Part shown: piece after piece, positions 1 to 64,000 of the stretch | Numbering within the stretch: position 1 is the stretch's first letter | How the letters are laid out: each line of letters opens with the position of its first letter | From: Planctomycetes bacterium GWF2_41_51 | Lineage (GTDB): Bacteria > Planctomycetota > Phycisphaerae > Sedimentisphaerales > UBA12454 | Length of the DNA: 64,000 nt | Assembly (NCBI GenBank): GCA_001825665.1 | Contig: MHXZ01000103.1 | Coordinates: 5,993-69,992 of the forward strand | Direction of reading: 5' to 3' | The notes under the pieces: model-generated | Database searches by the model: none | Told to the model about the DNA's origin: nothing | What the model saw: the letters and a program-made list of their open reading frames with translations, nothing else | Made by a program: the position numbers and the translations under genes

Positions 1-734
1 ACTAAAGAAAAACAAATCGAATAAATCAGCAGCCCTCCTTCCTCATCAAGTTTCCTGTCTTTTGCGAACCTGAACAATTTTCCCGCAACAGCGCCGGCGG
101 CGATAGCAATACCCATACCTGCCAAAACTTCCCACAATAAAACATTAAAAAACCACTCGTGAAAAAAACTGCCCGCCATAGGGAATTTGATAATGGTGAT
201 TGGAACAAAAACAAAAAGGTATGCCAATCCATCGTTCGCTCCTGATTCGAGGGAAAGCAAAATCCGTATTCGTTCATCTATGTTGGCTCGAGCAAAGCTT
301 CCGGTTACGATAGAACTTGCAAGAATCGGGTCTGTGGGAGTTATAATTGCACCGAGCAGAAGTGAATATACCCAGTCCATCCCAAGCACGAAATGAGCTA
401 AAAGGCTGCTGATGAACCACATTGCAAACATAGCGCTGAATGTCAGCAACAAGCCCGGCCTCCAGAGCATTTTCAATCTTGACGGAGTGAGCCTCATAGC
501 CGAAGCCATCAAGCCAACGGCTAAAGTCAGCCTTGCTCCCTGCTCGAAGATTATTTCTCTGGGCAGTTTTTCCAAATCAGGAATAAGATTCAGGGCTTGC
601 GGCGAAACAAGAATTCCCAGCATCATGGCAAGAAACATCGGGGAAATAATTTTCTTCATTGCCTTGGAAAACATCCCGAAAATGAACGCAAAACCGATAA
701 CTATCGTCAGGTATGTATTTAGAGCTGTTTCCAT
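1..734 (-). CDS. Cation:proton antiporter, CPA1/NhaP family (3' end runs off window start; absent from ORF track)
   Basis: Manual translation from ATG at 734 gives METALNTYLTIVIGFAFIF..., a hydrophobic protein with the CPA1 motifs IITPTDPILASSIV and LSLESGANDGLAY. Confidence 0.85.
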   Translation of the reverse strand, partial: METALNTYLTIVIGFAFIFGMFSKAMKKIISPMFLAMMLGILVSPQALNLIPDLEKLPREIIFEQGARLTLAVGLMASAMRLTPSRLKMLWRPGLLLTFSAMFAMWFISSLLAHFVLGMDWVYSLLLGAIITPTDPILASSIVTGSFARANIDERIRILLSLESGANDGLAYLFVFVPITIIKFPMAGSFFHEWFFNVLLWEVLAGMGIAIAAGAVAGKLFRFAKDRKLDEEGGLLIYSICFSL

Positions 735-944
735 AAAGTCTTTTCGATATTATAATCCATTATTATCATGCAAATAGAATTAGGAGAATTGCTTAATTTT
801 ATCCGGCTTTTCGCTAACCTCAGAATTTTCCGTTTTAGGACCGGACTAAATCATCAAATTGCCTATAGCCGTTTATGACAAAAGTTTTTTTAATTAGTTC
901 AGCAATTTCGCCAAAATTTTTATTAATTTTTATGAGGTGTAATT

Positions 945-1382
945 ATGACCGAAGAAATTTATGAAAAACTTTCATCTCTTATTCAGCTTGATATCGATGC
1001 GGCCAATGCTTATGACCAAGCTATTGAAAAATGCGATGATGCATTAGTGCGCGAACATCTTGAGACATACAAAGAAGACCATCAAAGACATATTGATGAA
1101 CTTTCTGCTTATCTTACAGATTATGATATGGAACCACCAGAGGAAAAACCGGATTTTAAAGGAGTGCTAATCGAGGGATTTACCGCTATGAGAAGTGTAA
1201 CGGGGACTGAGGGAGCATTGAAGGCAATGCGAACCAATGAAAAATTAACAAATAAGAAATACAATGAGGCAATGGATTGGGATGTTGACCTCGATGCCAA
1301 AGATATAATCATGCGCGGTTATGAAGATGAAAAAACGCACCTGATATATATCGAGGAGCAGTTGTCCGTCAGAACAAGATAA
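945..1382 (+). CDS. Ferritin-like four-helix protein, DUF2383/PA2169 family
   Basis: RBS GAGGTG upstream; acidic helical protein with D/ExxH motifs (EDHQRH, DEKTH) and AYDQAIEK. Confidence 0.75.
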   Translation: MTEEIYEKLSSLIQLDIDAANAYDQAIEKCDDALVREHLETYKEDHQRHIDELSAYLTDYDMEPPEEKPDFKGVLIEGFTAMRSVTGTEGALKAMRTNEKLTNKKYNEAMDWDVDLDAKDIIMRGYEDEKTHLIYIEEQLSVRTR

Positions 1383-1421
1383 ATTTATCGCATAGTTAAT
1401 CGATAGAATCAGAAAGGGAAA

Positions 1422-1583
1422 ATGGGCTTAATTAGCTGGATAATAATCTGTTTAATCATAGCGGCAGTTGCTGCGCTTTTTGGTTTTACCGGCATTGCAT
1501 CGGCATTTGCGGGTATAGCGAAAATTCTGTTCTATATTCTTCTCTTCATTATTGTCGCACTGATTATTTTGATCTTGATATAA
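1422..1583 (+). CDS. Small membrane protein, UPF0391/DUF1328 (YtjA-like), 53 aa; below ORF-track cutoff
   Basis: RBS AAAGGGAA then MGLISWIIICLIIAAVAALFGFTGIASAFAGIAKILFYILL...*, with the family signature A.LFGF.GIA...AGIAKILF. Confidence 0.85.
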   Translation: MGLISWIIICLIIAAVAALFGFTGIASAFAGIAKILFYILLFIIVALIILILI

Positions 1584-1631
1584 TTTAAGACGGGTGCGAA
1601 TCAGGTTTATTGACGTTTTTTCGTTCCAAAA

Positions 1632-2639
1632 CTAATCTATAACCGCAAAAGCAACTGCCTCGATATTTTGAGGAGGAACGTTAGGCAGGAGTGCCTCATG
1701 GCTTGGGCTGATAATCAGATTGGGGCCAAGTAATTGTTTGATTCTTTTGACATATAATTTTATTTCTTCAGGATTGGAATTAACCAGCAAGTCCTGAGTA
1801 TCAACGGCACCCATGAAACTGATTCTGCCTTTAAATTCTTTAAGCGTTTGCGCATCCATTCCAACAGCTAAAGCCTGCAAAGGATGCAGGCAATCAACTC
1901 CAGCATCGATAAGCCTGTCAATAACTTTGTGAATAGAGCCGCAACTATGTAAAATCACCTGGTAATTATGCGCATGAGCCTGTTTTGTAAAAGTTCTGAA
2001 CCATGGCAGGATAAATTCATCAAATTGAGCGGGACCGCAAATCAAATCAAGCTGAGTTCCAAAATCGTTTCCGAAAAAGAAGCCGTCTATCTGATTGCCT
2101 GCCTCTTTATAAAAACGTTCATTCGCCTCATAATAGAATTGGCATACTTTGTCTGTCAACGCATGTACAACTTCCGGATGCGTATACATTTTTATCAAAT
2201 AATTTTCCATGCCGAAGAGGTCCATCACATTATGATAAAAGCACGTCCAAAAACCACTGGCACGATAAAAATCGCCAGCGGTTCGAAGATGCTCAATACA
2301 TTCATCGAAATTAAGATAATCAGGATTTGGCCAGTCATAATCATTTATTTGAGCAATATTCTGGCAATCAGCAAATACGGGTTTGCAATTTGGATCTTTA
2401 TTGAGACCCGAATCAAACATTTCCTTACCTTCGGGATGCCTATAAGTTGATTTTATAAATTGAGGTGAAATCCATCGCAAATCATCACCGAGTTTTTGTC
2501 TTAATTGTTCTTCCGTTTCGGTTCCGAAATAATTGTGGTAAATCGGCCATGTATCCGGATGAGGATTGCCCAGCCAAAAACCACATCTGTCGGCGACACT
2601 GCCGCTAATAATTTTTTTTAAACGTATTCGACTGTTCAT
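1632..2639 (-). CDS. URO-D/methylcobamide methyltransferase-like TIM-barrel protein
   Basis: GNDFGTQ, ILHSCG, LHPLQ, FMGAVDTQ, ISPSHEAL motifs; lacks the HemE RQAGR motif. Confidence 0.8.
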   Translation of the reverse strand: MNSRIRLKKIISGSVADRCGFWLGNPHPDTWPIYHNYFGTETEEQLRQKLGDDLRWISPQFIKSTYRHPEGKEMFDSGLNKDPNCKPVFADCQNIAQINDYDWPNPDYLNFDECIEHLRTAGDFYRASGFWTCFYHNVMDLFGMENYLIKMYTHPEVVHALTDKVCQFYYEANERFYKEAGNQIDGFFFGNDFGTQLDLICGPAQFDEFILPWFRTFTKQAHAHNYQVILHSCGSIHKVIDRLIDAGVDCLHPLQALAVGMDAQTLKEFKGRISFMGAVDTQDLLVNSNPEEIKLYVKRIKQLLGPNLIISPSHEALLPNVPPQNIEAVAFAVID

Positions 2640-2672
2640 ATTTTGTCCACATTTAGCTTAAACAAATATTTT

Positions 2673-3836
2673 TTAATAAACGCATTTTTTAGCTTCATCG
2701 CCGAAAGCCTCGAGTAATTCCAAATCTGCGTCGAAGAAATGGTCTGAGGGCGCAAGAATATATGCGCCATTTCTTCCGGCTTCTTCAAAACATCTTCGCA
2801 CTTCGGCGCGCACATCAGCAGGAGTGCAATCTTTGAAAAAATGCAACTGGTCAAAACCGCCTATCATACAAATATCTGATGGAATACGTTTTCGCGCCTC
2901 AGCAAGATTGGCGTCGCCGCCCATGCCGACTGGAGTAAAGGTTTCCATCGCGTCGGGCTTCATCGCCGCGATCTTTTCGAGTATCGGCATCATGCCTCCG
3001 CAGGTGTGATAAACGACCCTTTGTCCGGCATTGTGTGCGGCCTCTATGATGGGCATATCATAAGGAGCTACGAATTCATCAAATAATTTTGGTGATATGA
3101 CGGTAGATGATGCATCTCCGCCGCCCAATTCGAGAACGTCATATTTAGCGTCCTTGAGCGACTGGGTGAAAATTAATTTTCTTTCCTGTAAGATTTTTAG
3201 AAAGCTGTGCACCCATTGCGGATCATCGAATGTCGCCATGATGAGTTCTTCAATGCCGAAGAGGCATGCAGCATCCTGCCAACAGCCGGGCTGGCCGAAT
3301 ATATCGAAACATGCGATGTGTCCGCGGACAATGCCTCGTTCTCCAAATTCGGCTGCAACATGGTTGACGCTTTGCACATCACATTTTGGGGCTGCGGCAT
3401 ATTTGCCAATCAGGTCAATATCGTTTTTGTTTTTTATAAGGCGCTCGGTTACCCATGATGTGTAATCATTGGAGCCTATCGACATTGTAAGTTCGCCGCC
3501 AGGCGTTTTGAATCTGTATCGGGTCGTAGGATATTTTTGGTGCGGTACGTCCTCCCATTCAATATGCCATTGGTCGGATGAGATAAGACGACTGCCAAGA
3601 AAATCCAGCTCGCCCTGGTTAGGATTATAATACTCGCCTTTTTGCTCATCCGGACGATGAGGCACAGCCCAGGCTATCGGATCGAAGCCAAAACGGTCAA
3701 AAAATTCATCTATGTTTGAACCGTTCATACAATTTTTTAGAAAGAAAGGCATTACATGGTGTGTTGTAATCGGCAGGCGGTCAGGTTTTCCGCCTTTAAG
3801 GGCACAAATCATTCTTTGTTTTGAAGTCATTTGCAT
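2673..3836 (-). CDS. URO-D/methylcobamide methyltransferase-like protein
   Basis: MTSKQRM..AL.GGKPDRLP N-terminus, ISPKLFDEFVAPY, YHTCGG, MIGGFDQ, YILAPSDH. Confidence 0.8.
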   Translation of the reverse strand: MQMTSKQRMICALKGGKPDRLPITTHHVMPFFLKNCMNGSNIDEFFDRFGFDPIAWAVPHRPDEQKGEYYNPNQGELDFLGSRLISSDQWHIEWEDVPHQKYPTTRYRFKTPGGELTMSIGSNDYTSWVTERLIKNKNDIDLIGKYAAAPKCDVQSVNHVAAEFGERGIVRGHIACFDIFGQPGCWQDAACLFGIEELIMATFDDPQWVHSFLKILQERKLIFTQSLKDAKYDVLELGGGDASSTVISPKLFDEFVAPYDMPIIEAAHNAGQRVVYHTCGGMMPILEKIAAMKPDAMETFTPVGMGGDANLAEARKRIPSDICMIGGFDQLHFFKDCTPADVRAEVRRCFEEAGRNGAYILAPSDHFFDADLELLEAFGDEAKKCVY

Positions 3837-3839
3837 AAG

Positions 3840-5573
3840 TTATAACTCATCTATCAGGCTGCAAAGTGATTTCGTATCGCCGTGGAAATATGCTTTTCTT
3901 AGCCGCAGTTGGTCGTCGCCTTTGAGCCGGGCATCGAGTAAGCGGAAGATTCGCTCCTTTAGCCAATAGGCATTGTGATATTTTTCCCATGTCGAAGAAG
4001 CAATTGCCAAATCGTCCAGAGCCGGCGTACAGAGGCCCTTCTTCCATAAGGCACTATACATCATCAGAGCATCGTGCCAGGACTGGCTTGTTATTTGCCG
4101 GAATTTTTCATTTAAACCCGACCAGCCGAGCTTGGCAGGATCAAACAATTCTATTTTATCTTTTTCATCAAGCAGTGATATTATCAAATCGATTTTTTGG
4201 TCGCCATCATAATCGTAAGATATTTCATCAAAGAAACCATTGTTATCTGTATCCTTATACAACACAACTTCCTGGGCTTTGGTCGCTTGTTTAGATGAAC
4301 TATTGCCCGGCGTTCCTATCGGAGTACCGCCCCAATATTGAGCATTGGCGTCCACAGTCCAGGCACCTGTTTCAGCGCCGAAGAGATGAAACTTTTTGTC
4401 CCATGAACCTATGTAGAATTGGCCATTGCCGCTATTGTCCAAATCCCACTCGCCGCGATCTCCGAGCGAATCGCATTGAACGTGACGGGAGAGAGAATTA
4501 CAATCGTTGGCGCGATCCCAGAACTTGCGGCAGAAGGCATAAGGATCGCCGGGCTGATAAAATTCAACACGTTCCCATCGATGGTCGTCATCGTCTTCGT
4601 CAAATGTAAAATAACAGCCGCCCCAGCCTTTTGCGAAAACGGCATCATAACATTTTTCGTGAGGTACATATATCAATTCGTCAATCGTTCGCCAATTTGT
4701 GTGCTGAAAATAAGGCAGAACCCATTGAGGGACCTTAAGTGCAGGATATTTATTTTTTGCATTCATGTAATCGGCAGCTTTGCCGCCAAAAAACTTTAAT
4801 GACATATCAAAGTCAAATTCGTTTCCTCTCTGGCTATCATTATCAATATCATAAGTTACGTAAGCTTCGCCAACTTCGCCCTTATACTCATATATATTGT
4901 CTTTTTGAACGGCTAAATCTATTAATCTTATAGCCATTTCGGTACAACCATCGTCATCGGTATCATAGAACGCAAATGGATTTTCCCAGCTTAGCCGCGC
5001 ATCATTGACGGCATACGGCGGGACGTGAATTTTGAGAAATATCGAATCTCCATTGTAATCGGGAGAAAAATTACCAGCGCCCGTGTATCTCCAGCATGCG
5101 AGTTCGAATTTTTGCCAATCTATATAACCAAGCACTCCGTCTTTATCTACATCCACAAAAACCATATAATGCGAACTGCCTCCCCAAAGCTGCTTTTGAG
5201 TACGGTTTGGATTTATCGCAATAACCTGGACATCCGCCCTGCCATCCTTGTCATTGTTAGACCAATCTATAGTCATATCGCTATCGCCATCGTAAATTCC
5301 ATCTCCATCCATATCGACTTGTAAGGAATCATTAACGATATCGCCCATTTGATCTGTTTTGCGCATATCGTCATTTTCGTCAAACCAGCGCACGCGTTTG
5401 CCGTTCCACCATCTCTCGATAATATCAATATCGCCATCATTATCGACATCTAATTTGATTACCTGCTGCGGGTTGTTGGAATCAAGCTGGGAAGTCCAAA
5501 ACTCTGAACCAAAACATAACGAATTAATAACTAAAATAATAATGATAGTAAGAGGATGTAAATATTGTAACAT
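3840..5573 (-). CDS. Secreted conserved hypothetical protein rich in DxDxDG Ca-binding loops
   Basis: Signal-like N-terminus; many DxDxDG-type motifs (DVDNDGD, DMDGDG, DVDKDG, DTDDDG, DTDNNG, DYDGD). Confidence 0.6.
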   Translation of the reverse strand: MLQYLHPLTIIIILVINSLCFGSEFWTSQLDSNNPQQVIKLDVDNDGDIDIIERWWNGKRVRWFDENDDMRKTDQMGDIVNDSLQVDMDGDGIYDGDSDMTIDWSNNDKDGRADVQVIAINPNRTQKQLWGGSSHYMVFVDVDKDGVLGYIDWQKFELACWRYTGAGNFSPDYNGDSIFLKIHVPPYAVNDARLSWENPFAFYDTDDDGCTEMAIRLIDLAVQKDNIYEYKGEVGEAYVTYDIDNDSQRGNEFDFDMSLKFFGGKAADYMNAKNKYPALKVPQWVLPYFQHTNWRTIDELIYVPHEKCYDAVFAKGWGGCYFTFDEDDDDHRWERVEFYQPGDPYAFCRKFWDRANDCNSLSRHVQCDSLGDRGEWDLDNSGNGQFYIGSWDKKFHLFGAETGAWTVDANAQYWGGTPIGTPGNSSSKQATKAQEVVLYKDTDNNGFFDEISYDYDGDQKIDLIISLLDEKDKIELFDPAKLGWSGLNEKFRQITSQSWHDALMMYSALWKKGLCTPALDDLAIASSTWEKYHNAYWLKERIFRLLDARLKGDDQLRLRKAYFHGDTKSLCSLIDEL

Positions 5574-5615
5574 TATTTTCCTTTCTAAACCTGCATAGAA
5601 TTAATTCGAGTTGTC

Positions 5616-8600
5616 TCAATTACGCAATACTAAAGGCTGCCTGTTAGAAAAATCATCATATAAAGGTGCGGCCGGACTGATGTCATCATTGGCGATATCT
5701 GCTATTGTGATTGCAAAAATTTTTATTTTTGGATTATCAGGCAAAACTAAATTTTTTGAACCGTTTAGATTTAATCTATATTTAAATATATAGCAGTAAT
5801 TATAAGCATCGTTTTGCAAAGGGCTATGACGATGCGAACAGAACCATGCGATGTTATCACGTTTGATAAAGCCGGGTTCAAGTCCTATTACCTTCGCCTG
5901 TCCTTTGAAATCTGCCTTTTCAAATGCACTATCCCAAATGCGTCTATCATAACTGCCGACAAAACCTGTCCAACCCTGTATTTCAATGTTAATCTCTTCG
6001 TCGTCCAATTTGAAAACGGCTTTGGTATCTTCATCGGCTGCCGCCAGTAAATATACGACATCGTAATTACCTTTTGGCAAGACTATGGTTTTACCATTAC
6101 AGGCGAGGGCGTTGTATTTGCCATCTTCAGCGCTGCCGAGTTCAAAATCGATTGAATCTCTATTAATTTTTTGCGGGAATTGTTCGGCAGGGAAGGTTTT
6201 GCCGGCAGAATCCATTTTACCATCGGTACGATTTGAATCACTGCTGATAACATCTGCGTTGTAATCCAATTTGACAATTTCACATTTTGGTCTGAATGTT
6301 TTATATTTTGCAGGTTTAAGTTGAACTGCAAAGCTTCGGATACCATTTGCTTCCATATTCAAAACGATTTTGCCGTCGTTAAGCGTTACGGATTTAATTT
6401 CTCTTTCCTGTCCATCGACCTGCATCGCTTTTGCAATGCCGCTGCCAATTGATAACGCCGCGTTTGCAGCAGGTTTGCCCATTACTTCCTGAACACGAAT
6501 AATATAGCTATTACTATTTTCGGCTTTTTTGAAGGCCTTTATCTCAATCTGGTCTGTATCGATATTAACCATTGAGATTTTTTTGCCGGCTGGTCCCCTA
6601 CTAGCAGCATCGGATTCAAAGGTAACCATCGGCTGATTTAATCTTCGCCCCTGCCATTGACTTTTGGCCGAACGCCAATCGGCGGTATGACCATAGATTC
6701 CATAAATGAATTCGTGGCGGCCCCAATCCTGCCATCCCTGATCATCGTATTTGCCTCGAGTACCGGGAGTATAAAGCAATGTTAAACGCAAAATATTGTC
6801 GGCGGGTTTATCAGAGCCGTATTTGCAGTCGTCTATAACAGAAACGCCATAAGAACCATCGCTATCTGTTAAATCAAACCACTGGTGAGAAGGAACTTCA
6901 TATTTTTTGGGATCGTTATTGGTTCTTTCAATAGTTCCCATGCCGAAGGTATAAGTTGCAACTGAATTACTGACGGTTAGCAGCATTTCGGCTTTCAAAC
7001 AAACGCCTTTTGACTGCCAGTCAATTTCGTTTTTCACTTCGACGATTGCCGACCTATCGTCGGAAGTCAAACGTACGTACTGGGTGAAAAAAGAATTTCG
7101 GGTTTGTCTGTCTATTCTCAGGCTCACGCGTACAGGACCGTTTTCGACAATTGTGATTTTTGCGGGGCCACTTACATAACCGATGGGAGGCTTTTTGCGG
7201 TCGTTCCAATCCATGTTCCATGCAGGCCATTCTTTTGGTTTTTCATTCAAAAAAGCAAGCCTGACTGGTTTTTCGAGCAACTGACGTTTTGCTTTCTTGT
7301 CGTAAATTTGGGCAATGTCACCATTTTTGTCTATTTCCACGATGAGATCTTTATTTTGAAGCACGTTTTCTTTAACTTCAATCTCTGTATCATACATTAT
7401 TTGTTTATCTACAGGACGCACATCAAAAACTGAAAATCCGATTGATGGAACATTGGCTGCAAAGATTATGGAGATATAATTATCGCCCGATTTTATGATT
7501 TGCGAAGGAGTCGGCGAACCATCAGGGCCAATAACTTCCACATATTTTGGTGTGTTGTAATCATATTTTAAAGTTGCCTCAACTACCTCAGTGCGTTCAA
7601 TAGACAACGGATTATAAACTACAAGTGATTTGCCTTTGGCAGTTGTATCCATAGTATTTACAATTGCGCCTGCTGAATTTTCGAGAACAGACGCAAAAGT
7701 ATTTAAAGCGATCACTTCATCATTATATGAATAGTCGTAGGCACTAGATACACACGTGCCTGGCAATATGTCGTGCATCTGACTCCCGAGTACAAGTTTC
7801 CAACCTGCGTTGATTTTGTCAATCGGGTACGCTGCGCCACCAACCCAATCGGCGGCAACGGCAGCGCGCTCGGCGGAATCGGCAAGCTGTTCGTTTTTTC
7901 TGTTCCATCGTTTCATATAAGCAGCGGAAGTAAGCGAACCTGCGGAATGTTCGATTAAAAGCAAATCGCCCCTGTAACGAGGAAGTTTTTGCTTTTGCTC
8001 ATTGCTGATATCTCTATAAAAACGATCGGACGATGTCAGATAAACTTTATATTTGCCATCGCTGTTTGCGGCGGCGGCAGTGTAATTATTGGCATCGGGA
8101 GGTCGAACAGAGCCGCCCCTGTCGCCGACGCCATAATAATGGTACTCAGCGAAAATGCCATATTTTTGGCCGTTTTCCTCAATCCTATCAGCCCAGTATG
8201 AATTCGCATTAGGTTGCTCTTTTATAGAACCAACGTAATCGCCCGGTCTGAATACGGCCATGATAGCATTGCCATCGGGACCTTCCCACATGCCAATATT
8301 GAATGGTATGCCTTTTGCGGAATTCCAAGTTAACTTTTGCGATGAAAAGCCGAGGATTCCGCAATGCGCAAGCACACTTGGAAATGTATCGGGGAAGCCG
8401 AAACAATCGGGCAGCATATAATCGTAACTCTCGACTCCAAATTCTTTTCGGAAATAGTCATTGCCATAAAGTACCTGCCTTATGACGGATTCAGGGGAAG
8501 GAACAAGTACATCACCTTCGTCAACGCTTGAGCCGCTTACGAACCATCTGCCCTGGCTGATGTATTCTTTTACTTTTTCATACTCGGCAGGATAATACTC

Positions 8601-8876
8601 CTTCATCATTTCATAGCGACGGGAGCCAGTAAAATTAAAAACATATCCTGGATATTTCTCAAATAAATCGAAATTATCATGCAGTGTATTCTTTAAATAT
8701 TCATTAATTGTTGTAACATAATCCCAACGCCACTGGGTATCGAGATGCGCATAGCCAACGGTATAAAGAACCTTGTCTTTGGTTAAATCGAAATTTTGTT
8801 TTTTTTGTTCAACTGCCTGAATATATTGGCAGGCCATCAAAATTAAAAGCGATACATATTTAATTTTTGAATTCAT
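5616..8876 (-). CDS. Alpha-mannosidase, GH38, secreted
   Basis: GYAHLDTQWRW (Zn-binding HxD), YMLPDCFGF nucleophile region, QMHDILPG; start moved to ATG 8876 after RBS AAGGTGAG (MNSKIK..., signal peptide). Confidence 0.9.
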   Translation of the reverse strand: MNSKIKYVSLLILMACQYIQAVEQKKQNFDLTKDKVLYTVGYAHLDTQWRWDYVTTINEYLKNTLHDNFDLFEKYPGYVFNFTGSRRYEMMKEYYPAEYEKVKEYISQGRWFVSGSSVDEGDVLVPSPESVIRQVLYGNDYFRKEFGVESYDYMLPDCFGFPDTFPSVLAHCGILGFSSQKLTWNSAKGIPFNIGMWEGPDGNAIMAVFRPGDYVGSIKEQPNANSYWADRIEENGQKYGIFAEYHYYGVGDRGGSVRPPDANNYTAAAANSDGKYKVYLTSSDRFYRDISNEQKQKLPRYRGDLLLIEHSAGSLTSAAYMKRWNRKNEQLADSAERAAVAADWVGGAAYPIDKINAGWKLVLGSQMHDILPGTCVSSAYDYSYNDEVIALNTFASVLENSAGAIVNTMDTTAKGKSLVVYNPLSIERTEVVEATLKYDYNTPKYVEVIGPDGSPTPSQIIKSGDNYISIIFAANVPSIGFSVFDVRPVDKQIMYDTEIEVKENVLQNKDLIVEIDKNGDIAQIYDKKAKRQLLEKPVRLAFLNEKPKEWPAWNMDWNDRKKPPIGYVSGPAKITIVENGPVRVSLRIDRQTRNSFFTQYVRLTSDDRSAIVEVKNEIDWQSKGVCLKAEMLLTVSNSVATYTFGMGTIERTNNDPKKYEVPSHQWFDLTDSDGSYGVSVIDDCKYGSDKPADNILRLTLLYTPGTRGKYDDQGWQDWGRHEFIYGIYGHTADWRSAKSQWQGRRLNQPMVTFESDAASRGPAGKKISMVNIDTDQIEIKAFKKAENSNSYIIRVQEVMGKPAANAALSIGSGIAKAMQVDGQEREIKSVTLNDGKIVLNMEANGIRSFAVQLKPAKYKTFRPKCEIVKLDYNADVISSDSNRTDGKMDSAGKTFPAEQFPQKINRDSIDFELGSAEDGKYNALACNGKTIVLPKGNYDVVYLLAAADEDTKAVFKLDDEEINIEIQGWTGFVGSYDRRIWDSAFEKADFKGQAKVIGLEPGFIKRDNIAWFCSHRHSPLQNDAYNYCYIFKYRLNLNGSKNLVLPDNPKIKIFAITIADIANDDISPAAPLYDDFSNRQPLVLRN

Positions 8877-8889
8877 AAAGCTCACCTTT

Positions 8890-10695
8890 TTATTTTTTAA
8901 TAGATAATTCCGATATTTCAACTACTGCCTGTTTGTCAATGGATATTTTTGCAATCGCTGAAATTGTAACATAAGTTCCTAAACCAAATAAAGCAAGGCA
9001 TATTCCGCCAATGGCATATCTTGCCAGGCAAATGTAGCCCACGCCAAAAAGTCCAAGGTATATTGTCAATACAGAAATAATCCAACCGAACCAGTTTGCG
9101 CTTACCTTTTCACATTTTGGCATATTCGGTTTATCGGCAAACGGTTTCCACCAGCCGCCGGGCAGGACTTTCAAATAGAATTTTTCCAAATGCTGCAAAT
9201 TAACGGGTTTTGTAATCAAAGTAACAATTATCCAAATAACGGAACTGACCGCAACTATGATCACATACCTGAGAGGAAACATTTCATCCGGCGCGAGCGA
9301 TGGAATGAATTTCAAAGTGTTTGCAAGAATAAATGAGGCGGCCATGGCGGAAATTTCAGACCACGCGTTTATTCTCCACCAGAACCAGCGGAACAGCACC
9401 ACGAAACCGGCTCCGGCATAAACCTCGGCGAGATATTTCCATGCTCCGGCAATAGACGTCATTTGCCATGTAACGATGACGGCTATGATAAGGACAAGCA
9501 CAGTAGCAATGCGTGAAACAAATACATAATGTTTTTTGTTACGCGCATTTGGACAAATAATTCTAATATAGAAGTCGTTTACAAGATAGGCAGCGGCGAG
9601 ATTAAGATTTGCGGCAATGGTACTTAAAAAAGCTGCAATGAAAGCGGCGAGCACAATCCCCATCAGTCCGCCGGGGAGAAACTTGACCATCATCTTTGGA
9701 TATGCAAGTTCGGGGTCTTCGCCGGGAATTAAAGGAAAATAAATCAGCGAAGCAAGTCCGACAATAATCCAGGGCCAACTGCGTAATACAATTATGCAGA
9801 AAAACCCCCAAATGGCGGCCAAACCTGCGTGTTTTCCATTTTTACAGGCAAACATTCGCTGGGCTACGATGCCAAGCCCTGCCGCCGACCACCACCATAA
9901 AAGACCGATGTAAACAAAGAACGTAAAAATCGCCAATAATCCGGCTGTTTTGAAATTAGGAAAGAAATCAAATACGGCCGGCGAAACACCGGGGGCATTT
10001 GCAACATTTTTGACTAACCCCCCAGGGCCTCGGTTTTCATATAAGACGATGACGGCAAGAACAATGAAGCCAACCATTGCCGCGAAAAAATGCAGCACGT
10101 CTGCCATCACAACGCCCCAGGCTCCCGCGAACATTGTATAACTCAATGCAAGCACTAAAAGAATGCCGTATATGAGGACGCTGCTGTAAATTGAAAATGT
10201 AAAAGTGCTTATTGAAAAAGTTACTGTTGACGGTATGTTAAAGATGGCTGAAACAATCTTGCCGACAGCCAGAATGACCCATCCGCAACAGATACAGATG
10301 CCGAAAATTCTTAAAAACGCATTAAATATCCTCAGCATCAAGGCAGCTTTTCCGTGATACCTAAGTTCGATAAATTCGACGTCGGTTAGGACGCCGGCGC
10401 GATTCCAAAGTCTTGCAAAAAAGAAAACCGTGAACATTCCTGAAAGTGCCATTGTCCACCAGAACCAATTTTCGTAAATCCCTGCCCGCCTGATGAAACC
10501 TGAAACAACCAGCGGCGTATCGGTGGCCAGATAAGTGGCAACTATCGAAGTCCCGGCGACAAACCAGTTAAGCTTTCGACCGGCTACGAAGAAGTCTTCC
10601 TTAGTCTTATTTCGATATGAAAACCATAGTCCGAACAAAACGGAGACGACGCAGTAGCCGATGATTATAGACCAATCTATTAAGGTTAACTGCAC
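8890..10695 (-). CDS. Sodium:solute symporter (SSS/SLC5)
   Basis: EDFFVAGRKL.WF.AG.SIVAT, EFIELRY, AQRMFACK, GLMGIVLAAFIAAFLST; GTG start after AGGAG. Confidence 0.9.
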   Translation of the reverse strand: MQLTLIDWSIIIGYCVVSVLFGLWFSYRNKTKEDFFVAGRKLNWFVAGTSIVATYLATDTPLVVSGFIRRAGIYENWFWWTMALSGMFTVFFFARLWNRAGVLTDVEFIELRYHGKAALMLRIFNAFLRIFGICICCGWVILAVGKIVSAIFNIPSTVTFSISTFTFSIYSSVLIYGILLVLALSYTMFAGAWGVVMADVLHFFAAMVGFIVLAVIVLYENRGPGGLVKNVANAPGVSPAVFDFFPNFKTAGLLAIFTFFVYIGLLWWWSAAGLGIVAQRMFACKNGKHAGLAAIWGFFCIIVLRSWPWIIVGLASLIYFPLIPGEDPELAYPKMMVKFLPGGLMGIVLAAFIAAFLSTIAANLNLAAAYLVNDFYIRIICPNARNKKHYVFVSRIATVLVLIIAVIVTWQMTSIAGAWKYLAEVYAGAGFVVLFRWFWWRINAWSEISAMAASFILANTLKFIPSLAPDEMFPLRYVIIVAVSSVIWIIVTLITKPVNLQHLEKFYLKVLPGGWWKPFADKPNMPKCEKVSANWFGWIISVLTIYLGLFGVGYICLARYAIGGICLALFGLGTYVTISAIAKISIDKQAVVEISELSIKK

Positions 10696-10733
10696 ATTAA
10701 CTCCTGTTAAAATATTTTGTTCTTATTGATTAG

Positions 10734-12065
10734 TTAACGCATCTTCGGCAACATTTTGCCATGCGCATCGAACATATCATCACAAAGGTCTTTTATTTTA
10801 TCAAGAGTGAGCTCGGAGGCTGTATGCGGATCGAGCATCGCGGCCTGATAAACATAATCTTTTTTGTTATTTAAAATTGCCTCCATCGTCAGAAGTTGCA
10901 CATTTATATTTGTCATATTCAGCGCGGCACATTGCGGGGGCAAATTTCCAACGAAGCAGCCGGTTACGCCGTTTTGATTTGCCAAACAAGGTACTTCGAC
11001 AACACAATCAGCAGGCAAATTTGGAATCAGCCCATTATTGAGAACATTGCCATTGAAACCGAAAGGAATATTGTTTTCAACTGCGTTTATTATATCGACG
11101 CAGTATTCCATGGATCTCTGGTGCTGTGTATCTTTGAGTATCTGCTTTTTGAGAGCGTTCCATTTTTGGATTTGGTTTTCGCAGCGACGGGGATATTCAT
11201 CGAGTGGAATATTGAATTCGGTTATAAGTTCGGGAAATTGAAATTTGATCCAATATGGAGTGTATTCGGCATTGTGCTCGCTTGACTCGGTAATGTAGTA
11301 ACCAAAATGCCGCATAATTTCCAAACGAATCATATCATTGTGCTTTATGCCTTTACCGCTTCGGGCAAGTTCATTTATTATAAGTGCTTTTTGTTTTATA
11401 ATCGGGTAAAGGTCTTTGCCTGATTCGGAGATTTCGAGCAGCCAGGCCATGTGATTGATACCGGCAATCTTCCATCTAATCTTGTTCGTATTTAACTGCA
11501 ATTTAACCGCAGATAATAACTCGCTTACACATTTCTGTACCGAATGGCAAAGCCCAACTGTCCTGACAGAAGTGCCTTTAAGCAAGATGCCCGTGATTAT
11601 TGCCATTGGGTTAACGTAATTGAGAAACAATGCGTTTGGGCAGAGTTTTTCCATCTCAGCGGCAATTTCCAGCAACACAGTCGAAGTTCGCAGCGCCCTG
11701 AAAATTCCGCCAACTCCGAGAGTATCGCCGATAGTCTGGCGCAGGCGATATTTTTTTGGTATTTCAAAATCGATTATCGTGGAAGGCTTGTATCCACCAA
11801 CCTGTATAGCATTAATAACGTAGTCGGCTTTTTTAAGCGCTGCACCGCGTTGAGATTTGCCGAGATGTGTTGTAATCACAGCCTTGTTGGAATTTATCTT
11901 TTCGTTGAGTTTGCCTATAATCAAAGCAGAATCTTCAAGGCGGCTGCGGTCTATGTCATATAGAGCGATGCGGCATTGGCGGAGAGAATCATTTAAAAAA
12001 ATATCACCAATCAGATTTTTTGCAAAAATTGTGCTGCCTGCGCCTAAGAATGTGATTTTGACCAT
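10734..12065 (-). CDS. melA: NAD+/Mn2+-dependent alpha-galactosidase, GH4
   Basis: KITFLGAGS, QTIGDTLGVGGIFRALR, LNYVNPM, GLCHSV, AGINHMAW, TESSEHNAEY, MLDPHT. Confidence 0.85.
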   Translation of the reverse strand: MVKITFLGAGSTIFAKNLIGDIFLNDSLRQCRIALYDIDRSRLEDSALIIGKLNEKINSNKAVITTHLGKSQRGAALKKADYVINAIQVGGYKPSTIIDFEIPKKYRLRQTIGDTLGVGGIFRALRTSTVLLEIAAEMEKLCPNALFLNYVNPMAIITGILLKGTSVRTVGLCHSVQKCVSELLSAVKLQLNTNKIRWKIAGINHMAWLLEISESGKDLYPIIKQKALIINELARSGKGIKHNDMIRLEIMRHFGYYITESSEHNAEYTPYWIKFQFPELITEFNIPLDEYPRRCENQIQKWNALKKQILKDTQHQRSMEYCVDIINAVENNIPFGFNGNVLNNGLIPNLPADCVVEVPCLANQNGVTGCFVGNLPPQCAALNMTNINVQLLTMEAILNNKKDYVYQAAMLDPHTASELTLDKIKDLCDDMFDAHGKMLPKMR

Positions 12066-12077
12066 CTTGCTGAACCT

Positions 12078-13235
12078 CTAAATGCTTCTCTTGACATTCT
12101 CGAATTTTCCCCAATACTGCCCCAAATTCACGACAGCCCTGTCCTGCATGGCCTTATCGATGCCGAAACATGTAATAGCTGAAGTTATCGCATCATCAAT
12201 ACCTGTTTGCGGTTTTTTCTTTTTTGTGATCATATCAATCAGCATTTGACATAGCATCGTATCGCCATCTCCATGACCGCCACTGACACCTGTCGCAACA
12301 TCCTGAATCTGCTCATCAAAACCGACACGCCGCAGTTCAAGTTTTCCACTAATCACATCCGAACGGATTGCGCCTTCTGTTCCGCAGATATATAATCTTC
12401 GCTCGGGCAGGCCTGAATGGGAATTGCAGTGGAAAGTAGCGCGCACGCCGTTTTCAAATTCAAGTATCGAGACCTGATTATCAACTACGTCCTTTTTGCA
12501 TGTAAAAGGATCTCCTGCTTCGGGCAGAATCCATGTAAAATAAGGTTTTCTGCCCTGCTGGTCGGGCTTTAGTCTTTCGAGAAGTTTTTTATTTTCAGGT
12601 ATAAAGACATTTAATCCGCCGAAACTTGCGGCCATTACAACCTTTTTGCCGCAAAGCCAATTTACAATATCTATATCGTGGCAGCATTTTTCCAAAAGAT
12701 GTGTACCGGCGTTTTTCATTGAATTGCGCCAGCATCGCATAATGTAGCTGCCGTGATTAAAATCAAGCGTTTCATTGAATTCAAATGAAATCGGCTGACC
12801 TATTGCTCCTGAATCGATAATTTCTTTGATTTTTAAATAATGAGGAGAATACCGCAAAGTGAAACCTACCATGAACAATCGGCCGCTTCGCTGCCATGCT
12901 TTATAAATACTCAGGCAATCATCAAGAGTAGTAGCAAGAGGTTTTTCGCAATACACATCCTTGCCAGCCTCAAGAGCAGCAACGGCATGTTCTCTGTGAA
13001 AACAGTTCCACGAACCAATGAGCACCGCACTTATTGTTGGCTCGGTCACAAGTTCTCTATAATCAGCGTAGATTTTGGCTTGTGGATTAAAAAGACGGCG
13101 GAATTCTTCAACGGCTTTGTGGTCAGTATCGCACAGAGCAACTAATTTGACGCCGGATGTTTGCGTGCAAATACCTTTGAGTATATGTCTGAGCCTGCCG
13201 CCGCAGCCGATTGCGCCTATTCCAATCTCACTCAT
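12078..13235 (-). CDS. Gfo/Idh/MocA-family NAD(P)-dependent oxidoreductase
   Basis: IGAIGCGG Rossmann motif, GKDVYCEKPLA, VGFTLRYSP, LLEKCCHDID. Confidence 0.9.
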   Translation of the reverse strand: MSEIGIGAIGCGGRLRHILKGICTQTSGVKLVALCDTDHKAVEEFRRLFNPQAKIYADYRELVTEPTISAVLIGSWNCFHREHAVAALEAGKDVYCEKPLATTLDDCLSIYKAWQRSGRLFMVGFTLRYSPHYLKIKEIIDSGAIGQPISFEFNETLDFNHGSYIMRCWRNSMKNAGTHLLEKCCHDIDIVNWLCGKKVVMAASFGGLNVFIPENKKLLERLKPDQQGRKPYFTWILPEAGDPFTCKKDVVDNQVSILEFENGVRATFHCNSHSGLPERRLYICGTEGAIRSDVISGKLELRRVGFDEQIQDVATGVSGGHGDGDTMLCQMLIDMITKKKKPQTGIDDAITSAITCFGIDKAMQDRAVVNLGQYWGKFENVKRSI

Positions 13236-13242
13236 ATACTGA

Positions 13243-14775
13243 TTACCAGAAATAAATGATAAAAATAACTACCGCAACCATTGCAATTACACCAATAATT
13301 TTCACTTCGGGCGATGTTCTGACGTCAATATCTTCCCGCACAGGCAGTTTTCTGGGTGTATCGAGAGGTTTGAAGAACGTCAGAATCCCCATTATAACCA
13401 ATACCAGATTGAATGCCATTGCTACTTGCAGCAGGAAATGGATACCGGGTGCGAACCGCTGAAAAATGCCGTAAATTATGGGCCCTGCAATAAGCGCGGC
13501 AACACCTGCGATTGGGGGGGCTGTCGGAACCATCATACCAAACAAGAACGCAGCCACGACGCCGGGCCAGATGTAACCCTGGAACTGCTGGATATATTGA
13601 AAGACGCCGCCGAATTTCGGATTATCAAGTATCGGAGCGAGCAGGCAACCCACCACAACGAAAACCATTGTCATAACCCGGCCAAGAATCAGTAGTTGTT
13701 TTTGAGTCGCGTTGCGATGAAACATTCGGTTATAGATATCCATTGTGAAGATGGTCGAAGTGGAATTGAGCATTGACCCCAATGAACTGATTACCGCACC
13801 GGCAATCGCGGCAAACATAAAGCCGCGAAGTCCCGCTGGAATTAAATTGCGAATCAGCATCGGAAATGCTTCATCAGGCGAGCTCATTTGGCTGCCGTAA
13901 AGCTGATATGACATAATTCCCGGCATCACGATTGCGAATGGAACCAGAAGCCACAGCATTCCAGCAAAGATAACACCGAGCTGGCCGTCCCGCAGACTTT
14001 TGGCCGCGAGATTGCGCTGAACAATAAATTGATTAAGTCCGCAATAATAAATCAGAACAATCCACATTCCTGAAAGAACGCCTGTCCAGGGAAGTCCGGG
14101 ATGCTCCGGCGGCAGAACCATGTGCAGTTTGGCTTCGTTAATGGTTGAGAATTCTTTCCAGCCTCCGCAGGCATCCAGTCCCAAAAAGAATATGATAATT
14201 CCGCCGACAAGCAGCGCAAGTCCCTGAAACAAATCCGCCCAGGCAACCGCTTTCAATCCTCCCCAGACGGTATAAACCGCAGCAATAAGACCTATCAGCC
14301 ACACACCGTGAGTCAGCTTCAGGCCGAAGATTGTCCGCAGCGTAATCCCGCCGGAATAAAGCACAGCAGTTAAAAGTACCGCGACGTAGACAACGACGGT
14401 GGTGATTGCCATAATCCCGCGAGCGGTCGAATTGTATCGATACTCAAGGTACTCAGGCATCGTATAAATACCGGCTTTCAAAAATCGCGGCAACAGCGTA
14501 AACGCAATAATCACGATTCCGAAAGTTCCGTAAAGCTGCCAGTTACTCACCGCCAGTCCTACACTGCCGGCTCCCTGCCCGGCCATTCCCACAAACTGTT
14601 CGGTTGAAATATTTGCGGCGACTATGGAAACTCCGATGAGCCACCAGGTCAGCCCTCGACCGGCCAGAAAATAATCTTCAGAACTTTTTTCCTTTCGGCT
14701 TTTGAAGAGACTTACACCGACCACCACTACAAAGAAACCGACAAACACAATGATATCAAAAGCACTGAGTTCCAT
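13243..14775 (-). CDS. Sodium:sugar symporter (SSS, vSGLT-like)
   Basis: DYFLAGRGLTWWLIGVSIVAANISTEQFVGMAG, YTMPEYLEYRY, GGLKAVAWAD, NQFIVQRNLAAK. Confidence 0.92.
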   Translation of the reverse strand: MELSAFDIIVFVGFFVVVVGVSLFKSRKEKSSEDYFLAGRGLTWWLIGVSIVAANISTEQFVGMAGQGAGSVGLAVSNWQLYGTFGIVIIAFTLLPRFLKAGIYTMPEYLEYRYNSTARGIMAITTVVVYVAVLLTAVLYSGGITLRTIFGLKLTHGVWLIGLIAAVYTVWGGLKAVAWADLFQGLALLVGGIIIFFLGLDACGGWKEFSTINEAKLHMVLPPEHPGLPWTGVLSGMWIVLIYYCGLNQFIVQRNLAAKSLRDGQLGVIFAGMLWLLVPFAIVMPGIMSYQLYGSQMSSPDEAFPMLIRNLIPAGLRGFMFAAIAGAVISSLGSMLNSTSTIFTMDIYNRMFHRNATQKQLLILGRVMTMVFVVVGCLLAPILDNPKFGGVFQYIQQFQGYIWPGVVAAFLFGMMVPTAPPIAGVAALIAGPIIYGIFQRFAPGIHFLLQVAMAFNLVLVIMGILTFFKPLDTPRKLPVREDIDVRTSPEVKIIGVIAMVAVVIFIIYFW

Positions 14776-14875
14776 TCTCTATTCCTTAAAAGAAAGATTT
14801 TCAATTTTGGCACCAGTCAATCACGACGATTGTCGTATGGGCATTATCGTCGGCGTGTAAACGGTAACAAAATTT

Positions 14876-17671
14876 TTATTGAGCTGCAAACAAATCTTCT
14901 ATTGCGCTCAAAGGCAATACATGCGCGGGTTGAAATTTATCGCCAGCCATATAGGAAATAAGACTTCGCCTGAGCTGACGTGCGACCAACCGCTTATCTA
15001 GGTCTTTATCGATGTCGAGCGAGCAGACCAATAATTTGCCCTTGCCCACTTTCGCTTCAAAAATATACGCAAGTTTTTTAATTTGCAGGAAATTACATAC
15101 AGGCTGCACGATAGGCTTGAACCTGGGTCCCAGCGAATCAACATCAATGGCAGTAGATTCACTTGTAAGTTCCCACCATTGCCAGTTGGTATGGTAATCG
15201 GTTGTAAAGTCGGAAAGAGCCGAATGATTCGGGTCGCACAATACCCCCATCGTGCCGGGCTGATCGGGGAAATGCACGGGACTCCAAAATACAGGCACAA
15301 ACCTTGCGGATACCGCTTTTTTTATTGCTGCACGTTCCGGCGTTAAAAGAACGTTCCTGCCTTCGTCGAGCCATTTGTGGGCATTGGCATCGAATACATT
15401 TGTAATGAGCAGGTTCGGAGATTTGACGATCTCGCTGTTTGCAGGATACACCCAGATATCCCAGCCATTTCTGATATTGCTGTCAGTGGCAAAAATTTCG
15501 ACTCGTAATTTGCACGCCTTATCAACAACGTCCAGCGGAGCATTTATTTCACCAAGTTCAGAATTGCCGCCTGACTTAATGGTTTGAATTTTAAAATCGC
15601 CTTGTGCGATTGTTTTGCCCTGCTCATCATTTATTATCCATTTAAGTTGTGCATCATCTATCGCCTTGGGGCCAAAATGCGATATCATGACTTTACCCGT
15701 AAAAGATTCACTATTCTGATAAACAAATTTTGGCGTTTCAAGCAAAGGAACCGTGGTCGAGCAGAATTGTCTGAACTGCTCCGGCGATATTATTCCTTTT
15801 GAATCCCAGAATATATCGAGGATGCCCGTCAGAGCCGTACCCTGCCCCGGAAAATCGGTCAGTGAAAGCAGCTGGAAGCCATCCAGCATATCTGAACGCA
15901 AACCCAGTTCAACATCTTCCTTGTATAAAATTACCGCCAGTTTGCCTGATGCAAGCGTAAAGGAATCAGCTTGAGCGAATAAATGTTTTTCACCAAGAAC
16001 CTTTTTCACTGCTTCGAAATTCACAGGTTTCAAAACGCCGGTATATTTCTCTATTTCGTTTATGTTCGGGAAAACGGCATATTGCCCGATTTCGTGAGCA
16101 ACGGTTGGTACATCTATACCCTCAAGAGAGGAGTTGAAATTTAAAGTCGTCGATGGCTGCCTGCTGTTGAAAAATCCCTGTCCGCGAATCCAGCCGTTCC
16201 GTGTGCGCTGTGAAACAAAAAAATCATCGACCTTATCGGGCCACTCGCCATATCCCTTCTCAAATGAATATGTGGTGGCTGTGTACAGGTGACGAGTGTC
16301 GAGATTTCTAAGATGCGTAACAAGCTCCTCGATGGGTTTAAAATCGCCGCCTAATTCGTTACCCATAGACATCATGCAAAAAGATGGATGATTGCCGTAT
16401 GTTGAAATTATTCTTTCTGCCTCTGCCCTTACAAAGCTCTCTCGTGCCGGGTCTTTTCCAAAATCAAAAACCCAGATAGGAAGTTCGACCTGAAGATAAA
16501 AGCCCATCGAATCAGCAACAGCAAACGCCGCTTCAGGCGGACACCATGAATGAAATCTTACATGATTAAGGCCATAAGATTGGCAAGTTTTAAATATCTT
16601 TTCCCAATATGCGGTATCCATTGCGGGATAACCAGTCAGAGGAAAGACGCAGCATTCGACTGTGCCCCGCAGAAAAATCCTGTTGCCATTCATTATGAAT
16701 GAGCCATTTTCCGATGTCAGCTTGCGCATACCAAAATTAACTTTTTGAGTGTCGGCAAAATCGCCGCAATCCAAATCAACCTTCAATTCATAAATATTAG
16801 GCGTAAATTCAGACCATAATTTAAAATCATCGCCCATCGGATAATCAGCCGTTATGACCTGAACATCATTTTCCGTGCTGAAAGGAATGGTTACAGGTGA
16901 AAGTTTAGCATCGTATCCAACGCCGTTTACGGTGACAATCAATTTGCCCTTCGCAGATTTTTCTGTATCGTTACGCAGTTTGATGTTTAGATTTACAATC
17001 TTTTTATCTACATCAGGATAAACCTGTACATCTTCGATGTGCAATTTATCATAAGCGGCAATTTTCATATCGCCTATGACGCCGTTCCAGATAGTTTGTG
17101 TTTCTTCAGTATAAGAATGACCCAATGGTTCTTTATGACTTCTTACTGCACCGATACGGTACTTATAGGAATTATCGACTCTAATCGTTATGGTGTGCTT
17201 GCCGGGTCCGGCCTGGGAAATATCATAAATATGCGGGCTTAGCACACTATCCTGCATGCCGATTTCCTTATCGTCTACCCATAAGCGGCTCTCCCACAGG
17301 ACACGTTCGAGGGTTAAAAAAATACGTTTATTATTCCATTGCTCAGGAATGTCGATTTGTTTCTGATACCATGCAGAACCAATATATTTGAATTTCCTTG
17401 TCAGATGTTTGAGCACATCTGTCGTTAATTCCGGTTTTAGCGAAACTTCTGCGCCCAATCCGTTCTCGTCGAGTGATCCGGGAAGTTTTACAGATGTCTC
17501 AAACTCCTGAGTAAACCATTTTTGTTTTTCGCCATTTTCATTTGGGTCGAGCCTGCAAGACCACGTACCAGCTAAATCTATTGACTCTTGATTTTGAACA
17601 GCTTTTGCAGCGGGGACAATCAAGGACAGCCAAATAAATGACACGATGTGAGCGACTATTATTAGACGCAT
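14876..17671 (-). CDS. GH2-like glycoside hydrolase, secreted
   Basis: Signal peptide; LAGTW sugar-binding domain, FGMRK, GLNHVRFHSWCPP, NHPSF...GNE (acid/base), HEIGQ (putative nucleophile). Confidence 0.8.
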   Translation of the reverse strand: MRLIIVAHIVSFIWLSLIVPAAKAVQNQESIDLAGTWSCRLDPNENGEKQKWFTQEFETSVKLPGSLDENGLGAEVSLKPELTTDVLKHLTRKFKYIGSAWYQKQIDIPEQWNNKRIFLTLERVLWESRLWVDDKEIGMQDSVLSPHIYDISQAGPGKHTITIRVDNSYKYRIGAVRSHKEPLGHSYTEETQTIWNGVIGDMKIAAYDKLHIEDVQVYPDVDKKIVNLNIKLRNDTEKSAKGKLIVTVNGVGYDAKLSPVTIPFSTENDVQVITADYPMGDDFKLWSEFTPNIYELKVDLDCGDFADTQKVNFGMRKLTSENGSFIMNGNRIFLRGTVECCVFPLTGYPAMDTAYWEKIFKTCQSYGLNHVRFHSWCPPEAAFAVADSMGFYLQVELPIWVFDFGKDPARESFVRAEAERIISTYGNHPSFCMMSMGNELGGDFKPIEELVTHLRNLDTRHLYTATTYSFEKGYGEWPDKVDDFFVSQRTRNGWIRGQGFFNSRQPSTTLNFNSSLEGIDVPTVAHEIGQYAVFPNINEIEKYTGVLKPVNFEAVKKVLGEKHLFAQADSFTLASGKLAVILYKEDVELGLRSDMLDGFQLLSLTDFPGQGTALTGILDIFWDSKGIISPEQFRQFCSTTVPLLETPKFVYQNSESFTGKVMISHFGPKAIDDAQLKWIINDEQGKTIAQGDFKIQTIKSGGNSELGEINAPLDVVDKACKLRVEIFATDSNIRNGWDIWVYPANSEIVKSPNLLITNVFDANAHKWLDEGRNVLLTPERAAIKKAVSARFVPVFWSPVHFPDQPGTMGVLCDPNHSALSDFTTDYHTNWQWWELTSESTAIDVDSLGPRFKPIVQPVCNFLQIKKLAYIFEAKVGKGKLLVCSLDIDKDLDKRLVARQLRRSLISYMAGDKFQPAHVLPLSAIEDLFAAQ

Positions 17672-17701
17672 CTAAGATCCTTTCCAATGCGAGAAGAAAA
17701 T

Positions 17702-19069
17702 TTATGCTTTTGAATTAAAGTCATGCAAGGCTTTGAACATCGCCAGAATATTCTCGACCGGAACATCGCTTTGAATGTTATGAGTGCCGTTAAAAACATA
17801 ACCGCTGCCCCTGCTTAAAATTCCAAGCCGTTCATAAACCTCCCTATAAACCTCCTGAGGCGTTCCAAACGGAAGCGTCTTTTGCGTATCAACTCCGCCT
17901 CCCCAGAAAGTTATATGCCTTCCAAATTCCCTTTTGAGCTTTACGGGATCCATGCCTTGAGCAGAAAGCTGAACGGGATTAAGTATATCAAAACCCGCAT
18001 CTATCAGGTCTGGTATAAGCTCAGATACCGCTCCACATGAGTGTATAAATATTTTCCAGTTAGTCAATTGGTGAATTTTATCGTTTACCTGTTTCTGGAA
18101 AGGCTTGTAAAGACGGCGGTAAGTCTCAGGCGAGGCAAATAAACCTCTCTGGTGACCGAAATCCGTACCGCTGACGAATACCACCTGTACCATATCGCCT
18201 ACGGCCTTTGCGAGCAGTTCTATGTTTTTGAGGGCTATTTCACATTGCTTTTCAAAAACCTTGTACACATAATCGGCGCGAAGCACGGTCGAGACATACC
18301 ATTCCTCAACGTCGCGAATCCCTTTGGGGTCCTTCATCCATGTCGCAGGCACGAGCGCAACATCACCAAATGCAGCACCGCCGATAGTCATATATATTCC
18401 GCAATCAGTCTCATTGTAGAGTTTTTTGGCTGTATGGGCGTAGTAATCCAAATCAGTCTGACTTAAAACACTAAACTCCTCACAATTGTCTTCAGGATTG
18501 AGAATGCATTCGTCCAAAGGCTTCTGTCGATTCAGGGCATCAAAGAAATAACCTGTTTTCGGCATTTTCGCACAAGGCTGTGCCGTCGTGTCTCCGAGCG
18601 GATACATGAGGGTATCGCCATCTTCGGTAACTGTATAATTAAAATCGCCCGGCACCAATACCGGAGTGCCATCATTCATTTCGAACGGCTTCCAATTTTC
18701 ATTGGTGAAACCGAACATATTGCATCGTGTGGATATTCCGAGGACATCGAGACCAAGAGCCTTGTGTAATTCCGCATCGATTTCGCCAAGCATCTGATAA
18801 GGCTCAATAATCTTGACCCTGAAACCATTTACACCTAATAACGCTTTCCTCAATTTAGATACCGCTCCTGCGCCAATTCCGGTCTGTCCACCAGCCCCAA
18901 AATCGACGCACACACGATCAACTTGCTGGTGATTGAGTGTACAAATCAAACGCTGCCGCGGCGTCATCGATTGCTTTTGAAGATTGCGTTTCACGGTATG
19001 AAGCAATTCATAACTTGTATTTTTGCCAAATTTTACTTTTTGCCATTCAGCAACGCTCATTTGCTGCAC
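17702..19069 (-). CDS. URO-D/methyltransferase-like protein (start uncertain: 19069 GTG, 19060 ATG or later MTPRQR)
   Basis: MTPRQRL...LNHQQVDRV, GTDFGHQ, FIHSCG, DILNPVQ, FWGGGVDTQKTLPFGTP, HNIQSDVP. Confidence 0.8.
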   Translation of the reverse strand: MQQMSVAEWQKVKFGKNTSYELLHTVKRNLQKQSMTPRQRLICTLNHQQVDRVCVDFGAGGQTGIGAGAVSKLRKALLGVNGFRVKIIEPYQMLGEIDAELHKALGLDVLGISTRCNMFGFTNENWKPFEMNDGTPVLVPGDFNYTVTEDGDTLMYPLGDTTAQPCAKMPKTGYFFDALNRQKPLDECILNPEDNCEEFSVLSQTDLDYYAHTAKKLYNETDCGIYMTIGGAAFGDVALVPATWMKDPKGIRDVEEWYVSTVLRADYVYKVFEKQCEIALKNIELLAKAVGDMVQVVFVSGTDFGHQRGLFASPETYRRLYKPFQKQVNDKIHQLTNWKIFIHSCGAVSELIPDLIDAGFDILNPVQLSAQGMDPVKLKREFGRHITFWGGGVDTQKTLPFGTPQEVYREVYERLGILSRGSGYVFNGTHNIQSDVPVENILAMFKALHDFNSKA

Positions 19070-19108
19070 TCCAAAATGTCAAGATTTTCAATTATCATTC
19101 TCCCTTTA

Positions 19109-19168
19109 AGATTAGCAAAATACGAGATAAGTCAGAACGCCACTTTTTCACTTAGTTCCACCATTTTT
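19109..19168 (-). promoter_or_regulatory. Locus-A operator A1 plus -10 box
   Basis: + strand cgcca 19138 and cacca 19159 (21 bp period), each followed by a T-run; minus-strand TGcTAATCT with hexamer at 19109-19114. Confidence 0.6.
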
Positions 19169-19226
19169 GGCGAGTTTAACCAATAATTTGCACCCCTCAT
19201 GGTTTCTGAATTCCGCTTAAACAAAA

Positions 19227-20837
19227 TTAAACGCTCATAGTCCGATAGAAATGCATTAGCATCTCCCAGCCTATTGAAAAGGCAATCCATGCGGCTGCAA
19301 GAATCAATGCACATTTCTTGAGTCCGGGCCATGTTTTGAGACCAACAAATGGGCCTTTAACATCTTCAAGAGTATAAATAGTCAGATTTTTAAGTTTTTC
19401 GTCAGCAACAGGTGTTTCAAAAAAGCTTAACATCACTGCCAGAACGATTGTCAGTATAAACGAGAAAAACCCGATATATACAAAATTGAGTTCTGTATAA
19501 TTATCAACGGTAATCGCAGACAACAAAGAAACAATCATCGCTGTCAGAGCTGACAACGGCCCTGTTCTTTTTGAAAATAATCCCACTAAGTATATTCCAA
19601 CTACCACGCCAAGAACATCCCCGTAAAAACTCTGGATGAACGTCATGACAGAAGCACTTTTCATAATGATTGGAATCAGTAAAATTGTAATAATTAAAGT
19701 GAGAAATTCCGCAAAACGTATAAAAGTTTTGCGTTCCCTGATATTTGAGGACCTGCGAATGATTCTGAAATAAAAATCTTCCGCAAACAGCGTACTCCCC
19801 GCAGTAAGCATCCCATCAACCGTTGAAAGCAACGCGGCAAGCATACCCGCTATCAGCACTCCGCGAAGACCTATCGGAAACATATCCGTGAGAGCTTTGA
19901 TAAATGCCTGGTCAGGCAGAATATCCGGCATCATAATTCGCATCGCGCCTCCTACTAAATATGAAGCAGTAGGATAAAATACCACCAGCACGGAAACCCC
20001 CATCAAACCTTTTTGGGCGTGTTGTTCGTTTTTCGCAGCTAAAAGCCTTTGTGCCATACCGTAATTGCACGTCAGCCATCCAAGCCCTGCAATAGGCGCC
20101 CATGTCAGCACCGCCTGCATTGGGAAAAACTTGCTTGTGAATAGAGACCAATCTGACGGCGGAATAATGCTGCCGATATGTACGCCGCTGTTACCGACAA
20201 CAGCCGCTCTGGCCAATTCGCCAAGTCCGCCAAGTTTAAATAAAGCCACAATCATCACAGTAAAAAGAGTGATAATCACAAATATACCCTGATAGAAATC
20301 AAGCGTTAAAACAGTTTTCATCCCGCCGACAATTACATAAATGCCGATGATGACACAGATAAGAATTGAACTGGCAATCACCGACCAGCCCAGCAGGCTC
20401 TGCAAAAGCAAAGCCCCCATAAAAACCGCTCCGGCAAGTGTAACTACAAGGATGGCAGTCAGAACTAATGAAAATACTACACGGCTTGGCAAACTGAAAC
20501 GCTTCTCAAGATACTCCGGCGTTGTGACGATACGGCTTCGCCAGTATATAGGCACAAAAAACATAGCTGAAATCCAGCCTGTAAACCACATGTGCACAGA
20601 GTTCCATTGAATAAGGTAAAAACCCCACAAAAAACCAAGTCCTGACAGAGACATAATCGCCGGGTCTGCGGCCATTGCAAAAAGAGTCAATGCTGTTTGA
20701 TACCATGTTTGAGTCTTGCCGCCGGTGATAAAGTCCTCATCGGTCGTTCGCTTCTTGTGATAACGGCTGATAAAAAGACCGGCACCAAGAACACACAAAA
20801 AATAAATTCCTACAATAATCGAATCAATGTACTTCAT
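19227..20837 (-). CDS. Sodium:solute symporter (SSS)
   Basis: DEDFITGGK, TTPEYLEKRF, GGMKTVLTLD, AQRLLAAKNE, GLRGVLIAGMLAALLST; RBS GGAGG. Confidence 0.9.
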   Translation of the reverse strand: MKYIDSIIVGIYFLCVLGAGLFISRYHKKRTTDEDFITGGKTQTWYQTALTLFAMAADPAIMSLSGLGFLWGFYLIQWNSVHMWFTGWISAMFFVPIYWRSRIVTTPEYLEKRFSLPSRVVFSLVLTAILVVTLAGAVFMGALLLQSLLGWSVIASSILICVIIGIYVIVGGMKTVLTLDFYQGIFVIITLFTVMIVALFKLGGLGELARAAVVGNSGVHIGSIIPPSDWSLFTSKFFPMQAVLTWAPIAGLGWLTCNYGMAQRLLAAKNEQHAQKGLMGVSVLVVFYPTASYLVGGAMRIMMPDILPDQAFIKALTDMFPIGLRGVLIAGMLAALLSTVDGMLTAGSTLFAEDFYFRIIRRSSNIRERKTFIRFAEFLTLIITILLIPIIMKSASVMTFIQSFYGDVLGVVVGIYLVGLFSKRTGPLSALTAMIVSLLSAITVDNYTELNFVYIGFFSFILTIVLAVMLSFFETPVADEKLKNLTIYTLEDVKGPFVGLKTWPGLKKCALILAAAWIAFSIGWEMLMHFYRTMSV

Positions 20838-20879
20838 AGTATTTATTTTCCTCCATGATTTTCCTTAGAATGTTTTTAT

Positions 20880-20916
20880 AAAAAAACCGCGATGGCGCAA
20901 AATTGCAGTCGCGGTT
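20880..20916 (-). terminator. Probable intrinsic terminator after pilin gene
   Basis: Stem AACCGCGA (20885-92)/TCGCGGTT (20909-16) with a minus-strand T-run. Confidence 0.6.
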
Positions 20917-20948
20917 CTAAATCATGACTTTACCCTGAGCGTTTGAAA

Positions 20949-21947
20949 TCACCGATCTCCGGGCACTTTTACATATCCAGTTTTAATAAATGTTTTTGCC
21001 CACTGATAATTCCACAGTTCTGTTAGAGGCACCAATGCCACATGACCATCGGCAAACCCCAAATCAATCGCCATCCTGTGCCGTTTGATGCAGATTCTGT
21101 ATAGTCCCGCTTCGGCTACTGTATCTCTTTTGCCGCCTGTACCGGTTTCCAACTTATCAGCTGGCGGACCAACAGGTGTCCGATAAAGACCCGATCCCCG
21201 TTCGGGCAGTGCAATAGGATAAAAATCCACCCAGCTCGAATCGGCAAATACAGGAATATCAGATCTTAGAGGAACGTAGCTTCTCATAGTGCACAATGCC
21301 TTTCTAGGGGTTTCCAATAGATTGCCTAGATAATCACTAATTCCATCCTTATCATCGAGATCGATCCATAAACCTCCAACCCAGCCGTTCATTCCATACG
21401 ATCCTTCTATAGTTACTGTGGTGTTTGTCCAACCCCCATTAGTGCCAATATAACGCCATCGGTTCTTTGCCGTACCTGCAACTTGTTTGGTGATATCACT
21501 CGATGTGGGCTCTCCTGTAGATGGACATCTTAAAATTTTCATTTGCTTGGTCATATCCTGAACATTGGATGCTCCCTGGCCTTTGTTAATTTTATTTTGT
21601 TCGAGGTAAGGCGCCAACTGAGTCATCCAAAATGCGGCTCCGCCGGAACCACTTTTGTTGCCTGAAGTAAGTCCTTTATAATTACTTTCATTTAGATACA
21701 TCACGTGAGCCATTGCCAATTGCTTAAGATTCGATTTGCACAACGAGATTTTCGCCTGATCCCGTGCACGGCCTAACGCGGGCATTAATACCGCAAGCAA
21801 TATCGCTATTATCGAAATGACTACAAGCAGTTCGACCAGTGTGAACCCCGATACGGATTTTCCCGTACGATGCGTTCGTACAGTAGAACTGTAATTTGGT
21901 ATGAAGGTGAATCCTTTCAGACGTGATTCCGATACATGATTTTTCAT
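20949..21947 (-). CDS. Prepilin-type N-terminal cleavage/methylation protein, DUF1559-like, with H-X9-DG C-terminal motif
   Basis: [29 protein letters not shown]...[31 protein letters not shown]; start set at ATG 21947 after AAAGGG. Confidence 0.9.
21840..21914 (-). repeat. Palindromic 66-bp in-frame insert between duplicated GFT codons in the prepilin leader
   Basis: GGATTCACC (21906-14) and GGGTTCACA (21840-48) are 66 bp apart; internal hairpins TACAGT/ACTGTA and GTACGA/TCGTAC. Confidence 0.55.
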
Positions 21948-22017
21948 TTCAAAACCCTTTTCGAAATATTGAGCTATTCTAGAAACTGACTTGTCAGCCA
22001 TTATTATCTATTATACA

Positions 22018-22076
22018 ATATTACTAAAATCTCTTCAATTGTGAACGCCATTTATTATATCAAAAACGCCATTTAT
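22018..22076 (-). promoter_or_regulatory. Locus-A operator A2 plus -10 box (pilin promoter)
   Basis: Perfect direct repeat aacgccatttat at 22044 and 22065 (21 bp period); minus-strand TAATAT at 22018-22023. Confidence 0.75.
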
Positions 22077-22125
22077 TGCATTTTTAATAATCTTTATGTT
22101 TGGTTTTTCGCTTTGATAGTTAGCT

Positions 22126-22161
22126 AAAAAAAACAGGCGGACGCAACAAAATCCGCCTGTT
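22126..22161 (-). terminator. Intrinsic terminator
   Basis: 10-bp stem AACAGGCGGA/TCCGCCTGTT plus a T8 tract on the minus strand, just after the 22184 stop. Confidence 0.8.
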
Positions 22162-22183
22162 CATCAATTAATTTTGTACCAAT

Positions 22184-24229
22184 TTAATAACAATCCGGAT
22201 ATAAGCCGCATGACAGCCAACCGGAAACCAGTTCGGCAAGATCTGCGAAATCAACCTTGCAGTCCATATTTGCATCCAGCTCGGACGCATAAGGCGAGAT
22301 ACACAGTACCTTGTCAGGATCGGTAAATTCATTGTACATATCGAGAACTGACTGTGCACTGACCGGATGATTGAATATTCTGACATCATCAACAGTTCCG
22401 CCGAAAGGCTGATAAACAGTGCTGTGATCAGCAAATTCCGAGCCGATGTAAACAGCTTCATTGCAATCAAACGGTCCGGTGCCGGTCATTGTCATTGAAT
22501 TTACCTGGTTGGCATCAACGTATATTTTAGCTTCCTTTGTGGCGCCATCAAATGTTACAGTTATCATGTGCCAATTGGCGTCAACAACAACCAATGGAGA
22601 GCTAAGCGTTGAAAGGCCGCGGATAACAAAGCTGGCACTGCCCATTGGGGCATTAGTAGCGTTAGAACCTCTTATCTCCAACGCCCAGCCGGTTGCGCCT
22701 GTTGTATCGATGCTTGTGCGATGCTGCTTAGCGATGATACCGCTCCACGTTTTGTCCGTTCCTTTGATCCAGGTATTGACAGTAAGACCAAGTTTATAGT
22801 TGTTAAAAGCATTTTCACTGTTGGTAATCTTTATGCGGTTGTAATCAGGATCATCGGAAAATACGGCGGCGTTTCCGTTCCTGCCGGCCGCGTAAGTTAT
22901 CATGCCGCCGCCCGGCAAAATCGCACCGTTCCAATTACCCAAAGTATCATTGAGATTGTCATCGAGTTTCCACCATGCCATCTGACGCTCAACTTCAAGG
23001 AACACCAAATCGGAAGTGGTTGACCCGTCCGGTTTGCTGACAACGCAGTAGATATACTTGCCCGCATCGGCTAATTGAATATTTGTCAGCGTTAAACTAT
23101 TGGAATCTGTTCCGAGTGATGCATCTCCTGCATCGGCAACATTATCATTGGATATTTTCCACTGATAAGACAGCCCCGCTTCGGCAACAACACCGATATT
23201 GTAATTAGCGGTTCCATTAATTGTGGTAAGAACGCCGGCAGGCTGGATAACAATCACCGGGTTCGGTGCTCGTGTCGTAAATCTCCCCAATGCACCTGAG
23301 ACTATAGTCTGTGCAGCACCCGGCAGCGAATTATTAATGCTTTCATCTACGCGCCAGTAATAAATTGTTTCCGGAGTCAGGCCTGCCATGAAATAAGAGC
23401 CGGTATCCTGCACAGGAGAGCCTGCGGATACTTCCAGGGGCGTAACGCCAACAAAATTCGGGTCTGTCGAAATATATAAATAATGTTTTGTTATTTGTGA
23501 ATTAGGAAGATTCATATCTGCTGAACTTCTGCCGGTTGTCCAATTCAATGTAACATCGATGATACTGCCGTTAGCAGTGCCGACATTTGCTGCGTTCCAT
23601 CCGGGCGAAAGATTGTGGCCTGCAAGATACATATTTGTACCCCAATTGGCAGCGCCATAAGCTGCACCCGCCCAGGTATAGAATGTAGTAGGAAAAGCAA
23701 AATCACCGCCTAACCATCGGCAAAGTGAAAGGTCTTCATTGGAACCGAGGAAAAATGTATTCATCACGGGATATTGCGCTGCAGGATGCCTGTCATCGGT
23801 GCCGGCGTTATACATTCGAGCGTTTAATACATAAATTGTATCGGCGTTGAGCGTAATCGGATGAGGAAGTTTAGCATAACGCCAACCATCGATACGCTGC
23901 GCTGCGGTTCCAGCCGGTACAGTAACAGAAGCCAACAACTCTCCTGTGGAATCTGTCAACTTTCGCCACAGACCCACTTGATGAGATGTGGCAAGTCCAT
24001 CGGTATCTAAATCAATCACTCCGAGAGCATCGACTACACGGCTTACGGGGCCGAGATGAAATTCGCCACCGATATTGCCGTTATTGCGTATAGGAGATGA
24101 AATATTAAAGGCAGACAGTTTATATATCGCCGATCCATTGGCAATATCAGATATTGTATATGGGTCGGCCCATCCGGCAGAACTCAGGCAATACAGCAGT
24201 ATAAAAGAAACAAGACTTATTTTTTTCAT
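22184..24229 (-). CDS. Secreted multidomain protein: DUF4082-like, FN3-like, Ig, LamG and dockerin-like domains
   Basis: MKKISL signal after GAGG; VGLW...LLASVTVPAGT...GWRYA; YYWRVDE; YQW..IYCVV; WHMITVTFDG..IYVD..GTVDDVRIF; DANMDCKVDFADLAELVSGWL. Confidence 0.75.
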   Translation of the reverse strand: MKKISLVSFILLYCLSSAGWADPYTISDIANGSAIYKLSAFNISSPIRNNGNIGGEFHLGPVSRVVDALGVIDLDTDGLATSHQVGLWRKLTDSTGELLASVTVPAGTAAQRIDGWRYAKLPHPITLNADTIYVLNARMYNAGTDDRHPAAQYPVMNTFFLGSNEDLSLCRWLGGDFAFPTTFYTWAGAAYGAANWGTNMYLAGHNLSPGWNAANVGTANGSIIDVTLNWTTGRSSADMNLPNSQITKHYLYISTDPNFVGVTPLEVSAGSPVQDTGSYFMAGLTPETIYYWRVDESINNSLPGAAQTIVSGALGRFTTRAPNPVIVIQPAGVLTTINGTANYNIGVVAEAGLSYQWKISNDNVADAGDASLGTDSNSLTLTNIQLADAGKYIYCVVSKPDGSTTSDLVFLEVERQMAWWKLDDNLNDTLGNWNGAILPGGGMITYAAGRNGNAAVFSDDPDYNRIKITNSENAFNNYKLGLTVNTWIKGTDKTWSGIIAKQHRTSIDTTGATGWALEIRGSNATNAPMGSASFVIRGLSTLSSPLVVVDANWHMITVTFDGATKEAKIYVDANQVNSMTMTGTGPFDCNEAVYIGSEFADHSTVYQPFGGTVDDVRIFNHPVSAQSVLDMYNEFTDPDKVLCISPYASELDANMDCKVDFADLAELVSGWLSCGLYPDCY

Positions 24230-24291
24230 TTTATTTACCTCGCAAAATTCACGGTTCATTTTTTCAGTTGTACACACTGCTTAAATCGACT

Positions 24292-25878
24292 TTATTGACA
24301 CGCCGTAACCGGATGTCTGCCGCATGAAAGCCAATGTTTGGCAAATTCGGCCAGATCAATCATTTCTATCTTGCAGTTACCGTCCGCATCAAACCGGCTG
24401 TCGAACTCATTAAGACACAATGACTTATCCGGCTCGATAAAATCGTTGTAAATGTCTAATACCGCCTTGTTAGAGAGCGGATAAGTGAATATTCTCACAT
24501 CGTCAATCATGCCGCCGAAAGGATTATTATTTAACAAACCAAGCCCGCCGATAATGACGTTGTTTGCATCACCTGTCGGCGTTCCTGTAATTGTTCCTGT
24601 TACATCAAGAGCACCATCGACATAAAGCTTCGCAGTCTTTGCCGCTCCATCATAAGTACCGGTGATCAAATGCCATTGGCCATCGTTGACCACGGTTGTG
24701 CCGTTGGCAACGCCGCCTTCCTTGAAACCAAAGGCCGCGGTTCCATTGGTACGAGTATACATTTCCCAGCCCTTCCACGGAGTTGTGCTTTCCTTGCCCG
24801 CTATACCCATTTGATTCGGCTCACTCGTTTTAATCCAGGCACTTACTGTAAGGCCGCTGCTATAGAAGTTGAACGCATTGCTGCTGTTAGATATCTCAAC
24901 ACGATTGGTGCTGGCGATATCGCGAACAGTTTGAATTGCCTGATTGCTGATGCCGCTTACGTAAACCGGGGAAGCCCATGAGCCGTTAAAACCATTGCCC
25001 GATGCGTCATTAAGAGTGTTGTCAAATGTCCAATGTCCTAACAGCCGCTCTCGTTCTAACAATACTATCCTTGAGGTTACCGGAGCAGCGGGGAAATCTT
25101 CATTGGCGACAACGCAATAAACAAATTTGCCTATATCCGAGGCCTGTACAGCAAAACCAAGATTCTCCGAATCGGTACCAATTGCAGTATCGCCGCCATC
25201 TGCGATGGCATCAGTTGATTTATACCATTGATAATGTACTATTGATTGACTTGCAACACCGCAGCGAAATTGAGCGGTTGAACCTATCTCATCAACTACA
25301 ATGGCATCTGGCTGGTCCACTATAGCCAGCTTGTTTGGAAGTAAGCTGATGTAATCAATATAAAGCCACCCGTACTGTCCCCAAGGGTCAACATAATCTA
25401 CAAGATAAAGTGCCACGCCGAGGGTATTTCCGACCATATTTGGATAATCTGCGGAATTAAGTGACATTGTAAATTCTTCCCACTGCCATGGTCCGTAGTC
25501 TGGGTGTCCATAATAAAGAAACATTTCGCCGGAATACATTTCCGGTGGATTTCCAGCCCACATTCTCAGATTAAGACCATCTATTTTGCCATCGCCATTA
25601 CGCACCCTTACCTTCATTAAATAATTAGTATCGGGTTGAGTAACTATTCCGGTATTTTGATAAATACAAGTTCCGCTTGTCCAGCCCAAAGAACAGATTT
25701 TCTCATGATTGTCATAGTTGGCGTCAGCAAGGTTATAATAATTTGCCTGATTACCGTAAAGAGTCCATCCTGTTCCATTTGGCTCATCTTCAAAGTGCCA
25801 ATTGCGCACTAAATCGTCGGCATAGGCCGTTAAAACAGTAAAGAACATAACTGAAAGTACAACGATTACTTTTTTCAT
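24292..25878 (-). CDS. Secreted multidomain protein: CBM-like, Ig, LamG and dockerin-like domains
   Basis: Signal peptide, RBS GGAGG; LVRNWHFE...YIDYISL jelly-roll; LLGHWTFD..DGQWHLITGTYDG..GMIDDVRIF; DADGNCKIEMIDLAEFAKHWL. Confidence 0.75.
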   Translation of the reverse strand: MKKVIVVLSVMFFTVLTAYADDLVRNWHFEDEPNGTGWTLYGNQANYYNLADANYDNHEKICSLGWTSGTCIYQNTGIVTQPDTNYLMKVRVRNGDGKIDGLNLRMWAGNPPEMYSGEMFLYYGHPDYGPWQWEEFTMSLNSADYPNMVGNTLGVALYLVDYVDPWGQYGWLYIDYISLLPNKLAIVDQPDAIVVDEIGSTAQFRCGVASQSIVHYQWYKSTDAIADGGDTAIGTDSENLGFAVQASDIGKFVYCVVANEDFPAAPVTSRIVLLERERLLGHWTFDNTLNDASGNGFNGSWASPVYVSGISNQAIQTVRDIASTNRVEISNSSNAFNFYSSGLTVSAWIKTSEPNQMGIAGKESTTPWKGWEMYTRTNGTAAFGFKEGGVANGTTVVNDGQWHLITGTYDGAAKTAKLYVDGALDVTGTITGTPTGDANNVIIGGLGLLNNNPFGGMIDDVRIFTYPLSNKAVLDIYNDFIEPDKSLCLNEFDSRFDADGNCKIEMIDLAEFAKHWLSCGRHPVTACQ

Positions 25879-26074
25879 TAGTTATCCTCCAAAATTGTTA
25901 TTCCGTTAATTTATCGGCATGTTCCGGCAACTCATATAATGTATTTGCCGCGATACAGAGCCATTCGAATCTATTTCGCTGTTGCAGCCCGAGGCACTTC
26001 TCTGTTAGAAAAGAGCAAGAGGCAGAAACAGTAAAACTTTCAACTTATTAAAATCCATTCAGAATCCTGGCCAG

Positions 26075-26102
26075 GGAAATGCGCTTATTAAAGCGCATTT
26101 CC
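26075..26102. terminator. Perfect 12-bp hairpin after PEP-CTERM gene (terminator or RNA-stabilising stem)
   Basis: GGAAATGCGCTT-atta-AAGCGCATTTCC; no clear U-tract on the minus strand. Confidence 0.55.
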
Positions 26103-26122
26103 AAGACCTTTCATATACAATA

Positions 26123-26758
26123 TTATTCGTTTCTGCGACGAAGTCCAAACAAAGCACCAAGACCAAGTATCACCATTGTTGCAGGTTCTGGAACCAGAGT
26201 AACACTGTCGACCCATGACCACTTGTTACCGCCACTGGCGTTATCGGCAAACACACCTACCAGAATATTTTGGCCTACCCAATCAACGTGATCGGCAGTA
26301 TCGATTGTCAGACTGAATGAAGTCCACGGGCCTGGCTCAGCCACGACGGGGTAAGTAAAAGACTGCTTTTCCTGATAAGTCCAGGCACCAGCTTCCGATT
26401 GCCCCATGTTGTAAGTGCCGGCACCAATCTTCAATATAACGCCATTGCAGCCGTTAGAAGGATCGGAACCAACTACAGTCAGTGTATAAACTGTATCTGC
26501 CGCAAAAGTAATCGGAGTTATAGGACCGCCTAATTCGGCAGTACCAACTTGCTGAACAATACCCAGATTTCCCCAGTAGCCAAACGATATGATTGACGTG
26601 CTATCGCCCAAATCATAATCATACCAACTGCCCCATGTGCTGTGATTCCAGTGCGCGTACTCAGTTACATAATCAAAGTCGCCGTTCCTCAGCAAATTGG
26701 CAGCACTTACACATGATACCAACGCCAAAACTAAAAACAACATAAACACTTTTTTCAT
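26123..26758 (-). CDS. PEP-CTERM surface protein with CBM-like passenger domain
   Basis: RBS GGAGG, MKKVF signal peptide; C-terminus VPEPATMVILGLGALFGLRRRNE. Confidence 0.9.
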   Translation of the reverse strand: MKKVFMLFLVLALVSCVSAANLLRNGDFDYVTEYAHWNHSTWGSWYDYDLGDSTSIISFGYWGNLGIVQQVGTAELGGPITPITFAADTVYTLTVVGSDPSNGCNGVILKIGAGTYNMGQSEAGAWTYQEKQSFTYPVVAEPGPWTSFSLTIDTADHVDWVGQNILVGVFADNASGGNKWSWVDSVTLVPEPATMVILGLGALFGLRRRNE

Positions 26759-26860
26759 TTTTCTTTCCTCCAAAAAAAATAAGGTTTAAAATCTGCAAGG
26801 GGGAAAAAACTTCTTCCCTCTCCTTGTCTACAATATTCATTTATTATTACTTATGTTCCT

Positions 26861-26921
26861 ATTTTATCATTTTGTTAAATTCAATGCACCGCCATTTAGT
26901 GCATTTTTTCCCGCCAAAGTT
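26861..26921 (-). promoter_or_regulatory. Locus-A operator A3 plus extended -10 box
   Basis: cgcca at 26890 and 26912; minus-strand TGaTAAAAT with hexamer at 26861-26866. Confidence 0.65.
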
Positions 26922-26929
26922 TCCCTAAC

Positions 26930-29776
26930 TTAAAATGCTATTTTTAATTTGTTTGTTCTTACTGTACAGTTTTTATAAGACCTTATTGCGGCCGAATTAA
27001 CTCCAGCGTTGTCACCTATCTTATGCCAAGCTTCGTTAGGCTCATTTCTGGCTGCTATTGTTATCACATTTAAACCATGCCTGTTGAGCCAGCTATCTGG
27101 AAGATAAAACTCACGCTGCCAATCCACATGATGGTAGCGTCCTATAAGTTTGCCGTTCAAATAAATTAATGCATTATTGGATATATTAGCCTCAACATAT
27201 AGGGGTATTTGCCATTCATCTTTGAGGTCAAGAGCAAAACTCAACCGATACCAGCACACACCGTTGTAAGATTCAAGTTCAGGGATGTTTTTCCAATTGC
27301 CAAGAGGAACATTGATCCATTCTCTATCATCAAATTCAGGTTTGAAATAACTCTGGTCATCGCCCTCAATGCCTACCTTGATGTTCCAGCCGTCAATCAT
27401 CTTCTGCCAGGGCTTGTTGCCGCCGCCAATCAGGCTCACCGCCGCAAGTCCTTTAGGCTCACCAATGCCGATTTTCCCGCCCCCGCCAGATCCGCTGGCG
27501 TGAGGCATTCTTTCGAGTACCACCAAAATATGGTTCTCACCCTTTTTGAGATATTTCTGAACATTGAACTCTATTTTAGAATAGTGCCAGTACCCAGAGG
27601 TTTTGTTAACATATTGCCCATTAATGAATACCATCACAGGATCGCCAAGCATCGCGCTATTTGCGCCGCCGGTTCTGCCGGAGCCTTCATAAAAACGCAC
27701 GACCATGTTTTGAGAGTTGGAATCTTCGAACTTCGCCGAATAGACGACATATCCTTTGCCGAGTATTCCTTGCGCCTGAAGCGACTGCGTAAGATCAATT
27801 TTCCGCCAACCGCTTATCCCAGAAAAATCTTCGTGTTTGAATTTGGCCTCATTGAACGTTATTTCAGTAAACTGATATTCAGGTGTGGCATAATTTAATG
27901 AGAGCTTTCCGACAGATTTATCATATTCGAAATCCAAAGGTTTGCCGTTCAACTCAACAGACTTGGGGGAAGCAGGCAAATACGTGCTCAAATGCGTTGT
28001 ACCCTCAAACGTCTGGCTCTCAATTTCTACAAATCCTTCGCCCGCGCGCTGATTTTTGACCAGATAATTATTTGATATCAGCGGCACACTTTCGCCATTA
28101 TTTAGTTCTGCCATCCAGGTGGTATTAGCAAGTTCGCGATTGATAGCTATGAATACAACCTTACCGGCTGTTATATATTGCGGGTTCGCGGTATGCCTGT
28201 AATTAATTTCAAGTGTACTGGCATGATCGTTCCACGTATAATCCTCTGTCCCGACTACTTGCGGCCTGTCGATAAATTTTAAGCACACCTGACCTGAACC
28301 GTTTTCCGGGCCGTAGACCGTAATAATGGTCTTGCCTTTAATATTGCCAATTCCGAGTATTTCGGAAGTACAATATTTCATCATCGTAGTTTCATCGACT
28401 TTAATATTGCATGTCAGGATTATCATCTCTCGTGCAGGAAGACTTATACTCTCTTTCGATGGTATTGTAATGGTTTCATCAATGGCCGGATCCATATAAG
28501 AGATTCTAAATTGCTGATCCTTGTCTTCCTGTTCTCGTACAAAAAGAAAAACTGCATTGCCGTTAATTTTTTCAACAATCTTCGGCGGTTTTTTGCCTTT
28601 GCAGTCGATTATTGCAGCCCCATTCGCAAGAGGTCTCGAACGCACTTCAAGCGTACCGAAAGTCTTTAGCCACTGGCCTATCAATTTTATGGCATAATAC
28701 GACTCATCCAGTCCGCCCGGCTCTGAGATCGGACACCGAACCGGCGACCGGTCGGCATAAGTGGTGGACTGATAAGACGAACCCCAATACTCAAAATTTG
28801 TTCCGCCGTACGCCATATAATAGTTGGCAAGACTGCCGCCTTCCATCCAGATTGTCTTATTAACAGCCGTAAAATCCCTTGCGTCCAGCGCATCCATCTT
28901 CAGGTTTATCAGATTCGAGAACATTCCCTGTCCGCCCGGATTTTCCAGAACAATTGTCGGCCCGTTCTTTTCTTCTCTGCGGGACTGTGAAGTGCGTTTT
29001 TCTACTCTGTCGATACTTGACCATCTCACAACGCCGGTATTGTTGCCGTTTATTATGTCGGCCATCACCGGATCGTCATTGTCCCATGCGCAATCTGTAT
29101 CGCATGTAATGATTGGAACATCGATGCCAAGCTCCCGCACCATTTGATAGCAGGTTTTGAGAACCCCCCTTTTATAATCTGCGCCGCCGCCGTATTCATT
29201 TTCCACTTGCGCCAGAACAACGTTTCCGCCATTAGTAATTAGCCTGGGCCTGATAACTTTTGCAATATCTCCGTACCATCGTTTGACAAGCTCAACATAA
29301 TTTTTTTCATTTGTGCGAAGACTGGAATTCTCGATTCCTTCCGTAAGCAGCCATTCTGGATAACCGCCGTTGTCCCATTCGCCACATATAAAAGGCCCCC
29401 ACCGCGATATCACGTAAAGGTCGAGTTCTTTACAAAGGTCTAAAAAATTCTCGAGTTCAGAAAAATCGACGTTGCCTTTGACTCTCTCATGGTAATTCCA
29501 CGGAAAATAGCAGGTTACCGCGTTAAGGCCGGCAGCTTTCATTTTGAACAGCCGATCTTTCCAAAGTTCAGGAGCGCATCTGAAATAATGCATGCTGCCG
29601 CTGTAGAGAACGACATCTTTGCCATTTATTATGAAACAATCGTGATCGAAACTGATTGCCTTTGACAAATGAGGTTCTGCTGCGGAACATGGAGCGTGAG
29701 TCAGGAGGAATAAAACATGTATCAGCAAAACAACCGCCGACATCTTAAAAACACGGCCCGCATGGCAAACGACCAT
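26930..29776 (-). CDS. Beta-galactosidase, GH35, secreted, with C-terminal jelly-roll domains
   Basis: SGSMHYFR, KMKAAGLNAV..YFPWNYHE, GPFICGEWDNGGYP.WL, QVENEYG, NYYMAYGGTNF. Confidence 0.9.
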   Translation of the reverse strand: MVVCHAGRVFKMSAVVLLIHVLFLLTHAPCSAAEPHLSKAISFDHDCFIINGKDVVLYSGSMHYFRCAPELWKDRLFKMKAAGLNAVTCYFPWNYHERVKGNVDFSELENFLDLCKELDLYVISRWGPFICGEWDNGGYPEWLLTEGIENSSLRTNEKNYVELVKRWYGDIAKVIRPRLITNGGNVVLAQVENEYGGGADYKRGVLKTCYQMVRELGIDVPIITCDTDCAWDNDDPVMADIINGNNTGVVRWSSIDRVEKRTSQSRREEKNGPTIVLENPGGQGMFSNLINLKMDALDARDFTAVNKTIWMEGGSLANYYMAYGGTNFEYWGSSYQSTTYADRSPVRCPISEPGGLDESYYAIKLIGQWLKTFGTLEVRSRPLANGAAIIDCKGKKPPKIVEKINGNAVFLFVREQEDKDQQFRISYMDPAIDETITIPSKESISLPAREMIILTCNIKVDETTMMKYCTSEILGIGNIKGKTIITVYGPENGSGQVCLKFIDRPQVVGTEDYTWNDHASTLEINYRHTANPQYITAGKVVFIAINRELANTTWMAELNNGESVPLISNNYLVKNQRAGEGFVEIESQTFEGTTHLSTYLPASPKSVELNGKPLDFEYDKSVGKLSLNYATPEYQFTEITFNEAKFKHEDFSGISGWRKIDLTQSLQAQGILGKGYVVYSAKFEDSNSQNMVVRFYEGSGRTGGANSAMLGDPVMVFINGQYVNKTSGYWHYSKIEFNVQKYLKKGENHILVVLERMPHASGSGGGGKIGIGEPKGLAAVSLIGGGNKPWQKMIDGWNIKVGIEGDDQSYFKPEFDDREWINVPLGNWKNIPELESYNGVCWYRLSFALDLKDEWQIPLYVEANISNNALIYLNGKLIGRYHHVDWQREFYLPDSWLNRHGLNVITIAARNEPNEAWHKIGDNAGVNSAAIRSYKNCTVRTNKLKIAF

Positions 29777-29820
29777 AATACCTCCTTAGAACGTTGTAAC
29801 AATCTGCTTGCAGAGTACTA

Positions 29821-29880
29821 AGTGTATAACAACCACATAATTTAATAAACGCCACTTTTGTAACTTAATCCTCCAATTTT
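29821..29880 (-). promoter_or_regulatory. Locus-A operator A4 plus -10 box (GH35 promoter)
   Basis: aacgccactttt 29848 and tcctccaatttt 29869; minus-strand TACACT at 29821-29826. Confidence 0.6.
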
Positions 29881-29995
29881 TACTTTTCTATGCCTCAATT
29901 GTTACTCCGCCAGGGAACGTAAATCTATCCAGCCCATTGCTTCCTGTTGTCTATCTCCAGCCTTTCAGCAATTGACTGTCTATACAATGAATTCC

Positions 29996-30055
29996 AAAAT
30001 TGGCGATTTTACAACAAAAAATGGCGTTTAAATACTTGCTATTTGGGGGTATTTT
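29996..30055 (+). promoter_or_regulatory. Locus-A operator A5, inverted, upstream of the regulator (autoregulation)
   Basis: AAAATTGGCG 29996 and AAAAATGGCG 30017 on +, the reverse orientation matching the only + gene of the locus; TATTTT at 30050-30055. Confidence 0.7.
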
Positions 30056-30088
30056 ATTAAGGTTATGCAGTATGAAGAGCTTTAACCG

Positions 30089-31270
30089 GTGCCTGACTTT
30101 ATGTTAAATATCCCAAAAGTCATATTGTTTCTCGAAAGTTCACGACAGTATGGACGAGATCTGATTAATGGGATAGCTGAATATTCACTTATAAATGGTC
30201 CCTGGACCTTTTATAAGGAAGATGATTTTTATAGCACCTTAAAAAAAGGCTCAGGGGATCTCTCATGGATAAAAAGATGGGGCGCAAACGGTATCATAAC
30301 CAGAGACTTTAAAGGTTTTGACAGACTCCTGGAATTTAAATTGCCAATAATTGTTGTGGAGGCATTTCAGGAGACCAATAAAGTCGGCAATGTTCCCAAA
30401 GTAGTCTCGAATCACGATGCAATTGGCGGGCTTGCTTGCGATTACTTTATAAGGCACGGTTTTAAGAATTTCGCTTATTGCGGCTTCACTGATATGCCGT
30501 GGTCGGTCAGCAGAGGAGAAAGATTCGCCTCGGCTCTTAAATCTAAAGGATATCAGCCTGAATTTTTTTATTCAAAATCTTACAGGTTGTTAGTTTGGGA
30601 CAAAGAATATCCCCGCCTGGTACGATGGTTGACTTCGCTTCCAAGGCCTGCGGCAATACTCTGCTGCAACGATGATAGGGGCTGTGATGTTATTGAAGCC
30701 TGCAAAACAGCAGGTTTAAGAGTTCCCTTTGATATCGCGGTACTTGGGATCGATGATGACCCGCAAGTATGCAACCTTACATACCCCCCGTTATCAAGCA
30801 TAATGCTCAGCACAAAAAAAGCAGGCTTTCTCACTGCCCAGATGCTTCACGAACTTATGCGAAAGGAGCAAGTCGCTGAAAATACTATTAAAGTGGAGCC
30901 TGTAGGAATCGACACCCGTCAATCAACTGATTCGCTGGCCATCGAAGACCCACAAGTCGCTAAGGCAATGGAATTCATAAGCGCCAATAGCAACCCGCTT
31001 ATACAAGTAACTGATGTTTTATACCATGTGGGATGCTCCCGAAGAGGCCTTGATGAGAAATTCCACAAGATTCTTGGCCATTCCATTTTTGCCGAAATAA
31101 GACGCATCAGGATCGAGATGATATGCAACATGCTCCTCAAAACCAATCGATCCATTTCAGAGATTGCACTGGCTCTTGGTTACAACGATGCAGATCATAT
31201 CGCAAGATTCTTTAAGCAGGAAAAACACATGACCCCTTTCGAGTATCGCAAAACCTACGCATCATCATAA
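30089..31270 (+). CDS. XylR-type activator (LacI-like periplasmic-binding fold plus AraC HTH)
   Basis: YGRDLINGI, AILCCNDDRG, VPFDIAVLGIDDD, PPLSSI, TRQSTD, EIALALGY...FFKQEKHMTPFEYR; start GTG 30089 or ATG 30101. Confidence 0.9.
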   Translation: MPDFMLNIPKVILFLESSRQYGRDLINGIAEYSLINGPWTFYKEDDFYSTLKKGSGDLSWIKRWGANGIITRDFKGFDRLLEFKLPIIVVEAFQETNKVGNVPKVVSNHDAIGGLACDYFIRHGFKNFAYCGFTDMPWSVSRGERFASALKSKGYQPEFFYSKSYRLLVWDKEYPRLVRWLTSLPRPAAILCCNDDRGCDVIEACKTAGLRVPFDIAVLGIDDDPQVCNLTYPPLSSIMLSTKKAGFLTAQMLHELMRKEQVAENTIKVEPVGIDTRQSTDSLAIEDPQVAKAMEFISANSNPLIQVTDVLYHVGCSRRGLDEKFHKILGHSIFAEIRRIRIEMICNMLLKTNRSISEIALALGYNDADHIARFFKQEKHMTPFEYRKTYASS

Positions 31271-31283
31271 ATCGTTTCTGATA

Positions 31284-34133
31284 TTAAAATACCATATATT
31301 CAAGTTCAACGCTTGCAGCAGTTGGTTCAAATTCATTTTGGGGCAGTTTAATTTCTATAGTTTCTTCTTTACCACTTTGTGATAACTTCAAATGAATTAA
31401 TTGCTGTTTGCGTGTGGGGTCTGCGGCAATAATTCGTGTTTTATTATTTTCCTTACGTATCATTAGAGCACACGGCACGTCTGTTGTAATTTGAGAATTT
31501 TCGCTAATCTGACAAGTACCGGGAGAATAAAACACAATTTGAATACATTTATCTTTATCAGATTGAATTGCCTGTAATGTTCGGTTATTTGCAAGTACCT
31601 TCACATAAGGAGATTTAAAAAAATCAGATGTTTTGCCTGCTGTCGCATCGGGCAATATAAAATATTCATAACCGCTATCTTTTACATTTGTGCCATGATC
31701 AATAAAAAGCGAAAACACATCCTTTGATACCGGCTTATCTGAAGAATAACCAATAACATCAGTCCATTTGCCCGACTGAGTGCCGCAAGATAGTTTTACA
31801 TTGCTCGATTCAGGAAAAACATATCCTATGCCGTTATGATGCAGCCAGAGAGGTTTTGAAAAGGAATGTTCTCCGCTGATTCCGGTCGTTTTGCCTTCAT
31901 AACCCGTTATTACTTTTCCATTCAGCAGACATTGATTAACCGATGTAGTTACAGGATATGAAGATAAACTTTCGATACCTGCACCAAGACAGGCTATTAC
32001 GGAATCAAAAAAGAACCACGTCTTTCGACCCTTAATCTCATCACGCTGTAAATCCATAAAAGCAAAACCATATTGTCCGTCAGAAACGCCTCCTACGAAA
32101 TCCGACTTAATATAGCTGCTCTTTTCGGTGGGCTTCAGAGATAAGCCAGACCTTGCACAAGTTGTGCCTGGAATTCTGTACCAATCCCAAACCGGGAAAA
32201 TATTTTCATATTCCCTGCCCGATAAATAAACATACATCGCACCATCGGCTATATACTTTCCAAGTTTATTTTCTTCGAGTATCGATTCTGTACCTTTAAC
32301 TCGATTGGAGCACATTTTTACAGAGCAAAAATAATTCTCCCTTCGATGAACGATATAATCAGACCTCCAGAACAAATTATTGCCGACGAGATCATTTGCG
32401 TTTCGTTCGTTTAAATTGCGCGCAAGTATCGTCTTGTAAGAACTCGCGTTATCCGGATCAACAAATTGCATCCGTCTGCAATTGTCCAGCAATACCGCAG
32501 CCTTTTTCACAACGCTGTCAGGATGCAAATGACGGCCAACGCAGCTAATATCATAACGGCCATTCCAGATTACCCATTGCTGGCCTTTAAGAATATAATC
32601 GCGCAAAATGCTCAGCTTCGATTTATCATATTCATATTTCGTTCCCTGCGCGGCATAAATCCACATAGGCATATCCTCGAGAAAAGACAAACCGTAGTTT
32701 GCAAACTGCTGCATCGGCCCATGTTGGAAAAAGCTGAAATCGGGCTGAATCCCTTCATCCGTTGTAATCCGTAATTCGCTTTCTATCGCTTTCATCGCGG
32801 TTTCTATTAATTCCGGTTTGTCCAAAAGCATTCCCCTCATGCAGACAACGCCTGCAAGCCATACTTTATTCTGACCGGTGCCTTCGATTCCAGCCGCTTC
32901 AAGAATTTTAATTACGCCGTCCATCTGTTCTTGCGAAAGTTCATTTTGCATAAGCATTGCCGCAAAACCAATGCGTCTTGGAAAACCAATTTTAACCCAC
33001 CACCAGTTTGGACTCGAATATTTAGCTCCAATCCAATGATTTAAAGCTTTATTGATAGCGTTCAAACATTGCTTATCTTTATAATATCTGCATTGCGTTT
33101 TATTATAAGCAACAGACATTTCTATCATCCGGAGAAGATGATGGACAATAGGAATTTCTCCAAGCCCGGTATTAATATACTGAATATCAGCCCATGTCCC
33201 ATCCTCACGCAGAGTTTTGATATAGTTCGCAATATCGTCATCTTTTATTTCCTGCAAAATCAGATATTCGCACATGTTCTTTTTTAATGTTTCAGTCTGA
33301 CTGATAACGGCACTATTTACATCGGCTTTTGCCAAAACTGTCATTACAGGCCAATGGTCAGAAGCGACATCAGTTACGTCATTATGTAAAACCTTGCAAT
33401 TTAAAATTCTTTTTTGAAGACTTTCATCCACGAATATGTAATCGATGCGGTGAGTGCCCAATGTAAAAGGATTGCCCGAGCCTGCAACATCAAACGTATT
33501 TATCATTTCCGGCGGAATCATATTTAGACATTCCCCATTTGGGTTTTCATTCAAATCGCCCATCAGTATCTTTGGCGAATTTGTTTTCTCCAGTAATTTA
33601 ATGACATATTCTATTTGTCCGCTTCTGTTCGGAATATTCGTGTAGCATAAATGCGTTATAAAAAAATTGTAATCGATACCGTCTATTTCAACCTTGGCCT
33701 CAAGACATGTACGCTGCTCAAACCCTTTTTGGGTCGGCAGCTTGTGTAACTTTGTCGATTTGATGGGGTACCGCGACAATATTGCATTGCCAAACCATCC
33801 CTTGCCTCGCAGATGCTTTCTTGGGACGCTGGGGCAGTGAAAATAATTCATATTTAATATTCGGCCCAACTCAGCCGCCTGATTTATAAATTCGCTCCTG
33901 TGGCTAAAGTGATTATCAACTTCCTGCAGCCCTATTATATCAGCATTTGATTCACGAATTACTTGAGCGATTCTTTCTATGTTATGAATCTTATCCCTGC
34001 CTTCACCCCAGTGAATGTTATATGTCATAATCCTGATTGCGTTTGCATCGTTACTTTTGCCAAATGATCGGCCGATACATACGCACATAATAAAAGCAAT
34101 TGTCAAAATAATTCTTATTTTCATTTTATTCAT
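31284..34133 (-). CDS. Fusion of EEP (endonuclease/exonuclease/phosphatase) domain and PL8 polysaccharide lyase
   Basis: N-terminal RIMTYNIH, LQEVD, GNAILSRYP, THL, MGDLN, RIDYIF, SDHWPV; C-terminal NWWW, GQN, GIQPDFSFFQHG, NYG, WDWYRIPGTT. Confidence 0.85.
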   Translation of the reverse strand: MNKMKIRIILTIAFIMCVCIGRSFGKSNDANAIRIMTYNIHWGEGRDKIHNIERIAQVIRESNADIIGLQEVDNHFSHRSEFINQAAELGRILNMNYFHCPSVPRKHLRGKGWFGNAILSRYPIKSTKLHKLPTQKGFEQRTCLEAKVEIDGIDYNFFITHLCYTNIPNRSGQIEYVIKLLEKTNSPKILMGDLNENPNGECLNMIPPEMINTFDVAGSGNPFTLGTHRIDYIFVDESLQKRILNCKVLHNDVTDVASDHWPVMTVLAKADVNSAVISQTETLKKNMCEYLILQEIKDDDIANYIKTLREDGTWADIQYINTGLGEIPIVHHLLRMIEMSVAYNKTQCRYYKDKQCLNAINKALNHWIGAKYSSPNWWWVKIGFPRRIGFAAMLMQNELSQEQMDGVIKILEAAGIEGTGQNKVWLAGVVCMRGMLLDKPELIETAMKAIESELRITTDEGIQPDFSFFQHGPMQQFANYGLSFLEDMPMWIYAAQGTKYEYDKSKLSILRDYILKGQQWVIWNGRYDISCVGRHLHPDSVVKKAAVLLDNCRRMQFVDPDNASSYKTILARNLNERNANDLVGNNLFWRSDYIVHRRENYFCSVKMCSNRVKGTESILEENKLGKYIADGAMYVYLSGREYENIFPVWDWYRIPGTTCARSGLSLKPTEKSSYIKSDFVGGVSDGQYGFAFMDLQRDEIKGRKTWFFFDSVIACLGAGIESLSSYPVTTSVNQCLLNGKVITGYEGKTTGISGEHSFSKPLWLHHNGIGYVFPESSNVKLSCGTQSGKWTDVIGYSSDKPVSKDVFSLFIDHGTNVKDSGYEYFILPDATAGKTSDFFKSPYVKVLANNRTLQAIQSDKDKCIQIVFYSPGTCQISENSQITTDVPCALMIRKENNKTRIIAADPTRKQQLIHLKLSQSGKEETIEIKLPQNEFEPTAASVELEYMVF

Positions 34134-36879
34134 CCTTAAATAAACCTGTCTTGATTAATTCTTTTTCGGTCAATTCTATTGCCGGAGCAAATTCATTACT
34201 GTTCATATAGTAAAGTAAACTGCTTAATAACTGCCTCGCTTCGGGCCTGTTCTGGAGCGAAATTAAATCTATGCCGCATACCAGTAATCGACCATCACCA
34301 ATTTTCGTTTCAAAAATTAAACCTAATTTATGATTACGTTCAAAATTATCTATCGTTTGCAGCAAAGGACGAAAATCAGCGGAGATACCATCGAGAATGA
34401 CAGAACGGCCGTTTCGAACCAGATGCCACCATTGCCAATTGCTGTGAAATTCGGTTGGAAAATTTTTAAAAGCCGGATGATTCGGGTTGCATAAAATTCC
34501 CATGGTTCCAGGCGGATTGAACGACTTAAATGTCGGATAGCACCAAAAATCGCTTTGGAATGCGCCCGGTATCCAGCGTTCAATCCCATTTACATCAGGG
34601 ATAAGCAGTACCATACCGCCTTTCTTTATTTCCTCAAAAACAGAACGTTTTAACCTGCGATAAATTTTAATATTTGCCGAAGGCCGGACATTAGCATCCG
34701 CAGGATACACCCATAAAGGATATTGATTTGCAGCCTTTGTACTTCGCAATTTCACTTCGAGAATCAGCTTGGCCAGTGCTGTAATGGAATCTAACTTTAT
34801 GCTTATTTTTCCAACATCTGCCAGACATCCCTGGGCAATCATGTGGGCAGAAATTTTTCCTGATGCAGCTACGCAGGCATTACTATCTTTCAGCTTCCAT
34901 TCAACAGTCTCATCATTAATCGAATTCTTTCCATAGTTTGCGATTTGTACATCTGCTGTAAAAATATCATTAGTTGTCCAAGTATAACTCTCCATGCGAA
35001 CAAGAACTGCAACTTCGCTGCAAAATTGCCTCCACTGGTCTGGCTTAATTAAACCTTTTGAATCCATAAAAGCATCAAGAATCCCAACCAAAGCCGTCCC
35101 CTGACCGGGATAGTCCTGTAAATCGAGCAATTGAAATCCTGCCAAACCTTTTGTTCTTAAAGCTGCTTCGATTTCCTCCCGATAGCAAATCACCGCCAAT
35201 GCACCCGAAGCGCGTACAAAATCACTGGCCTGGTCAAGCATACCTGCCTCTGCGAGCCGCTGACGAAATACTTCGAAATTGCGAGCTTTGAGAACTCCTG
35301 TATATTTAGGTATTTCATTGAAATTCGGAAAAACCTGATATTGTCCTATTTCATGACTAATAACCGCAGCATTAACTCCTGCGATTGACTTTTCGTAATC
35401 AGTCATTGTCGAAGGTGATCGATTATTGATATGTCCCATTGTATGTTTATGAAATGAGCCCCGTACGAAACGCCGTTCGTTTTCCCAATCTCCTATCGTC
35501 ATCGTAACCCAGAAATCATCATTCGGTCCGCAGCTTGTGGCAGCCCAACTATTATTGCTTCCTTCTGCGTACAAATGCCGACTATCTAAATCCCGCAGCC
35601 TGGTTACCATTTCGGTCATAATTTTTCGGCTCTCTGGATTTATTTCCACTTCGTTTCCAAGGCTGAACATTACAAAAGATGGATGATTGCCAAAGCTCTT
35701 GAGAATTCTCTCTGCTTCGATATTGAGATACTCATCGTGCAGCTTGTTTTCACCAAAAGATGCCCAATTCGGCAGCTCCGGCTGCAAATAGATTCCCATT
35801 TCATCCGCCGCCGCGAATGCCGCTTCAGGCGGACACCATGAATGAAATCGATAATGATTGATGCCATAACTTTTCGCGATAGAAAAAACCCTTTGCCATG
35901 AATTTTTATCCATCGGCGCGTATCCCGTCAGCGGAAATACGCAGCAATCAACTTTGCCCCGCAAAAATATTATTTTGTCATTAATTATCAGTTGCGTACC
36001 TTTTGCGCGAAACTGGCGCATACCAAAATTAATGAATTTAGTATCATTGTAACGCATTTCTTGCGATCCATCAGTGCCGGTTAACTTAATTTTCAACTGA
36101 TATAGATTCGTATCAAATTCATCCCACAGGCGAGCCTCTTTTCCAAATGGAATCTCGATATTAATTTCCGCGTAATTGCTTTCAACTATATGTGTTGAAG
36201 TGACTGCATTTGCTGAAATTTCGCAACTAACGGCCTTACCTGTACTATTGCCAATTGTAATGCCAACTTTAGTAACCTTTGCGGCAACATTCGGATACAC
36301 CTGAACATCTTCAATCCAGACCGGATCAGTGGCTTGCAACTGTATAGCTCCGACAATGCCATTCCAATTTGTCTGCGTGGCTTCCGTTAATTGCTGCGTT
36401 TCACCCAAAGGCGGATTATTCGAATTATCAACGCAAATCGTAATCCGGTGGTTACCGCCGAAAACAACATGGCTCAAATCATACAAGTGCGGTGTGCAAA
36501 GACTATCCTGCGAGCCGCAATCATTCTCATCAAACCATACACGGCTTTGTTTAGTTCTCTCAAGCATCAAAACAACACGTTTACCCTGCCACTTTTCAGG
36601 AATATTTATATGCCTTTGATACCACACCTTGCCTTTCCATGATACTATGCGAGTCAGTTGATCAATTTCGTTTTTAGAATTTTTAATCCCATATCCCGCC
36701 TCATCAGTAGTGCCCGGCAAAGTAATAGGTTCGGTCAGTTCGGTACGATACCACGATTTCTGAATTCCCTGCCCGTTCGGATCCAGCCGGCAATTCCATT
36801 GACCTGCCAATGAAATAACATCCGCAGAAGCACCGCAAATAAGGAATAAAGAATACAAAATGAAAAATATAATTCTCAT
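34126..36879 (-). CDS. GH2-like glycoside hydrolase, paralog of 14876..17671
   Basis: Shares FHSWCPPEAAF, NHPSF..GNE, HEIGQY, GFQLL.L.D.PGQGTAL motifs; signal peptide. Confidence 0.8.
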   Translation of the reverse strand: MRIIFFILYSLFLICGASADVISLAGQWNCRLDPNGQGIQKSWYRTELTEPITLPGTTDEAGYGIKNSKNEIDQLTRIVSWKGKVWYQRHINIPEKWQGKRVVLMLERTKQSRVWFDENDCGSQDSLCTPHLYDLSHVVFGGNHRITICVDNSNNPPLGETQQLTEATQTNWNGIVGAIQLQATDPVWIEDVQVYPNVAAKVTKVGITIGNSTGKAVSCEISANAVTSTHIVESNYAEINIEIPFGKEARLWDEFDTNLYQLKIKLTGTDGSQEMRYNDTKFINFGMRQFRAKGTQLIINDKIIFLRGKVDCCVFPLTGYAPMDKNSWQRVFSIAKSYGINHYRFHSWCPPEAAFAAADEMGIYLQPELPNWASFGENKLHDEYLNIEAERILKSFGNHPSFVMFSLGNEVEINPESRKIMTEMVTRLRDLDSRHLYAEGSNNSWAATSCGPNDDFWVTMTIGDWENERRFVRGSFHKHTMGHINNRSPSTMTDYEKSIAGVNAAVISHEIGQYQVFPNFNEIPKYTGVLKARNFEVFRQRLAEAGMLDQASDFVRASGALAVICYREEIEAALRTKGLAGFQLLDLQDYPGQGTALVGILDAFMDSKGLIKPDQWRQFCSEVAVLVRMESYTWTTNDIFTADVQIANYGKNSINDETVEWKLKDSNACVAASGKISAHMIAQGCLADVGKISIKLDSITALAKLILEVKLRSTKAANQYPLWVYPADANVRPSANIKIYRRLKRSVFEEIKKGGMVLLIPDVNGIERWIPGAFQSDFWCYPTFKSFNPPGTMGILCNPNHPAFKNFPTEFHSNWQWWHLVRNGRSVILDGISADFRPLLQTIDNFERNHKLGLIFETKIGDGRLLVCGIDLISLQNRPEARQLLSSLLYYMNSNEFAPAIELTEKELIKTGLFKDE

Positions 36880-36882
36880 TTA

Positions 36883-37608
36883 TCAAATATCATTTGCAAA
36901 GAATATCAGCAACTCATCTGCCACGAGGCGATGGCCTTTTTCATTGGGATGATTGGATTGTGAAAGCAGCTCATCGAGCTTAATTCCCTGTTTTTGTTTC
37001 TCATCAAAAACCGCAAGACTGTCCGCCAAACCAACACGAAATTCGGCTGCAAGCTGTCGTATTTGCTGCGCGTGCTGATTAAGAGGTTCGTTGGGGTCAT
37101 CAGGTTTATGTTTTATATCCGGCGTCGGAGTGAGCAATATGACTTTGATATTTTTGTCTTTTGCCTTTTTTATCATCGAACTCCATGCCGCGCGAGCCTT
37201 TTCAAGGCTGATACTTCTGTCATTAAGACCGTAATCTATGGTTATAACATCCGGCTGATGCGAAAGAACATCTTTTTCAAATCGCTTCTCGCCGGCATCA
37301 GAGTTTTCACCCCCGATGGCCGTAACAATCACATTCACCACCGCATATGGGAACCTGTCCTTTATGCCCTTATGAAGCAGATGCGGATATGCGTCAAAAG
37401 TGTTAACATCCGGCGTCTTGAAATATCCTGCCGGAACGCTGTGACCGTGACAGACTATATTTATAGTTCTGTTGTTAGGCCACTTAAGATTCATTTGATT
37501 CTTTAAGTAGATCAGATAATTATTGCTGTCCGCGATGTCGGTATTTTGGGCCATGCAATCCCCTGAGAAAACAAAAATTATAGCTAAAAAAAGAAATTCC
37601 TTTTTCAT
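36883..37608 (-). CDS. SGNH/GDSL esterase, secreted
   Basis: Block I CHGHSVP (GHS variant), AIGGENS, DYGLND, NHPNEKGH. Confidence 0.8.
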   Translation of the reverse strand: MKKEFLFLAIIFVFSGDCMAQNTDIADSNNYLIYLKNQMNLKWPNNRTINIVCHGHSVPAGYFKTPDVNTFDAYPHLLHKGIKDRFPYAVVNVIVTAIGGENSDAGEKRFEKDVLSHQPDVITIDYGLNDRSISLEKARAAWSSMIKKAKDKNIKVILLTPTPDIKHKPDDPNEPLNQHAQQIRQLAAEFRVGLADSLAVFDEKQKQGIKLDELLSQSNHPNEKGHRLVADELLIFFANDI

Positions 37609-37627
37609 TTAATCTCCATGTATTTTA

Positions 37628-40516
37628 TTATTCAGCAAATATCGCGTAATCCTGAAAATCAATTTTATTATCATGCAGCAGGTCAGCACCATCGCAGCCG
37701 CAGCAAGAATTGCATCCCTGCTCCAGCCAGTTATCGCAGAAGATTGCAAGATCACTCAATCCGATTTCGCCGTCACTATCAAGGTCTCGATCACCCCTTG
37801 CCGCATAAACTTCAAATTCATAAATACTCGGAACATTTGTCGCGGCATCGATATATAATCTGGCCTTTGTTCCCGTTACAGCAGGAAATGCATCGACCTT
37901 GGAGTCGCCCACCGTTGTCCCTGAACATGCATCTTTCCATGCACCATCATAATACTGTATTCGATAGCTCGTGATTCGATTATTTTCATATTCCGTAAGT
38001 CGTGCCGAGGCAAATGTTACCTGTCTGCCAAAATCAAGCTCAAGCCAGCAGCTATTGGTATATGAATTCCATCTCGAAGTATAGTTTGCATCGTTTACTT
38101 TATTTGCTCCCCACGTCGGATCGTTCTGATAAAAGCTCGAAGCCGATGCTGTTGCAGATAATGCGAGATTGCCTCCGATTTCGTGGTTCGTAGTGGACGA
38201 AAATGCTTCCAATATAACTAATTCGTTTGCACTGGCTGTTCTTTTCTGCCCTGTTACTACAATCTTTATCGTATGATTGCCGAGCGGAAGCTCTTGTGTC
38301 TGGTATAGAACGCCTCCATAAACTGCCGGATTACTGTAGGTATCAATTGTAGTTTTATAAACATTGTCCACGTAAACATCCATATACCCGCAGTCATTTC
38401 GTGTCGTTCCTATCACCTGTCCCATTCTGCCGTAAAATGGAAAAGTTGCCGTTGCCGCTGCAATATCAGAATAAGTGCAATCTCCGAAAACATACCATGA
38501 GCCATTAAATGTCCACCATGACCCTGTGTAGCTTGCATTCGGCGGCCTTTCGTTTACCATCTCCCATCCGATGCAGCCAGTTACGGGCTTAACTGAAATA
38601 TTGTCATATTGATTCAAATCCGAACTTCCGCCAATACAGGCATTGCCCGCAAAACGTTGCGAATCGATCACTCTGCATACATGAACACCATCGACATAAG
38701 CATCAATTCTTTCGCCTATGCATCGCAGCTTTATATTGTGCCATTTGCTTCCATCGAATCCCGGCACTGTTCCGCGATTCAGCATTTTGGTGCTGTCCTG
38801 TGTATTATCGAAACAAAGCCTCCAGTCGCCGTCTTTCTTTAATACAAAAGCATAACCGCAATATAAACCTGTACTCATCCAGCTTGAGTGTCCCTTGCGA
38901 ACCGCAGCATAAACCTCACCTGCTTCAATATAAACATCCGTGCTTATTTCATAATCATTCCACGACATCGACCCGGGTATCACAATCATCATTTGTTCCC
39001 TGTATTCCGTTTCCGTTCCCCATCCATAACCTATCTGCGGAACCATCTGTTGAAGTGCAAGACCGCTCCTGCCGCCCTTACAGTTTTGCACCTGGAACAT
39101 TCCCTGCATATCGGAAAAATATTTCGGCATATCACCCGCAGTGTAACTTTCAAAATCTTCCGAGTACGGATATGGAAATGCAGAAGCCGCGGCATTAGGA
39201 TGATTTCCCTTTTGCTGTCCGGTAGTAGTCGTAAGAGAATATAATGAATCAGCCGAGCAGTTAATCGTAAAGCTGCCGCCGGTGGGAATAATATCAGCTT
39301 GCTGCACAAACTGATTCGCCGAGGTTGATTTCCAAACATGAATTGTTCCAGTCGATAATCCGCCCGCCAGGTTCACTGTTATACTCTCTGCGCTTTCGGC
39401 ATAAATGATCATGCTCCAATCGCCTGTTGTTGGATGTTTAAGGAAAGCATAATTTCCGTTTCCAGTCAGATTGCCGCAGCCCGAATCAATAAATTTCCAG
39501 CCCGGCTCGGCGAATTGATTATAATGAGCTACTCCCCAAATGGCAGGCCGAACTGTATAATTGCCCGACCACGGTGTATCAGCTTTCATCACGCCTGTAT
39601 CTGTCAGAAACACTCCTTCGCCTGCACTGTCTATCGGACACCATAATTCTATTTTTGTAACTCTGCCCATTATGTAATCACGATTCATTGTTCTGACCGC
39701 ATTTTTCGCGCTGCTCCAGTCTCCGCCGCTTGCCTGCTGTTCGCTGTCCCACATCGGCTTACCCCATGCGATTTGAGCCGCGCTCGGCCATTTCGATGCA
39801 TCTTCAATATAATGATATGTTACTGCGTCAACAACCGCATTCAATGCTGAATCCGACATACATTCATCAAGCAGAGTCCAAGGCAGAGAATCATTTTTTC
39901 CTTCTTCAGATTGAATCTTTACTGAAGAATAACCTGCCGCATTCAACGTCGGCCGCAAATTATATTTCAACCACGAAGTATTTGCCCCGCCTCCGTCTTC
40001 ATTAATACATCCGCCTATCCAATCTATATTCAGACCCCACCCGTCGTGAGCCGCTTTAATAAAACTTGTTAAATAGTTTGCAGTATTCTGTGTCCAGTAG
40101 CCGCCAGTCCACTTTGGAACTCCCCACATCAGGCAGTCAAGGATAGTATTTGGATTGCGGCTTATCGCTTCACTCATCAGCCACAACTCATAATTTTCAG
40201 AATTGGGATTAGTAATTTCAGAAGCACTTAGAGCATGACAGGGTTCTGACCCGCTTGTTGAATTTTGTCCGCTTCCTATTTCCACTTTTAAATGATGAAA
40301 ATTTGCGCCGAACTTAGGTTCAAACAAAAAATCAAGAACATAACTGCGATAAGGTTCAGGATAATCTATCAGTAACCGTGAGTTTCCGCCCGCGCTCACA
40401 GCGCCAATTCCCTCGAAGGCACGCCCGACAACTGTACCGTTAACATTAACAGTTACAGCCGATGCGCAGCCGCAAAATATCATCAAAAATGCAAATACTA
40501 ATTTTTTCAAAAACAA
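37628..40516 (-). CDS. GH59 galactocerebrosidase-like enzyme with lectin, F5/8-type-C (CBM32-like) and dockerin-like domains
   Basis: FEGIGAVSAGGNSRLLIDYPEPYRS.VLD.LF.P.FGA..LKVEIG, PWSGNY, AHYNQFAEPGW; NLALSATASAS..WLELDFG..EFEVY; double DxDxD..I...D dockerin-like C-terminus. Confidence 0.85.
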   Translation of the reverse strand: MFLKKLVFAFLMIFCGCASAVTVNVNGTVVGRAFEGIGAVSAGGNSRLLIDYPEPYRSYVLDFLFEPKFGANFHHLKVEIGSGQNSTSGSEPCHALSASEITNPNSENYELWLMSEAISRNPNTILDCLMWGVPKWTGGYWTQNTANYLTSFIKAAHDGWGLNIDWIGGCINEDGGGANTSWLKYNLRPTLNAAGYSSVKIQSEEGKNDSLPWTLLDECMSDSALNAVVDAVTYHYIEDASKWPSAAQIAWGKPMWDSEQQASGGDWSSAKNAVRTMNRDYIMGRVTKIELWCPIDSAGEGVFLTDTGVMKADTPWSGNYTVRPAIWGVAHYNQFAEPGWKFIDSGCGNLTGNGNYAFLKHPTTGDWSMIIYAESAESITVNLAGGLSTGTIHVWKSTSANQFVQQADIIPTGGSFTINCSADSLYSLTTTTGQQKGNHPNAAASAFPYPYSEDFESYTAGDMPKYFSDMQGMFQVQNCKGGRSGLALQQMVPQIGYGWGTETEYREQMMIVIPGSMSWNDYEISTDVYIEAGEVYAAVRKGHSSWMSTGLYCGYAFVLKKDGDWRLCFDNTQDSTKMLNRGTVPGFDGSKWHNIKLRCIGERIDAYVDGVHVCRVIDSQRFAGNACIGGSSDLNQYDNISVKPVTGCIGWEMVNERPPNASYTGSWWTFNGSWYVFGDCTYSDIAAATATFPFYGRMGQVIGTTRNDCGYMDVYVDNVYKTTIDTYSNPAVYGGVLYQTQELPLGNHTIKIVVTGQKRTASANELVILEAFSSTTNHEIGGNLALSATASASSFYQNDPTWGANKVNDANYTSRWNSYTNSCWLELDFGRQVTFASARLTEYENNRITSYRIQYYDGAWKDACSGTTVGDSKVDAFPAVTGTKARLYIDAATNVPSIYEFEVYAARGDRDLDSDGEIGLSDLAIFCDNWLEQGCNSCCGCDGADLLHDNKIDFQDYAIFAE

Positions 40517-40544
40517 TTCCTCATCTCGGCTATGCGGATAATAC

Positions 40545-43085
40545 TTATAATCCTTCCTGATAGATTGCCCTTATTTCATCGGCATTTAGTTCACGTTTAT
40601 ATATCCTGAAATCGTCAATTATACCATTATAATTACTCGTGTCTGCGGTATTCGATCCAATCCTGAACAGCGCAGCACCTGAAAGGTTTTTGGTCAATCC
40701 CGTTGCGCTGTGCCATAACAAGCCGTTGAGATATATTTTCATAGTACCCGCTGTTGCATTTTTTGTAAATGCCCAATGGTTCCATGTCCCTTTGTAATTT
40801 TCCGAAGAAGCCGCTTTTGAAATACGATCCCATGACGAAGGCGAACTTGAACCTGCATCCCAATACACAACACCATCGCTCCATGGCAAATGCGCGTTGA
40901 TCATGCGAGAAGATGAATTGTTTTCTGCGATAAAAATTGTATCACTATGCGGTTGTACTGAACTGCCATTTTGCCACAGCGTTACAGTTACCTGATTATT
41001 CAACAATGCAACGCCGTCCGCCGGAACATTAACCCAACCCGTACCAGCGATATTTAGCGCGTTGCCGATTTTTCCCACCGTCCAATTAGCGATTGTAATT
41101 GAAGCATCATAACCATAATTCGAACTATCGTGCGCCGTACTGCCGCTGTCTTCATCGAATTTATACCATCCAACGAGTTCTGTCTCCTGACCGGTCGTAA
41201 AACTCCAAACCTTCCCCTTATTTATCCTGCCGTTACTTATGCTATCCACACGCCAGTAATATGTCATCTGCGGCTGCAATACAGCATCATAACTGGCTGT
41301 ATCACGTCCCAAGGTCATTTTATATTCGGGCGAATTGCGTTCGGCTGCCGCAACAGCGTTTTCGGTAAAACCTAAATATACATCCTGCGTTTGAGCATAA
41401 TAGTTAACCCCCCAAACCAAATCCGACCCTGGCAGAACATTAACAGCGTCATCAGCAGGACAAGGCCCGAAAGCCTGTATATCAAGATATTCCTGGCTCA
41501 ACGATGCAAAATCACGAAAATTAATAACGCAATCATCCGTAATATCAGTCTGCGATCCAGGACATGGCCAGGCAAGCGAAACAAGCCAATCCGAAGCAAG
41601 TTTTTGAACATCGTTGAAATCGACAATGCAATTATTATCAAAATCGGCGTTCAATTTCGCACAGTTTTTCAAACGCAGCGACAATGTAACTATAGATCCC
41701 GGCGGCACACGAACAGTCAGCGAATTCAAACCAATGTTTATATCGCCGGTCGGAATGTTCGCGTAATTTTCCGAATTCGATGTTCTCCGTTTTTCAAGTA
41801 TTTCAAAATTGCTGAAACCCGAAAGATCATAGTTGGCGGTCGTATCTTGCGCTCCATTATTTACCGTAACAATAGCCAGTTTGCGTCCGGCCGGATTTTC
41901 AGGCTCAACCCATACCGTTGTAAGCGAATTCGGCTCCGTATCGCTTGATTCGATCCTTTGCATTCCCGGCCTTATAAAGCGGCTGTAATGTGCTACTGCC
42001 CAATATGCTTTTCTTGGTATAAGACTCACCGGACCGCTGTCAAATATGAAATCCGGCTCCCACATAACCCAGGCGCTCGCATGCAGTTTTGATAAGCCTT
42101 CATGTATCTTTGTTGCATAAATCAGAGACTGCACGCCCGGCCTGTTATAAGGATAGCCGTCATTTGCCCAATCTCCCCATTCGGTTGACCACATCCTCTT
42201 GCCATAAGTATCCGCCCGCAAGTTCCATCCGTTAATACCAGAACTGGATACCTGATACTGATGACAGGAGATTACCGGCAGATTCGATGCAATGCCTGAA
42301 GCAAGCAGCGTGTCGAGATATGAATATGAGGTAAGATATGCTGCATCATACGCAATTAATTGCGGCGAAAAACCATAAGAAGGCAAGGTCTCAAGCGCTC
42401 TTTGATGTATCGTTATCGCCTGACTTGCAGAAACATGGCACCCCGGCTGCCCACCCCCATAAACCCACCAATCCGCCTCCGGCTCATTAATTAGAGAAAG
42501 ATACTCAAAATTTATTCCCCAGGAATCGCGGAAATGTACAAGCACATCACATACATGCTTTACAAACCGTCCCTCTTTGCCCGAGATAAGATTGTTTACC
42601 GAACCGTTCGTGCCTCCCGCCGTGCATCCGCTTACCGTAAGCCAATACGGCACGCTATACCAATTTGCCCACATAATCGCCCCGCGATTGGCTGCACCCT
42701 GGATATACCATAAATTAGCTTCCTGACCTGTCCAATCGAATACATTTTCTTCGGGTTCAAAAGCTTTATTACCAGGATACGGAATCCTTGTCATGTGGTT
42801 ATGGCTCGGATTATCACCAACCGGCATCAGCACTCTGCAAATTCGCAATCCCAGACCATCATTCTCAAGCAAATATAATTTATCAAGGAAAGCAGCAAGA
42901 GAGGCAGAAGTGTAATTCTGATAATAGCCGGGCGTGAACTGCCCCATGTGCCCCTGCCCAAACCCTTCAAATACCTGCCCTTTGATTGCGAGATTAATAA
43001 TTACCATATTTGTAACCGCAGAATACGAACTCGCCCCCACTGCGAAAACCAAAAACATCATGTAAAAAATAGAATATCGCTTCAT
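40545..43085 (-). CDS. GH30 glycoside hydrolase with internal dockerin-like, FN3-like and LamG domains
   Basis: QVFEGFG, GLGLRICR, SVPYWLTVSG, LINEP (acid/base), WSTEWG (nucleophile), HYSRFIRPG; start set at ATG 43085 (MKRYS signal). Confidence 0.8.
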   Translation of the reverse strand: MKRYSIFYMMFLVFAVGASSYSAVTNMVIINLAIKGQVFEGFGQGHMGQFTPGYYQNYTSASLAAFLDKLYLLENDGLGLRICRVLMPVGDNPSHNHMTRIPYPGNKAFEPEENVFDWTGQEANLWYIQGAANRGAIMWANWYSVPYWLTVSGCTAGGTNGSVNNLISGKEGRFVKHVCDVLVHFRDSWGINFEYLSLINEPEADWWVYGGGQPGCHVSASQAITIHQRALETLPSYGFSPQLIAYDAAYLTSYSYLDTLLASGIASNLPVISCHQYQVSSSGINGWNLRADTYGKRMWSTEWGDWANDGYPYNRPGVQSLIYATKIHEGLSKLHASAWVMWEPDFIFDSGPVSLIPRKAYWAVAHYSRFIRPGMQRIESSDTEPNSLTTVWVEPENPAGRKLAIVTVNNGAQDTTANYDLSGFSNFEILEKRRTSNSENYANIPTGDINIGLNSLTVRVPPGSIVTLSLRLKNCAKLNADFDNNCIVDFNDVQKLASDWLVSLAWPCPGSQTDITDDCVINFRDFASLSQEYLDIQAFGPCPADDAVNVLPGSDLVWGVNYYAQTQDVYLGFTENAVAAAERNSPEYKMTLGRDTASYDAVLQPQMTYYWRVDSISNGRINKGKVWSFTTGQETELVGWYKFDEDSGSTAHDSSNYGYDASITIANWTVGKIGNALNIAGTGWVNVPADGVALLNNQVTVTLWQNGSSVQPHSDTIFIAENNSSSRMINAHLPWSDGVVYWDAGSSSPSSWDRISKAASSENYKGTWNHWAFTKNATAGTMKIYLNGLLWHSATGLTKNLSGAALFRIGSNTADTSNYNGIIDDFRIYKRELNADEIRAIYQEGL

Positions 43086-43091
43086 ATTATC

Positions 43092-43150
43092 ATTATACAC
43101 GATTTTCAGTCTAAATTAACGCCACTTTTTGTGCTATTACCGCCACATTT
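43092..43150 (-). promoter_or_regulatory. Locus-A operator A6 plus TATAAT
   Basis: aacgccactttt 43118 and accgccacattt 43139; minus-strand TATAAT at 43092-43097. Confidence 0.75.
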
Positions 43151-43241
43151 GGAAATTAATAAAATTTATAGCCTCATTAATTCATCTAAACGATCTGAAT
43201 CAACGAGGCTATACAGTATAAAATTTGAAGTTAAAAGTATA

Positions 43242-44627
43242 TTACTCTGAACTCATAATCCGCCATTGAGCATTATCTGCTCCATCATCTGTCCACTGGA
43301 CGATATCGGCACCATCGGACATACCTGACCCGATAACCATCATGCATTTGCCGCTATTCTTGTTGATAATTTTGAAATATCCGCTGGCAATATTGCCGGT
43401 GCTTTCTATCTGCCACTTGCAATTATCAGCACCGTTATATGTCCATTGGGTTATATCAGCTCCGTCTGCGGTGCTTGATCCATTAACCTGTGCGCATTTG
43501 CCGCTATTTCTGTTAATAATTTGGTAATAACCGCCACCGACACTTGCAAGCTGCCACTGGCAATTGGTTCCGCCTGTGTATGTCCATTGAGTAATGTCGC
43601 CGCCGTTTGCTGTGCTATAGCCGTTTACTTGCGCACATTTCCCGCTGTTTTTATTAATAATCTTATAGTAGCCGCCGCTGTCTTTTTGAATATTTATAAT
43701 TTTTTCTGCGCCATAATTACTGCTCGAATACCAAATATCATAAGTATCGCTATTGTGCCATCCATGCCAATGGTATGAAGCTTTAATCGGATTGCCCGCA
43801 TTGCGCAAAGCCGCTAATGCATCATGCATACCGCGAAGACAATTGATATTCTGACCCCACCATGTGGTATCGGCTGTATAAGTCTCGTAATAATCCCCTA
43901 AAGTCAAAACAGCACCAAACTCAGTAATGTAGGTTCTATTGCTTACACCGGCAAGGTCTGTTTGAAGTATATTCGAAAATGCACTTTGTGTACAACTGCC
44001 TGCAGCCAGCCTGCTGGGATAAAAATGATAAGCAAGCGCGCCGCTCCATAGATTTTTAATTGCCTGTACATTAGTTGCTGCGCTGCCTATACCATCGATA
44101 ATACACTTTGATGAAGGCAGTCCGGCGTTAGACATAATGTACTGCATATCATTCATATAGGTGGATGCGCTGCTGTATCCATACGGTTCATTAAATATTT
44201 CGTATTTTATATTTGGATAATCTGCAAACCAATCGTGAATGTTTGCCCATGCGTTTGCCATTGCTGCAAGATTATTTGGTCTGCCATTTCCATGACCTGT
44301 TTCACCGGCTTCCAGTGTGTCAAACATGCAGATAACTCCTCTATAGCCTACTTGTGCGAAGTAGCCCTCTATTTTATCAAGCGAAGCGGCATCATTTGCA
44401 GTTTCAACGTTAATTGGGATACGAATATGTGTAAAGTTTTTATTGGCAACACCTGCAACATCATTGTTGGTGTAGCCATAAGAATAAACACCCGGAAGAA
44501 AAGCTCCGGTACCCGAAGTGCCCTGTGTCGGCGGAAGATTAATCCCGTTTCCCGATGCCATAACCATACCACACGAGCAGATCAAAGCTAAAACAAAATA
44601 TAAAGCTCCGATTTTTACTTTATTCAT
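43242..44627 (-). CDS. GH5 glycoside hydrolase with ricin-B (CBM13) domain
   Basis: HIRIPIN, YEIFNEP, HFY, ITEFG; three repeats of YKIIN.NSGKC...G.DI.QW......QW; start MNKVK after AAAGGA. Confidence 0.8.
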   Translation of the reverse strand: MNKVKIGALYFVLALICSCGMVMASGNGINLPPTQGTSGTGAFLPGVYSYGYTNNDVAGVANKNFTHIRIPINVETANDAASLDKIEGYFAQVGYRGVICMFDTLEAGETGHGNGRPNNLAAMANAWANIHDWFADYPNIKYEIFNEPYGYSSASTYMNDMQYIMSNAGLPSSKCIIDGIGSAATNVQAIKNLWSGALAYHFYPSRLAAGSCTQSAFSNILQTDLAGVSNRTYITEFGAVLTLGDYYETYTADTTWWGQNINCLRGMHDALAALRNAGNPIKASYHWHGWHNSDTYDIWYSSSNYGAEKIINIQKDSGGYYKIINKNSGKCAQVNGYSTANGGDITQWTYTGGTNCQWQLASVGGGYYQIINRNSGKCAQVNGSSTADGADITQWTYNGADNCKWQIESTGNIASGYFKIINKNSGKCMMVIGSGMSDGADIVQWTDDGADNAQWRIMSSE

Positions 44628-44906
44628 TTTAAATCCTTTCAAATGCCAAAAATATAATAGGAACTACACTTTTTTGGAGAATGTATCTTTCCACATTTTT
44701 TCTGAAAAAATAATTTACAATGGCTACAAAAAAACAAAACAAAAAGGTGAATGGTAATTAAAAGACATGATAGCAAAGCTTTTTTTAAAAATTAGCAGCA
44801 CGCTCATAACTCCTGTTCAGGAGAACCTGGAAATAATATTGTAAAGCTATCTGACATTTCCATTTAAACGTTAACGAAGTGAGTTCAAGGTGTCTTGCTC
44901 TACGAG

Positions 44907-44966
44907 AAAATACATTATTTTAGTTATAAATTAACGCCACTTTATGTGCAATTACCCGCCACTTTT
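44907..44966 (-). promoter_or_regulatory. Locus-A operator A7 plus -10 box
   Basis: aacgccacttta 44933 and cccgccactttt 44955; minus-strand TATTTT at 44907-44912. Confidence 0.7.
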
Positions 44967-45187
44967 GGAAATATTTAGGGAATTTAAAATTAGAGTTGAT
45001 GAATTATGGAAAAATCTTAGTAAAAGTGATATCAATAATGTTAAATACCCTCAGGGGTAGCAGAACCATCGAGAAAAGCGGCTAAACCCTTGCAGGCAAA
45101 GACCTTAAGAAAAGCACTACTGATATATTACATTGCCCATCAATTAGTCAGAGCCGAATTTGTACGAGGTATATAAAAATATCGGGT

Positions 45188-46732
45188 TTATTCAGAGTCT
45201 GTTCTGAAAGGCGAGACCGGCAATCCCTGCTTGTTGAAAAGATTGCATTCGATCCAGTCAGACCAGCCATATCGAACGGCTGCCGGATTTTTCACATGTT
45301 CAGACCAGACAAGAACTGCATCACCATCAAGTTTAGCGTTTGCCCATACGAATTTTTTATCATGGCCTGCGATTGAGAATCCTTTTATTTCATTTCCTTT
45401 CGATACCAGTGATGAACCAAAGGTATCGAAAGTAATGCGAACTTTGTTTTCTTCGACTTTCATGTTTTTGTACATTGGGCTTGAATAGACAATGTCCTTA
45501 AAGCCGTAATCTTTCGCCAAAGCCCATAATGCAAGACGTTTGCCGACTTGCTGTTTATTTTTTGGGTGAATTTTAAATACTTCACCAATGTCCATGATGA
45601 CAGCCATGCCGGTGTTTTTCAAATTCAATGTCATTGATTGTGCTTCACGAAGTTTAGCCCAATTTGAATCAGGAGGAAGCGATAAATCCGGGCGACCTTT
45701 AGAATCTTTTTTCATCTGTTTTCCAAAAGGAGCAAGCTGAACATAATAAAAAGCAAAATCGCCCTGCTTCCAATCATCACGCCAATTTTGAATCATGGCA
45801 GGGAATAATTTTCTATACCGCAAAGCATCATTGACGTTCGATTCGCCCTGATACCATATCACACCTTTGATAGCGAATGGGATAATGGGATGAATCATGG
45901 CATTATAAAGCATCGAAGACCTGTTTTTATCGTTTAATTCGCCTGGTAATCTCGGTTCAGGCAGAGACTTGCCGGAAGTTTGTTTTGCTTTTTCCTCTTT
46001 CCAGCTTCGGAGCTGCTGATCATATTTAGCCTGATATTGGGGTTTATCTGCAATGATTTGCTGGTCGAAATCCCAATACCATTTCAAATCATTATCGCCG
46101 ATGAGGATTTCTTTTCGAGTCCATGCTTGGGCGGGCGTTCCGCCGAAAGAAGAATTAATAAGACCGATGGGCACATTTAATTTATTGTGCAATTCCCGGC
46201 CGAAATAATACGCGACCGCACTGAATTGTGCAATGTTTGCAGAGTCGCATATCAGCCATTTACCAACTGTATCATCAAGAGGCTGCGGAGAAGCTTTTCT
46301 TTGAACTGTGAACAAACGAATGTGAGGATAGTCAGCAGCGGCTATTTCATCATTCGCATCATTGGCATCTTTTACAGTCCATTGCATGTTGGATTGGCCG
46401 GAACAAAGCCAGACCTGACCGATAAGAATGTTTTCTATTGTCGTGGATTCATTATTGGAAGATATTGTTATAGTGCAGTTATTACCGCTTTTAGGTGTTT
46501 TTACTTTTAGCTGCCATTTACCACTATTATCTGCAACAGCAACATTTTTTTCGTTTGACCATGAACAAGTTACTTCGACTTTTGCCAAAGGATCGGCAGT
46601 GCCCCAAAGAGGCGCGTTTGTATCGGCCTGAAGAACCATATTGTCTGAAATAATAGATGGTAATTTTATTTCAGCAAAAGAAAACGAAACAAGTGAGACG
46701 ATAATAGCAAAATAAAATATCTTCCTGACCAT
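45188..46732 (-). CDS. Sialate O-acetylesterase-like (SASA) carbohydrate esterase, secreted
   Basis: LPSIISDNMVLQ, VWLCSGQSNM, FSAVAYYFG, GVIWYQGESN, LREAQ, IHPKNKQQVGKRLA. Confidence 0.9.
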   Translation of the reverse strand: MVRKIFYFAIIVSLVSFSFAEIKLPSIISDNMVLQADTNAPLWGTADPLAKVEVTCSWSNEKNVAVADNSGKWQLKVKTPKSGNNCTITISSNNESTTIENILIGQVWLCSGQSNMQWTVKDANDANDEIAAADYPHIRLFTVQRKASPQPLDDTVGKWLICDSANIAQFSAVAYYFGRELHNKLNVPIGLINSSFGGTPAQAWTRKEILIGDNDLKWYWDFDQQIIADKPQYQAKYDQQLRSWKEEKAKQTSGKSLPEPRLPGELNDKNRSSMLYNAMIHPIIPFAIKGVIWYQGESNVNDALRYRKLFPAMIQNWRDDWKQGDFAFYYVQLAPFGKQMKKDSKGRPDLSLPPDSNWAKLREAQSMTLNLKNTGMAVIMDIGEVFKIHPKNKQQVGKRLALWALAKDYGFKDIVYSSPMYKNMKVEENKVRITFDTFGSSLVSKGNEIKGFSIAGHDKKFVWANAKLDGDAVLVWSEHVKNPAAVRYGWSDWIECNLFNKQGLPVSPFRTDSE

Positions 46733-46736
46733 TGCG

Positions 46737-47663
46737 TCATCCTTTAAAATCTTTAAATTGTTTCAAATATTTTGCTATCTTTTCCTTTTCCGGTTCTCTG
46801 AAACAATGGAACGGTTCTTCGATAAAGTCGTTGCAGATGCCCATCAGATTCAATGAGGCTTTCACGCCTTTGATGAAACTTGAGCTATATCTGCCTGTAC
46901 TGTAAATCGTCGTGCTAATCCACATAACTTTTTTGTGCAGTTCACGAATTTTCTCTATATCACCTGCAATTGATGCGTTATACAAATCAACGTACAATTT
47001 CGGGAAAATGTTAGCCCCGCCGCAGATTCCGCCGTGGCCGCCAAGCAAGATTGTCTCGGCAAGCAGTTCTTCAGGACCAACAAGGAAAGAAAAATCTTTT
47101 CTTTCATTTAGCAGTAAAAGTAATTTATGGAAATAAATCATATTCGCGGAACTATCTTTGATGCCGTGAATATTTGGTATTTGGGCAGCTTTAATAACCG
47201 TATCAGGCTCAAAGAAAACTTTTGTGCAGCTTGGCATGTTATACAAATACAGCGGCAATGGAATTTTCGGAGCAAGATGCTCAATGTACTCTATCAATTC
47301 AGGCTGACCAGCCTGAAAATAATAAGGCGGAGCGAGAACGACAGCGCTGACGCCCTGTTTTTGTGAGTGTTCAGCAATTTTTATAGATTCGATGTGCGAT
47401 GTATCTGTGATGCCGACGAGGACGGGAACGCGATTATTGACGAGTTTGCAGGTACGTTCGATTAATTCGTAGCGAAGTTTGTAGCTTAAAGACGGAGCTT
47501 CGCCTGTGGTGCCGAGAATGAACAGGCCATGGACTCCGCCTGCGATGATATGTTCGACAAGTTTTTCCAAACCTTTAACGTCGATGTTGTCCCTGTCGAG
47601 CAGAGGTGTAATCATTGGCGGTATTATGCCTTTAAGTGGCCGGGGTAAATTTGATATTTTCAT
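46737..47663 (-). CDS. DapA/N-acetylneuraminate lyase-family aldolase
   Basis: GIIPPMITP, GTTGE, LYNMP, GIKDSS (Schiff-base Lys). Confidence 0.88.
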   Translation of the reverse strand: MKISNLPRPLKGIIPPMITPLLDRDNIDVKGLEKLVEHIIAGGVHGLFILGTTGEAPSLSYKLRYELIERTCKLVNNRVPVLVGITDTSHIESIKIAEHSQKQGVSAVVLAPPYYFQAGQPELIEYIEHLAPKIPLPLYLYNMPSCTKVFFEPDTVIKAAQIPNIHGIKDSSANMIYFHKLLLLLNERKDFSFLVGPEELLAETILLGGHGGICGGANIFPKLYVDLYNASIAGDIEKIRELHKKVMWISTTIYSTGRYSSSFIKGVKASLNLMGICNDFIEEPFHCFREPEKEKIAKYLKQFKDFKG

Positions 47664-47665
47664 TA

Positions 47666-48811
47666 TTAATTATTCCTTTTAAATTTTTTTGATGCTTCAA
47701 TTAAAGCATTAATATTTTCCTTAGCAGTATTTGGCGGAACAACACAGCCTGAGCCAAGTATGAATCCGCCCTTTGAACCTGCGCCTGCCATACATTCAAA
47801 AGCTTCATTCATCACTTCTTTGGGAGTTCCGTTCAGAAGAGTGAGTGTGTTTACGCCGCCCATTAACGAAACACTATCTCCTGCTTTTTCGCGAGCCTGC
47901 TTTACTGTAAAACCACCAAGAGGGTCAAGAGGCGCAATGTTATCAAGACCTGCTTCGACAAGCAAATCAATAATGGGAAGTACATTGCCGCAGATGTGAC
48001 AATAAATAATTGCATTTTTATTATATTTATGCAGTTCTGTACAAATTGTTTTGATGTATGGAAAGACAAATTCTTTCCAGTGCTGCGGAGAAATCAAAGA
48101 CATATTGCCGGCCGAATCATTCAATCGCAAAACATTGATGCCCATATCGAGCCAGTATTTGCCTTTGTTAATTGCAATTTGCGTGCCCTTTTCAAGGACA
48201 GCATGCACCAGACCAGGTTGCATAACCAAATCCATCATTGCATTATTCATGCCTCTAAAAGCGATGTAAAAAGCGATTGTTGCTGAATCACAATTTCCGA
48301 TAAAATGCAAGTTATTGCCGAATTCGTCAATTACAGCTTTTTGCCTTTTTGCCCAACCGAGCTGATTAAATACATTGGAATCAGGAACAGCAATTGCCTT
48401 TACATCTTCAATTGAATTTATAACAGGCTCTGGAGAAATCCAATTATGACAATAAGCCATCGTGAAAGGGTCGGAGATGTTGTAATCTTTGGAATCGAAA
48501 AGATGAGTTGCCAAACCGCCGGCCATATCGATTTTACCGATTCTCTCGCCGGATTTATTTATTTCGAAAACTTCGCCGTTTTCTTCAATAATATTTCTTG
48601 GAGCAAAGTGAAATTGTCTGACGGCATCAACTTCCAATTTTTTACCGGCTTGTGCAATTACCTTTAAAGCCGTTAAAGGGTACTGGATGATATCTATCAA
48701 AGATGTGCCAGTAACTTTAGCAGAGAAATCGACCCAGATTTTTGGCACAACAGGTACACGGTCAACTTCTTTGCCTTTAAGAGCATTTAAAAATCGTTCT
48801 GATACTTTCAT
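47666..48811 (-). CDS. URO-D/MtaA-like methyltransferase-fold protein
   Basis: ERFLNALKGKEVDRVPV, ISPQHWKEFVFPY, HICG, LMGGVN, FILGSGC (MtaA-type HxC...C Zn site). Confidence 0.85.
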   Translation of the reverse strand: MKVSERFLNALKGKEVDRVPVVPKIWVDFSAKVTGTSLIDIIQYPLTALKVIAQAGKKLEVDAVRQFHFAPRNIIEENGEVFEINKSGERIGKIDMAGGLATHLFDSKDYNISDPFTMAYCHNWISPEPVINSIEDVKAIAVPDSNVFNQLGWAKRQKAVIDEFGNNLHFIGNCDSATIAFYIAFRGMNNAMMDLVMQPGLVHAVLEKGTQIAINKGKYWLDMGINVLRLNDSAGNMSLISPQHWKEFVFPYIKTICTELHKYNKNAIIYCHICGNVLPIIDLLVEAGLDNIAPLDPLGGFTVKQAREKAGDSVSLMGGVNTLTLLNGTPKEVMNEAFECMAGAGSKGGFILGSGCVVPPNTAKENINALIEASKKFKRNN

Positions 48812-48812
48812 A

Positions 48813-51344
48813 TTATTTTGTCAATTCGTGCCAAATATCATACATTTTTTTACACTCGTCAATGCTATCCGGAAAAACGGTCGGACGCAAGACGCATTTA
48901 GCGCCTGTGTCTTTGATAATATTCGCGATTCGAGTTAGATACTGTTTCCATGATTCTTTTTCCATGTTCGCGAGTTTACCATAGAAAATAGTATTAGTTT
49001 TTGCACATTTATCAAGCAAATGGTGCGTATCATACATTTCGGGATTGCCCAAATCGATTGCCTTAACGAAATCACATTCGAGTATCTTATCATATAAATA
49101 ATCGTGTTTGCCGCAGAAATGCACGAAAGCACCGCCAAATGGCTTTGCGGCCTGCCGCATGTAAGGAATTACAAATTCATCAATCATCGAAGGCGAGAGA
49201 AGCGTAGGCGTATCTTCGGAAAGCCTTACACCTGCGTTTGGAAAGTAAAGGCCCTGCTGTGTGCCGTGGCCGTGAAACATTGAGCCGGCATCTTCTCCCA
49301 TACATTTTTTGAGCTTTAACGAAACCTTGACATAAAATTCTGTGATGATATGTAAAAGCTCTTTGATTTTTTCTTTTTTGTCCGCAAGTTCATAGAAAAT
49401 CGCATCGCCAAGAAGTAAATGCAGGATATCAAATACGCCCTGCGTATCAGGCATGTACGTACAAATCTGCCGTGAACCTTTTTTGTTGTTTATTTCATAA
49501 AATTTTTCGGCAAGGTTCATCACCTGTGTAGAACCAATATCAATATTTCTGATTTCGGAAATTTGTTCTATTGATAAATGTTCGCCCGGCCAAGGCATTT
49601 GACCATCTCTGATGACAAAATCCTGCCCGGCAATGGATGGAATAAAAATCGTACCAAGATTTGGCCTGATTGCCGGTATTCCATCTGTCGGCCAATCCAG
49701 AACAGCCGTTGCTCTTTTGCATTCAGCATCCCACATTTTTTGAGGATCATAAAATCGCTGCTCATAATTATCAGTATCGTATTGAACCATTTGAGCAGAA
49801 GGTATGAAAATCAGGCAGGATGTTTTTGACTGCCAGAAATCTTTATGAAGTTGCTTTTTCTGTTCAGTGTTCATTGCCGCTCCGCCGGAAAAAACCAAAA
49901 TAAATCCAACTAAAATCAAGATGCCTACGCCGCAGGCACCTGCAAGAATGCTGTCAATATTGCATTGAGCCCATTTCCAATTTTCTGGAAGGCTGCGGAA
50001 GAAAGTAACCCAGGAAATGACAAGAATGCTTGCAGCAACAGCGGTGATGCCCTGCCATGATTTTAATTTCACTTTGCAAAGCGCCAGTATGAACAGGCCG
50101 AGGATTCCGCCGCCGAAAATTCCGGAAATCTGCCACCAGATGTTTAATGCGCTTTGAGCTCTAATCATCAGGACCGCAAAGATAATTGAAAGTCCGCCCC
50201 AGACAACGGTTGTCCAGCGGAGGAATGAAAGACTTTTCTTTTCGCTTAAATCAGGTTTCATCCATTTAATAAAATCAAGAAGCAATACTGTTGCGGAACT
50301 ATTCAATGATGAACTAAGGGTACTCATGGCCGCGGCGATGATTGCTGCGATGATTAGGCCTTTTAAGCCCACAGGCAATTGCGTAGCAATAAAATACGGG
50401 AATACCTGGTCACCTTTTGTAATTGTGTCGGGCAACACGTTGCCGCCGGTGTGATAGAATGCAAAAAGCGATGTTCCGATATACAGGAAAACAGGAGTCA
50501 TTGGGATGTAGATTGCCATGCTGATGATAATCGCTTTTTTTGCGGAACGTTCATCGGAAACCGTTGAGTATTTCTGGACATAATTCTGGTCAGCGATTAA
50601 ATTTCGCAAATTTTCGGTCAGACTGTAAATAATCATTACCCATATCGTCCTGCTTGAAAAAGAAAAATCGAGACTGCCAAGACTGAATTTGCCCGCTTCG
50701 GCAGCAAGCTTAATTGGATATTCCGGGCCGGTGAAAAGATATTTTGTAAAGAGTATCACGCAGAAGAGCAGACCGCCAATCATGATTATGGATTGCATTA
50801 CGTCAGTCCAGATGACTGCTTCCATTCCCCCGACGAGAGTGTAAAAAACTGTGATAAGACCTATGATTATAATCAAGGTAACAATATTGATGGGTATGAA
50901 AGTTCCGACAAGCAGTGCTGTGAGATAGATGATAACAGCGGAACGGCCAATCATGTAAACAACGAATGATAGCGCACTGTAAATTCTTGCCCATTTGCCA
51001 AGGCTGTTTTCAAGCAGGCTATAAACTGATACAAGTTTTATTCTTCGATAATATGGAATGATGTACCAGCAGACTAACCAGACAATGGGCGGTATGCAAA
51101 GAACAAAAACTGCTGGGTGCCAATTAGTATCGAATGCCTGGCCGGGAACAGCGATGTAGGAAATGCTGCTGACATACGCGCTCATAACCGCGATGCCGGC
51201 TGCCCATGCTGGAATAGATTGGCCCGCGAGCATGAACTGTTCACTGGTGCGAGTTTTGCGAAAATAATATACGCCCATGCCGACACAAATCAAAGCGTAT
51301 AAAATTAACATTGATATATCGATAACGCCTAAATTTGCTGTCAT
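48813..51344 (-). CDS. SSS symporter (SiaT-like, about 490 aa) fused in frame to a URO-D-like domain (about 353 aa)
   Basis: N-terminal FMLAG..IPAWAAG, GGMEAVIWTD, DQNYVQKY, AAMSTLSSSLNS; C-terminal DTQGVFD, SEDTPTLLSPSMIDEFVIPY, VHFCG; no stop between the parts. Confidence 0.8.
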   Translation of the reverse strand: MTANLGVIDISMLILYALICVGMGVYYFRKTRTSEQFMLAGQSIPAWAAGIAVMSAYVSSISYIAVPGQAFDTNWHPAVFVLCIPPIVWLVCWYIIPYYRRIKLVSVYSLLENSLGKWARIYSALSFVVYMIGRSAVIIYLTALLVGTFIPINIVTLIIIIGLITVFYTLVGGMEAVIWTDVMQSIIMIGGLLFCVILFTKYLFTGPEYPIKLAAEAGKFSLGSLDFSFSSRTIWVMIIYSLTENLRNLIADQNYVQKYSTVSDERSAKKAIIISMAIYIPMTPVFLYIGTSLFAFYHTGGNVLPDTITKGDQVFPYFIATQLPVGLKGLIIAAIIAAAMSTLSSSLNSSATVLLLDFIKWMKPDLSEKKSLSFLRWTTVVWGGLSIIFAVLMIRAQSALNIWWQISGIFGGGILGLFILALCKVKLKSWQGITAVAASILVISWVTFFRSLPENWKWAQCNIDSILAGACGVGILILVGFILVFSGGAAMNTEQKKQLHKDFWQSKTSCLIFIPSAQMVQYDTDNYEQRFYDPQKMWDAECKRATAVLDWPTDGIPAIRPNLGTIFIPSIAGQDFVIRDGQMPWPGEHLSIEQISEIRNIDIGSTQVMNLAEKFYEINNKKGSRQICTYMPDTQGVFDILHLLLGDAIFYELADKKEKIKELLHIITEFYVKVSLKLKKCMGEDAGSMFHGHGTQQGLYFPNAGVRLSEDTPTLLSPSMIDEFVIPYMRQAAKPFGGAFVHFCGKHDYLYDKILECDFVKAIDLGNPEMYDTHHLLDKCAKTNTIFYGKLANMEKESWKQYLTRIANIIKDTGAKCVLRPTVFPDSIDECKKMYDIWHELTK

Positions 51345-51515
51345 TGCTTATCGTCCTTAACTAATTTGATATCATTATCGCCGTATAGCTTAACTATTCT
51401 TGCAGTCCTTAGCCGCCCAAAAACTTTCTCAAATACCTTCAGATATAGTTTATAATTGTAATTTATTAAGCGGGAAATTCAATCAATATCATTGATGTTA
51501 CTCGAATGCTGAAAA

Positions 51516-52658
51516 TCATTCAAAAGCTGCTGTTCTTACCACTTTTGATTTTTCAGAATTAATACCCACAATTTTGCCGCACTTTTGAGTTGGTTTGGAA
51601 TTCTGCCACGAGCATAATTGAATGAAAAGCGATAACATTCTTTTCTTTTGTTCGTCGTCGGCTTTCAAATGTCTGTGAAAGCCTTTTTCATTTTTTTCAA
51701 AAATCACATACCCTTCATCTGTAACTTTCGCAGTGCCTTTTTCAGAAAACGAAAAATATCCATCATCCGGACGGACAGCATAGAGTATGCTCAAAAGATC
51801 CCATGTTGCACGGTCACGGGGTTTGCCGGTAAAAACTTTATAAGCCTCGGCAACAGGATGAACAGGAATCCAGCTATAATCCTGTTCTATGCTTTTATAA
51901 GGATACAGCATTTTATTTGCTATTTCGAAACCATTGAAAACAACCTCAACGGGGCAATTTTCAAAAAAGTATTTTGCTGATTTGATATCGAGCCGAATAT
52001 TATATTCCCTGTTTTGCATTGTAGGATTTTTCTGGACTTCATCGCTGAAATCGCCTGCCATCGCGGAAACGAAACTAACTTTTTGTTTAAATAATTCAGT
52101 GCCGGTCAGAGATGAAAATTCATCAGGTTCGGTCGCGAGAAGACGAGCCATGTTCGTGGAAAAACCTATCATTACAATAACAACTGATTTATCAGGCTGA
52201 GACGAAAGAAGCTTTCTCAAGAGCTTAACAGAATCATAAGGCGGATTTTGATTAGAAATTTTCCTGGGAAATACGAAATTCCCATTTTTATCTCTCAGGT
52301 CTGATACATACCTGAGAAATTTGCCATTTTTATCCTTTACGCCTTGATTAACAAGCCCAACGGGTATGTCAGGGCGGCCATAGAATGAATTAAGCACCGA
52401 AGTATAAACTGCTGAATAGAAATCATCATTGCAAACAGTCATGCCGAGAATATTGCATTCACCAAAACTTTGGAGCGTATGGCAGAGAGCAATCGCCAGA
52501 GCATCATCAATGTCGTTGCCAACATCAGTGTCGATAATCAGAGAAACAGGTTGTGGATTAATCATTGTTAAACCTTGAACATTAATAAAAAAACAATTTA
52601 TAATAAATATTAAAAAACAAGTTAATAGTTTCTGCAATTTCTCATCCAGCCATTCCAA
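51516..52658 (-). CDS. Inosine/uridine-preferring nucleoside hydrolase-like protein (start uncertain: TTG about 52637 with signal-like segment, or ATG 52565)
   Basis: IIDTDVGNDIDDALA (DxDxxxDD), IGFSTN, MAG, EYNIRLD, WDL. Confidence 0.8.
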   Translation of the reverse strand: MEWLDEKLQKLLTCFLIFIINCFFINVQGLTMINPQPVSLIIDTDVGNDIDDALAIALCHTLQSFGECNILGMTVCNDDFYSAVYTSVLNSFYGRPDIPVGLVNQGVKDKNGKFLRYVSDLRDKNGNFVFPRKISNQNPPYDSVKLLRKLLSSQPDKSVVIVMIGFSTNMARLLATEPDEFSSLTGTELFKQKVSFVSAMAGDFSDEVQKNPTMQNREYNIRLDIKSAKYFFENCPVEVVFNGFEIANKMLYPYKSIEQDYSWIPVHPVAEAYKVFTGKPRDRATWDLLSILYAVRPDDGYFSFSEKGTAKVTDEGYVIFEKNEKGFHRHLKADDEQKKRMLSLFIQLCSWQNSKPTQKCGKIVGINSEKSKVVRTAAFE

Positions 52659-53524
52659 ACTTTCGGGTACATTTTAGTCATAAAAGCATCGGTATCTTTG
52701 TGGGTGGGGTTCCAATCACGATGGAATTGCAAATCCCACAACTGTTTGAGTCCAACTTTTCTGACTGAACTATCCATAAACGTCCAGTTAACCGCCAAAC
52801 TATGCCTATCCAGACAGAAACGTTTCATCTGATTGGCCTGGTTCTGGCTATCAACCCAGCCGTGATCTCCGCTGAAACGCGGAACATTCGGAGGAGTATT
52901 AATATACGCAACATCAGTAGCTATCGGGTAACTTGAGTCACCAATAACGGGATTTTTCGAAGGATTTTTCGCGGATAAACGTGATTTCCAGGCTCTTGCC
53001 TCTGTGGCAGCATCAGGAAAACCTGTAGTTTTTGCGTACGCACTTAAACCGGATTCATTCGGCATATTCCATCTGCTCAAAACCCAATCATTGTGGCCAT
53101 AACTGAAGTGAGGCAACCCTTTTTGGAAATACGACGCATCGTAAGAGGCAACAGGATGGCCTTGGCCATTTACTTCCGGTTTAGTCGCAGCGGGACAAAG
53201 GAAAAATTTGGCATCATTATTTTTGCCGCTGTTTTTCCAGATGGCAGAATACCAGCAATCAAGCATAGGACTGTTTTCCGGCATACCAATTCCCGTTGTA
53301 AATCTGTAACTTGTTGGATAACGGTCATTATTCTGCTGAAGATAAACGCCGTAAAGAAGATCGATTCCCTTAAGATTCGAGCGACAGGTAACATCAGTTG
53401 CGAGTTTTTTTGCTTTTGAAAGAGAAGGCATAAGTATTGCCAGCAAAAGCGCGATAATAGAAATTACAACAAGCAGCTCAACAAGAGTGAATCCATTATA
53501 ACTTCTTTTTACATTAGTGTTCAT
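52622..53524 (-). CDS. Prepilin-type N-terminal cleavage/methylation protein, DUF1559-like
   Basis: [29 protein letters not shown]...CRSNLK, FLCPA, SYGHN, RHSLAVNWTFMDSSV (H-X9-DS variant). Confidence 0.9.
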   Translation of the reverse strand: MNTNVKRSYNGFTLVELLVVISIIALLLAILMPSLSKAKKLATDVTCRSNLKGIDLLYGVYLQQNNDRYPTSYRFTTGIGMPENSPMLDCWYSAIWKNSGKNNDAKFFLCPAATKPEVNGQGHPVASYDASYFQKGLPHFSYGHNDWVLSRWNMPNESGLSAYAKTTGFPDAATEARAWKSRLSAKNPSKNPVIGDSSYPIATDVAYINTPPNVPRFSGDHGWVDSQNQANQMKRFCLDRHSLAVNWTFMDSSVRKVGLKQLWDLQFHRDWNPTHKDTDAFMTKMYPKVWNGWMRNCRNY

Positions 53525-53558
53525 TTATTTATCCTTTGCCAAAACTCCGTATGAGTTT

Positions 53559-53591
53559 TCACAGGTGCTGCCAAAACGACAGCACCTGTGA
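53559..53591. terminator. 12-bp hairpin between the 53602 gene and the pilin gene
   Basis: TCACAGGTGCTG/CAGCACCTGTGA, adjacent to a second small stem AAAACTC/GAGTTTT. Confidence 0.55.
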
Positions 53592-53601
53592 GTAATTTAA
53601 A

Positions 53602-55221
53602 TTATAGCGGCCACATTCCGTCAGCGAGCCATTCCAAACTCATTTGCGCAAAATCTGTGAAGTTAACCTTGCAATCGCCATTCAAATCAGCAATCGGCTG
53701 ATTAAGACAACGCTGTGTATAGAGCCTGATGTTATCAATATATACTGTCCCAGCACCGCCTGCGACTGGAGCTGATTTTGTACCCATACCAACTTGGAGA
53801 CCTGTTATGTTGGTAAGATTGAGGCTCGGATTTGCGGCTTTGAAATCAGAAACAGCGATGTTCCAAATCTGCCATGTCGCAGATTGACTTATGTTGTTTG
53901 GATTCTGGACTGTCGCACTATTTGTACCGTCGCTCAAAGTTACATACATCTTTTCAGCAGCATTTGCGGCATTACCATAGTACCAGACATCAAGAGCTTT
54001 AAGATTGAATGCTGTAAAATCTTTCTGCCAGATATTAGTTGAAGAAGCTTCTGAATAGTAAGGAGCAACAGCATTGTTGTAGACCAGTTTCATTGACTTT
54101 GTGCCCTGGAACGGTGCGGCAATATTCAAATTAATAGCAGCACCGCCTGAAGCAGTCCATGCCGCATTAAAGGCAGCATCATCAGCGTAAGTTTCATATT
54201 CTTCGATATAGAGAAGTCCGCGTGTGGTAAAGCTCCAAAGATCGCCTGTCCAAACCTGCGTGTCATTGTCCAATTCATCAACACGCCAGTAATATTGTGT
54301 TCCAAAAAGAAGTTCCGGAAGCTGGAAATTATTTACATCTATCTGATTTCCAACAAGTGCCAGATTAGCAGCATCTGTACCGAAATAAACGTTGTGTTTT
54401 ACAGCGTAAGCGCCTGGTGCCCATGTTAATTTAACATTCGGGCTCGGAACTGTTGAGCCGTTAGGCGGAAATGGTGCCCATGCTTTGACGAGGAATTCAT
54501 TGTTATTTGGCGAGAGAACCATTGTGCTGCCCCCGTCAAATAAAACCAGAGGAGTCGCTGAATCATCTTCTGCGGTAATCCAACCATTAGAGATGTATCC
54601 ATTAACTTCAGTTCTGTGATCACCAATCCATCTTAACATACCATTGCCGGAAATATCAATGTAACTGGTAGCACCAATATCATTAATAGTTAACAAAGTT
54701 GTAACAACGTTTCCATCACTAATAACAAGTTTGCCCCAACTGCCGGTATCATAAGGGATATTCAATCCAACGCCGACACCAGATGTGCCTGTGGAAGTGA
54801 ATTGACCGCCGCTGACATATACCATACCAAAACCACCGGCCTGGCCAATGTTCAAATCTCGTGAACGTACATTGGCAGAGCCGCTGATATTCAATGTCGC
54901 GAACTGGCCTGCTCCATTAGCAACAATCCAATAGCTGCCATTTGTAATGCTGCCGGATGAAAAGTTCATTGTCGCACCTGGAAAATCAGGAGAAGCAGAA
55001 CCGGTGATCAATTTATTGATTGTCAAACTTTCCAAATCGTAGTCTACATAATCATCGGTGTTCATAATAATCCTGTTGCCTGCTGGCGGAACCACATCTC
55101 CAACCCAATTTACTGCAGAACTCCAAAGATGATCGCCCGCACCGCCATCCCATGTAGAATCCGCAGCGTAGAGTGAACTTGCGAGAATTAATAAAACTGA
55201 AATAAATCCTGATTTTTTCAT
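53602..55221 (-). CDS. Secreted protein: Gly-rich beta-repeat domain, FN3-like, CBM-like and dockerin-like domains
   Basis: WDGGAGDHLWSSAVNW...SYW...RDL; HNVYFGTD..YYWRVDE..WSFTT; YIDNIRLY; ADLNGDCKVNFTDFAQMSLEWL. Confidence 0.7.
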   Translation of the reverse strand: MKKSGFISVLLILASSLYAADSTWDGGAGDHLWSSAVNWVGDVVPPAGNRIIMNTDDYVDYDLESLTINKLITGSASPDFPGATMNFSSGSITNGSYWIVANGAGQFATLNISGSANVRSRDLNIGQAGGFGMVYVSGGQFTSTGTSGVGVGLNIPYDTGSWGKLVISDGNVVTTLLTINDIGATSYIDISGNGMLRWIGDHRTEVNGYISNGWITAEDDSATPLVLFDGGSTMVLSPNNNEFLVKAWAPFPPNGSTVPSPNVKLTWAPGAYAVKHNVYFGTDAANLALVGNQIDVNNFQLPELLFGTQYYWRVDELDNDTQVWTGDLWSFTTRGLLYIEEYETYADDAAFNAAWTASGGAAINLNIAAPFQGTKSMKLVYNNAVAPYYSEASSTNIWQKDFTAFNLKALDVWYYGNAANAAEKMYVTLSDGTNSATVQNPNNISQSATWQIWNIAVSDFKAANPSLNLTNITGLQVGMGTKSAPVAGGAGTVYIDNIRLYTQRCLNQPIADLNGDCKVNFTDFAQMSLEWLADGMWPL

Positions 55222-55245
55222 ATTACCTCCGTAGAATAAAATATA

Positions 55246-56046
55246 TTATTTTTTGCGAATTAAAGTAAACATTCCAAAACCCAACAGGCAAATCGTTGCT
55301 GGTTCAGGAACTTCAACAAGAGTAAATGTATTGCCGCTTTCTTCATAGGTAGAAACTACAAGCGAACCGGTACTTGAAATAATTTTCCCAGCCTGAATGT
55401 ATCCATCTACAACCGATGTAAGATCGCCTGAAAGAACCATCTTGCCATCATCTGAAATATCAATCAAAGCATTAGAACCCATAGTATTGAAGGTGGCGAT
55501 TTTAAGCATTCCGCCAGAAATATTCACCAAAGCTGAACCTGTATATAACGTTGTAACACCTGAAATCGGTTCGCTGCCGAAGTAAGCGCCAACTCCTGCA
55601 CCTGTACCGTTGATATTAAGTAAACCACCTGTGATATTAATGGTACCTGCATAACCGTTACCTGAAGCCAGAAGCAAATCTCTGGTAGTAATAGCGGTAT
55701 CACCTGAAATATTCAAAATTGCCTCACCGCCAATTTCTCTTCCCATATACCAATAACTCGTATTAAGAAGTTCACCGCCGGTAAACGTTACTGTAACAAC
55801 GCCAACAACAGAATCCTGCTGAAGAATTCTTCTTGGATTGAGATAATCACCAGTCTCAACAAGTATATCCCCTGCAACATCAAAGAAGACCCTGTCACCA
55901 ACTGCCGGAAGCGCATCGTTGTTCCAATTCTCGGCAGTAAGCCAGCGGTCATTCGTACTGCCGCCATCCCAATATTTGTCTGCTGCATGTGAAATTGTTG
56001 CTGCTGACATAAACACCAATAAACCAAAAATTAAAACTTTCTTCAT
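55246..56046 (-). CDS. PEP-CTERM surface protein with Gly-rich beta-repeat passenger domain
   Basis: RBS GGAGG, signal peptide, C-terminus VPEPATICLLGFGMFTLIRKK. Confidence 0.9.
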   Translation of the reverse strand: MKKVLIFGLLVFMSAATISHAADKYWDGGSTNDRWLTAENWNNDALPAVGDRVFFDVAGDILVETGDYLNPRRILQQDSVVGVVTVTFTGGELLNTSYWYMGREIGGEAILNISGDTAITTRDLLLASGNGYAGTINITGGLLNINGTGAGVGAYFGSEPISGVTTLYTGSALVNISGGMLKIATFNTMGSNALIDISDDGKMVLSGDLTSVVDGYIQAGKIISSTGSLVVSTYEESGNTFTLVEVPEPATICLLGFGMFTLIRKK

Positions 56047-56097
56047 TTTCCTTCCTCCAAAAAGTAATTAAAATTAAAAAATTTCAGTAATCTGATA

Positions 56098-56164
56098 ATT
56101 ATACTTTAACGAATGACACATCGAAGTTGAATACCTCTTTGCGTCAATTTGGTATCATTTTGCG
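56098..56164 (-). promoter_or_regulatory. Locus-B operator B1 plus -10 box
   Basis: atacctctttgcg 56131 and gtatcattttgcg 56152 (21 bp period); minus-strand TAAAGT 56103-08 or TATAAT 56098-103. Confidence 0.65.
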
Positions 56165-56173
56165 AACGATAAT

Positions 56174-56455
56174 TTATTCCAGATTTTTTTCATCTATTGC
56201 GTTTTTGCCGCATTTCTGACAAGGCGGAAGCAAAACCTTCTGCGCTGCGGGGTCGGCATTTTCCCGTCTGAAATTATAAAATTCTGCCAGGTCCATTTGG
56301 TATTCCGCACCGCAGGCTTTGCATTTGACATCGATTTTCTGGCCTTTCAAATCAGAAACATCCGAGCCGGAGTTTCTCGAAATGGCAAAAACAACCAAGG
56401 CCGCTGCGATACAAATAACAATTATAATTATTTTTTTTAAACTACTGCTATCCAT
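56174..56455 (-). CDS. Small membrane-anchored protein with two CxxC motifs
   Basis: RBS AAGGA; N-terminal TM helix; CKAC...CQKC. Confidence 0.7.
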   Translation of the reverse strand: MDSSSLKKIIIIVICIAAALVVFAISRNSGSDVSDLKGQKIDVKCKACGAEYQMDLAEFYNFRRENADPAAQKVLLPPCQKCGKNAIDEKNLE

Positions 56456-56477
56456 CTGTTATCCTTGAAAAAAAATA

Positions 56478-57518
56478 TTAGGGCTGCCAGATTGTGGCGG
56501 CAATATGCTGCTGCGGATTGGTGACGGTCGCGTAATAATAAATAGTAACGATTTTACCATCCGGCCGCTGAATACTGCGCGGATAGCCGAGATCCCAGCT
56601 TAAACCGTCATTTCTTAAAGTGATTTCACTGCCCCATGTTTGGCCGTTATCTGTACTGATTTTGGCTTTAATTCCATAGGGTGAATATCTTTGGCCGTAA
56701 GCTATACATATTCTGCCGTCAGCGAGTTTGAGCATTGCCGGCGGATTATTTATATTGTTTACAACTAAGCTTAAGTAATTCCAGCTTTTCGCTCCATCAA
56801 TCGATTTGTAAATATCGATATATTGCGAATTACCTCTGCGCTGTCTTAAAGCTGTGATGTACGTATCATCAGCAATTTTCACGGTCGATGACATTACTGT
56901 GAAGTTATGATCGCCTGCATCGATGGGCGGACTTGGGGCGACCCAGGAAAGAAAATCAAACGTTCTGCCCGCATTTTTTGTTACGGCACAAAAAGTTCTG
57001 CCTTCTACTCCATCCGATTTTGCAGCAGTGACGAAAAACAAGACTTCGCATTGTGAATTTACAATATAATCAGTGCGGGCGATGAGTCTTGTCTGATCTA
57101 ATTTTGGAAATTCGAAAGGCCCCTGCCAGTTTCTTCCTCTGTCATACGAAAAATAATATTTCGACAATCGAGATTTATATGCGAAATCTGGATGTGTAAA
57201 ATTTATAGCTCCAATCGGTTTCTGAAAACCTCCTTGATTCAAAACCTGCGGTGTTTCAAGAGTCCATGTTTGCCCGCCATCGAGACTTCTTGCCTGCACT
57301 GTGTCGGTAGCATAATCAGGATCAACGCTATGGCCGTCAGGATTATATTTGTACACGCCTATGTTGAAACCAACGAGGATTTCATTGCCCCATGACCAGA
57401 CTCCTTCGTTAGCGGGCCAGGCACAGAATTTACCGCTTTGCTGATAAACGATCACATTCTCTGCAAATGCGAAAGGCGTGCAGGTAAGTAAAAAAATTAT
57501 AAAGATTTTTTTATTCAT
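56478..57518 (-). CDS. BNR/Asp-box beta-propeller (sialidase-like fold), secreted
   Basis: Asp-boxes SLDGGQTW, SYDRGRNW, SIDGAKSW, STDNGQTW; WDLGYP; start MNKKIF at 57518. Confidence 0.8.
   Translation of the reverse strand: MNKKIFIIFLLTCTPFAFAENVIVYQQSGKFCAWPANEGVWSWGNEILVGFNIGVYKYNPDGHSVDPDYATDTVQARSLDGGQTWTLETPQVLNQGGFQKPIGAINFTHPDFAYKSRLSKYYFSYDRGRNWQGPFEFPKLDQTRLIARTDYIVNSQCEVLFFVTAAKSDGVEGRTFCAVTKNAGRTFDFLSWVAPSPPIDAGDHNFTVMSSTVKIADDTYITALRQRRGNSQYIDIYKSIDGAKSWNYLSLVVNNINNPPAMLKLADGRICIAYGQRYSPYGIKAKISTDNGQTWGSEITLRNDGLSWDLGYPRSIQRPDGKIVTIYYYATVTNPQQHIAATIWQP

Positions 57519-64000: not shown

Follow-up and report, generated by a model that had tools for sequence, protein, structure and literature searches.

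URO-D-fold proteins in the glycan loci of a planctomycete: candidate methyl-sugar:corrinoid methyltransferases with a proposed common corrinoid protein

Background

The closest described systems are corrinoid-dependent methyltransferases (MT I) built on the TIM-barrel fold of the UroD superfamily. The precedents described in PMC13222342 are CdmB, MtvB, OdmB, VdmB and MtoB; zinc is present in some of these enzymes and absent from CdmB and MtvB. The substrates of known MT I, which come from acetogens and one methanogen, are aryl methyl ethers or methyl halides. Their partners are a separate MtaC-type corrinoid protein, an activase and a methyl-tetrahydrofolate-forming MT II. The gene of an MT I usually adjoins that of its own corrinoid protein. 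The Mlp proteins are MtaA homologs of non-methanogenic bacteria for which corrinoid dependence is predicted only; they share more than 25% identity with characterised coenzyme M methyltransferases and belong to a fixed mlp cluster of their own, unlike the proteins described here, and the words "sugar" and "carbohydrate" occur nowhere in the main text of the paper concerned (PMC10418091). Removal of a methyl ether that blocks sugar breakdown is the job of a P450 6-O-methyl-galactose demethylase of marine Bacteroidota, the gene of which lies in a polysaccharide locus. The system proposed below would do the same job with an unrelated fold, and whereas the P450 needs O2, it would be anaerobic, and the methyl group would be retained as a C1 unit (for the P450, as outlined in PMC6292453). 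No such anaerobic route of sugar demethylation turned up in the literature searched.

We have analyzed 64,000 nt of Planctomycetes bacterium GWF2_41_51 (contig MHXZ01000103.1, positions 5,993 to 69,992 of the forward strand), the whole of which is referred to as the window. An earlier note on this DNA had pointed to five divergent URO-D/MtaA-fold proteins inside sugar loci, and had suggested that they either demethylate O-methyl sugars by means of a corrinoid protein in trans or form a new class of Zn-dependent carbohydrate enzyme. They resemble OdmB, VdmB, MtvB, MtoB and CdmB in fold and in the partner genes of the genome, and the link in sequence is a weak PDB match to CdmB (9rui; copy d with E 0.003, a profile of copy a with 2.6e-4). 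Unlike known MT I, they lie in glycan loci with sugar symporters, no corrinoid protein adjoins the copies of the window, and methyl ethers of sugars are put forward as the donors. Moreover, about 75 copies in this genome face one distant corrinoid protein, whereas known MT I usually have a carrier of their own. On balance, and with little more than even confidence, we favour the view that the copies are substrate-specific methyl-sugar:corrinoid methyltransferases with one common B12 carrier.

Results and discussion

Five URO-D-fold proteins in the window

All five proteins are encoded by intact minus-strand ORFs at the places where they had been reported. Copy a (1632..2639, 335 aa, cytoplasmic), our candidate methyl-sugar:corrinoid MT I, carries the motif HSCG with a distal SH and scores 78.5 bits against PF01208, for which the gathering cut-off is 23.9 bits. 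Copy b (2673..3836, 387 aa; HTCG and SDH; 75.2 bits), copy c (17702..19069, 455 aa, GTG start; HSCG and TH; 58.1 bits) and copy d (47666..48811, 381 aa; HICG and GSGC; 164.2 bits) also exceed this cut-off. The fifth, domain e (48813..49874, 353 aa; HFCG and AKC), falls below it at 16.9 bits. It forms the C-terminal part of a fusion ORF (48813-51344, 843 aa, same strand), in frame behind an SSF symporter portion (49875..51344; PF00474, 131.6 bits over residues 37-423). As judged from its profile match and its predicted structure, domain e is nevertheless a member of the URO-D family: an HMM built from the paralogs of this genome recovers it with E 3.5e-36, and the best Foldseek matches of its AF2 model (pLDDT 81.3) are UroD and MtaA (E 5e-8). 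An in-frame ATG preceded by GGAG lies at the fusion junction. Among proteins of 463-1476 aa, the fused form had no match other than itself; stand-alone homologs of domain e are found in genomes G025 (65% identical) and G023 (49%). Since the genes are intact and have Pfam E-values of 1e-15 to 5e-48, the clustering of the copies is not due to chance.

The HxC motifs are as first reported, and so are the third-ligand positions SH, SDH, TH and GC of copies a to d. The fused copy had been thought to have none; its AKC, however, aligns with the Cys of GC, TGC or AGC in MtaA-like copies, and this Cys is retained as ARC in two stand-alone homologs. We take the zinc ligands of MtaA and CmuA to be His-x-Cys and a distal Cys, with positions read from an alignment to MtaA (4ay7). 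Copies d and e thus retain all three ligand positions, and copies a, b and c have the H-x-C in common with MtaA, MtbA and MtsA (MT II, TIGR01463) but a distal His instead of the Cys. Copy d, with a complete H-x-C...C triad, is the most MtaA-like.

The best matches in sequence and structure are likewise to MtaA: 4ay7 is the best PDB match of copy d (E 3e-16) and is matched by the model of copy a in Foldseek (E 2.4e-13). In NCBIfam the five proteins are closest to MtaA/CmuA models and not to HemE. Their best scores on such models (a 51.7, b 68.4, c 47.4, d 128.7 and e 23.9 bits; 104-129 bits for copy d over the MtaA-type models) all lie below the subfamily cut-offs of 235-244 bits of TIGR01463 and NF004889. 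Coenzyme M metabolism is not expected in this bacterium. The AF2 model of copy a (pLDDT 94.5) has Z-scores of 25.7-26.3 against both UroD and MtaA, a tie, so that the fold cannot separate HemE from MtaA. The upper value compares with the Z of 26.4 between CdmB and human UroD, also the nearest structure of CdmB (according to PMC13222342).

The copies belong to the same Pfam family as the true uroporphyrinogen decarboxylases that serve haem synthesis (HemE) and match UroD in structure at a Z of about 26, and we regard an identity with these as practically out of the question. The copies have a metal-ligand motif in place of the RQAGR of HemE; as the earlier note had remarked of the five, this motif is missing, and nothing like it occurs in any of the 86 family ORFs of the genome. 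Among the window copies only d matches the HemE equivalog model TIGR01464, at 43.3 bits against a cut-off of 302.95 bits. True HemE of the same phylum score 330-454 bits on PF01208, compared with 58-164 bits for the window copies above its cut-off, and three of them form an outgroup in our tree (SH-aLRT 99). No true HemE was found in the 4.8-Mb genome. Clustering with true HemE or with methylamine methyltransferases, which had been named as an argument against the sugar interpretation, is thus not seen: HemE is the outgroup and the MtaA/MtbA cut-offs are far above the scores of the copies.

Neighbouring genes

All neighbours described here are encoded on the minus strand; they were assigned from Pfam and their N-termini, and for the two genes ahead of copy d also from NCBIfam. 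Between copy b and a GH38 alpha-mannosidase with a signal-peptide-like N-terminus (5616..8921) lies a secreted protein of 577 aa (3840..5573) with a hydrophobic N-terminus and no family match in Pfam or NCBIfam. Beyond these are an SSF sodium:solute symporter (8890..10695; PF00474, 113.9 bits), a GH4 glycosidase (10734-12065) and a Gfo/Idh/MocA oxidoreductase (12078-13235), both cytoplasmic and without signal peptide, a second SSF symporter (13243-14775) and a secreted GH2 (14876-17671). Another SSF symporter (19227..20837; PF00474, 146.1 bits) is directly upstream of copy c. Ahead of copy d on the map are a secreted SASA-type sialate O-acetylesterase (45188-46732) and a cytoplasmic DHDPS/NanA-like lyase (46737-47663). 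By their N-termini, the URO-D copies lack signal peptides and the glycosidases other than GH4 have them.

A large paralog family in the genome

The genome contains 71 matches to PF01208, and an HMM of the paralogs raises this to 86 ORFs, 77 of them of at least 300 aa. Nearly all are intact, with an in-frame stop in a single one of the 71 matches. C70_30012 and C29_33228, the copies that score highest on Pfam, reach 140-165 bits on MtaA-type models compared with 95-101 bits on hemE (cut-off 303). In the tree, 77 rows including all five window proteins form one clade (SH-aLRT 94), and copy c lies in the large paralog clade. The copies are in a clade apart from the MtaA-like genes that adjoin corrinoid proteins. 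The five proteins are cytoplasmic members of a very large non-HemE paralog clade of the UroD superfamily.

The placement of the copies in sugar loci is systematic in this genome. Within three genes of a copy, where 8.8% of all genes are found, lie 21 of the 50 SSF symporters, 15 of 33 GH2, 10 of 24 Gfo/Idh/MocA oxidoreductases, 7 of 16 sulfatases and 6 of 14 GH38. The annotated neighbour families included none for the degradation of aromatics. The metal motif is not uniform: among the 77 copies it is HxC in 38, HxD in 20, DxD in 9, HxH in 3 and something else in 7. Known MT I also vary in their need for a metal.

Variation of this kind resembles that of hard-metal sugar enzymes. It favours a reading in which the copies act on imported sugars as TIM-barrel enzymes that need a metal but no corrinoid. 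The URO-D fold would then serve a new class of carbohydrate enzyme, which we consider unlikely; isomerases, epimerases, dehydratases or lyases, and decarboxylases would be candidate chemistries at the same low probability. The association with Gfo/Idh/MocA oxidoreductases points the same way, as do weak Foldseek matches of the model of domain e to D-tagatose 3-epimerases (E 5e-4 to 4e-3). No characterised PF01208 member with such chemistry, however, was found in the PDB or in the literature searched.

Corrinoid partners encoded elsewhere in the genome

The earlier note had seen no corrinoid protein or activator in the window, and this proved correct: the matches to B12-binding and RACo domains and the phmmer matches to the genome's corrinoid protein are all on other contigs. 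A search of the genome for corrinoid and RamA-like genes, which had been suggested, returned one of each. The only DxHxxG corrinoid protein (contig C14) is a stand-alone protein of 209 aa with the motif DLHDIG and 200 bits on TIGR02370; the only RamA/AcsV-like activase (C67) scores 409 bits on the AcsV model, below its cut-off of 800. A methyl-tetrahydrofolate:corrinoid methyltransferase (MeTr) domain, at 90 bits below its cut-off of 259, is fused to MTHFR in a protein of 816 aa (C78). All partner genes of the known MT I systems are encoded in the genome. Neither CobS nor CbiC was found there, so B12 must be scavenged. A cobalamin riboswitch was found neither in the window nor in the two ortholog loci with corrinoid proteins described below.

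Within the order to which the window belongs, the corrinoid protein and the activase are also present in genomes without a URO-D match (G004, G005 and G009), and hence both have an additional job. The three MttB-family genes of the present genome could be such a job. That there is a single corrinoid protein, the number of which does not scale with the number of copies, again suits corrinoid-independent enzymes.

Orthologs, gene clusters and co-occurrence

Orthologs of copy a, 58-72% identical, are found in MAGs named from more than 12 bacterial groups. H231, C233 and G234 are invariant in them and H314 is nearly so. The copies, by comparison, are only 21-29% identical to each other and form long branches. 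This divergence and the variable active-site motif might indicate non-catalytic sugar-binding or regulatory proteins, or paralogs decaying after an expansion, but the conservation among orthologs and the intactness of nearly all ORFs make such an explanation very improbable.

A GH38 gene adjoins the copy a ortholog in 18 of the 80 loci, and it does so across phyla. This linkage and the systematic association with glycosidases in the genome argue against corrinoid-dependent methyltransferases with non-sugar donors or acceptors, for which the sugar loci would be mere neighbours; methoxylated aromatics, methylated thiols or amines and other small solutes imported by SSF carriers would be the candidates. 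Such a reading gains from the fact that aryl methyl ethers or methyl halides are the substrates of all UroD-fold MT I characterised so far (PMC13222342). The SSF family includes carriers of non-sugar solutes as well, with NCBIfam matches here to proline, pantothenate and acetate symporters, and the His-Cys-Cys triad kept in copies d and e is typical of the thiol-methylating MtaA. The lack of aromatic-degradation genes among the neighbours speaks against it, and we rate it as distinctly improbable.

An ortholog of the genome's corrinoid protein is clustered with the ortholog of copy a in two of the 80 loci, where chance alone would give about 0.3-0.5 (P 0.04-0.08). In a Verrucomicrobiota MAG (L109) the order is GH38, URO-D, corrinoid protein, URO-D, ortholog of a, GH38 and ortholog of b (57% identical to b). 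In a Kiritimatiellia MAG (L056) it is GH38, MFS, three URO-D genes, ortholog of a, GH29, GH38, AraC-PocR and corrinoid protein. The two corrinoid proteins are 51-56% identical to that of the present genome. So low a number of loci with an adjacent corrinoid protein is what corrinoid-independent enzymes would lead one to expect, but the existence of these two clusters is not predicted by that reading.

The same is true of the co-occurrence of the families. The small orthologous corrinoid protein (at least 47% identical) is present in 48 of 50 genomes with an ortholog of copy a, and the activase mark RACo_C_ter is likewise found in 48 of these 50, compared with 1 of 14 control genomes. In a sample of 121 genomes of the phylum, the corrinoid protein was found in 20 of 22 genomes with an expanded family and in 13 of the other 99, "expanded" being judged by loose first-look counts because the phylum search was run at E 1e-30. 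In at least six of those 13, the corrinoid protein adjoins two full-length URO-D genes. The two expanded genomes in which it had no match (G120 and G173) are 90-91% complete. An anaerobic lifestyle and common descent both confound these co-occurrence figures.

A predicted complex

Binding of copy a to the corrinoid protein is supported by a controlled complex model. The pair gave ipSAE values of 0.76, 0.77 and 0.75 compared with 0.01 for the best control; the partner pLDDT is at least 87 and at least 88% of the contacts agree between runs. When the tool was calibrated, 58 of 80 solved complexes came up to this mark, as did 2 of 110 mismatched pairs. In the model, loops at the barrel mouth of copy a (144-153, 195-205, 257 and 282) lie on the corrinoid-binding face (103, 106, 148 and 176-178) and the cap helix (55-67) of the partner. 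The score expresses model confidence and may reflect mere family likeness. It is, however, another result that corrinoid-independent enzymes do not predict, and the reading as a Zn-dependent carbohydrate enzyme is weakened. Of the two suggestions of the earlier note, the comparative evidence (partner genes, the two gene clusters, co-occurrence and the complex model) favours O-methyl-sugar demethylation with a corrinoid protein in trans.

Proposed pathway

In the scheme that we infer, which covers methyl transfer by the copies, their O-methyl-sugar donors, the acceptor used and one carrier for all copies, methylated sugars would be freed outside the cell by the secreted glycosidases and imported by the SSF symporters. 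A URO-D-fold copy would bind the sugar and polarise the methyl ether at its His/Cys/His (or variant) metal site, and the methyl group would pass to the Co(I) of the single, shared corrinoid protein. The demethylated, now ordinary sugar would enter central metabolism. The methyl-Co(III) protein would be unloaded to tetrahydrofolate by the MeTr domain fused to MTHFR or, alternatively, to a thiol by MtaA-like copies with a full His-Cys-Cys site, and oxidised cobalt would be re-reduced by the RamA/AcsV-like activase.

Methylation of the glycans is an assumption of this scheme. Several observations go against it: one corrinoid protein would serve about 75 enzymes, unlike known systems, and the metal motif of these enzymes is non-uniform. 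The results given above on genomes with the corrinoid protein and activase but no URO-D match, on the few loci with an adjacent corrinoid protein, on G120 and G173, and on the riboswitch and CobS and CbiC searches count on the same side.

Conclusions

The analysis raises the prospect, to which we give somewhat less than an even chance, of a "demethylome" in anaerobic glycan degraders of many phyla, in which tens of UroD-fold enzymes per genome share a single carrier of scavenged B12. If this is true, the approximately 75 copies found here would be the largest enzyme family of the genome, each stripping the methyl ether from one kind of imported sugar. To our knowledge, no corrinoid methyltransferase system uses such a hub-and-spoke design. 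It would be the anaerobic equivalent of the sugar-demethylating P450 enzymes, and through it methyl groups derived from glycans would enter folate and Wood-Ljungdahl C1 metabolism.

Window content and URO-D-fold ORFs

All large ORFs of the window, with the exception of a single regulator, lie on the minus strand, and the window is a succession of carbohydrate loci. The glycan enzymes are a GH38, a GH4, two GH2, a GH35, a PL8, a GH59, a GH30 and a GH5-ricin protein; they are accompanied by a SASA esterase, three BNR_2 sialidase-like proteins, five SSF symporters, a Gfo/Idh/MocA oxidoreductase, a NanA-like lyase, and DUF1559/N-methyl and PEP-CTERM proteins. Among these genes are five URO-D-fold ORFs, all on the minus strand, which had been recognized in an earlier note made from the sequence alone and which are real. 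Four of them match PF01208: copy a (1632-2639, 78.5 bits), copy b (2673-3836, 75.2 bits), copy c (17702-19069, 58.1 bits) and copy d (47666-48811, 164.2 bits). The fifth, copy e, is formed by the last 353 residues of an 843-aa SSF symporter and scores under the PF01208 cut-off (16.9 bits); an HMM built from the paralogs of the same genome retrieves it (E 3.5e-36), and its AF2 model (pLDDT 81.3) has UroD and MtaA as best structural matches (E 5e-8).

The motifs listed for copies a to e in the earlier note (HSCG, HTCG, HSCG, HICG and HFCG) are present, and a motif like the RQAGR of HemE is, as stated there, found in none of the copies. The fused copy e had been described as having no third ligand; this is wrong, since its AKC falls at the alignment position of the Cys in the MtaA-like copies, and this candidate ligand is kept as ARC in two homologs. 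A protein-database search for the fused SSF-URO-D form, covering proteins of 463-1476 aa, matched only the window's own protein, and the ORF upstream of the copy e homolog in genome G025 is not an SSF. At the junction (49860-49890, in ORF 48813-51344) the symporter frame runs stop-free into the ATG that starts the URO-D domain, with a GGAG a few bases 5' of it; because of this ATG and the upstream GGAG, domain e might also be translated separately. Signal-peptide-like N-termini occur on the glycosidases and are absent from the URO-D copies, the GH4, the oxidoreductase and the lyase; the URO-D copies are therefore expected to meet sugars after import.

In the PL8 lyase (31284-34133), residues 36-241 form an N-terminal domain of the endonuclease/exonuclease/phosphatase family, an unusual fusion. 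Next to the SSF-URO-D fusion, within a glycan locus, lies a member of the inosine-uridine nucleoside-hydrolase family whose N-terminus is hydrophobic (51516-52658). A three-fold module (56478-63224) alternates secreted BNR_2 sialidase-like proteins (361, 357 and 389 aa) with secreted proteins of 511-588 aa that have a common N-terminus, '(F/Y)WDGGG...W...NW', one copy being weakly NosD/beta-helix-like; a 539-aa protein resembling them is encoded at 53602-55221. Elsewhere in the genome, an SSF symporter (C119:9667-12261; L018) begins with a NanM-like Kelch (sialate mutarotase) domain, a second case, besides the SSF-URO-D fusion, of a sugar-processing domain fused to a symporter.

URO-D paralogs in the genome

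The window belongs to contig C103 of a 4.83-Mb assembly (95.6% complete) in which PF01208 matches at 71 places. An iterated paralog HMM identified 86 URO-D-family ORFs, or about 2% of the crude gene calls; 77 of these are at least 300 aa long, and 14 pairs of copies are spaced less than 300 nt apart. A few of the lowest-scoring HMM matches may be MetE-like; the sole model match of ORF C68_54222, for example, is a methionine-synthase model. No true HemE was found in the genome. The two top Pfam scorers, C70_30012 and C29_33228, reach 140-165 bits with MtaA-type models versus 95-101 with the hemE model, the cut-off of which is 303; true HemE from the same phylum score 330-454 bits on PF01208. 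Where MtaA has H-x-C, 38 of the 77 full-length copies have HxC, 20 HxD, 9 DxD, 3 HxH and 7 another combination, and the invariant motif of the window is therefore not genome-wide.

The association of the URO-D copies with sugar loci is systematic. While 8.8% of all genes lie within three genes of a URO-D copy, this is true of 21 of 50 SSF, 15 of 33 GH2, 10 of 24 Gfo/Idh/MocA, 8 of 29 DUF1559, 7 of 16 sulfatase, 7 of 26 LacI, 6 of 9 beta-helix protein and 6 of 14 GH38 genes.

Corrinoid proteins, activases and B12 supply

A corrinoid protein acting in trans had been supposed in the earlier note; a search of the genome for corrinoid and RamA-like genes found both outside the window, on contigs C14 and C67. 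The 209-aa C14 protein has B12-binding_2 and B12-binding domains with a DLHDIG motif, and reaches 200 bits with the 'methyltransferase cognate corrinoid protein' model (cut-off 215). An adjoining 239-aa protein (L009:9735-10454, C14) lacks the DxHxxG histidine and is not counted as a carrier; this B12-binding_2/B12-binding look-alike has a counterpart of about 245-270 aa in nearly all of 30 same-order relatives. The genome has two RACo-type activases, that of C67 being shorter and AcsV/RamA-like. The other, on C68, was rejected as a partner: it sits in an ACS/CODH-CFeSP cluster, and its close type is found in only 2 of the 30 relatives (G020 and G027) and is therefore not tied to URO-D expansion. 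The C68 cluster (C68:43653-50422; L014), in a glycan degrader, encodes a 1170-aa protein in which an ACS/CODH beta subunit is joined to a CdhD-like part, together with the CFeSP large subunit and the AcsV-type RACo.

A candidate for onward methyl transfer (MT II) is an 816-aa protein that joins MTHFR and DUF5981 to a methyl-THF:corrinoid methyltransferase domain (C78:17126-19576; L017:5127-7577). The Pterin_bind protein of C5 was rejected for this role, being a dihydropteroate synthase, and the corrinoid protein could ordinarily serve the products of the three MttB-family genes of the genome. Neither CobS nor CbiC was found in the genome. Its sole cobalamin riboswitch (C47:5204-8347, L162; 64 bits) lies ahead of genes for two secreted proteins without assigned family (248 and 337 aa) and for a 293-aa prepilin-like protein with an N-methyl-type N-terminus; these genes may be an undescribed B12 uptake set. 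Since CobS and CbiC were not found and the riboswitch precedes secreted proteins, the genome is apparently unable to synthesise B12, which is probably scavenged.

Orthologs of copy a and co-occurrence with the corrinoid protein

Copy a has 3627 relatives at E <1e-5. The best 80 of 104 orthologs were used; these are 58-72% identical and come from MAGs titled Planctomycetota, Verrucomicrobiota, Kiritimatiellia, Lentisphaerae, Latescibacterota, Hydrogenedentota, KSB1, Chloroflexota, Bacteroidota, Sumerlaeota, Armatimonadota and others. Recurrent neighbours in these best 80 of 104 loci are GH38 (18), MFS sugar transporters (9), LacI (8) and GH29 (6), and less frequently Zn-ADH (4) and Gfo/Idh/MocA (4); the recurrence of GH38 agrees with the window, where copy b has a GH38 two genes upstream. 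The corrinoid protein is present in two of the same 80 loci. The gene order in L109, from a Verrucomicrobiota MAG, is GH38, URO-D (HICG), corrinoid protein, URO-D, ortholog of a, GH38 and ortholog of b (57% identical), and that in L056, from a Kiritimatiellia MAG, is GH38, MFS, three URO-D, ortholog of a, GH29, GH38, AraC-PocR, corrinoid protein and MFS. The corrinoid proteins of the two loci share 51-56% identity with the C14 protein. Two matches in 0.94 Mb, versus about 0.3-0.5 by chance (P 0.04-0.08), make the enrichment suggestive only; the gene order of the two loci is the stronger point. Neither these loci nor the window contains a cobalamin riboswitch. A metagenome scan with copy d gave 10 loci, mostly short and one of them from the same organism, with no corrinoid protein nearby.

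For 50 of the 80 ortholog loci, mostly the longer ones, the source genomes were searched. RACo_C_ter is found in 48 of these 50 genomes versus 1 of 14 control genomes, and 48 likewise have a small ORF that shares at least 47% identity with the corrinoid protein; of the remaining two, one has just a fragment where a contig ends, and the other has none. Carrier and activase genes are adjacent in several of these genomes, with a MeTr-like gene following in G035. The MeTr-MTHFR fusion occurs in eight of the 50 (58-76% identity, ORFs of about 820-850 aa), with three distant matches more, and was on this count rejected as a universal partner. The phylum was sampled with 121 evenly drawn genomes at least 90% complete, of which 22 are termed expanded, having at least 10 first-look URO-D candidates (a proxy for expansion, the search having been run at E 1e-30). 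The corrinoid protein (E 1e-40 or better) is present in 20 of the 22 expanded genomes (the misses being G120 and G173) and in 13 of the other 99, six of which have unlisted candidate counts and were taken as non-expanded; in these co-occurrence counts related genomes are non-independent samples. In at least six of the 13 the corrinoid protein adjoins two full-length URO-D genes. An anaerobic lifestyle may be a common driver of both the expansion and the corrinoid protein.

Within the order, URO-D matches in the 30 relatives vary from 0 (G004, G005 and G009) up to 46, while small B12-binding_2 proteins are found in 31 of 31 genomes and RACo in 29 of 31. Thus the carrier does not track the family at this level, which argues against a dedicated carrier-URO-D partnership. 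The neighbours of the corrinoid protein vary across 30 other genomes, with a URO-D gene adjoining it in 2 of 30 short loci. Four same-order relatives encode a full-length URO-D domain (198-209 bits on PF01208) with a C-terminal extension of about 200 aa (L142:7611-9320, L143:7902-9527, L144:2691-4316 and L145:4574-6214). The extension is not a corrinoid domain, and these ORFs of about 545 aa were rejected as methyltransferase-corrinoid fusions.

Phylogeny and predicted structure

A quick IQ-TREE phylogeny was made from 89 rows: the genome's 77 full-length copies (nine ORFs under 300 aa being excluded), five genes of L056 and L109, four corrinoid-adjacent genes of G129 and G137, and three HemE. 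Clustering with true HemE, which the earlier note had named as evidence against its reading, was checked in this tree; HemE is the outgroup, with support 99. All five window proteins are contained in one 77-row clade (support 94), the corrinoid-adjacent MtaA-like genes are basal, and C70_30012 pairs with L056_5525, as does C29_33228 with the L109 gene adjoining the corrinoid protein, the details of the tree being unsure because of several long branches. A HemE function for copies a to e is rejected on the basis of the hemE model scores, the missing RQAGR-like motif and this tree.

The structure predicted by AF2 for copy a (pLDDT 94.5) has MtaA as its top Foldseek match; in structural alignment UroD and MtaA lie at the same distance from it (Z 25.7-26.3, rmsd 3.1-3.4 Å over about 297 residues), so that function cannot be told from the fold. 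The same relation to human UroD (Z 26.4) is reported for CdmB, a proven substrate:corrinoid methyltransferase (MT I; PMC13222342). Copy a was also modelled with the corrinoid protein, from alignments of 41 and 17 rows, respectively. Three runs gave ipSAE of 0.76, 0.77 and 0.75 versus 0.01 for the best control, a score that expresses model confidence and may have its source in family likeness; partner pLDDT is at least 87, and contacts agree at least 88% between runs. The ipSAE mark was attained by 58 of 80 solved complexes and by 2 of 110 mismatched pairs, a calibration that is rough here, with our own alignments. The predicted contacts join the barrel-mouth loops of copy a to the DxHxxG-motif loops and cap helix, and the modelled interface has a sensible geometry for methyl transfer. 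The main rival reading, in which the copies are corrinoid-independent metal enzymes working on sugars, accounts for the varied metal ligands and the lone carrier; it leaves the corrinoid-protein clusters, the co-occurrence and the complex model unexplained, and we consider it rather improbable.

A proposed role in sugar demethylation

Glycans of algae, plants, microbes and invertebrates commonly contain methylated sugars, and methyl ethers block exo-glycosidases. A corrinoid-dependent sugar-demethylase mechanism with a single shared carrier is the best supported reading of the URO-D copies, and on balance we lean towards it. Secreted glycosidases would free methylated sugars, SSF symporters would bring these in, and a sugar-specific URO-D copy would give the methyl to the Co(I) form of the carrier. 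The methyl could then pass to tetrahydrofolate via the C78 protein, or to a thiol via His-Cys-Cys MtaA-like copies, and oxidised cobalt would be repaired by the C67 activase. Scavenged B12 would be economised by the use of a single carrier. The d/e locus would fit a modified nonulosonic acid as substrate, because sialidase-like proteins, an O-acetylesterase, a NanA-like lyase and a symporter are found there.

In the literature searched, the only carbohydrate demethylase to surface was an O2-dependent P450 (PMC6292453), and no paper on a corrinoid-dependent sugar demethylase was found. The proposal bears on the fate of methylated sugars in anoxic sediments, groundwater and guts. If true, the proposed mechanism would provide a function for a large family now labelled 'uroporphyrinogen decarboxylase family protein', of which the relatives of copy a alone number in the thousands. 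It would also tie glycan degradation to C1 metabolism and, because the genome appears unable to make B12, to vitamin B12 cross-feeding, and would represent a corrinoid methyl-transfer system with many enzymes on one carrier.

Follow-up and report, generated by a model that had tools for sequence, protein, structure and literature searches.

How did a sodium:solute symporter and an enzyme related to uroporphyrinogen decarboxylase (URO-D) come to be encoded as a single protein, and does their union tell us what the enzyme does? The question is raised by a single open frame specifying 843 aa on the minus strand (48813..51344) of the window, that is, the whole 64,000-nucleotide stretch of the Planctomycetes bacterium GWF2_41_51 genome that was analysed. 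A sequence-only reading had described there an in-frame fusion of the two parts, an ATG at 49874 (codon 491) with GGAG just before it at the junction, and a second URO-D gene 1 bp after the stop; each of these features is indeed present. Two interpretations had been attached to them: a Rosetta-stone link, indicating that such enzymes act on the imported solute, or the recent loss of a stop codon. It is the latter kind of event that the data favour, as the protein is probably a single-lineage, evolutionarily recent fusion of adjacent symporter and enzyme genes, which one missing base brought into frame.

The symporter part (residues 1-490; 49875..51344, minus strand) belongs to the SSS family and resembles the sialic acid transporter SiaT. 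Residues 37-423 match PF00474 (E 4.7e-38, 131.6 bits for a cut-off of 22.8), the score for TIGR00813 is just under its cut-off (181.4 vs 184), and the best solved relative is SiaT itself (5nv9, E 6.5e-66). About 13 transmembrane helices can be counted: a Kyte-Doolittle scan displays 12 clear hydrophobic segments and a weaker seventh, the final one spanning approximately residues 466-487, and loops rich in lysine and arginine follow helices 1, 3, 9 and 11, in a positive-inside pattern. SiaT has 13 helices, with its N-terminus outside and its C-terminus inside (PMC5931594). Hydropathy, positive charges and the topology of SiaT together predict a cytoplasmic C-terminus for the symporter. The same paper lists Thr58, Ser60, Thr63, Gln82 and Arg135 as direct ligands of Neu5Ac in the Proteus mirabilis protein. 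In our alignment three of the five are kept, the carboxylate-binding Ser60, Thr63 and Arg135 corresponding to Ser59, Ser62 and Arg134, whereas Tyr57 and Val81 replace Thr58 and Gln82, and the N-acetyl pocket Phe78/Gly81/Phe243 reads Pro77/Phe80/Ser241. As far as sequence can tell, what is imported is probably a sugar with an acid group, though not Neu5Ac itself.

The enzyme part (residues 491-843; 48813..49874, minus strand) is modelled by AlphaFold2 with a pLDDT of 95.3, its first helix beginning at domain residue 3. Foldseek places this model among URO-D-type (beta/alpha)8 barrels of the URO-D/MtaA/MetE superfamily: of 29 hits at E<=0.001, the top ones are uroporphyrinogen decarboxylases (for example 2q71 and 1r3s) and MtaA (4ay7), with TM scores of 0.60-0.67; next come a further protein (9fou) and MetE. 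A language-model atlas agrees in pointing to clusters of URO-D. The predicted fold is thus that of MtaA and of the decarboxylases, whereas sequence identity to them is only 10-14% and the PF01208 (URO-D) score remains below threshold (16.9 bits vs a cut-off of 23.9; 17.7 and 20.5 in orthologs); the family profile retrieved no PDB relative at E<=1. Histidines 201, 203, 252 and 257 and Cys254 are among the residues invariant in a 53-sequence alignment of the family (A2). The H252-x-C254-G motif, conserved in all 53, aligns with H272-x-C274-G of the MtaA-like neighbouring gene. In zinc methyltransferases of the MtaA/CmuA type the zinc motif is H-x-C ... C. Cys327, invariant in a 14-sequence alignment (A1, where it is C349), is neither invariant nor nearly so in A2. 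The URO-D label of the earlier reading is therefore sound at the level of fold and superfamily; it fails at the Pfam threshold. The invariant H-x-C-G is a motif in common with the MtaA-like neighbour, not one specific to the decarboxylase.

At the junction the minus strand reads GGC GGA GCG GCA ATG. The ATG (49874-49872) encodes Met491 and the GGAG, a Shine-Dalgarno-like (SD-like) motif, lies 5 nt upstream (49883-49880), at a place where relatives display GGAGG-like motifs. Within the ORFs of the window, an SD-like 4-mer 8-16 nt upstream is found at 25 of the 441 internal in-frame ATGs, to be compared with 18 of the 39 ORF starts. Among 13 aligned stand-alone homologs of the enzyme, six begin at the very column of Met491, a seventh one residue earlier. 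These start columns, combined with the rarity of such motifs at internal ATGs, identify ATG and GGAG as start signals inherited from a time when the enzyme gene stood alone. Since both were kept, initiation at Met491 may still yield some free enzyme besides the tethered form, as the earlier reading had surmised. None of the sequencing runs listed as containing the stretch is recorded as RNA, and the single RNA run from the sample gave no match to it, which bears neither way on expression. At the other end, the TAA of the fused frame (48815-48813) is separated by one base from the next ATG, at 48811.

Were this an old and conserved architecture, one would expect to meet it again. A word-indexed search with residues 491-843 gave 1557 candidates of lengths 463-1476, among which the query was the only two-part protein, and when 1.84 billion representatives were searched exhaustively with phmmer, none of the 150 best matches listed hit both halves. 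Members of the enzyme family were fused to a symporter in none of 80 genome loci, and three loci from a metagenome scan (the contigs of the homologs P0004 and P0274, discussed below, not being among them) had no symporter upstream. Sampling 401 genomes of the order turned up 14 with an ortholog; in the 13 besides the present one its open frame spans 353-452 aa, that of 844 being found only here. The enzyme family yields 564 database matches, of which the 120 listed all measure 308-393 aa, the family being otherwise made of stand-alone proteins of about 353 aa. The recurrence of a symporter + enzyme arrangement, on which a Rosetta-stone argument is built, is thus lacking, and the idea of an ancient symporter + PF01208 architecture finds no echo in the two protein-database searches, in the 80 loci or in the 13 ortholog genomes. 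Two separate genes wherever orthologs were found count against a conserved architecture; they do not count against a fusion in this particular genome.

How the fusion arose can be read from the closest homolog of the symporter, P0274, which is 89% identical, stand-alone and 493 aa long. Its match follows the fused frame through Ile482 and, from the next codon on, continues in a ghost frame, shifted by -1, where the tail FGFFRRSGNEH is followed by an intact TGA (49866-49864; tail and stop 49864..49899, minus strand). This tail aligns with the C-terminus of P0274, FGFFQRRSIEH, with 7 of 11 residues identical and the same end point, a short match, and Ile482 plus 11 residues restores 493 aa, the very length of P0274. 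Because the tail of P0274 matches the ghost frame, we infer that one base was lost from the run of four T at 49897..49900 (minus strand), shifting the symporter into the frame of the enzyme. The stop codon was not mutated: a one-base frameshift bypasses a TGA still in place, 8-10 nt after the ATG of the enzyme, so that the loss of a stop which the sequence-only reading had offered as its own alternative is supported in outcome. Another slip could have been imagined, in which the six-T run at 49889-49894 gained a T and the genes had overlapped by ATGA, as in loci L011 and L012; it was set aside, as P0274 matches the other alternative frame. Nor is P0004, 87% identical, a second fusion: it is 5'-partial on a contig of 1285 nt and begins LASSIGAAM, its 8 extra residues being the symporter tail read in the enzyme frame, and for this reason it carries no information on where its symporter stops.

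The ancestor would have carried, side by side, genes for a 493-aa SiaT-like Na+/acid-sugar symporter and a 353-aa cytoplasmic enzyme of the URO-D/MtaA fold, the symporter gene running 11 nt into the enzyme gene before its stop, an overlap deduced from the ghost frame of the window and the end of the P0274 protein rather than from the DNA of P0274. Loss of one base from the short T-run, 11 codons ahead of that stop, would have put the symporter in the enzyme's frame and replaced the native tail FGFF..EH by LVFSGGAA, so that ribosomes would run from the last membrane helix directly into the enzyme's Met1. With a cytoplasmic symporter C-terminus, the enzyme domain would face the compartment in which it belongs, its tether having next to no linker, and the surviving GGAG and ATG may provide some free enzyme. 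The preserved ghost tail and stop suggest a recent event; the fusion looks young and probably incidental, and no sign of selection on the covalent link itself has been found.

A single base separating the fused frame from the ancestral one, located in a homopolymer, inevitably brings to mind an artefact of sequencing or assembly, homopolymers being the classic site of indel errors. The true run would then be one T longer, and symporter (493 aa) and enzyme (353 aa) would have a gene each, overlapping by 11 nt in the way that such genes overlap in relatives. The perfect integrity of ghost tail and stop, as well as the uniqueness of the fusion in all searches, would fit this view. The identical 843-aa protein is recorded on 3 contigs. 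Every source of the sequence goes back either to a single sample or to the deposited genome itself. Against an error stands the agreement of two independently built assemblies: a Logan contig assembled from the reads of the sample covers 49356-51600 with 0 differences and a depth of about 38 across the junction, and Logan contigs report no indel or variant across 48500-51600. Moreover, no more than four T in a row are not normally a source of error at such depth, although the type of library is not on record. This is contig-level evidence from one sample, where minority variants are hidden, leaving room for an indel error in the consensus or for a population that is mixed. An artefact is, on balance, unlikely.

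Taking the single-base loss as real, one may ask whether its product was retained for its usefulness. Tethering the first cytoplasmic enzyme at the exit of the symporter could channel the acid sugar into catabolism, and the predicted topology, with the C-terminus inside as in SiaT, would allow it; in relatives the pair of genes is coupled in translation. Furthermore, related symporters have repeatedly been joined to enzymes of sialic acid metabolism. In Severi et al. (2021, PMC8461474), SiaF is the NanM mutarotase fused to sialic acid transporters of the ST5 (SSS) type; there a periplasmic beta-propeller is N-terminal and the arrangement pervades a whole clade, whereas here a cytoplasmic TIM barrel is C-terminal, in a single genome, following a one-base frameshift. 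Also C-terminal is the fusion in P0151, a 711-aa SSS symporter with a cytoplasmic YhcH/YjgK/YiaL (DUF386) domain, of a fold other than that of URO-D; PMC8461474 (a figure legend, with its reference 91) connects YhcH to sialic acid as a Neu5Ac anomerase. Yet no second instance of the present fusion turned up in any search, the untouched ghost tail and stop leave too little time for selection to become visible, and the approximately 3 residues between the last helix of the symporter and the first of the enzyme may constrain both parts. A selected bifunctional protein is accordingly improbable. Damage is the opposite scenario: with the native symporter tail destroyed and the N-terminus of the enzyme bound to the membrane, one or both activities would be impaired and the allele on its way to being lost. 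The conservation of the 11-residue tail in length and end between ghost frame and P0274 would suit it, and seven stand-alone paralogs of the enzyme in the genome, together with three more symporter genes in the window, could compensate. Both domains are otherwise intact and of full length, however, all 37 invariant residues of the enzyme family are present (a set defined on this very sequence), and the downstream genes are undisturbed, so that we regard a damaging mutation as very improbable. A recent and probably incidental fusion is the reading retained in what follows.

That symporter and enzyme serve one pathway is supported by their neighbourhood, as read from sequence and independently of the fusion. 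Downstream, all on the minus strand, lie the second URO-D-family gene (47666..48811; 381 aa; PF01208 E 5.5e-48, 164.2 bits; 4ay7 E 3e-16), MtaA-like, scoring below the cut-offs of models of the MtaA/CmuA type; a class I aldolase-type gene of the DHDPS/NanA family (46737..47663; 308 aa; PF00701 E 1.1e-60; 4xky E 2.9e-116), which reaches the cut-off neither of dapA nor of nanA; and a SASA-type gene, sialate O-acetylesterase-like by profile match (45188..46732). Upstream, a run of genes in the same orientation (56478..63224, minus strand) comprises four with BNR_2, a sialidase-like beta-propeller, while its gene 58577-60112 has no Pfam match; three further symporter genes are found within the window. 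The cassette of symporter, enzyme, second URO-D gene and DHDPS-type lyase recurs in L011 and L012, with symporters 67% and 63% identical, and in 5 of 5 loci where a symporter lies directly upstream of the enzyme, start and stop codons overlap by 4 nt (ATGA in four, GTGA in one). A complex prediction pairing the symporter alignment A5 with A2 scored 0.00, which counts neither for nor against an interaction. The proposal that the imported solute is what the enzyme works on thus gains from conserved gene order and overlapping start and stop codons in relatives, whereas a one-off fusion adds little to it. A carboxylated, sialic-acid-like sugar would be taken up, processed by two enzymes of the URO-D fold, then cleaved by the lyase of the DHDPS family.

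In itself the fusion is of little weight: it provides a clean natural example of how a slip of one base can turn two overlapping, translationally coupled genes into one protein, seen here while the former stop and tail have yet to decay. The more rewarding lead is the enzyme family, these proteins of about 353 aa with a URO-D fold and no Pfam assignment above threshold. Its neighbours are genes for glycans and sugar acids, not for methyl transfer. Corrinoid-dependent O-demethylation of sugars, considered as a function, is not supported: no corrinoid (MtaC-type) protein is encoded among the 39 ORFs of the window, though two genes of this kind on another contig of the genome (C14) leave it conceivable. 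In the titles and abstract openings surveyed, all from outside the subscription journals, we found no mention of URO-D-family enzymes in sialic acid or polysaccharide loci or in Phycisphaerae, and among the papers listed in one such survey none has the phrase 'uroporphyrinogen decarboxylase'. A bolder proposal would make the 843-aa protein a working import-and-process machine, the first documented C-terminal cytoplasmic enzyme fusion in SiaT-related symporters, its enzyme half standing for a URO-D-fold family that is widely distributed, as yet uncharacterised, and responsible for a new reaction in the breakdown of sialic-acid-like sugars (ulosonic acids), after uptake and before aldol cleavage; taken as a whole, this is an unlikely account. 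Once found, the reaction of these enzymes on imported acid sugars would lengthen by one step the sialic-acid-type catabolism of environmental Planctomycetota, Verrucomicrobiota and Bacteroidota. The family is indeed met in many glycan-degrading phyla, beside sialidase-like BNR_2 genes, SiaT-like symporters and DHDPS/NanA-type lyases, and the present genome, where seven paralogs of the enzyme stand alone, counts about 65 URO-D-family genes.

The fused protein is read from one open frame of 843 codons on the minus strand (48813..51344), the sodium:solute symporter match (PF00474) covering residues 37-423 (E 4.7e-38). At the junction, GGC GGA GCG GCA ATG, codon 491 is an internal ATG (Met491; 49874-49872, minus strand), preceded 5 nt upstream by an SD-like GGAG (49883-49880, minus strand), while the start of the next gene lies one base past the TAA stop of the fusion. 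The elements described by the sequence-only reading all proved correct when the window was read again. Of the 39 ORF starts of the window, 18 have an SD-like 4-mer before them, against just 25 of the 441 in-frame ATGs inside its ORFs, and six of 13 aligned stand-alone enzyme homologs start exactly at the Met491 column: GGAG and ATG are the inherited start signals of a once separate enzyme gene.

The closest homolog of the symporter half, P0274, is a stand-alone protein of 493 aa, 89% identical to it, found on contigs up to 319 kb and ending in ...IGFIFGFFQRRSIEH. The fused frame tracks P0274 to ...VGFI (Ile482), then departs into LVFSGGAA-Met491; right where it departs, the -1 frame picks up the match (FGFFRRSGNEH) and runs to a TGA (49866-49864, minus strand), its final residues and 493-aa total being those of P0274. 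In the comparison of orthologs at the junction advised by the sequence-only reading, the closest symporter thus ends separately, with the stop kept in the -1 frame of the window. That the fused frame leaves P0274 where the -1 frame resumes indicates that one base is missing from a run of four Ts (49897-49900), relative to a P0274-type frame, and we deduce that the ancestral symporter stop must have lain 11 nt inside the enzyme gene. A slip in the T-run would make ribosomes skip this stop and run on into the enzyme. In five loci the symporter gene comes immediately before the enzyme homolog, and in all of them the two genes share 4 nt at stop and start, as ATGA in L011, L012, L054 and L080 and as GTGA in L072; four of these loci have a GGAGG-like motif within the symporter tail, L012 having AGGA only. 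Overlap of the two genes is thus the norm in the enzyme family.

Since the old tail and its stop are intact in the other frame, the event must be either evolutionarily recent or an error. An uncorrected indel, which would make the fusion a mere sequence error, has in its favour that all holders of the junction sequence come from one sample or are the genome deposit itself, and that contigs drop minority variants. Yet Logan contigs, assembled independently of the deposited genome, carry 49356-51600 in one 14.6-kb piece at a depth of about 38, with 0 differences and 0 gaps relative to the window and no variant or indel reported. We therefore consider sequence error improbable, and hold with good confidence that the fusion is real in the source genome. 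Its most likely origin is a one-base loss at an overlapping gene pair, limited to this lineage; there is no evidence of selection for it.

The sequence-only reading had seen in the fusion a Rosetta-stone link; in the proteins, loci and genomes searched, the architecture does not recur. A search with residues 491-843 alone, over proteins of 463-1476 aa, gave back the query and none of the other 1557 candidates. An exhaustive phmmer search of the full protein against 1.84 billion representatives gave, among the best 150 matches listed, none spanning the two halves, the best symporter match (508 aa) being 62% identical and the best enzyme match (363 aa) 46%. None of 80 genome loci bearing enzyme-family homologs has the fusion; in a sample of 401 genomes of the order, 14 have an ortholog at E<=1e-80, which in the 13 besides the source genome is an open frame of 353-452 aa, and 11 genomes of the same genus yield no match at E<=1e-20. 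In no database, locus or genome searched was there a second symporter with a C-terminal URO-D-fold enzyme.

Covalent links between a transporter and an enzyme of its pathway are established. In the SiaF clade, which Severi et al. (2021, PMC8461474) present as the first case in sialic acid biology of an enzyme coupled covalently to a transporter, a NanM mutarotase stands at the N-terminus of SiaT-related symporters, whereas here the URO-D-fold enzyme is C-terminal. Many homologs of the fused symporter have this NanM architecture. Other relatives carry C-terminal additions: a YhcH/DUF386 domain (P0151, 711 aa), three IPT/TIG domains (P0171, 791 aa) or a pyridine-nucleotide-disulphide oxidoreductase part (P0158, 587 aa). 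The open frame L028:1895-5044 (1050 aa) ends in an enzyme-family homolog, preceded in frame by some 700 aa with weak FG-GAP and rhamnogalacturonan-lyase-like matches; this could be a further fusion or a read-through by chance.

About 13 hydrophobic segments can be made out in the symporter half, the loops that follow helices 1, 3, 9 and 11 being rich in K/R. Among solved structures, SiaT (5nv9, E 6.5e-66) matches it best, a protein of 13 helices with a cytoplasmic C-terminus (PMC5931594). Given these segments and the side of the SiaT C-terminus, the enzyme half, cytoplasmic in its relatives, would be placed on the correct side of the membrane; its first helix follows the last membrane helix after a gap of only some three residues. 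The carboxylate-binding Ser60, Thr63 and Arg135 (SiaT numbering) are retained in the symporter half, but Thr58, Gln82 and the lining of the N-acetyl pocket have changed (compare PMC5931594).

The 'URO-D' label of the enzyme half stands at the level of the fold and fails at that of the URO-D profile (16.9 bits against a cut-off of 23.9). By sequence, the family profile of this half finds no solved structure. Modelled by AlphaFold2 from 53 homologs, it gives a confident structure (pLDDT 95.3) that comes closest to uroporphyrinogen decarboxylases and to MtaA, a methyltransferase (4ay7), with TM 0.60-0.67 and 10-14% identity; H252-x-C254-G, invariant in the family, aligns in profile-profile comparison with H-x-C-G of the next gene, itself clearly URO-D/MtaA-like, and a protein language-model search also leads to URO-D clusters. 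For these reasons, and despite its score, we take the enzyme half to belong, at a distance, to the URO-D/MtaA fold, without being recognisable as a uroporphyrinogen decarboxylase. Its invariant His/Cys cluster hints at a metal site. The family counts 564 matches, the 120 listed being stand-alone proteins of 308-393 aa.

That the enzyme acts on the imported solute, as the sequence-only reading proposed, retains support from conserved gene order and neighbours, a one-off fusion not being the ground for it. Symporter, enzyme, a URO-D/MtaA-like gene (47666-48811, minus strand) and a DHDPS-family gene (46737-47663, minus strand) follow one another in the window as in L011, from a Sedimentisphaeraceae genome, and L012 (symporters 67% and 63% identical to that of the window); a SASA-type esterase comes next in the window, and four BNR_2-bearing genes lie further upstream. 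At the 80 loci, 57 neighbours upstream and 60 downstream, all on the strand of the enzyme gene, were examined; in counts that are not independent, since some genomes are close kin, we find sialidase-like BNR_2 (11 and 6, respectively), sodium:solute symporters (5 and 4), DHDPS (2 and 7), sulfatases (4 and 2) and URO-D (2 and 2). Several of the BNR_2 proteins also carry, by fusion, an FGE-sulfatase (formylglycine-generating-enzyme-like) domain; such proteins, of about 700-860 aa, adjoin enzyme homologs in at least eight loci (upstream in L021, L052, L059, L062 and L089, downstream in L024, L060 and L077). Just upstream of the fusion lies a nucleoside-hydrolase-like gene (PF01156, hydrophobic N-terminus; 51516-52658), with a close homolog (E 2e-70) in a Rikenellaceae genome, L046:470-1525, about 2.5 kb upstream of an enzyme-family gene and on the opposite strand to it.

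The DHDPS-family protein reaches neither the dapA nor the nanA cut-off; it matches PDB 4xky ('dihydrodipicolinate synthase'), presumably a Bacteroides thetaiotaomicron protein, at E 2.9e-116, far better than any other DapA or NanA structure. Severi et al. (PMC8461474) describe in that organism an uncharacterised SSS gene, BT_2813, adjoining the NanA-like BT_2814. We infer that the locus would import a carboxylated, sialic-acid-like sugar rather than plain Neu5Ac, and that the two URO-D-fold enzymes would convert this sugar into the substrate of the DHDPS-type lyase. No title or abstract (by its opening lines) in the open literature searched places URO-D-family enzymes in such loci. Corrinoid-dependent methyl transfer of the MtaA kind is unsupported by the neighbourhood, the window holding no corrinoid protein gene; the whole genome has two, of the MtaC type (G000:C14:8711-9298 and 9753-10343).

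The fusion itself is of modest interest; a better lead lies in the enzyme family, as yet uncharacterised, with its conserved ties to sialidase-like genes, symporters and lyases, and in the very large URO-D expansion of the source genome. This 4.8-Mb genome has 71 six-frame PF01208 matches, or about 65 genes, mostly of 320-460 aa. Besides the sub-cut-off enzyme half, the window holds URO-D-family genes at 1632-2639, 2673-3836, 17702-19069 and 47666-48811, and three more SSS symporter genes (19227-20837, 8890-10695 and 13243-14775). The symporter at 19227-20837 is directly followed by the URO-D-family gene at 17702-19069, so that the pairing of symporter and URO-D recurs within the source genome.
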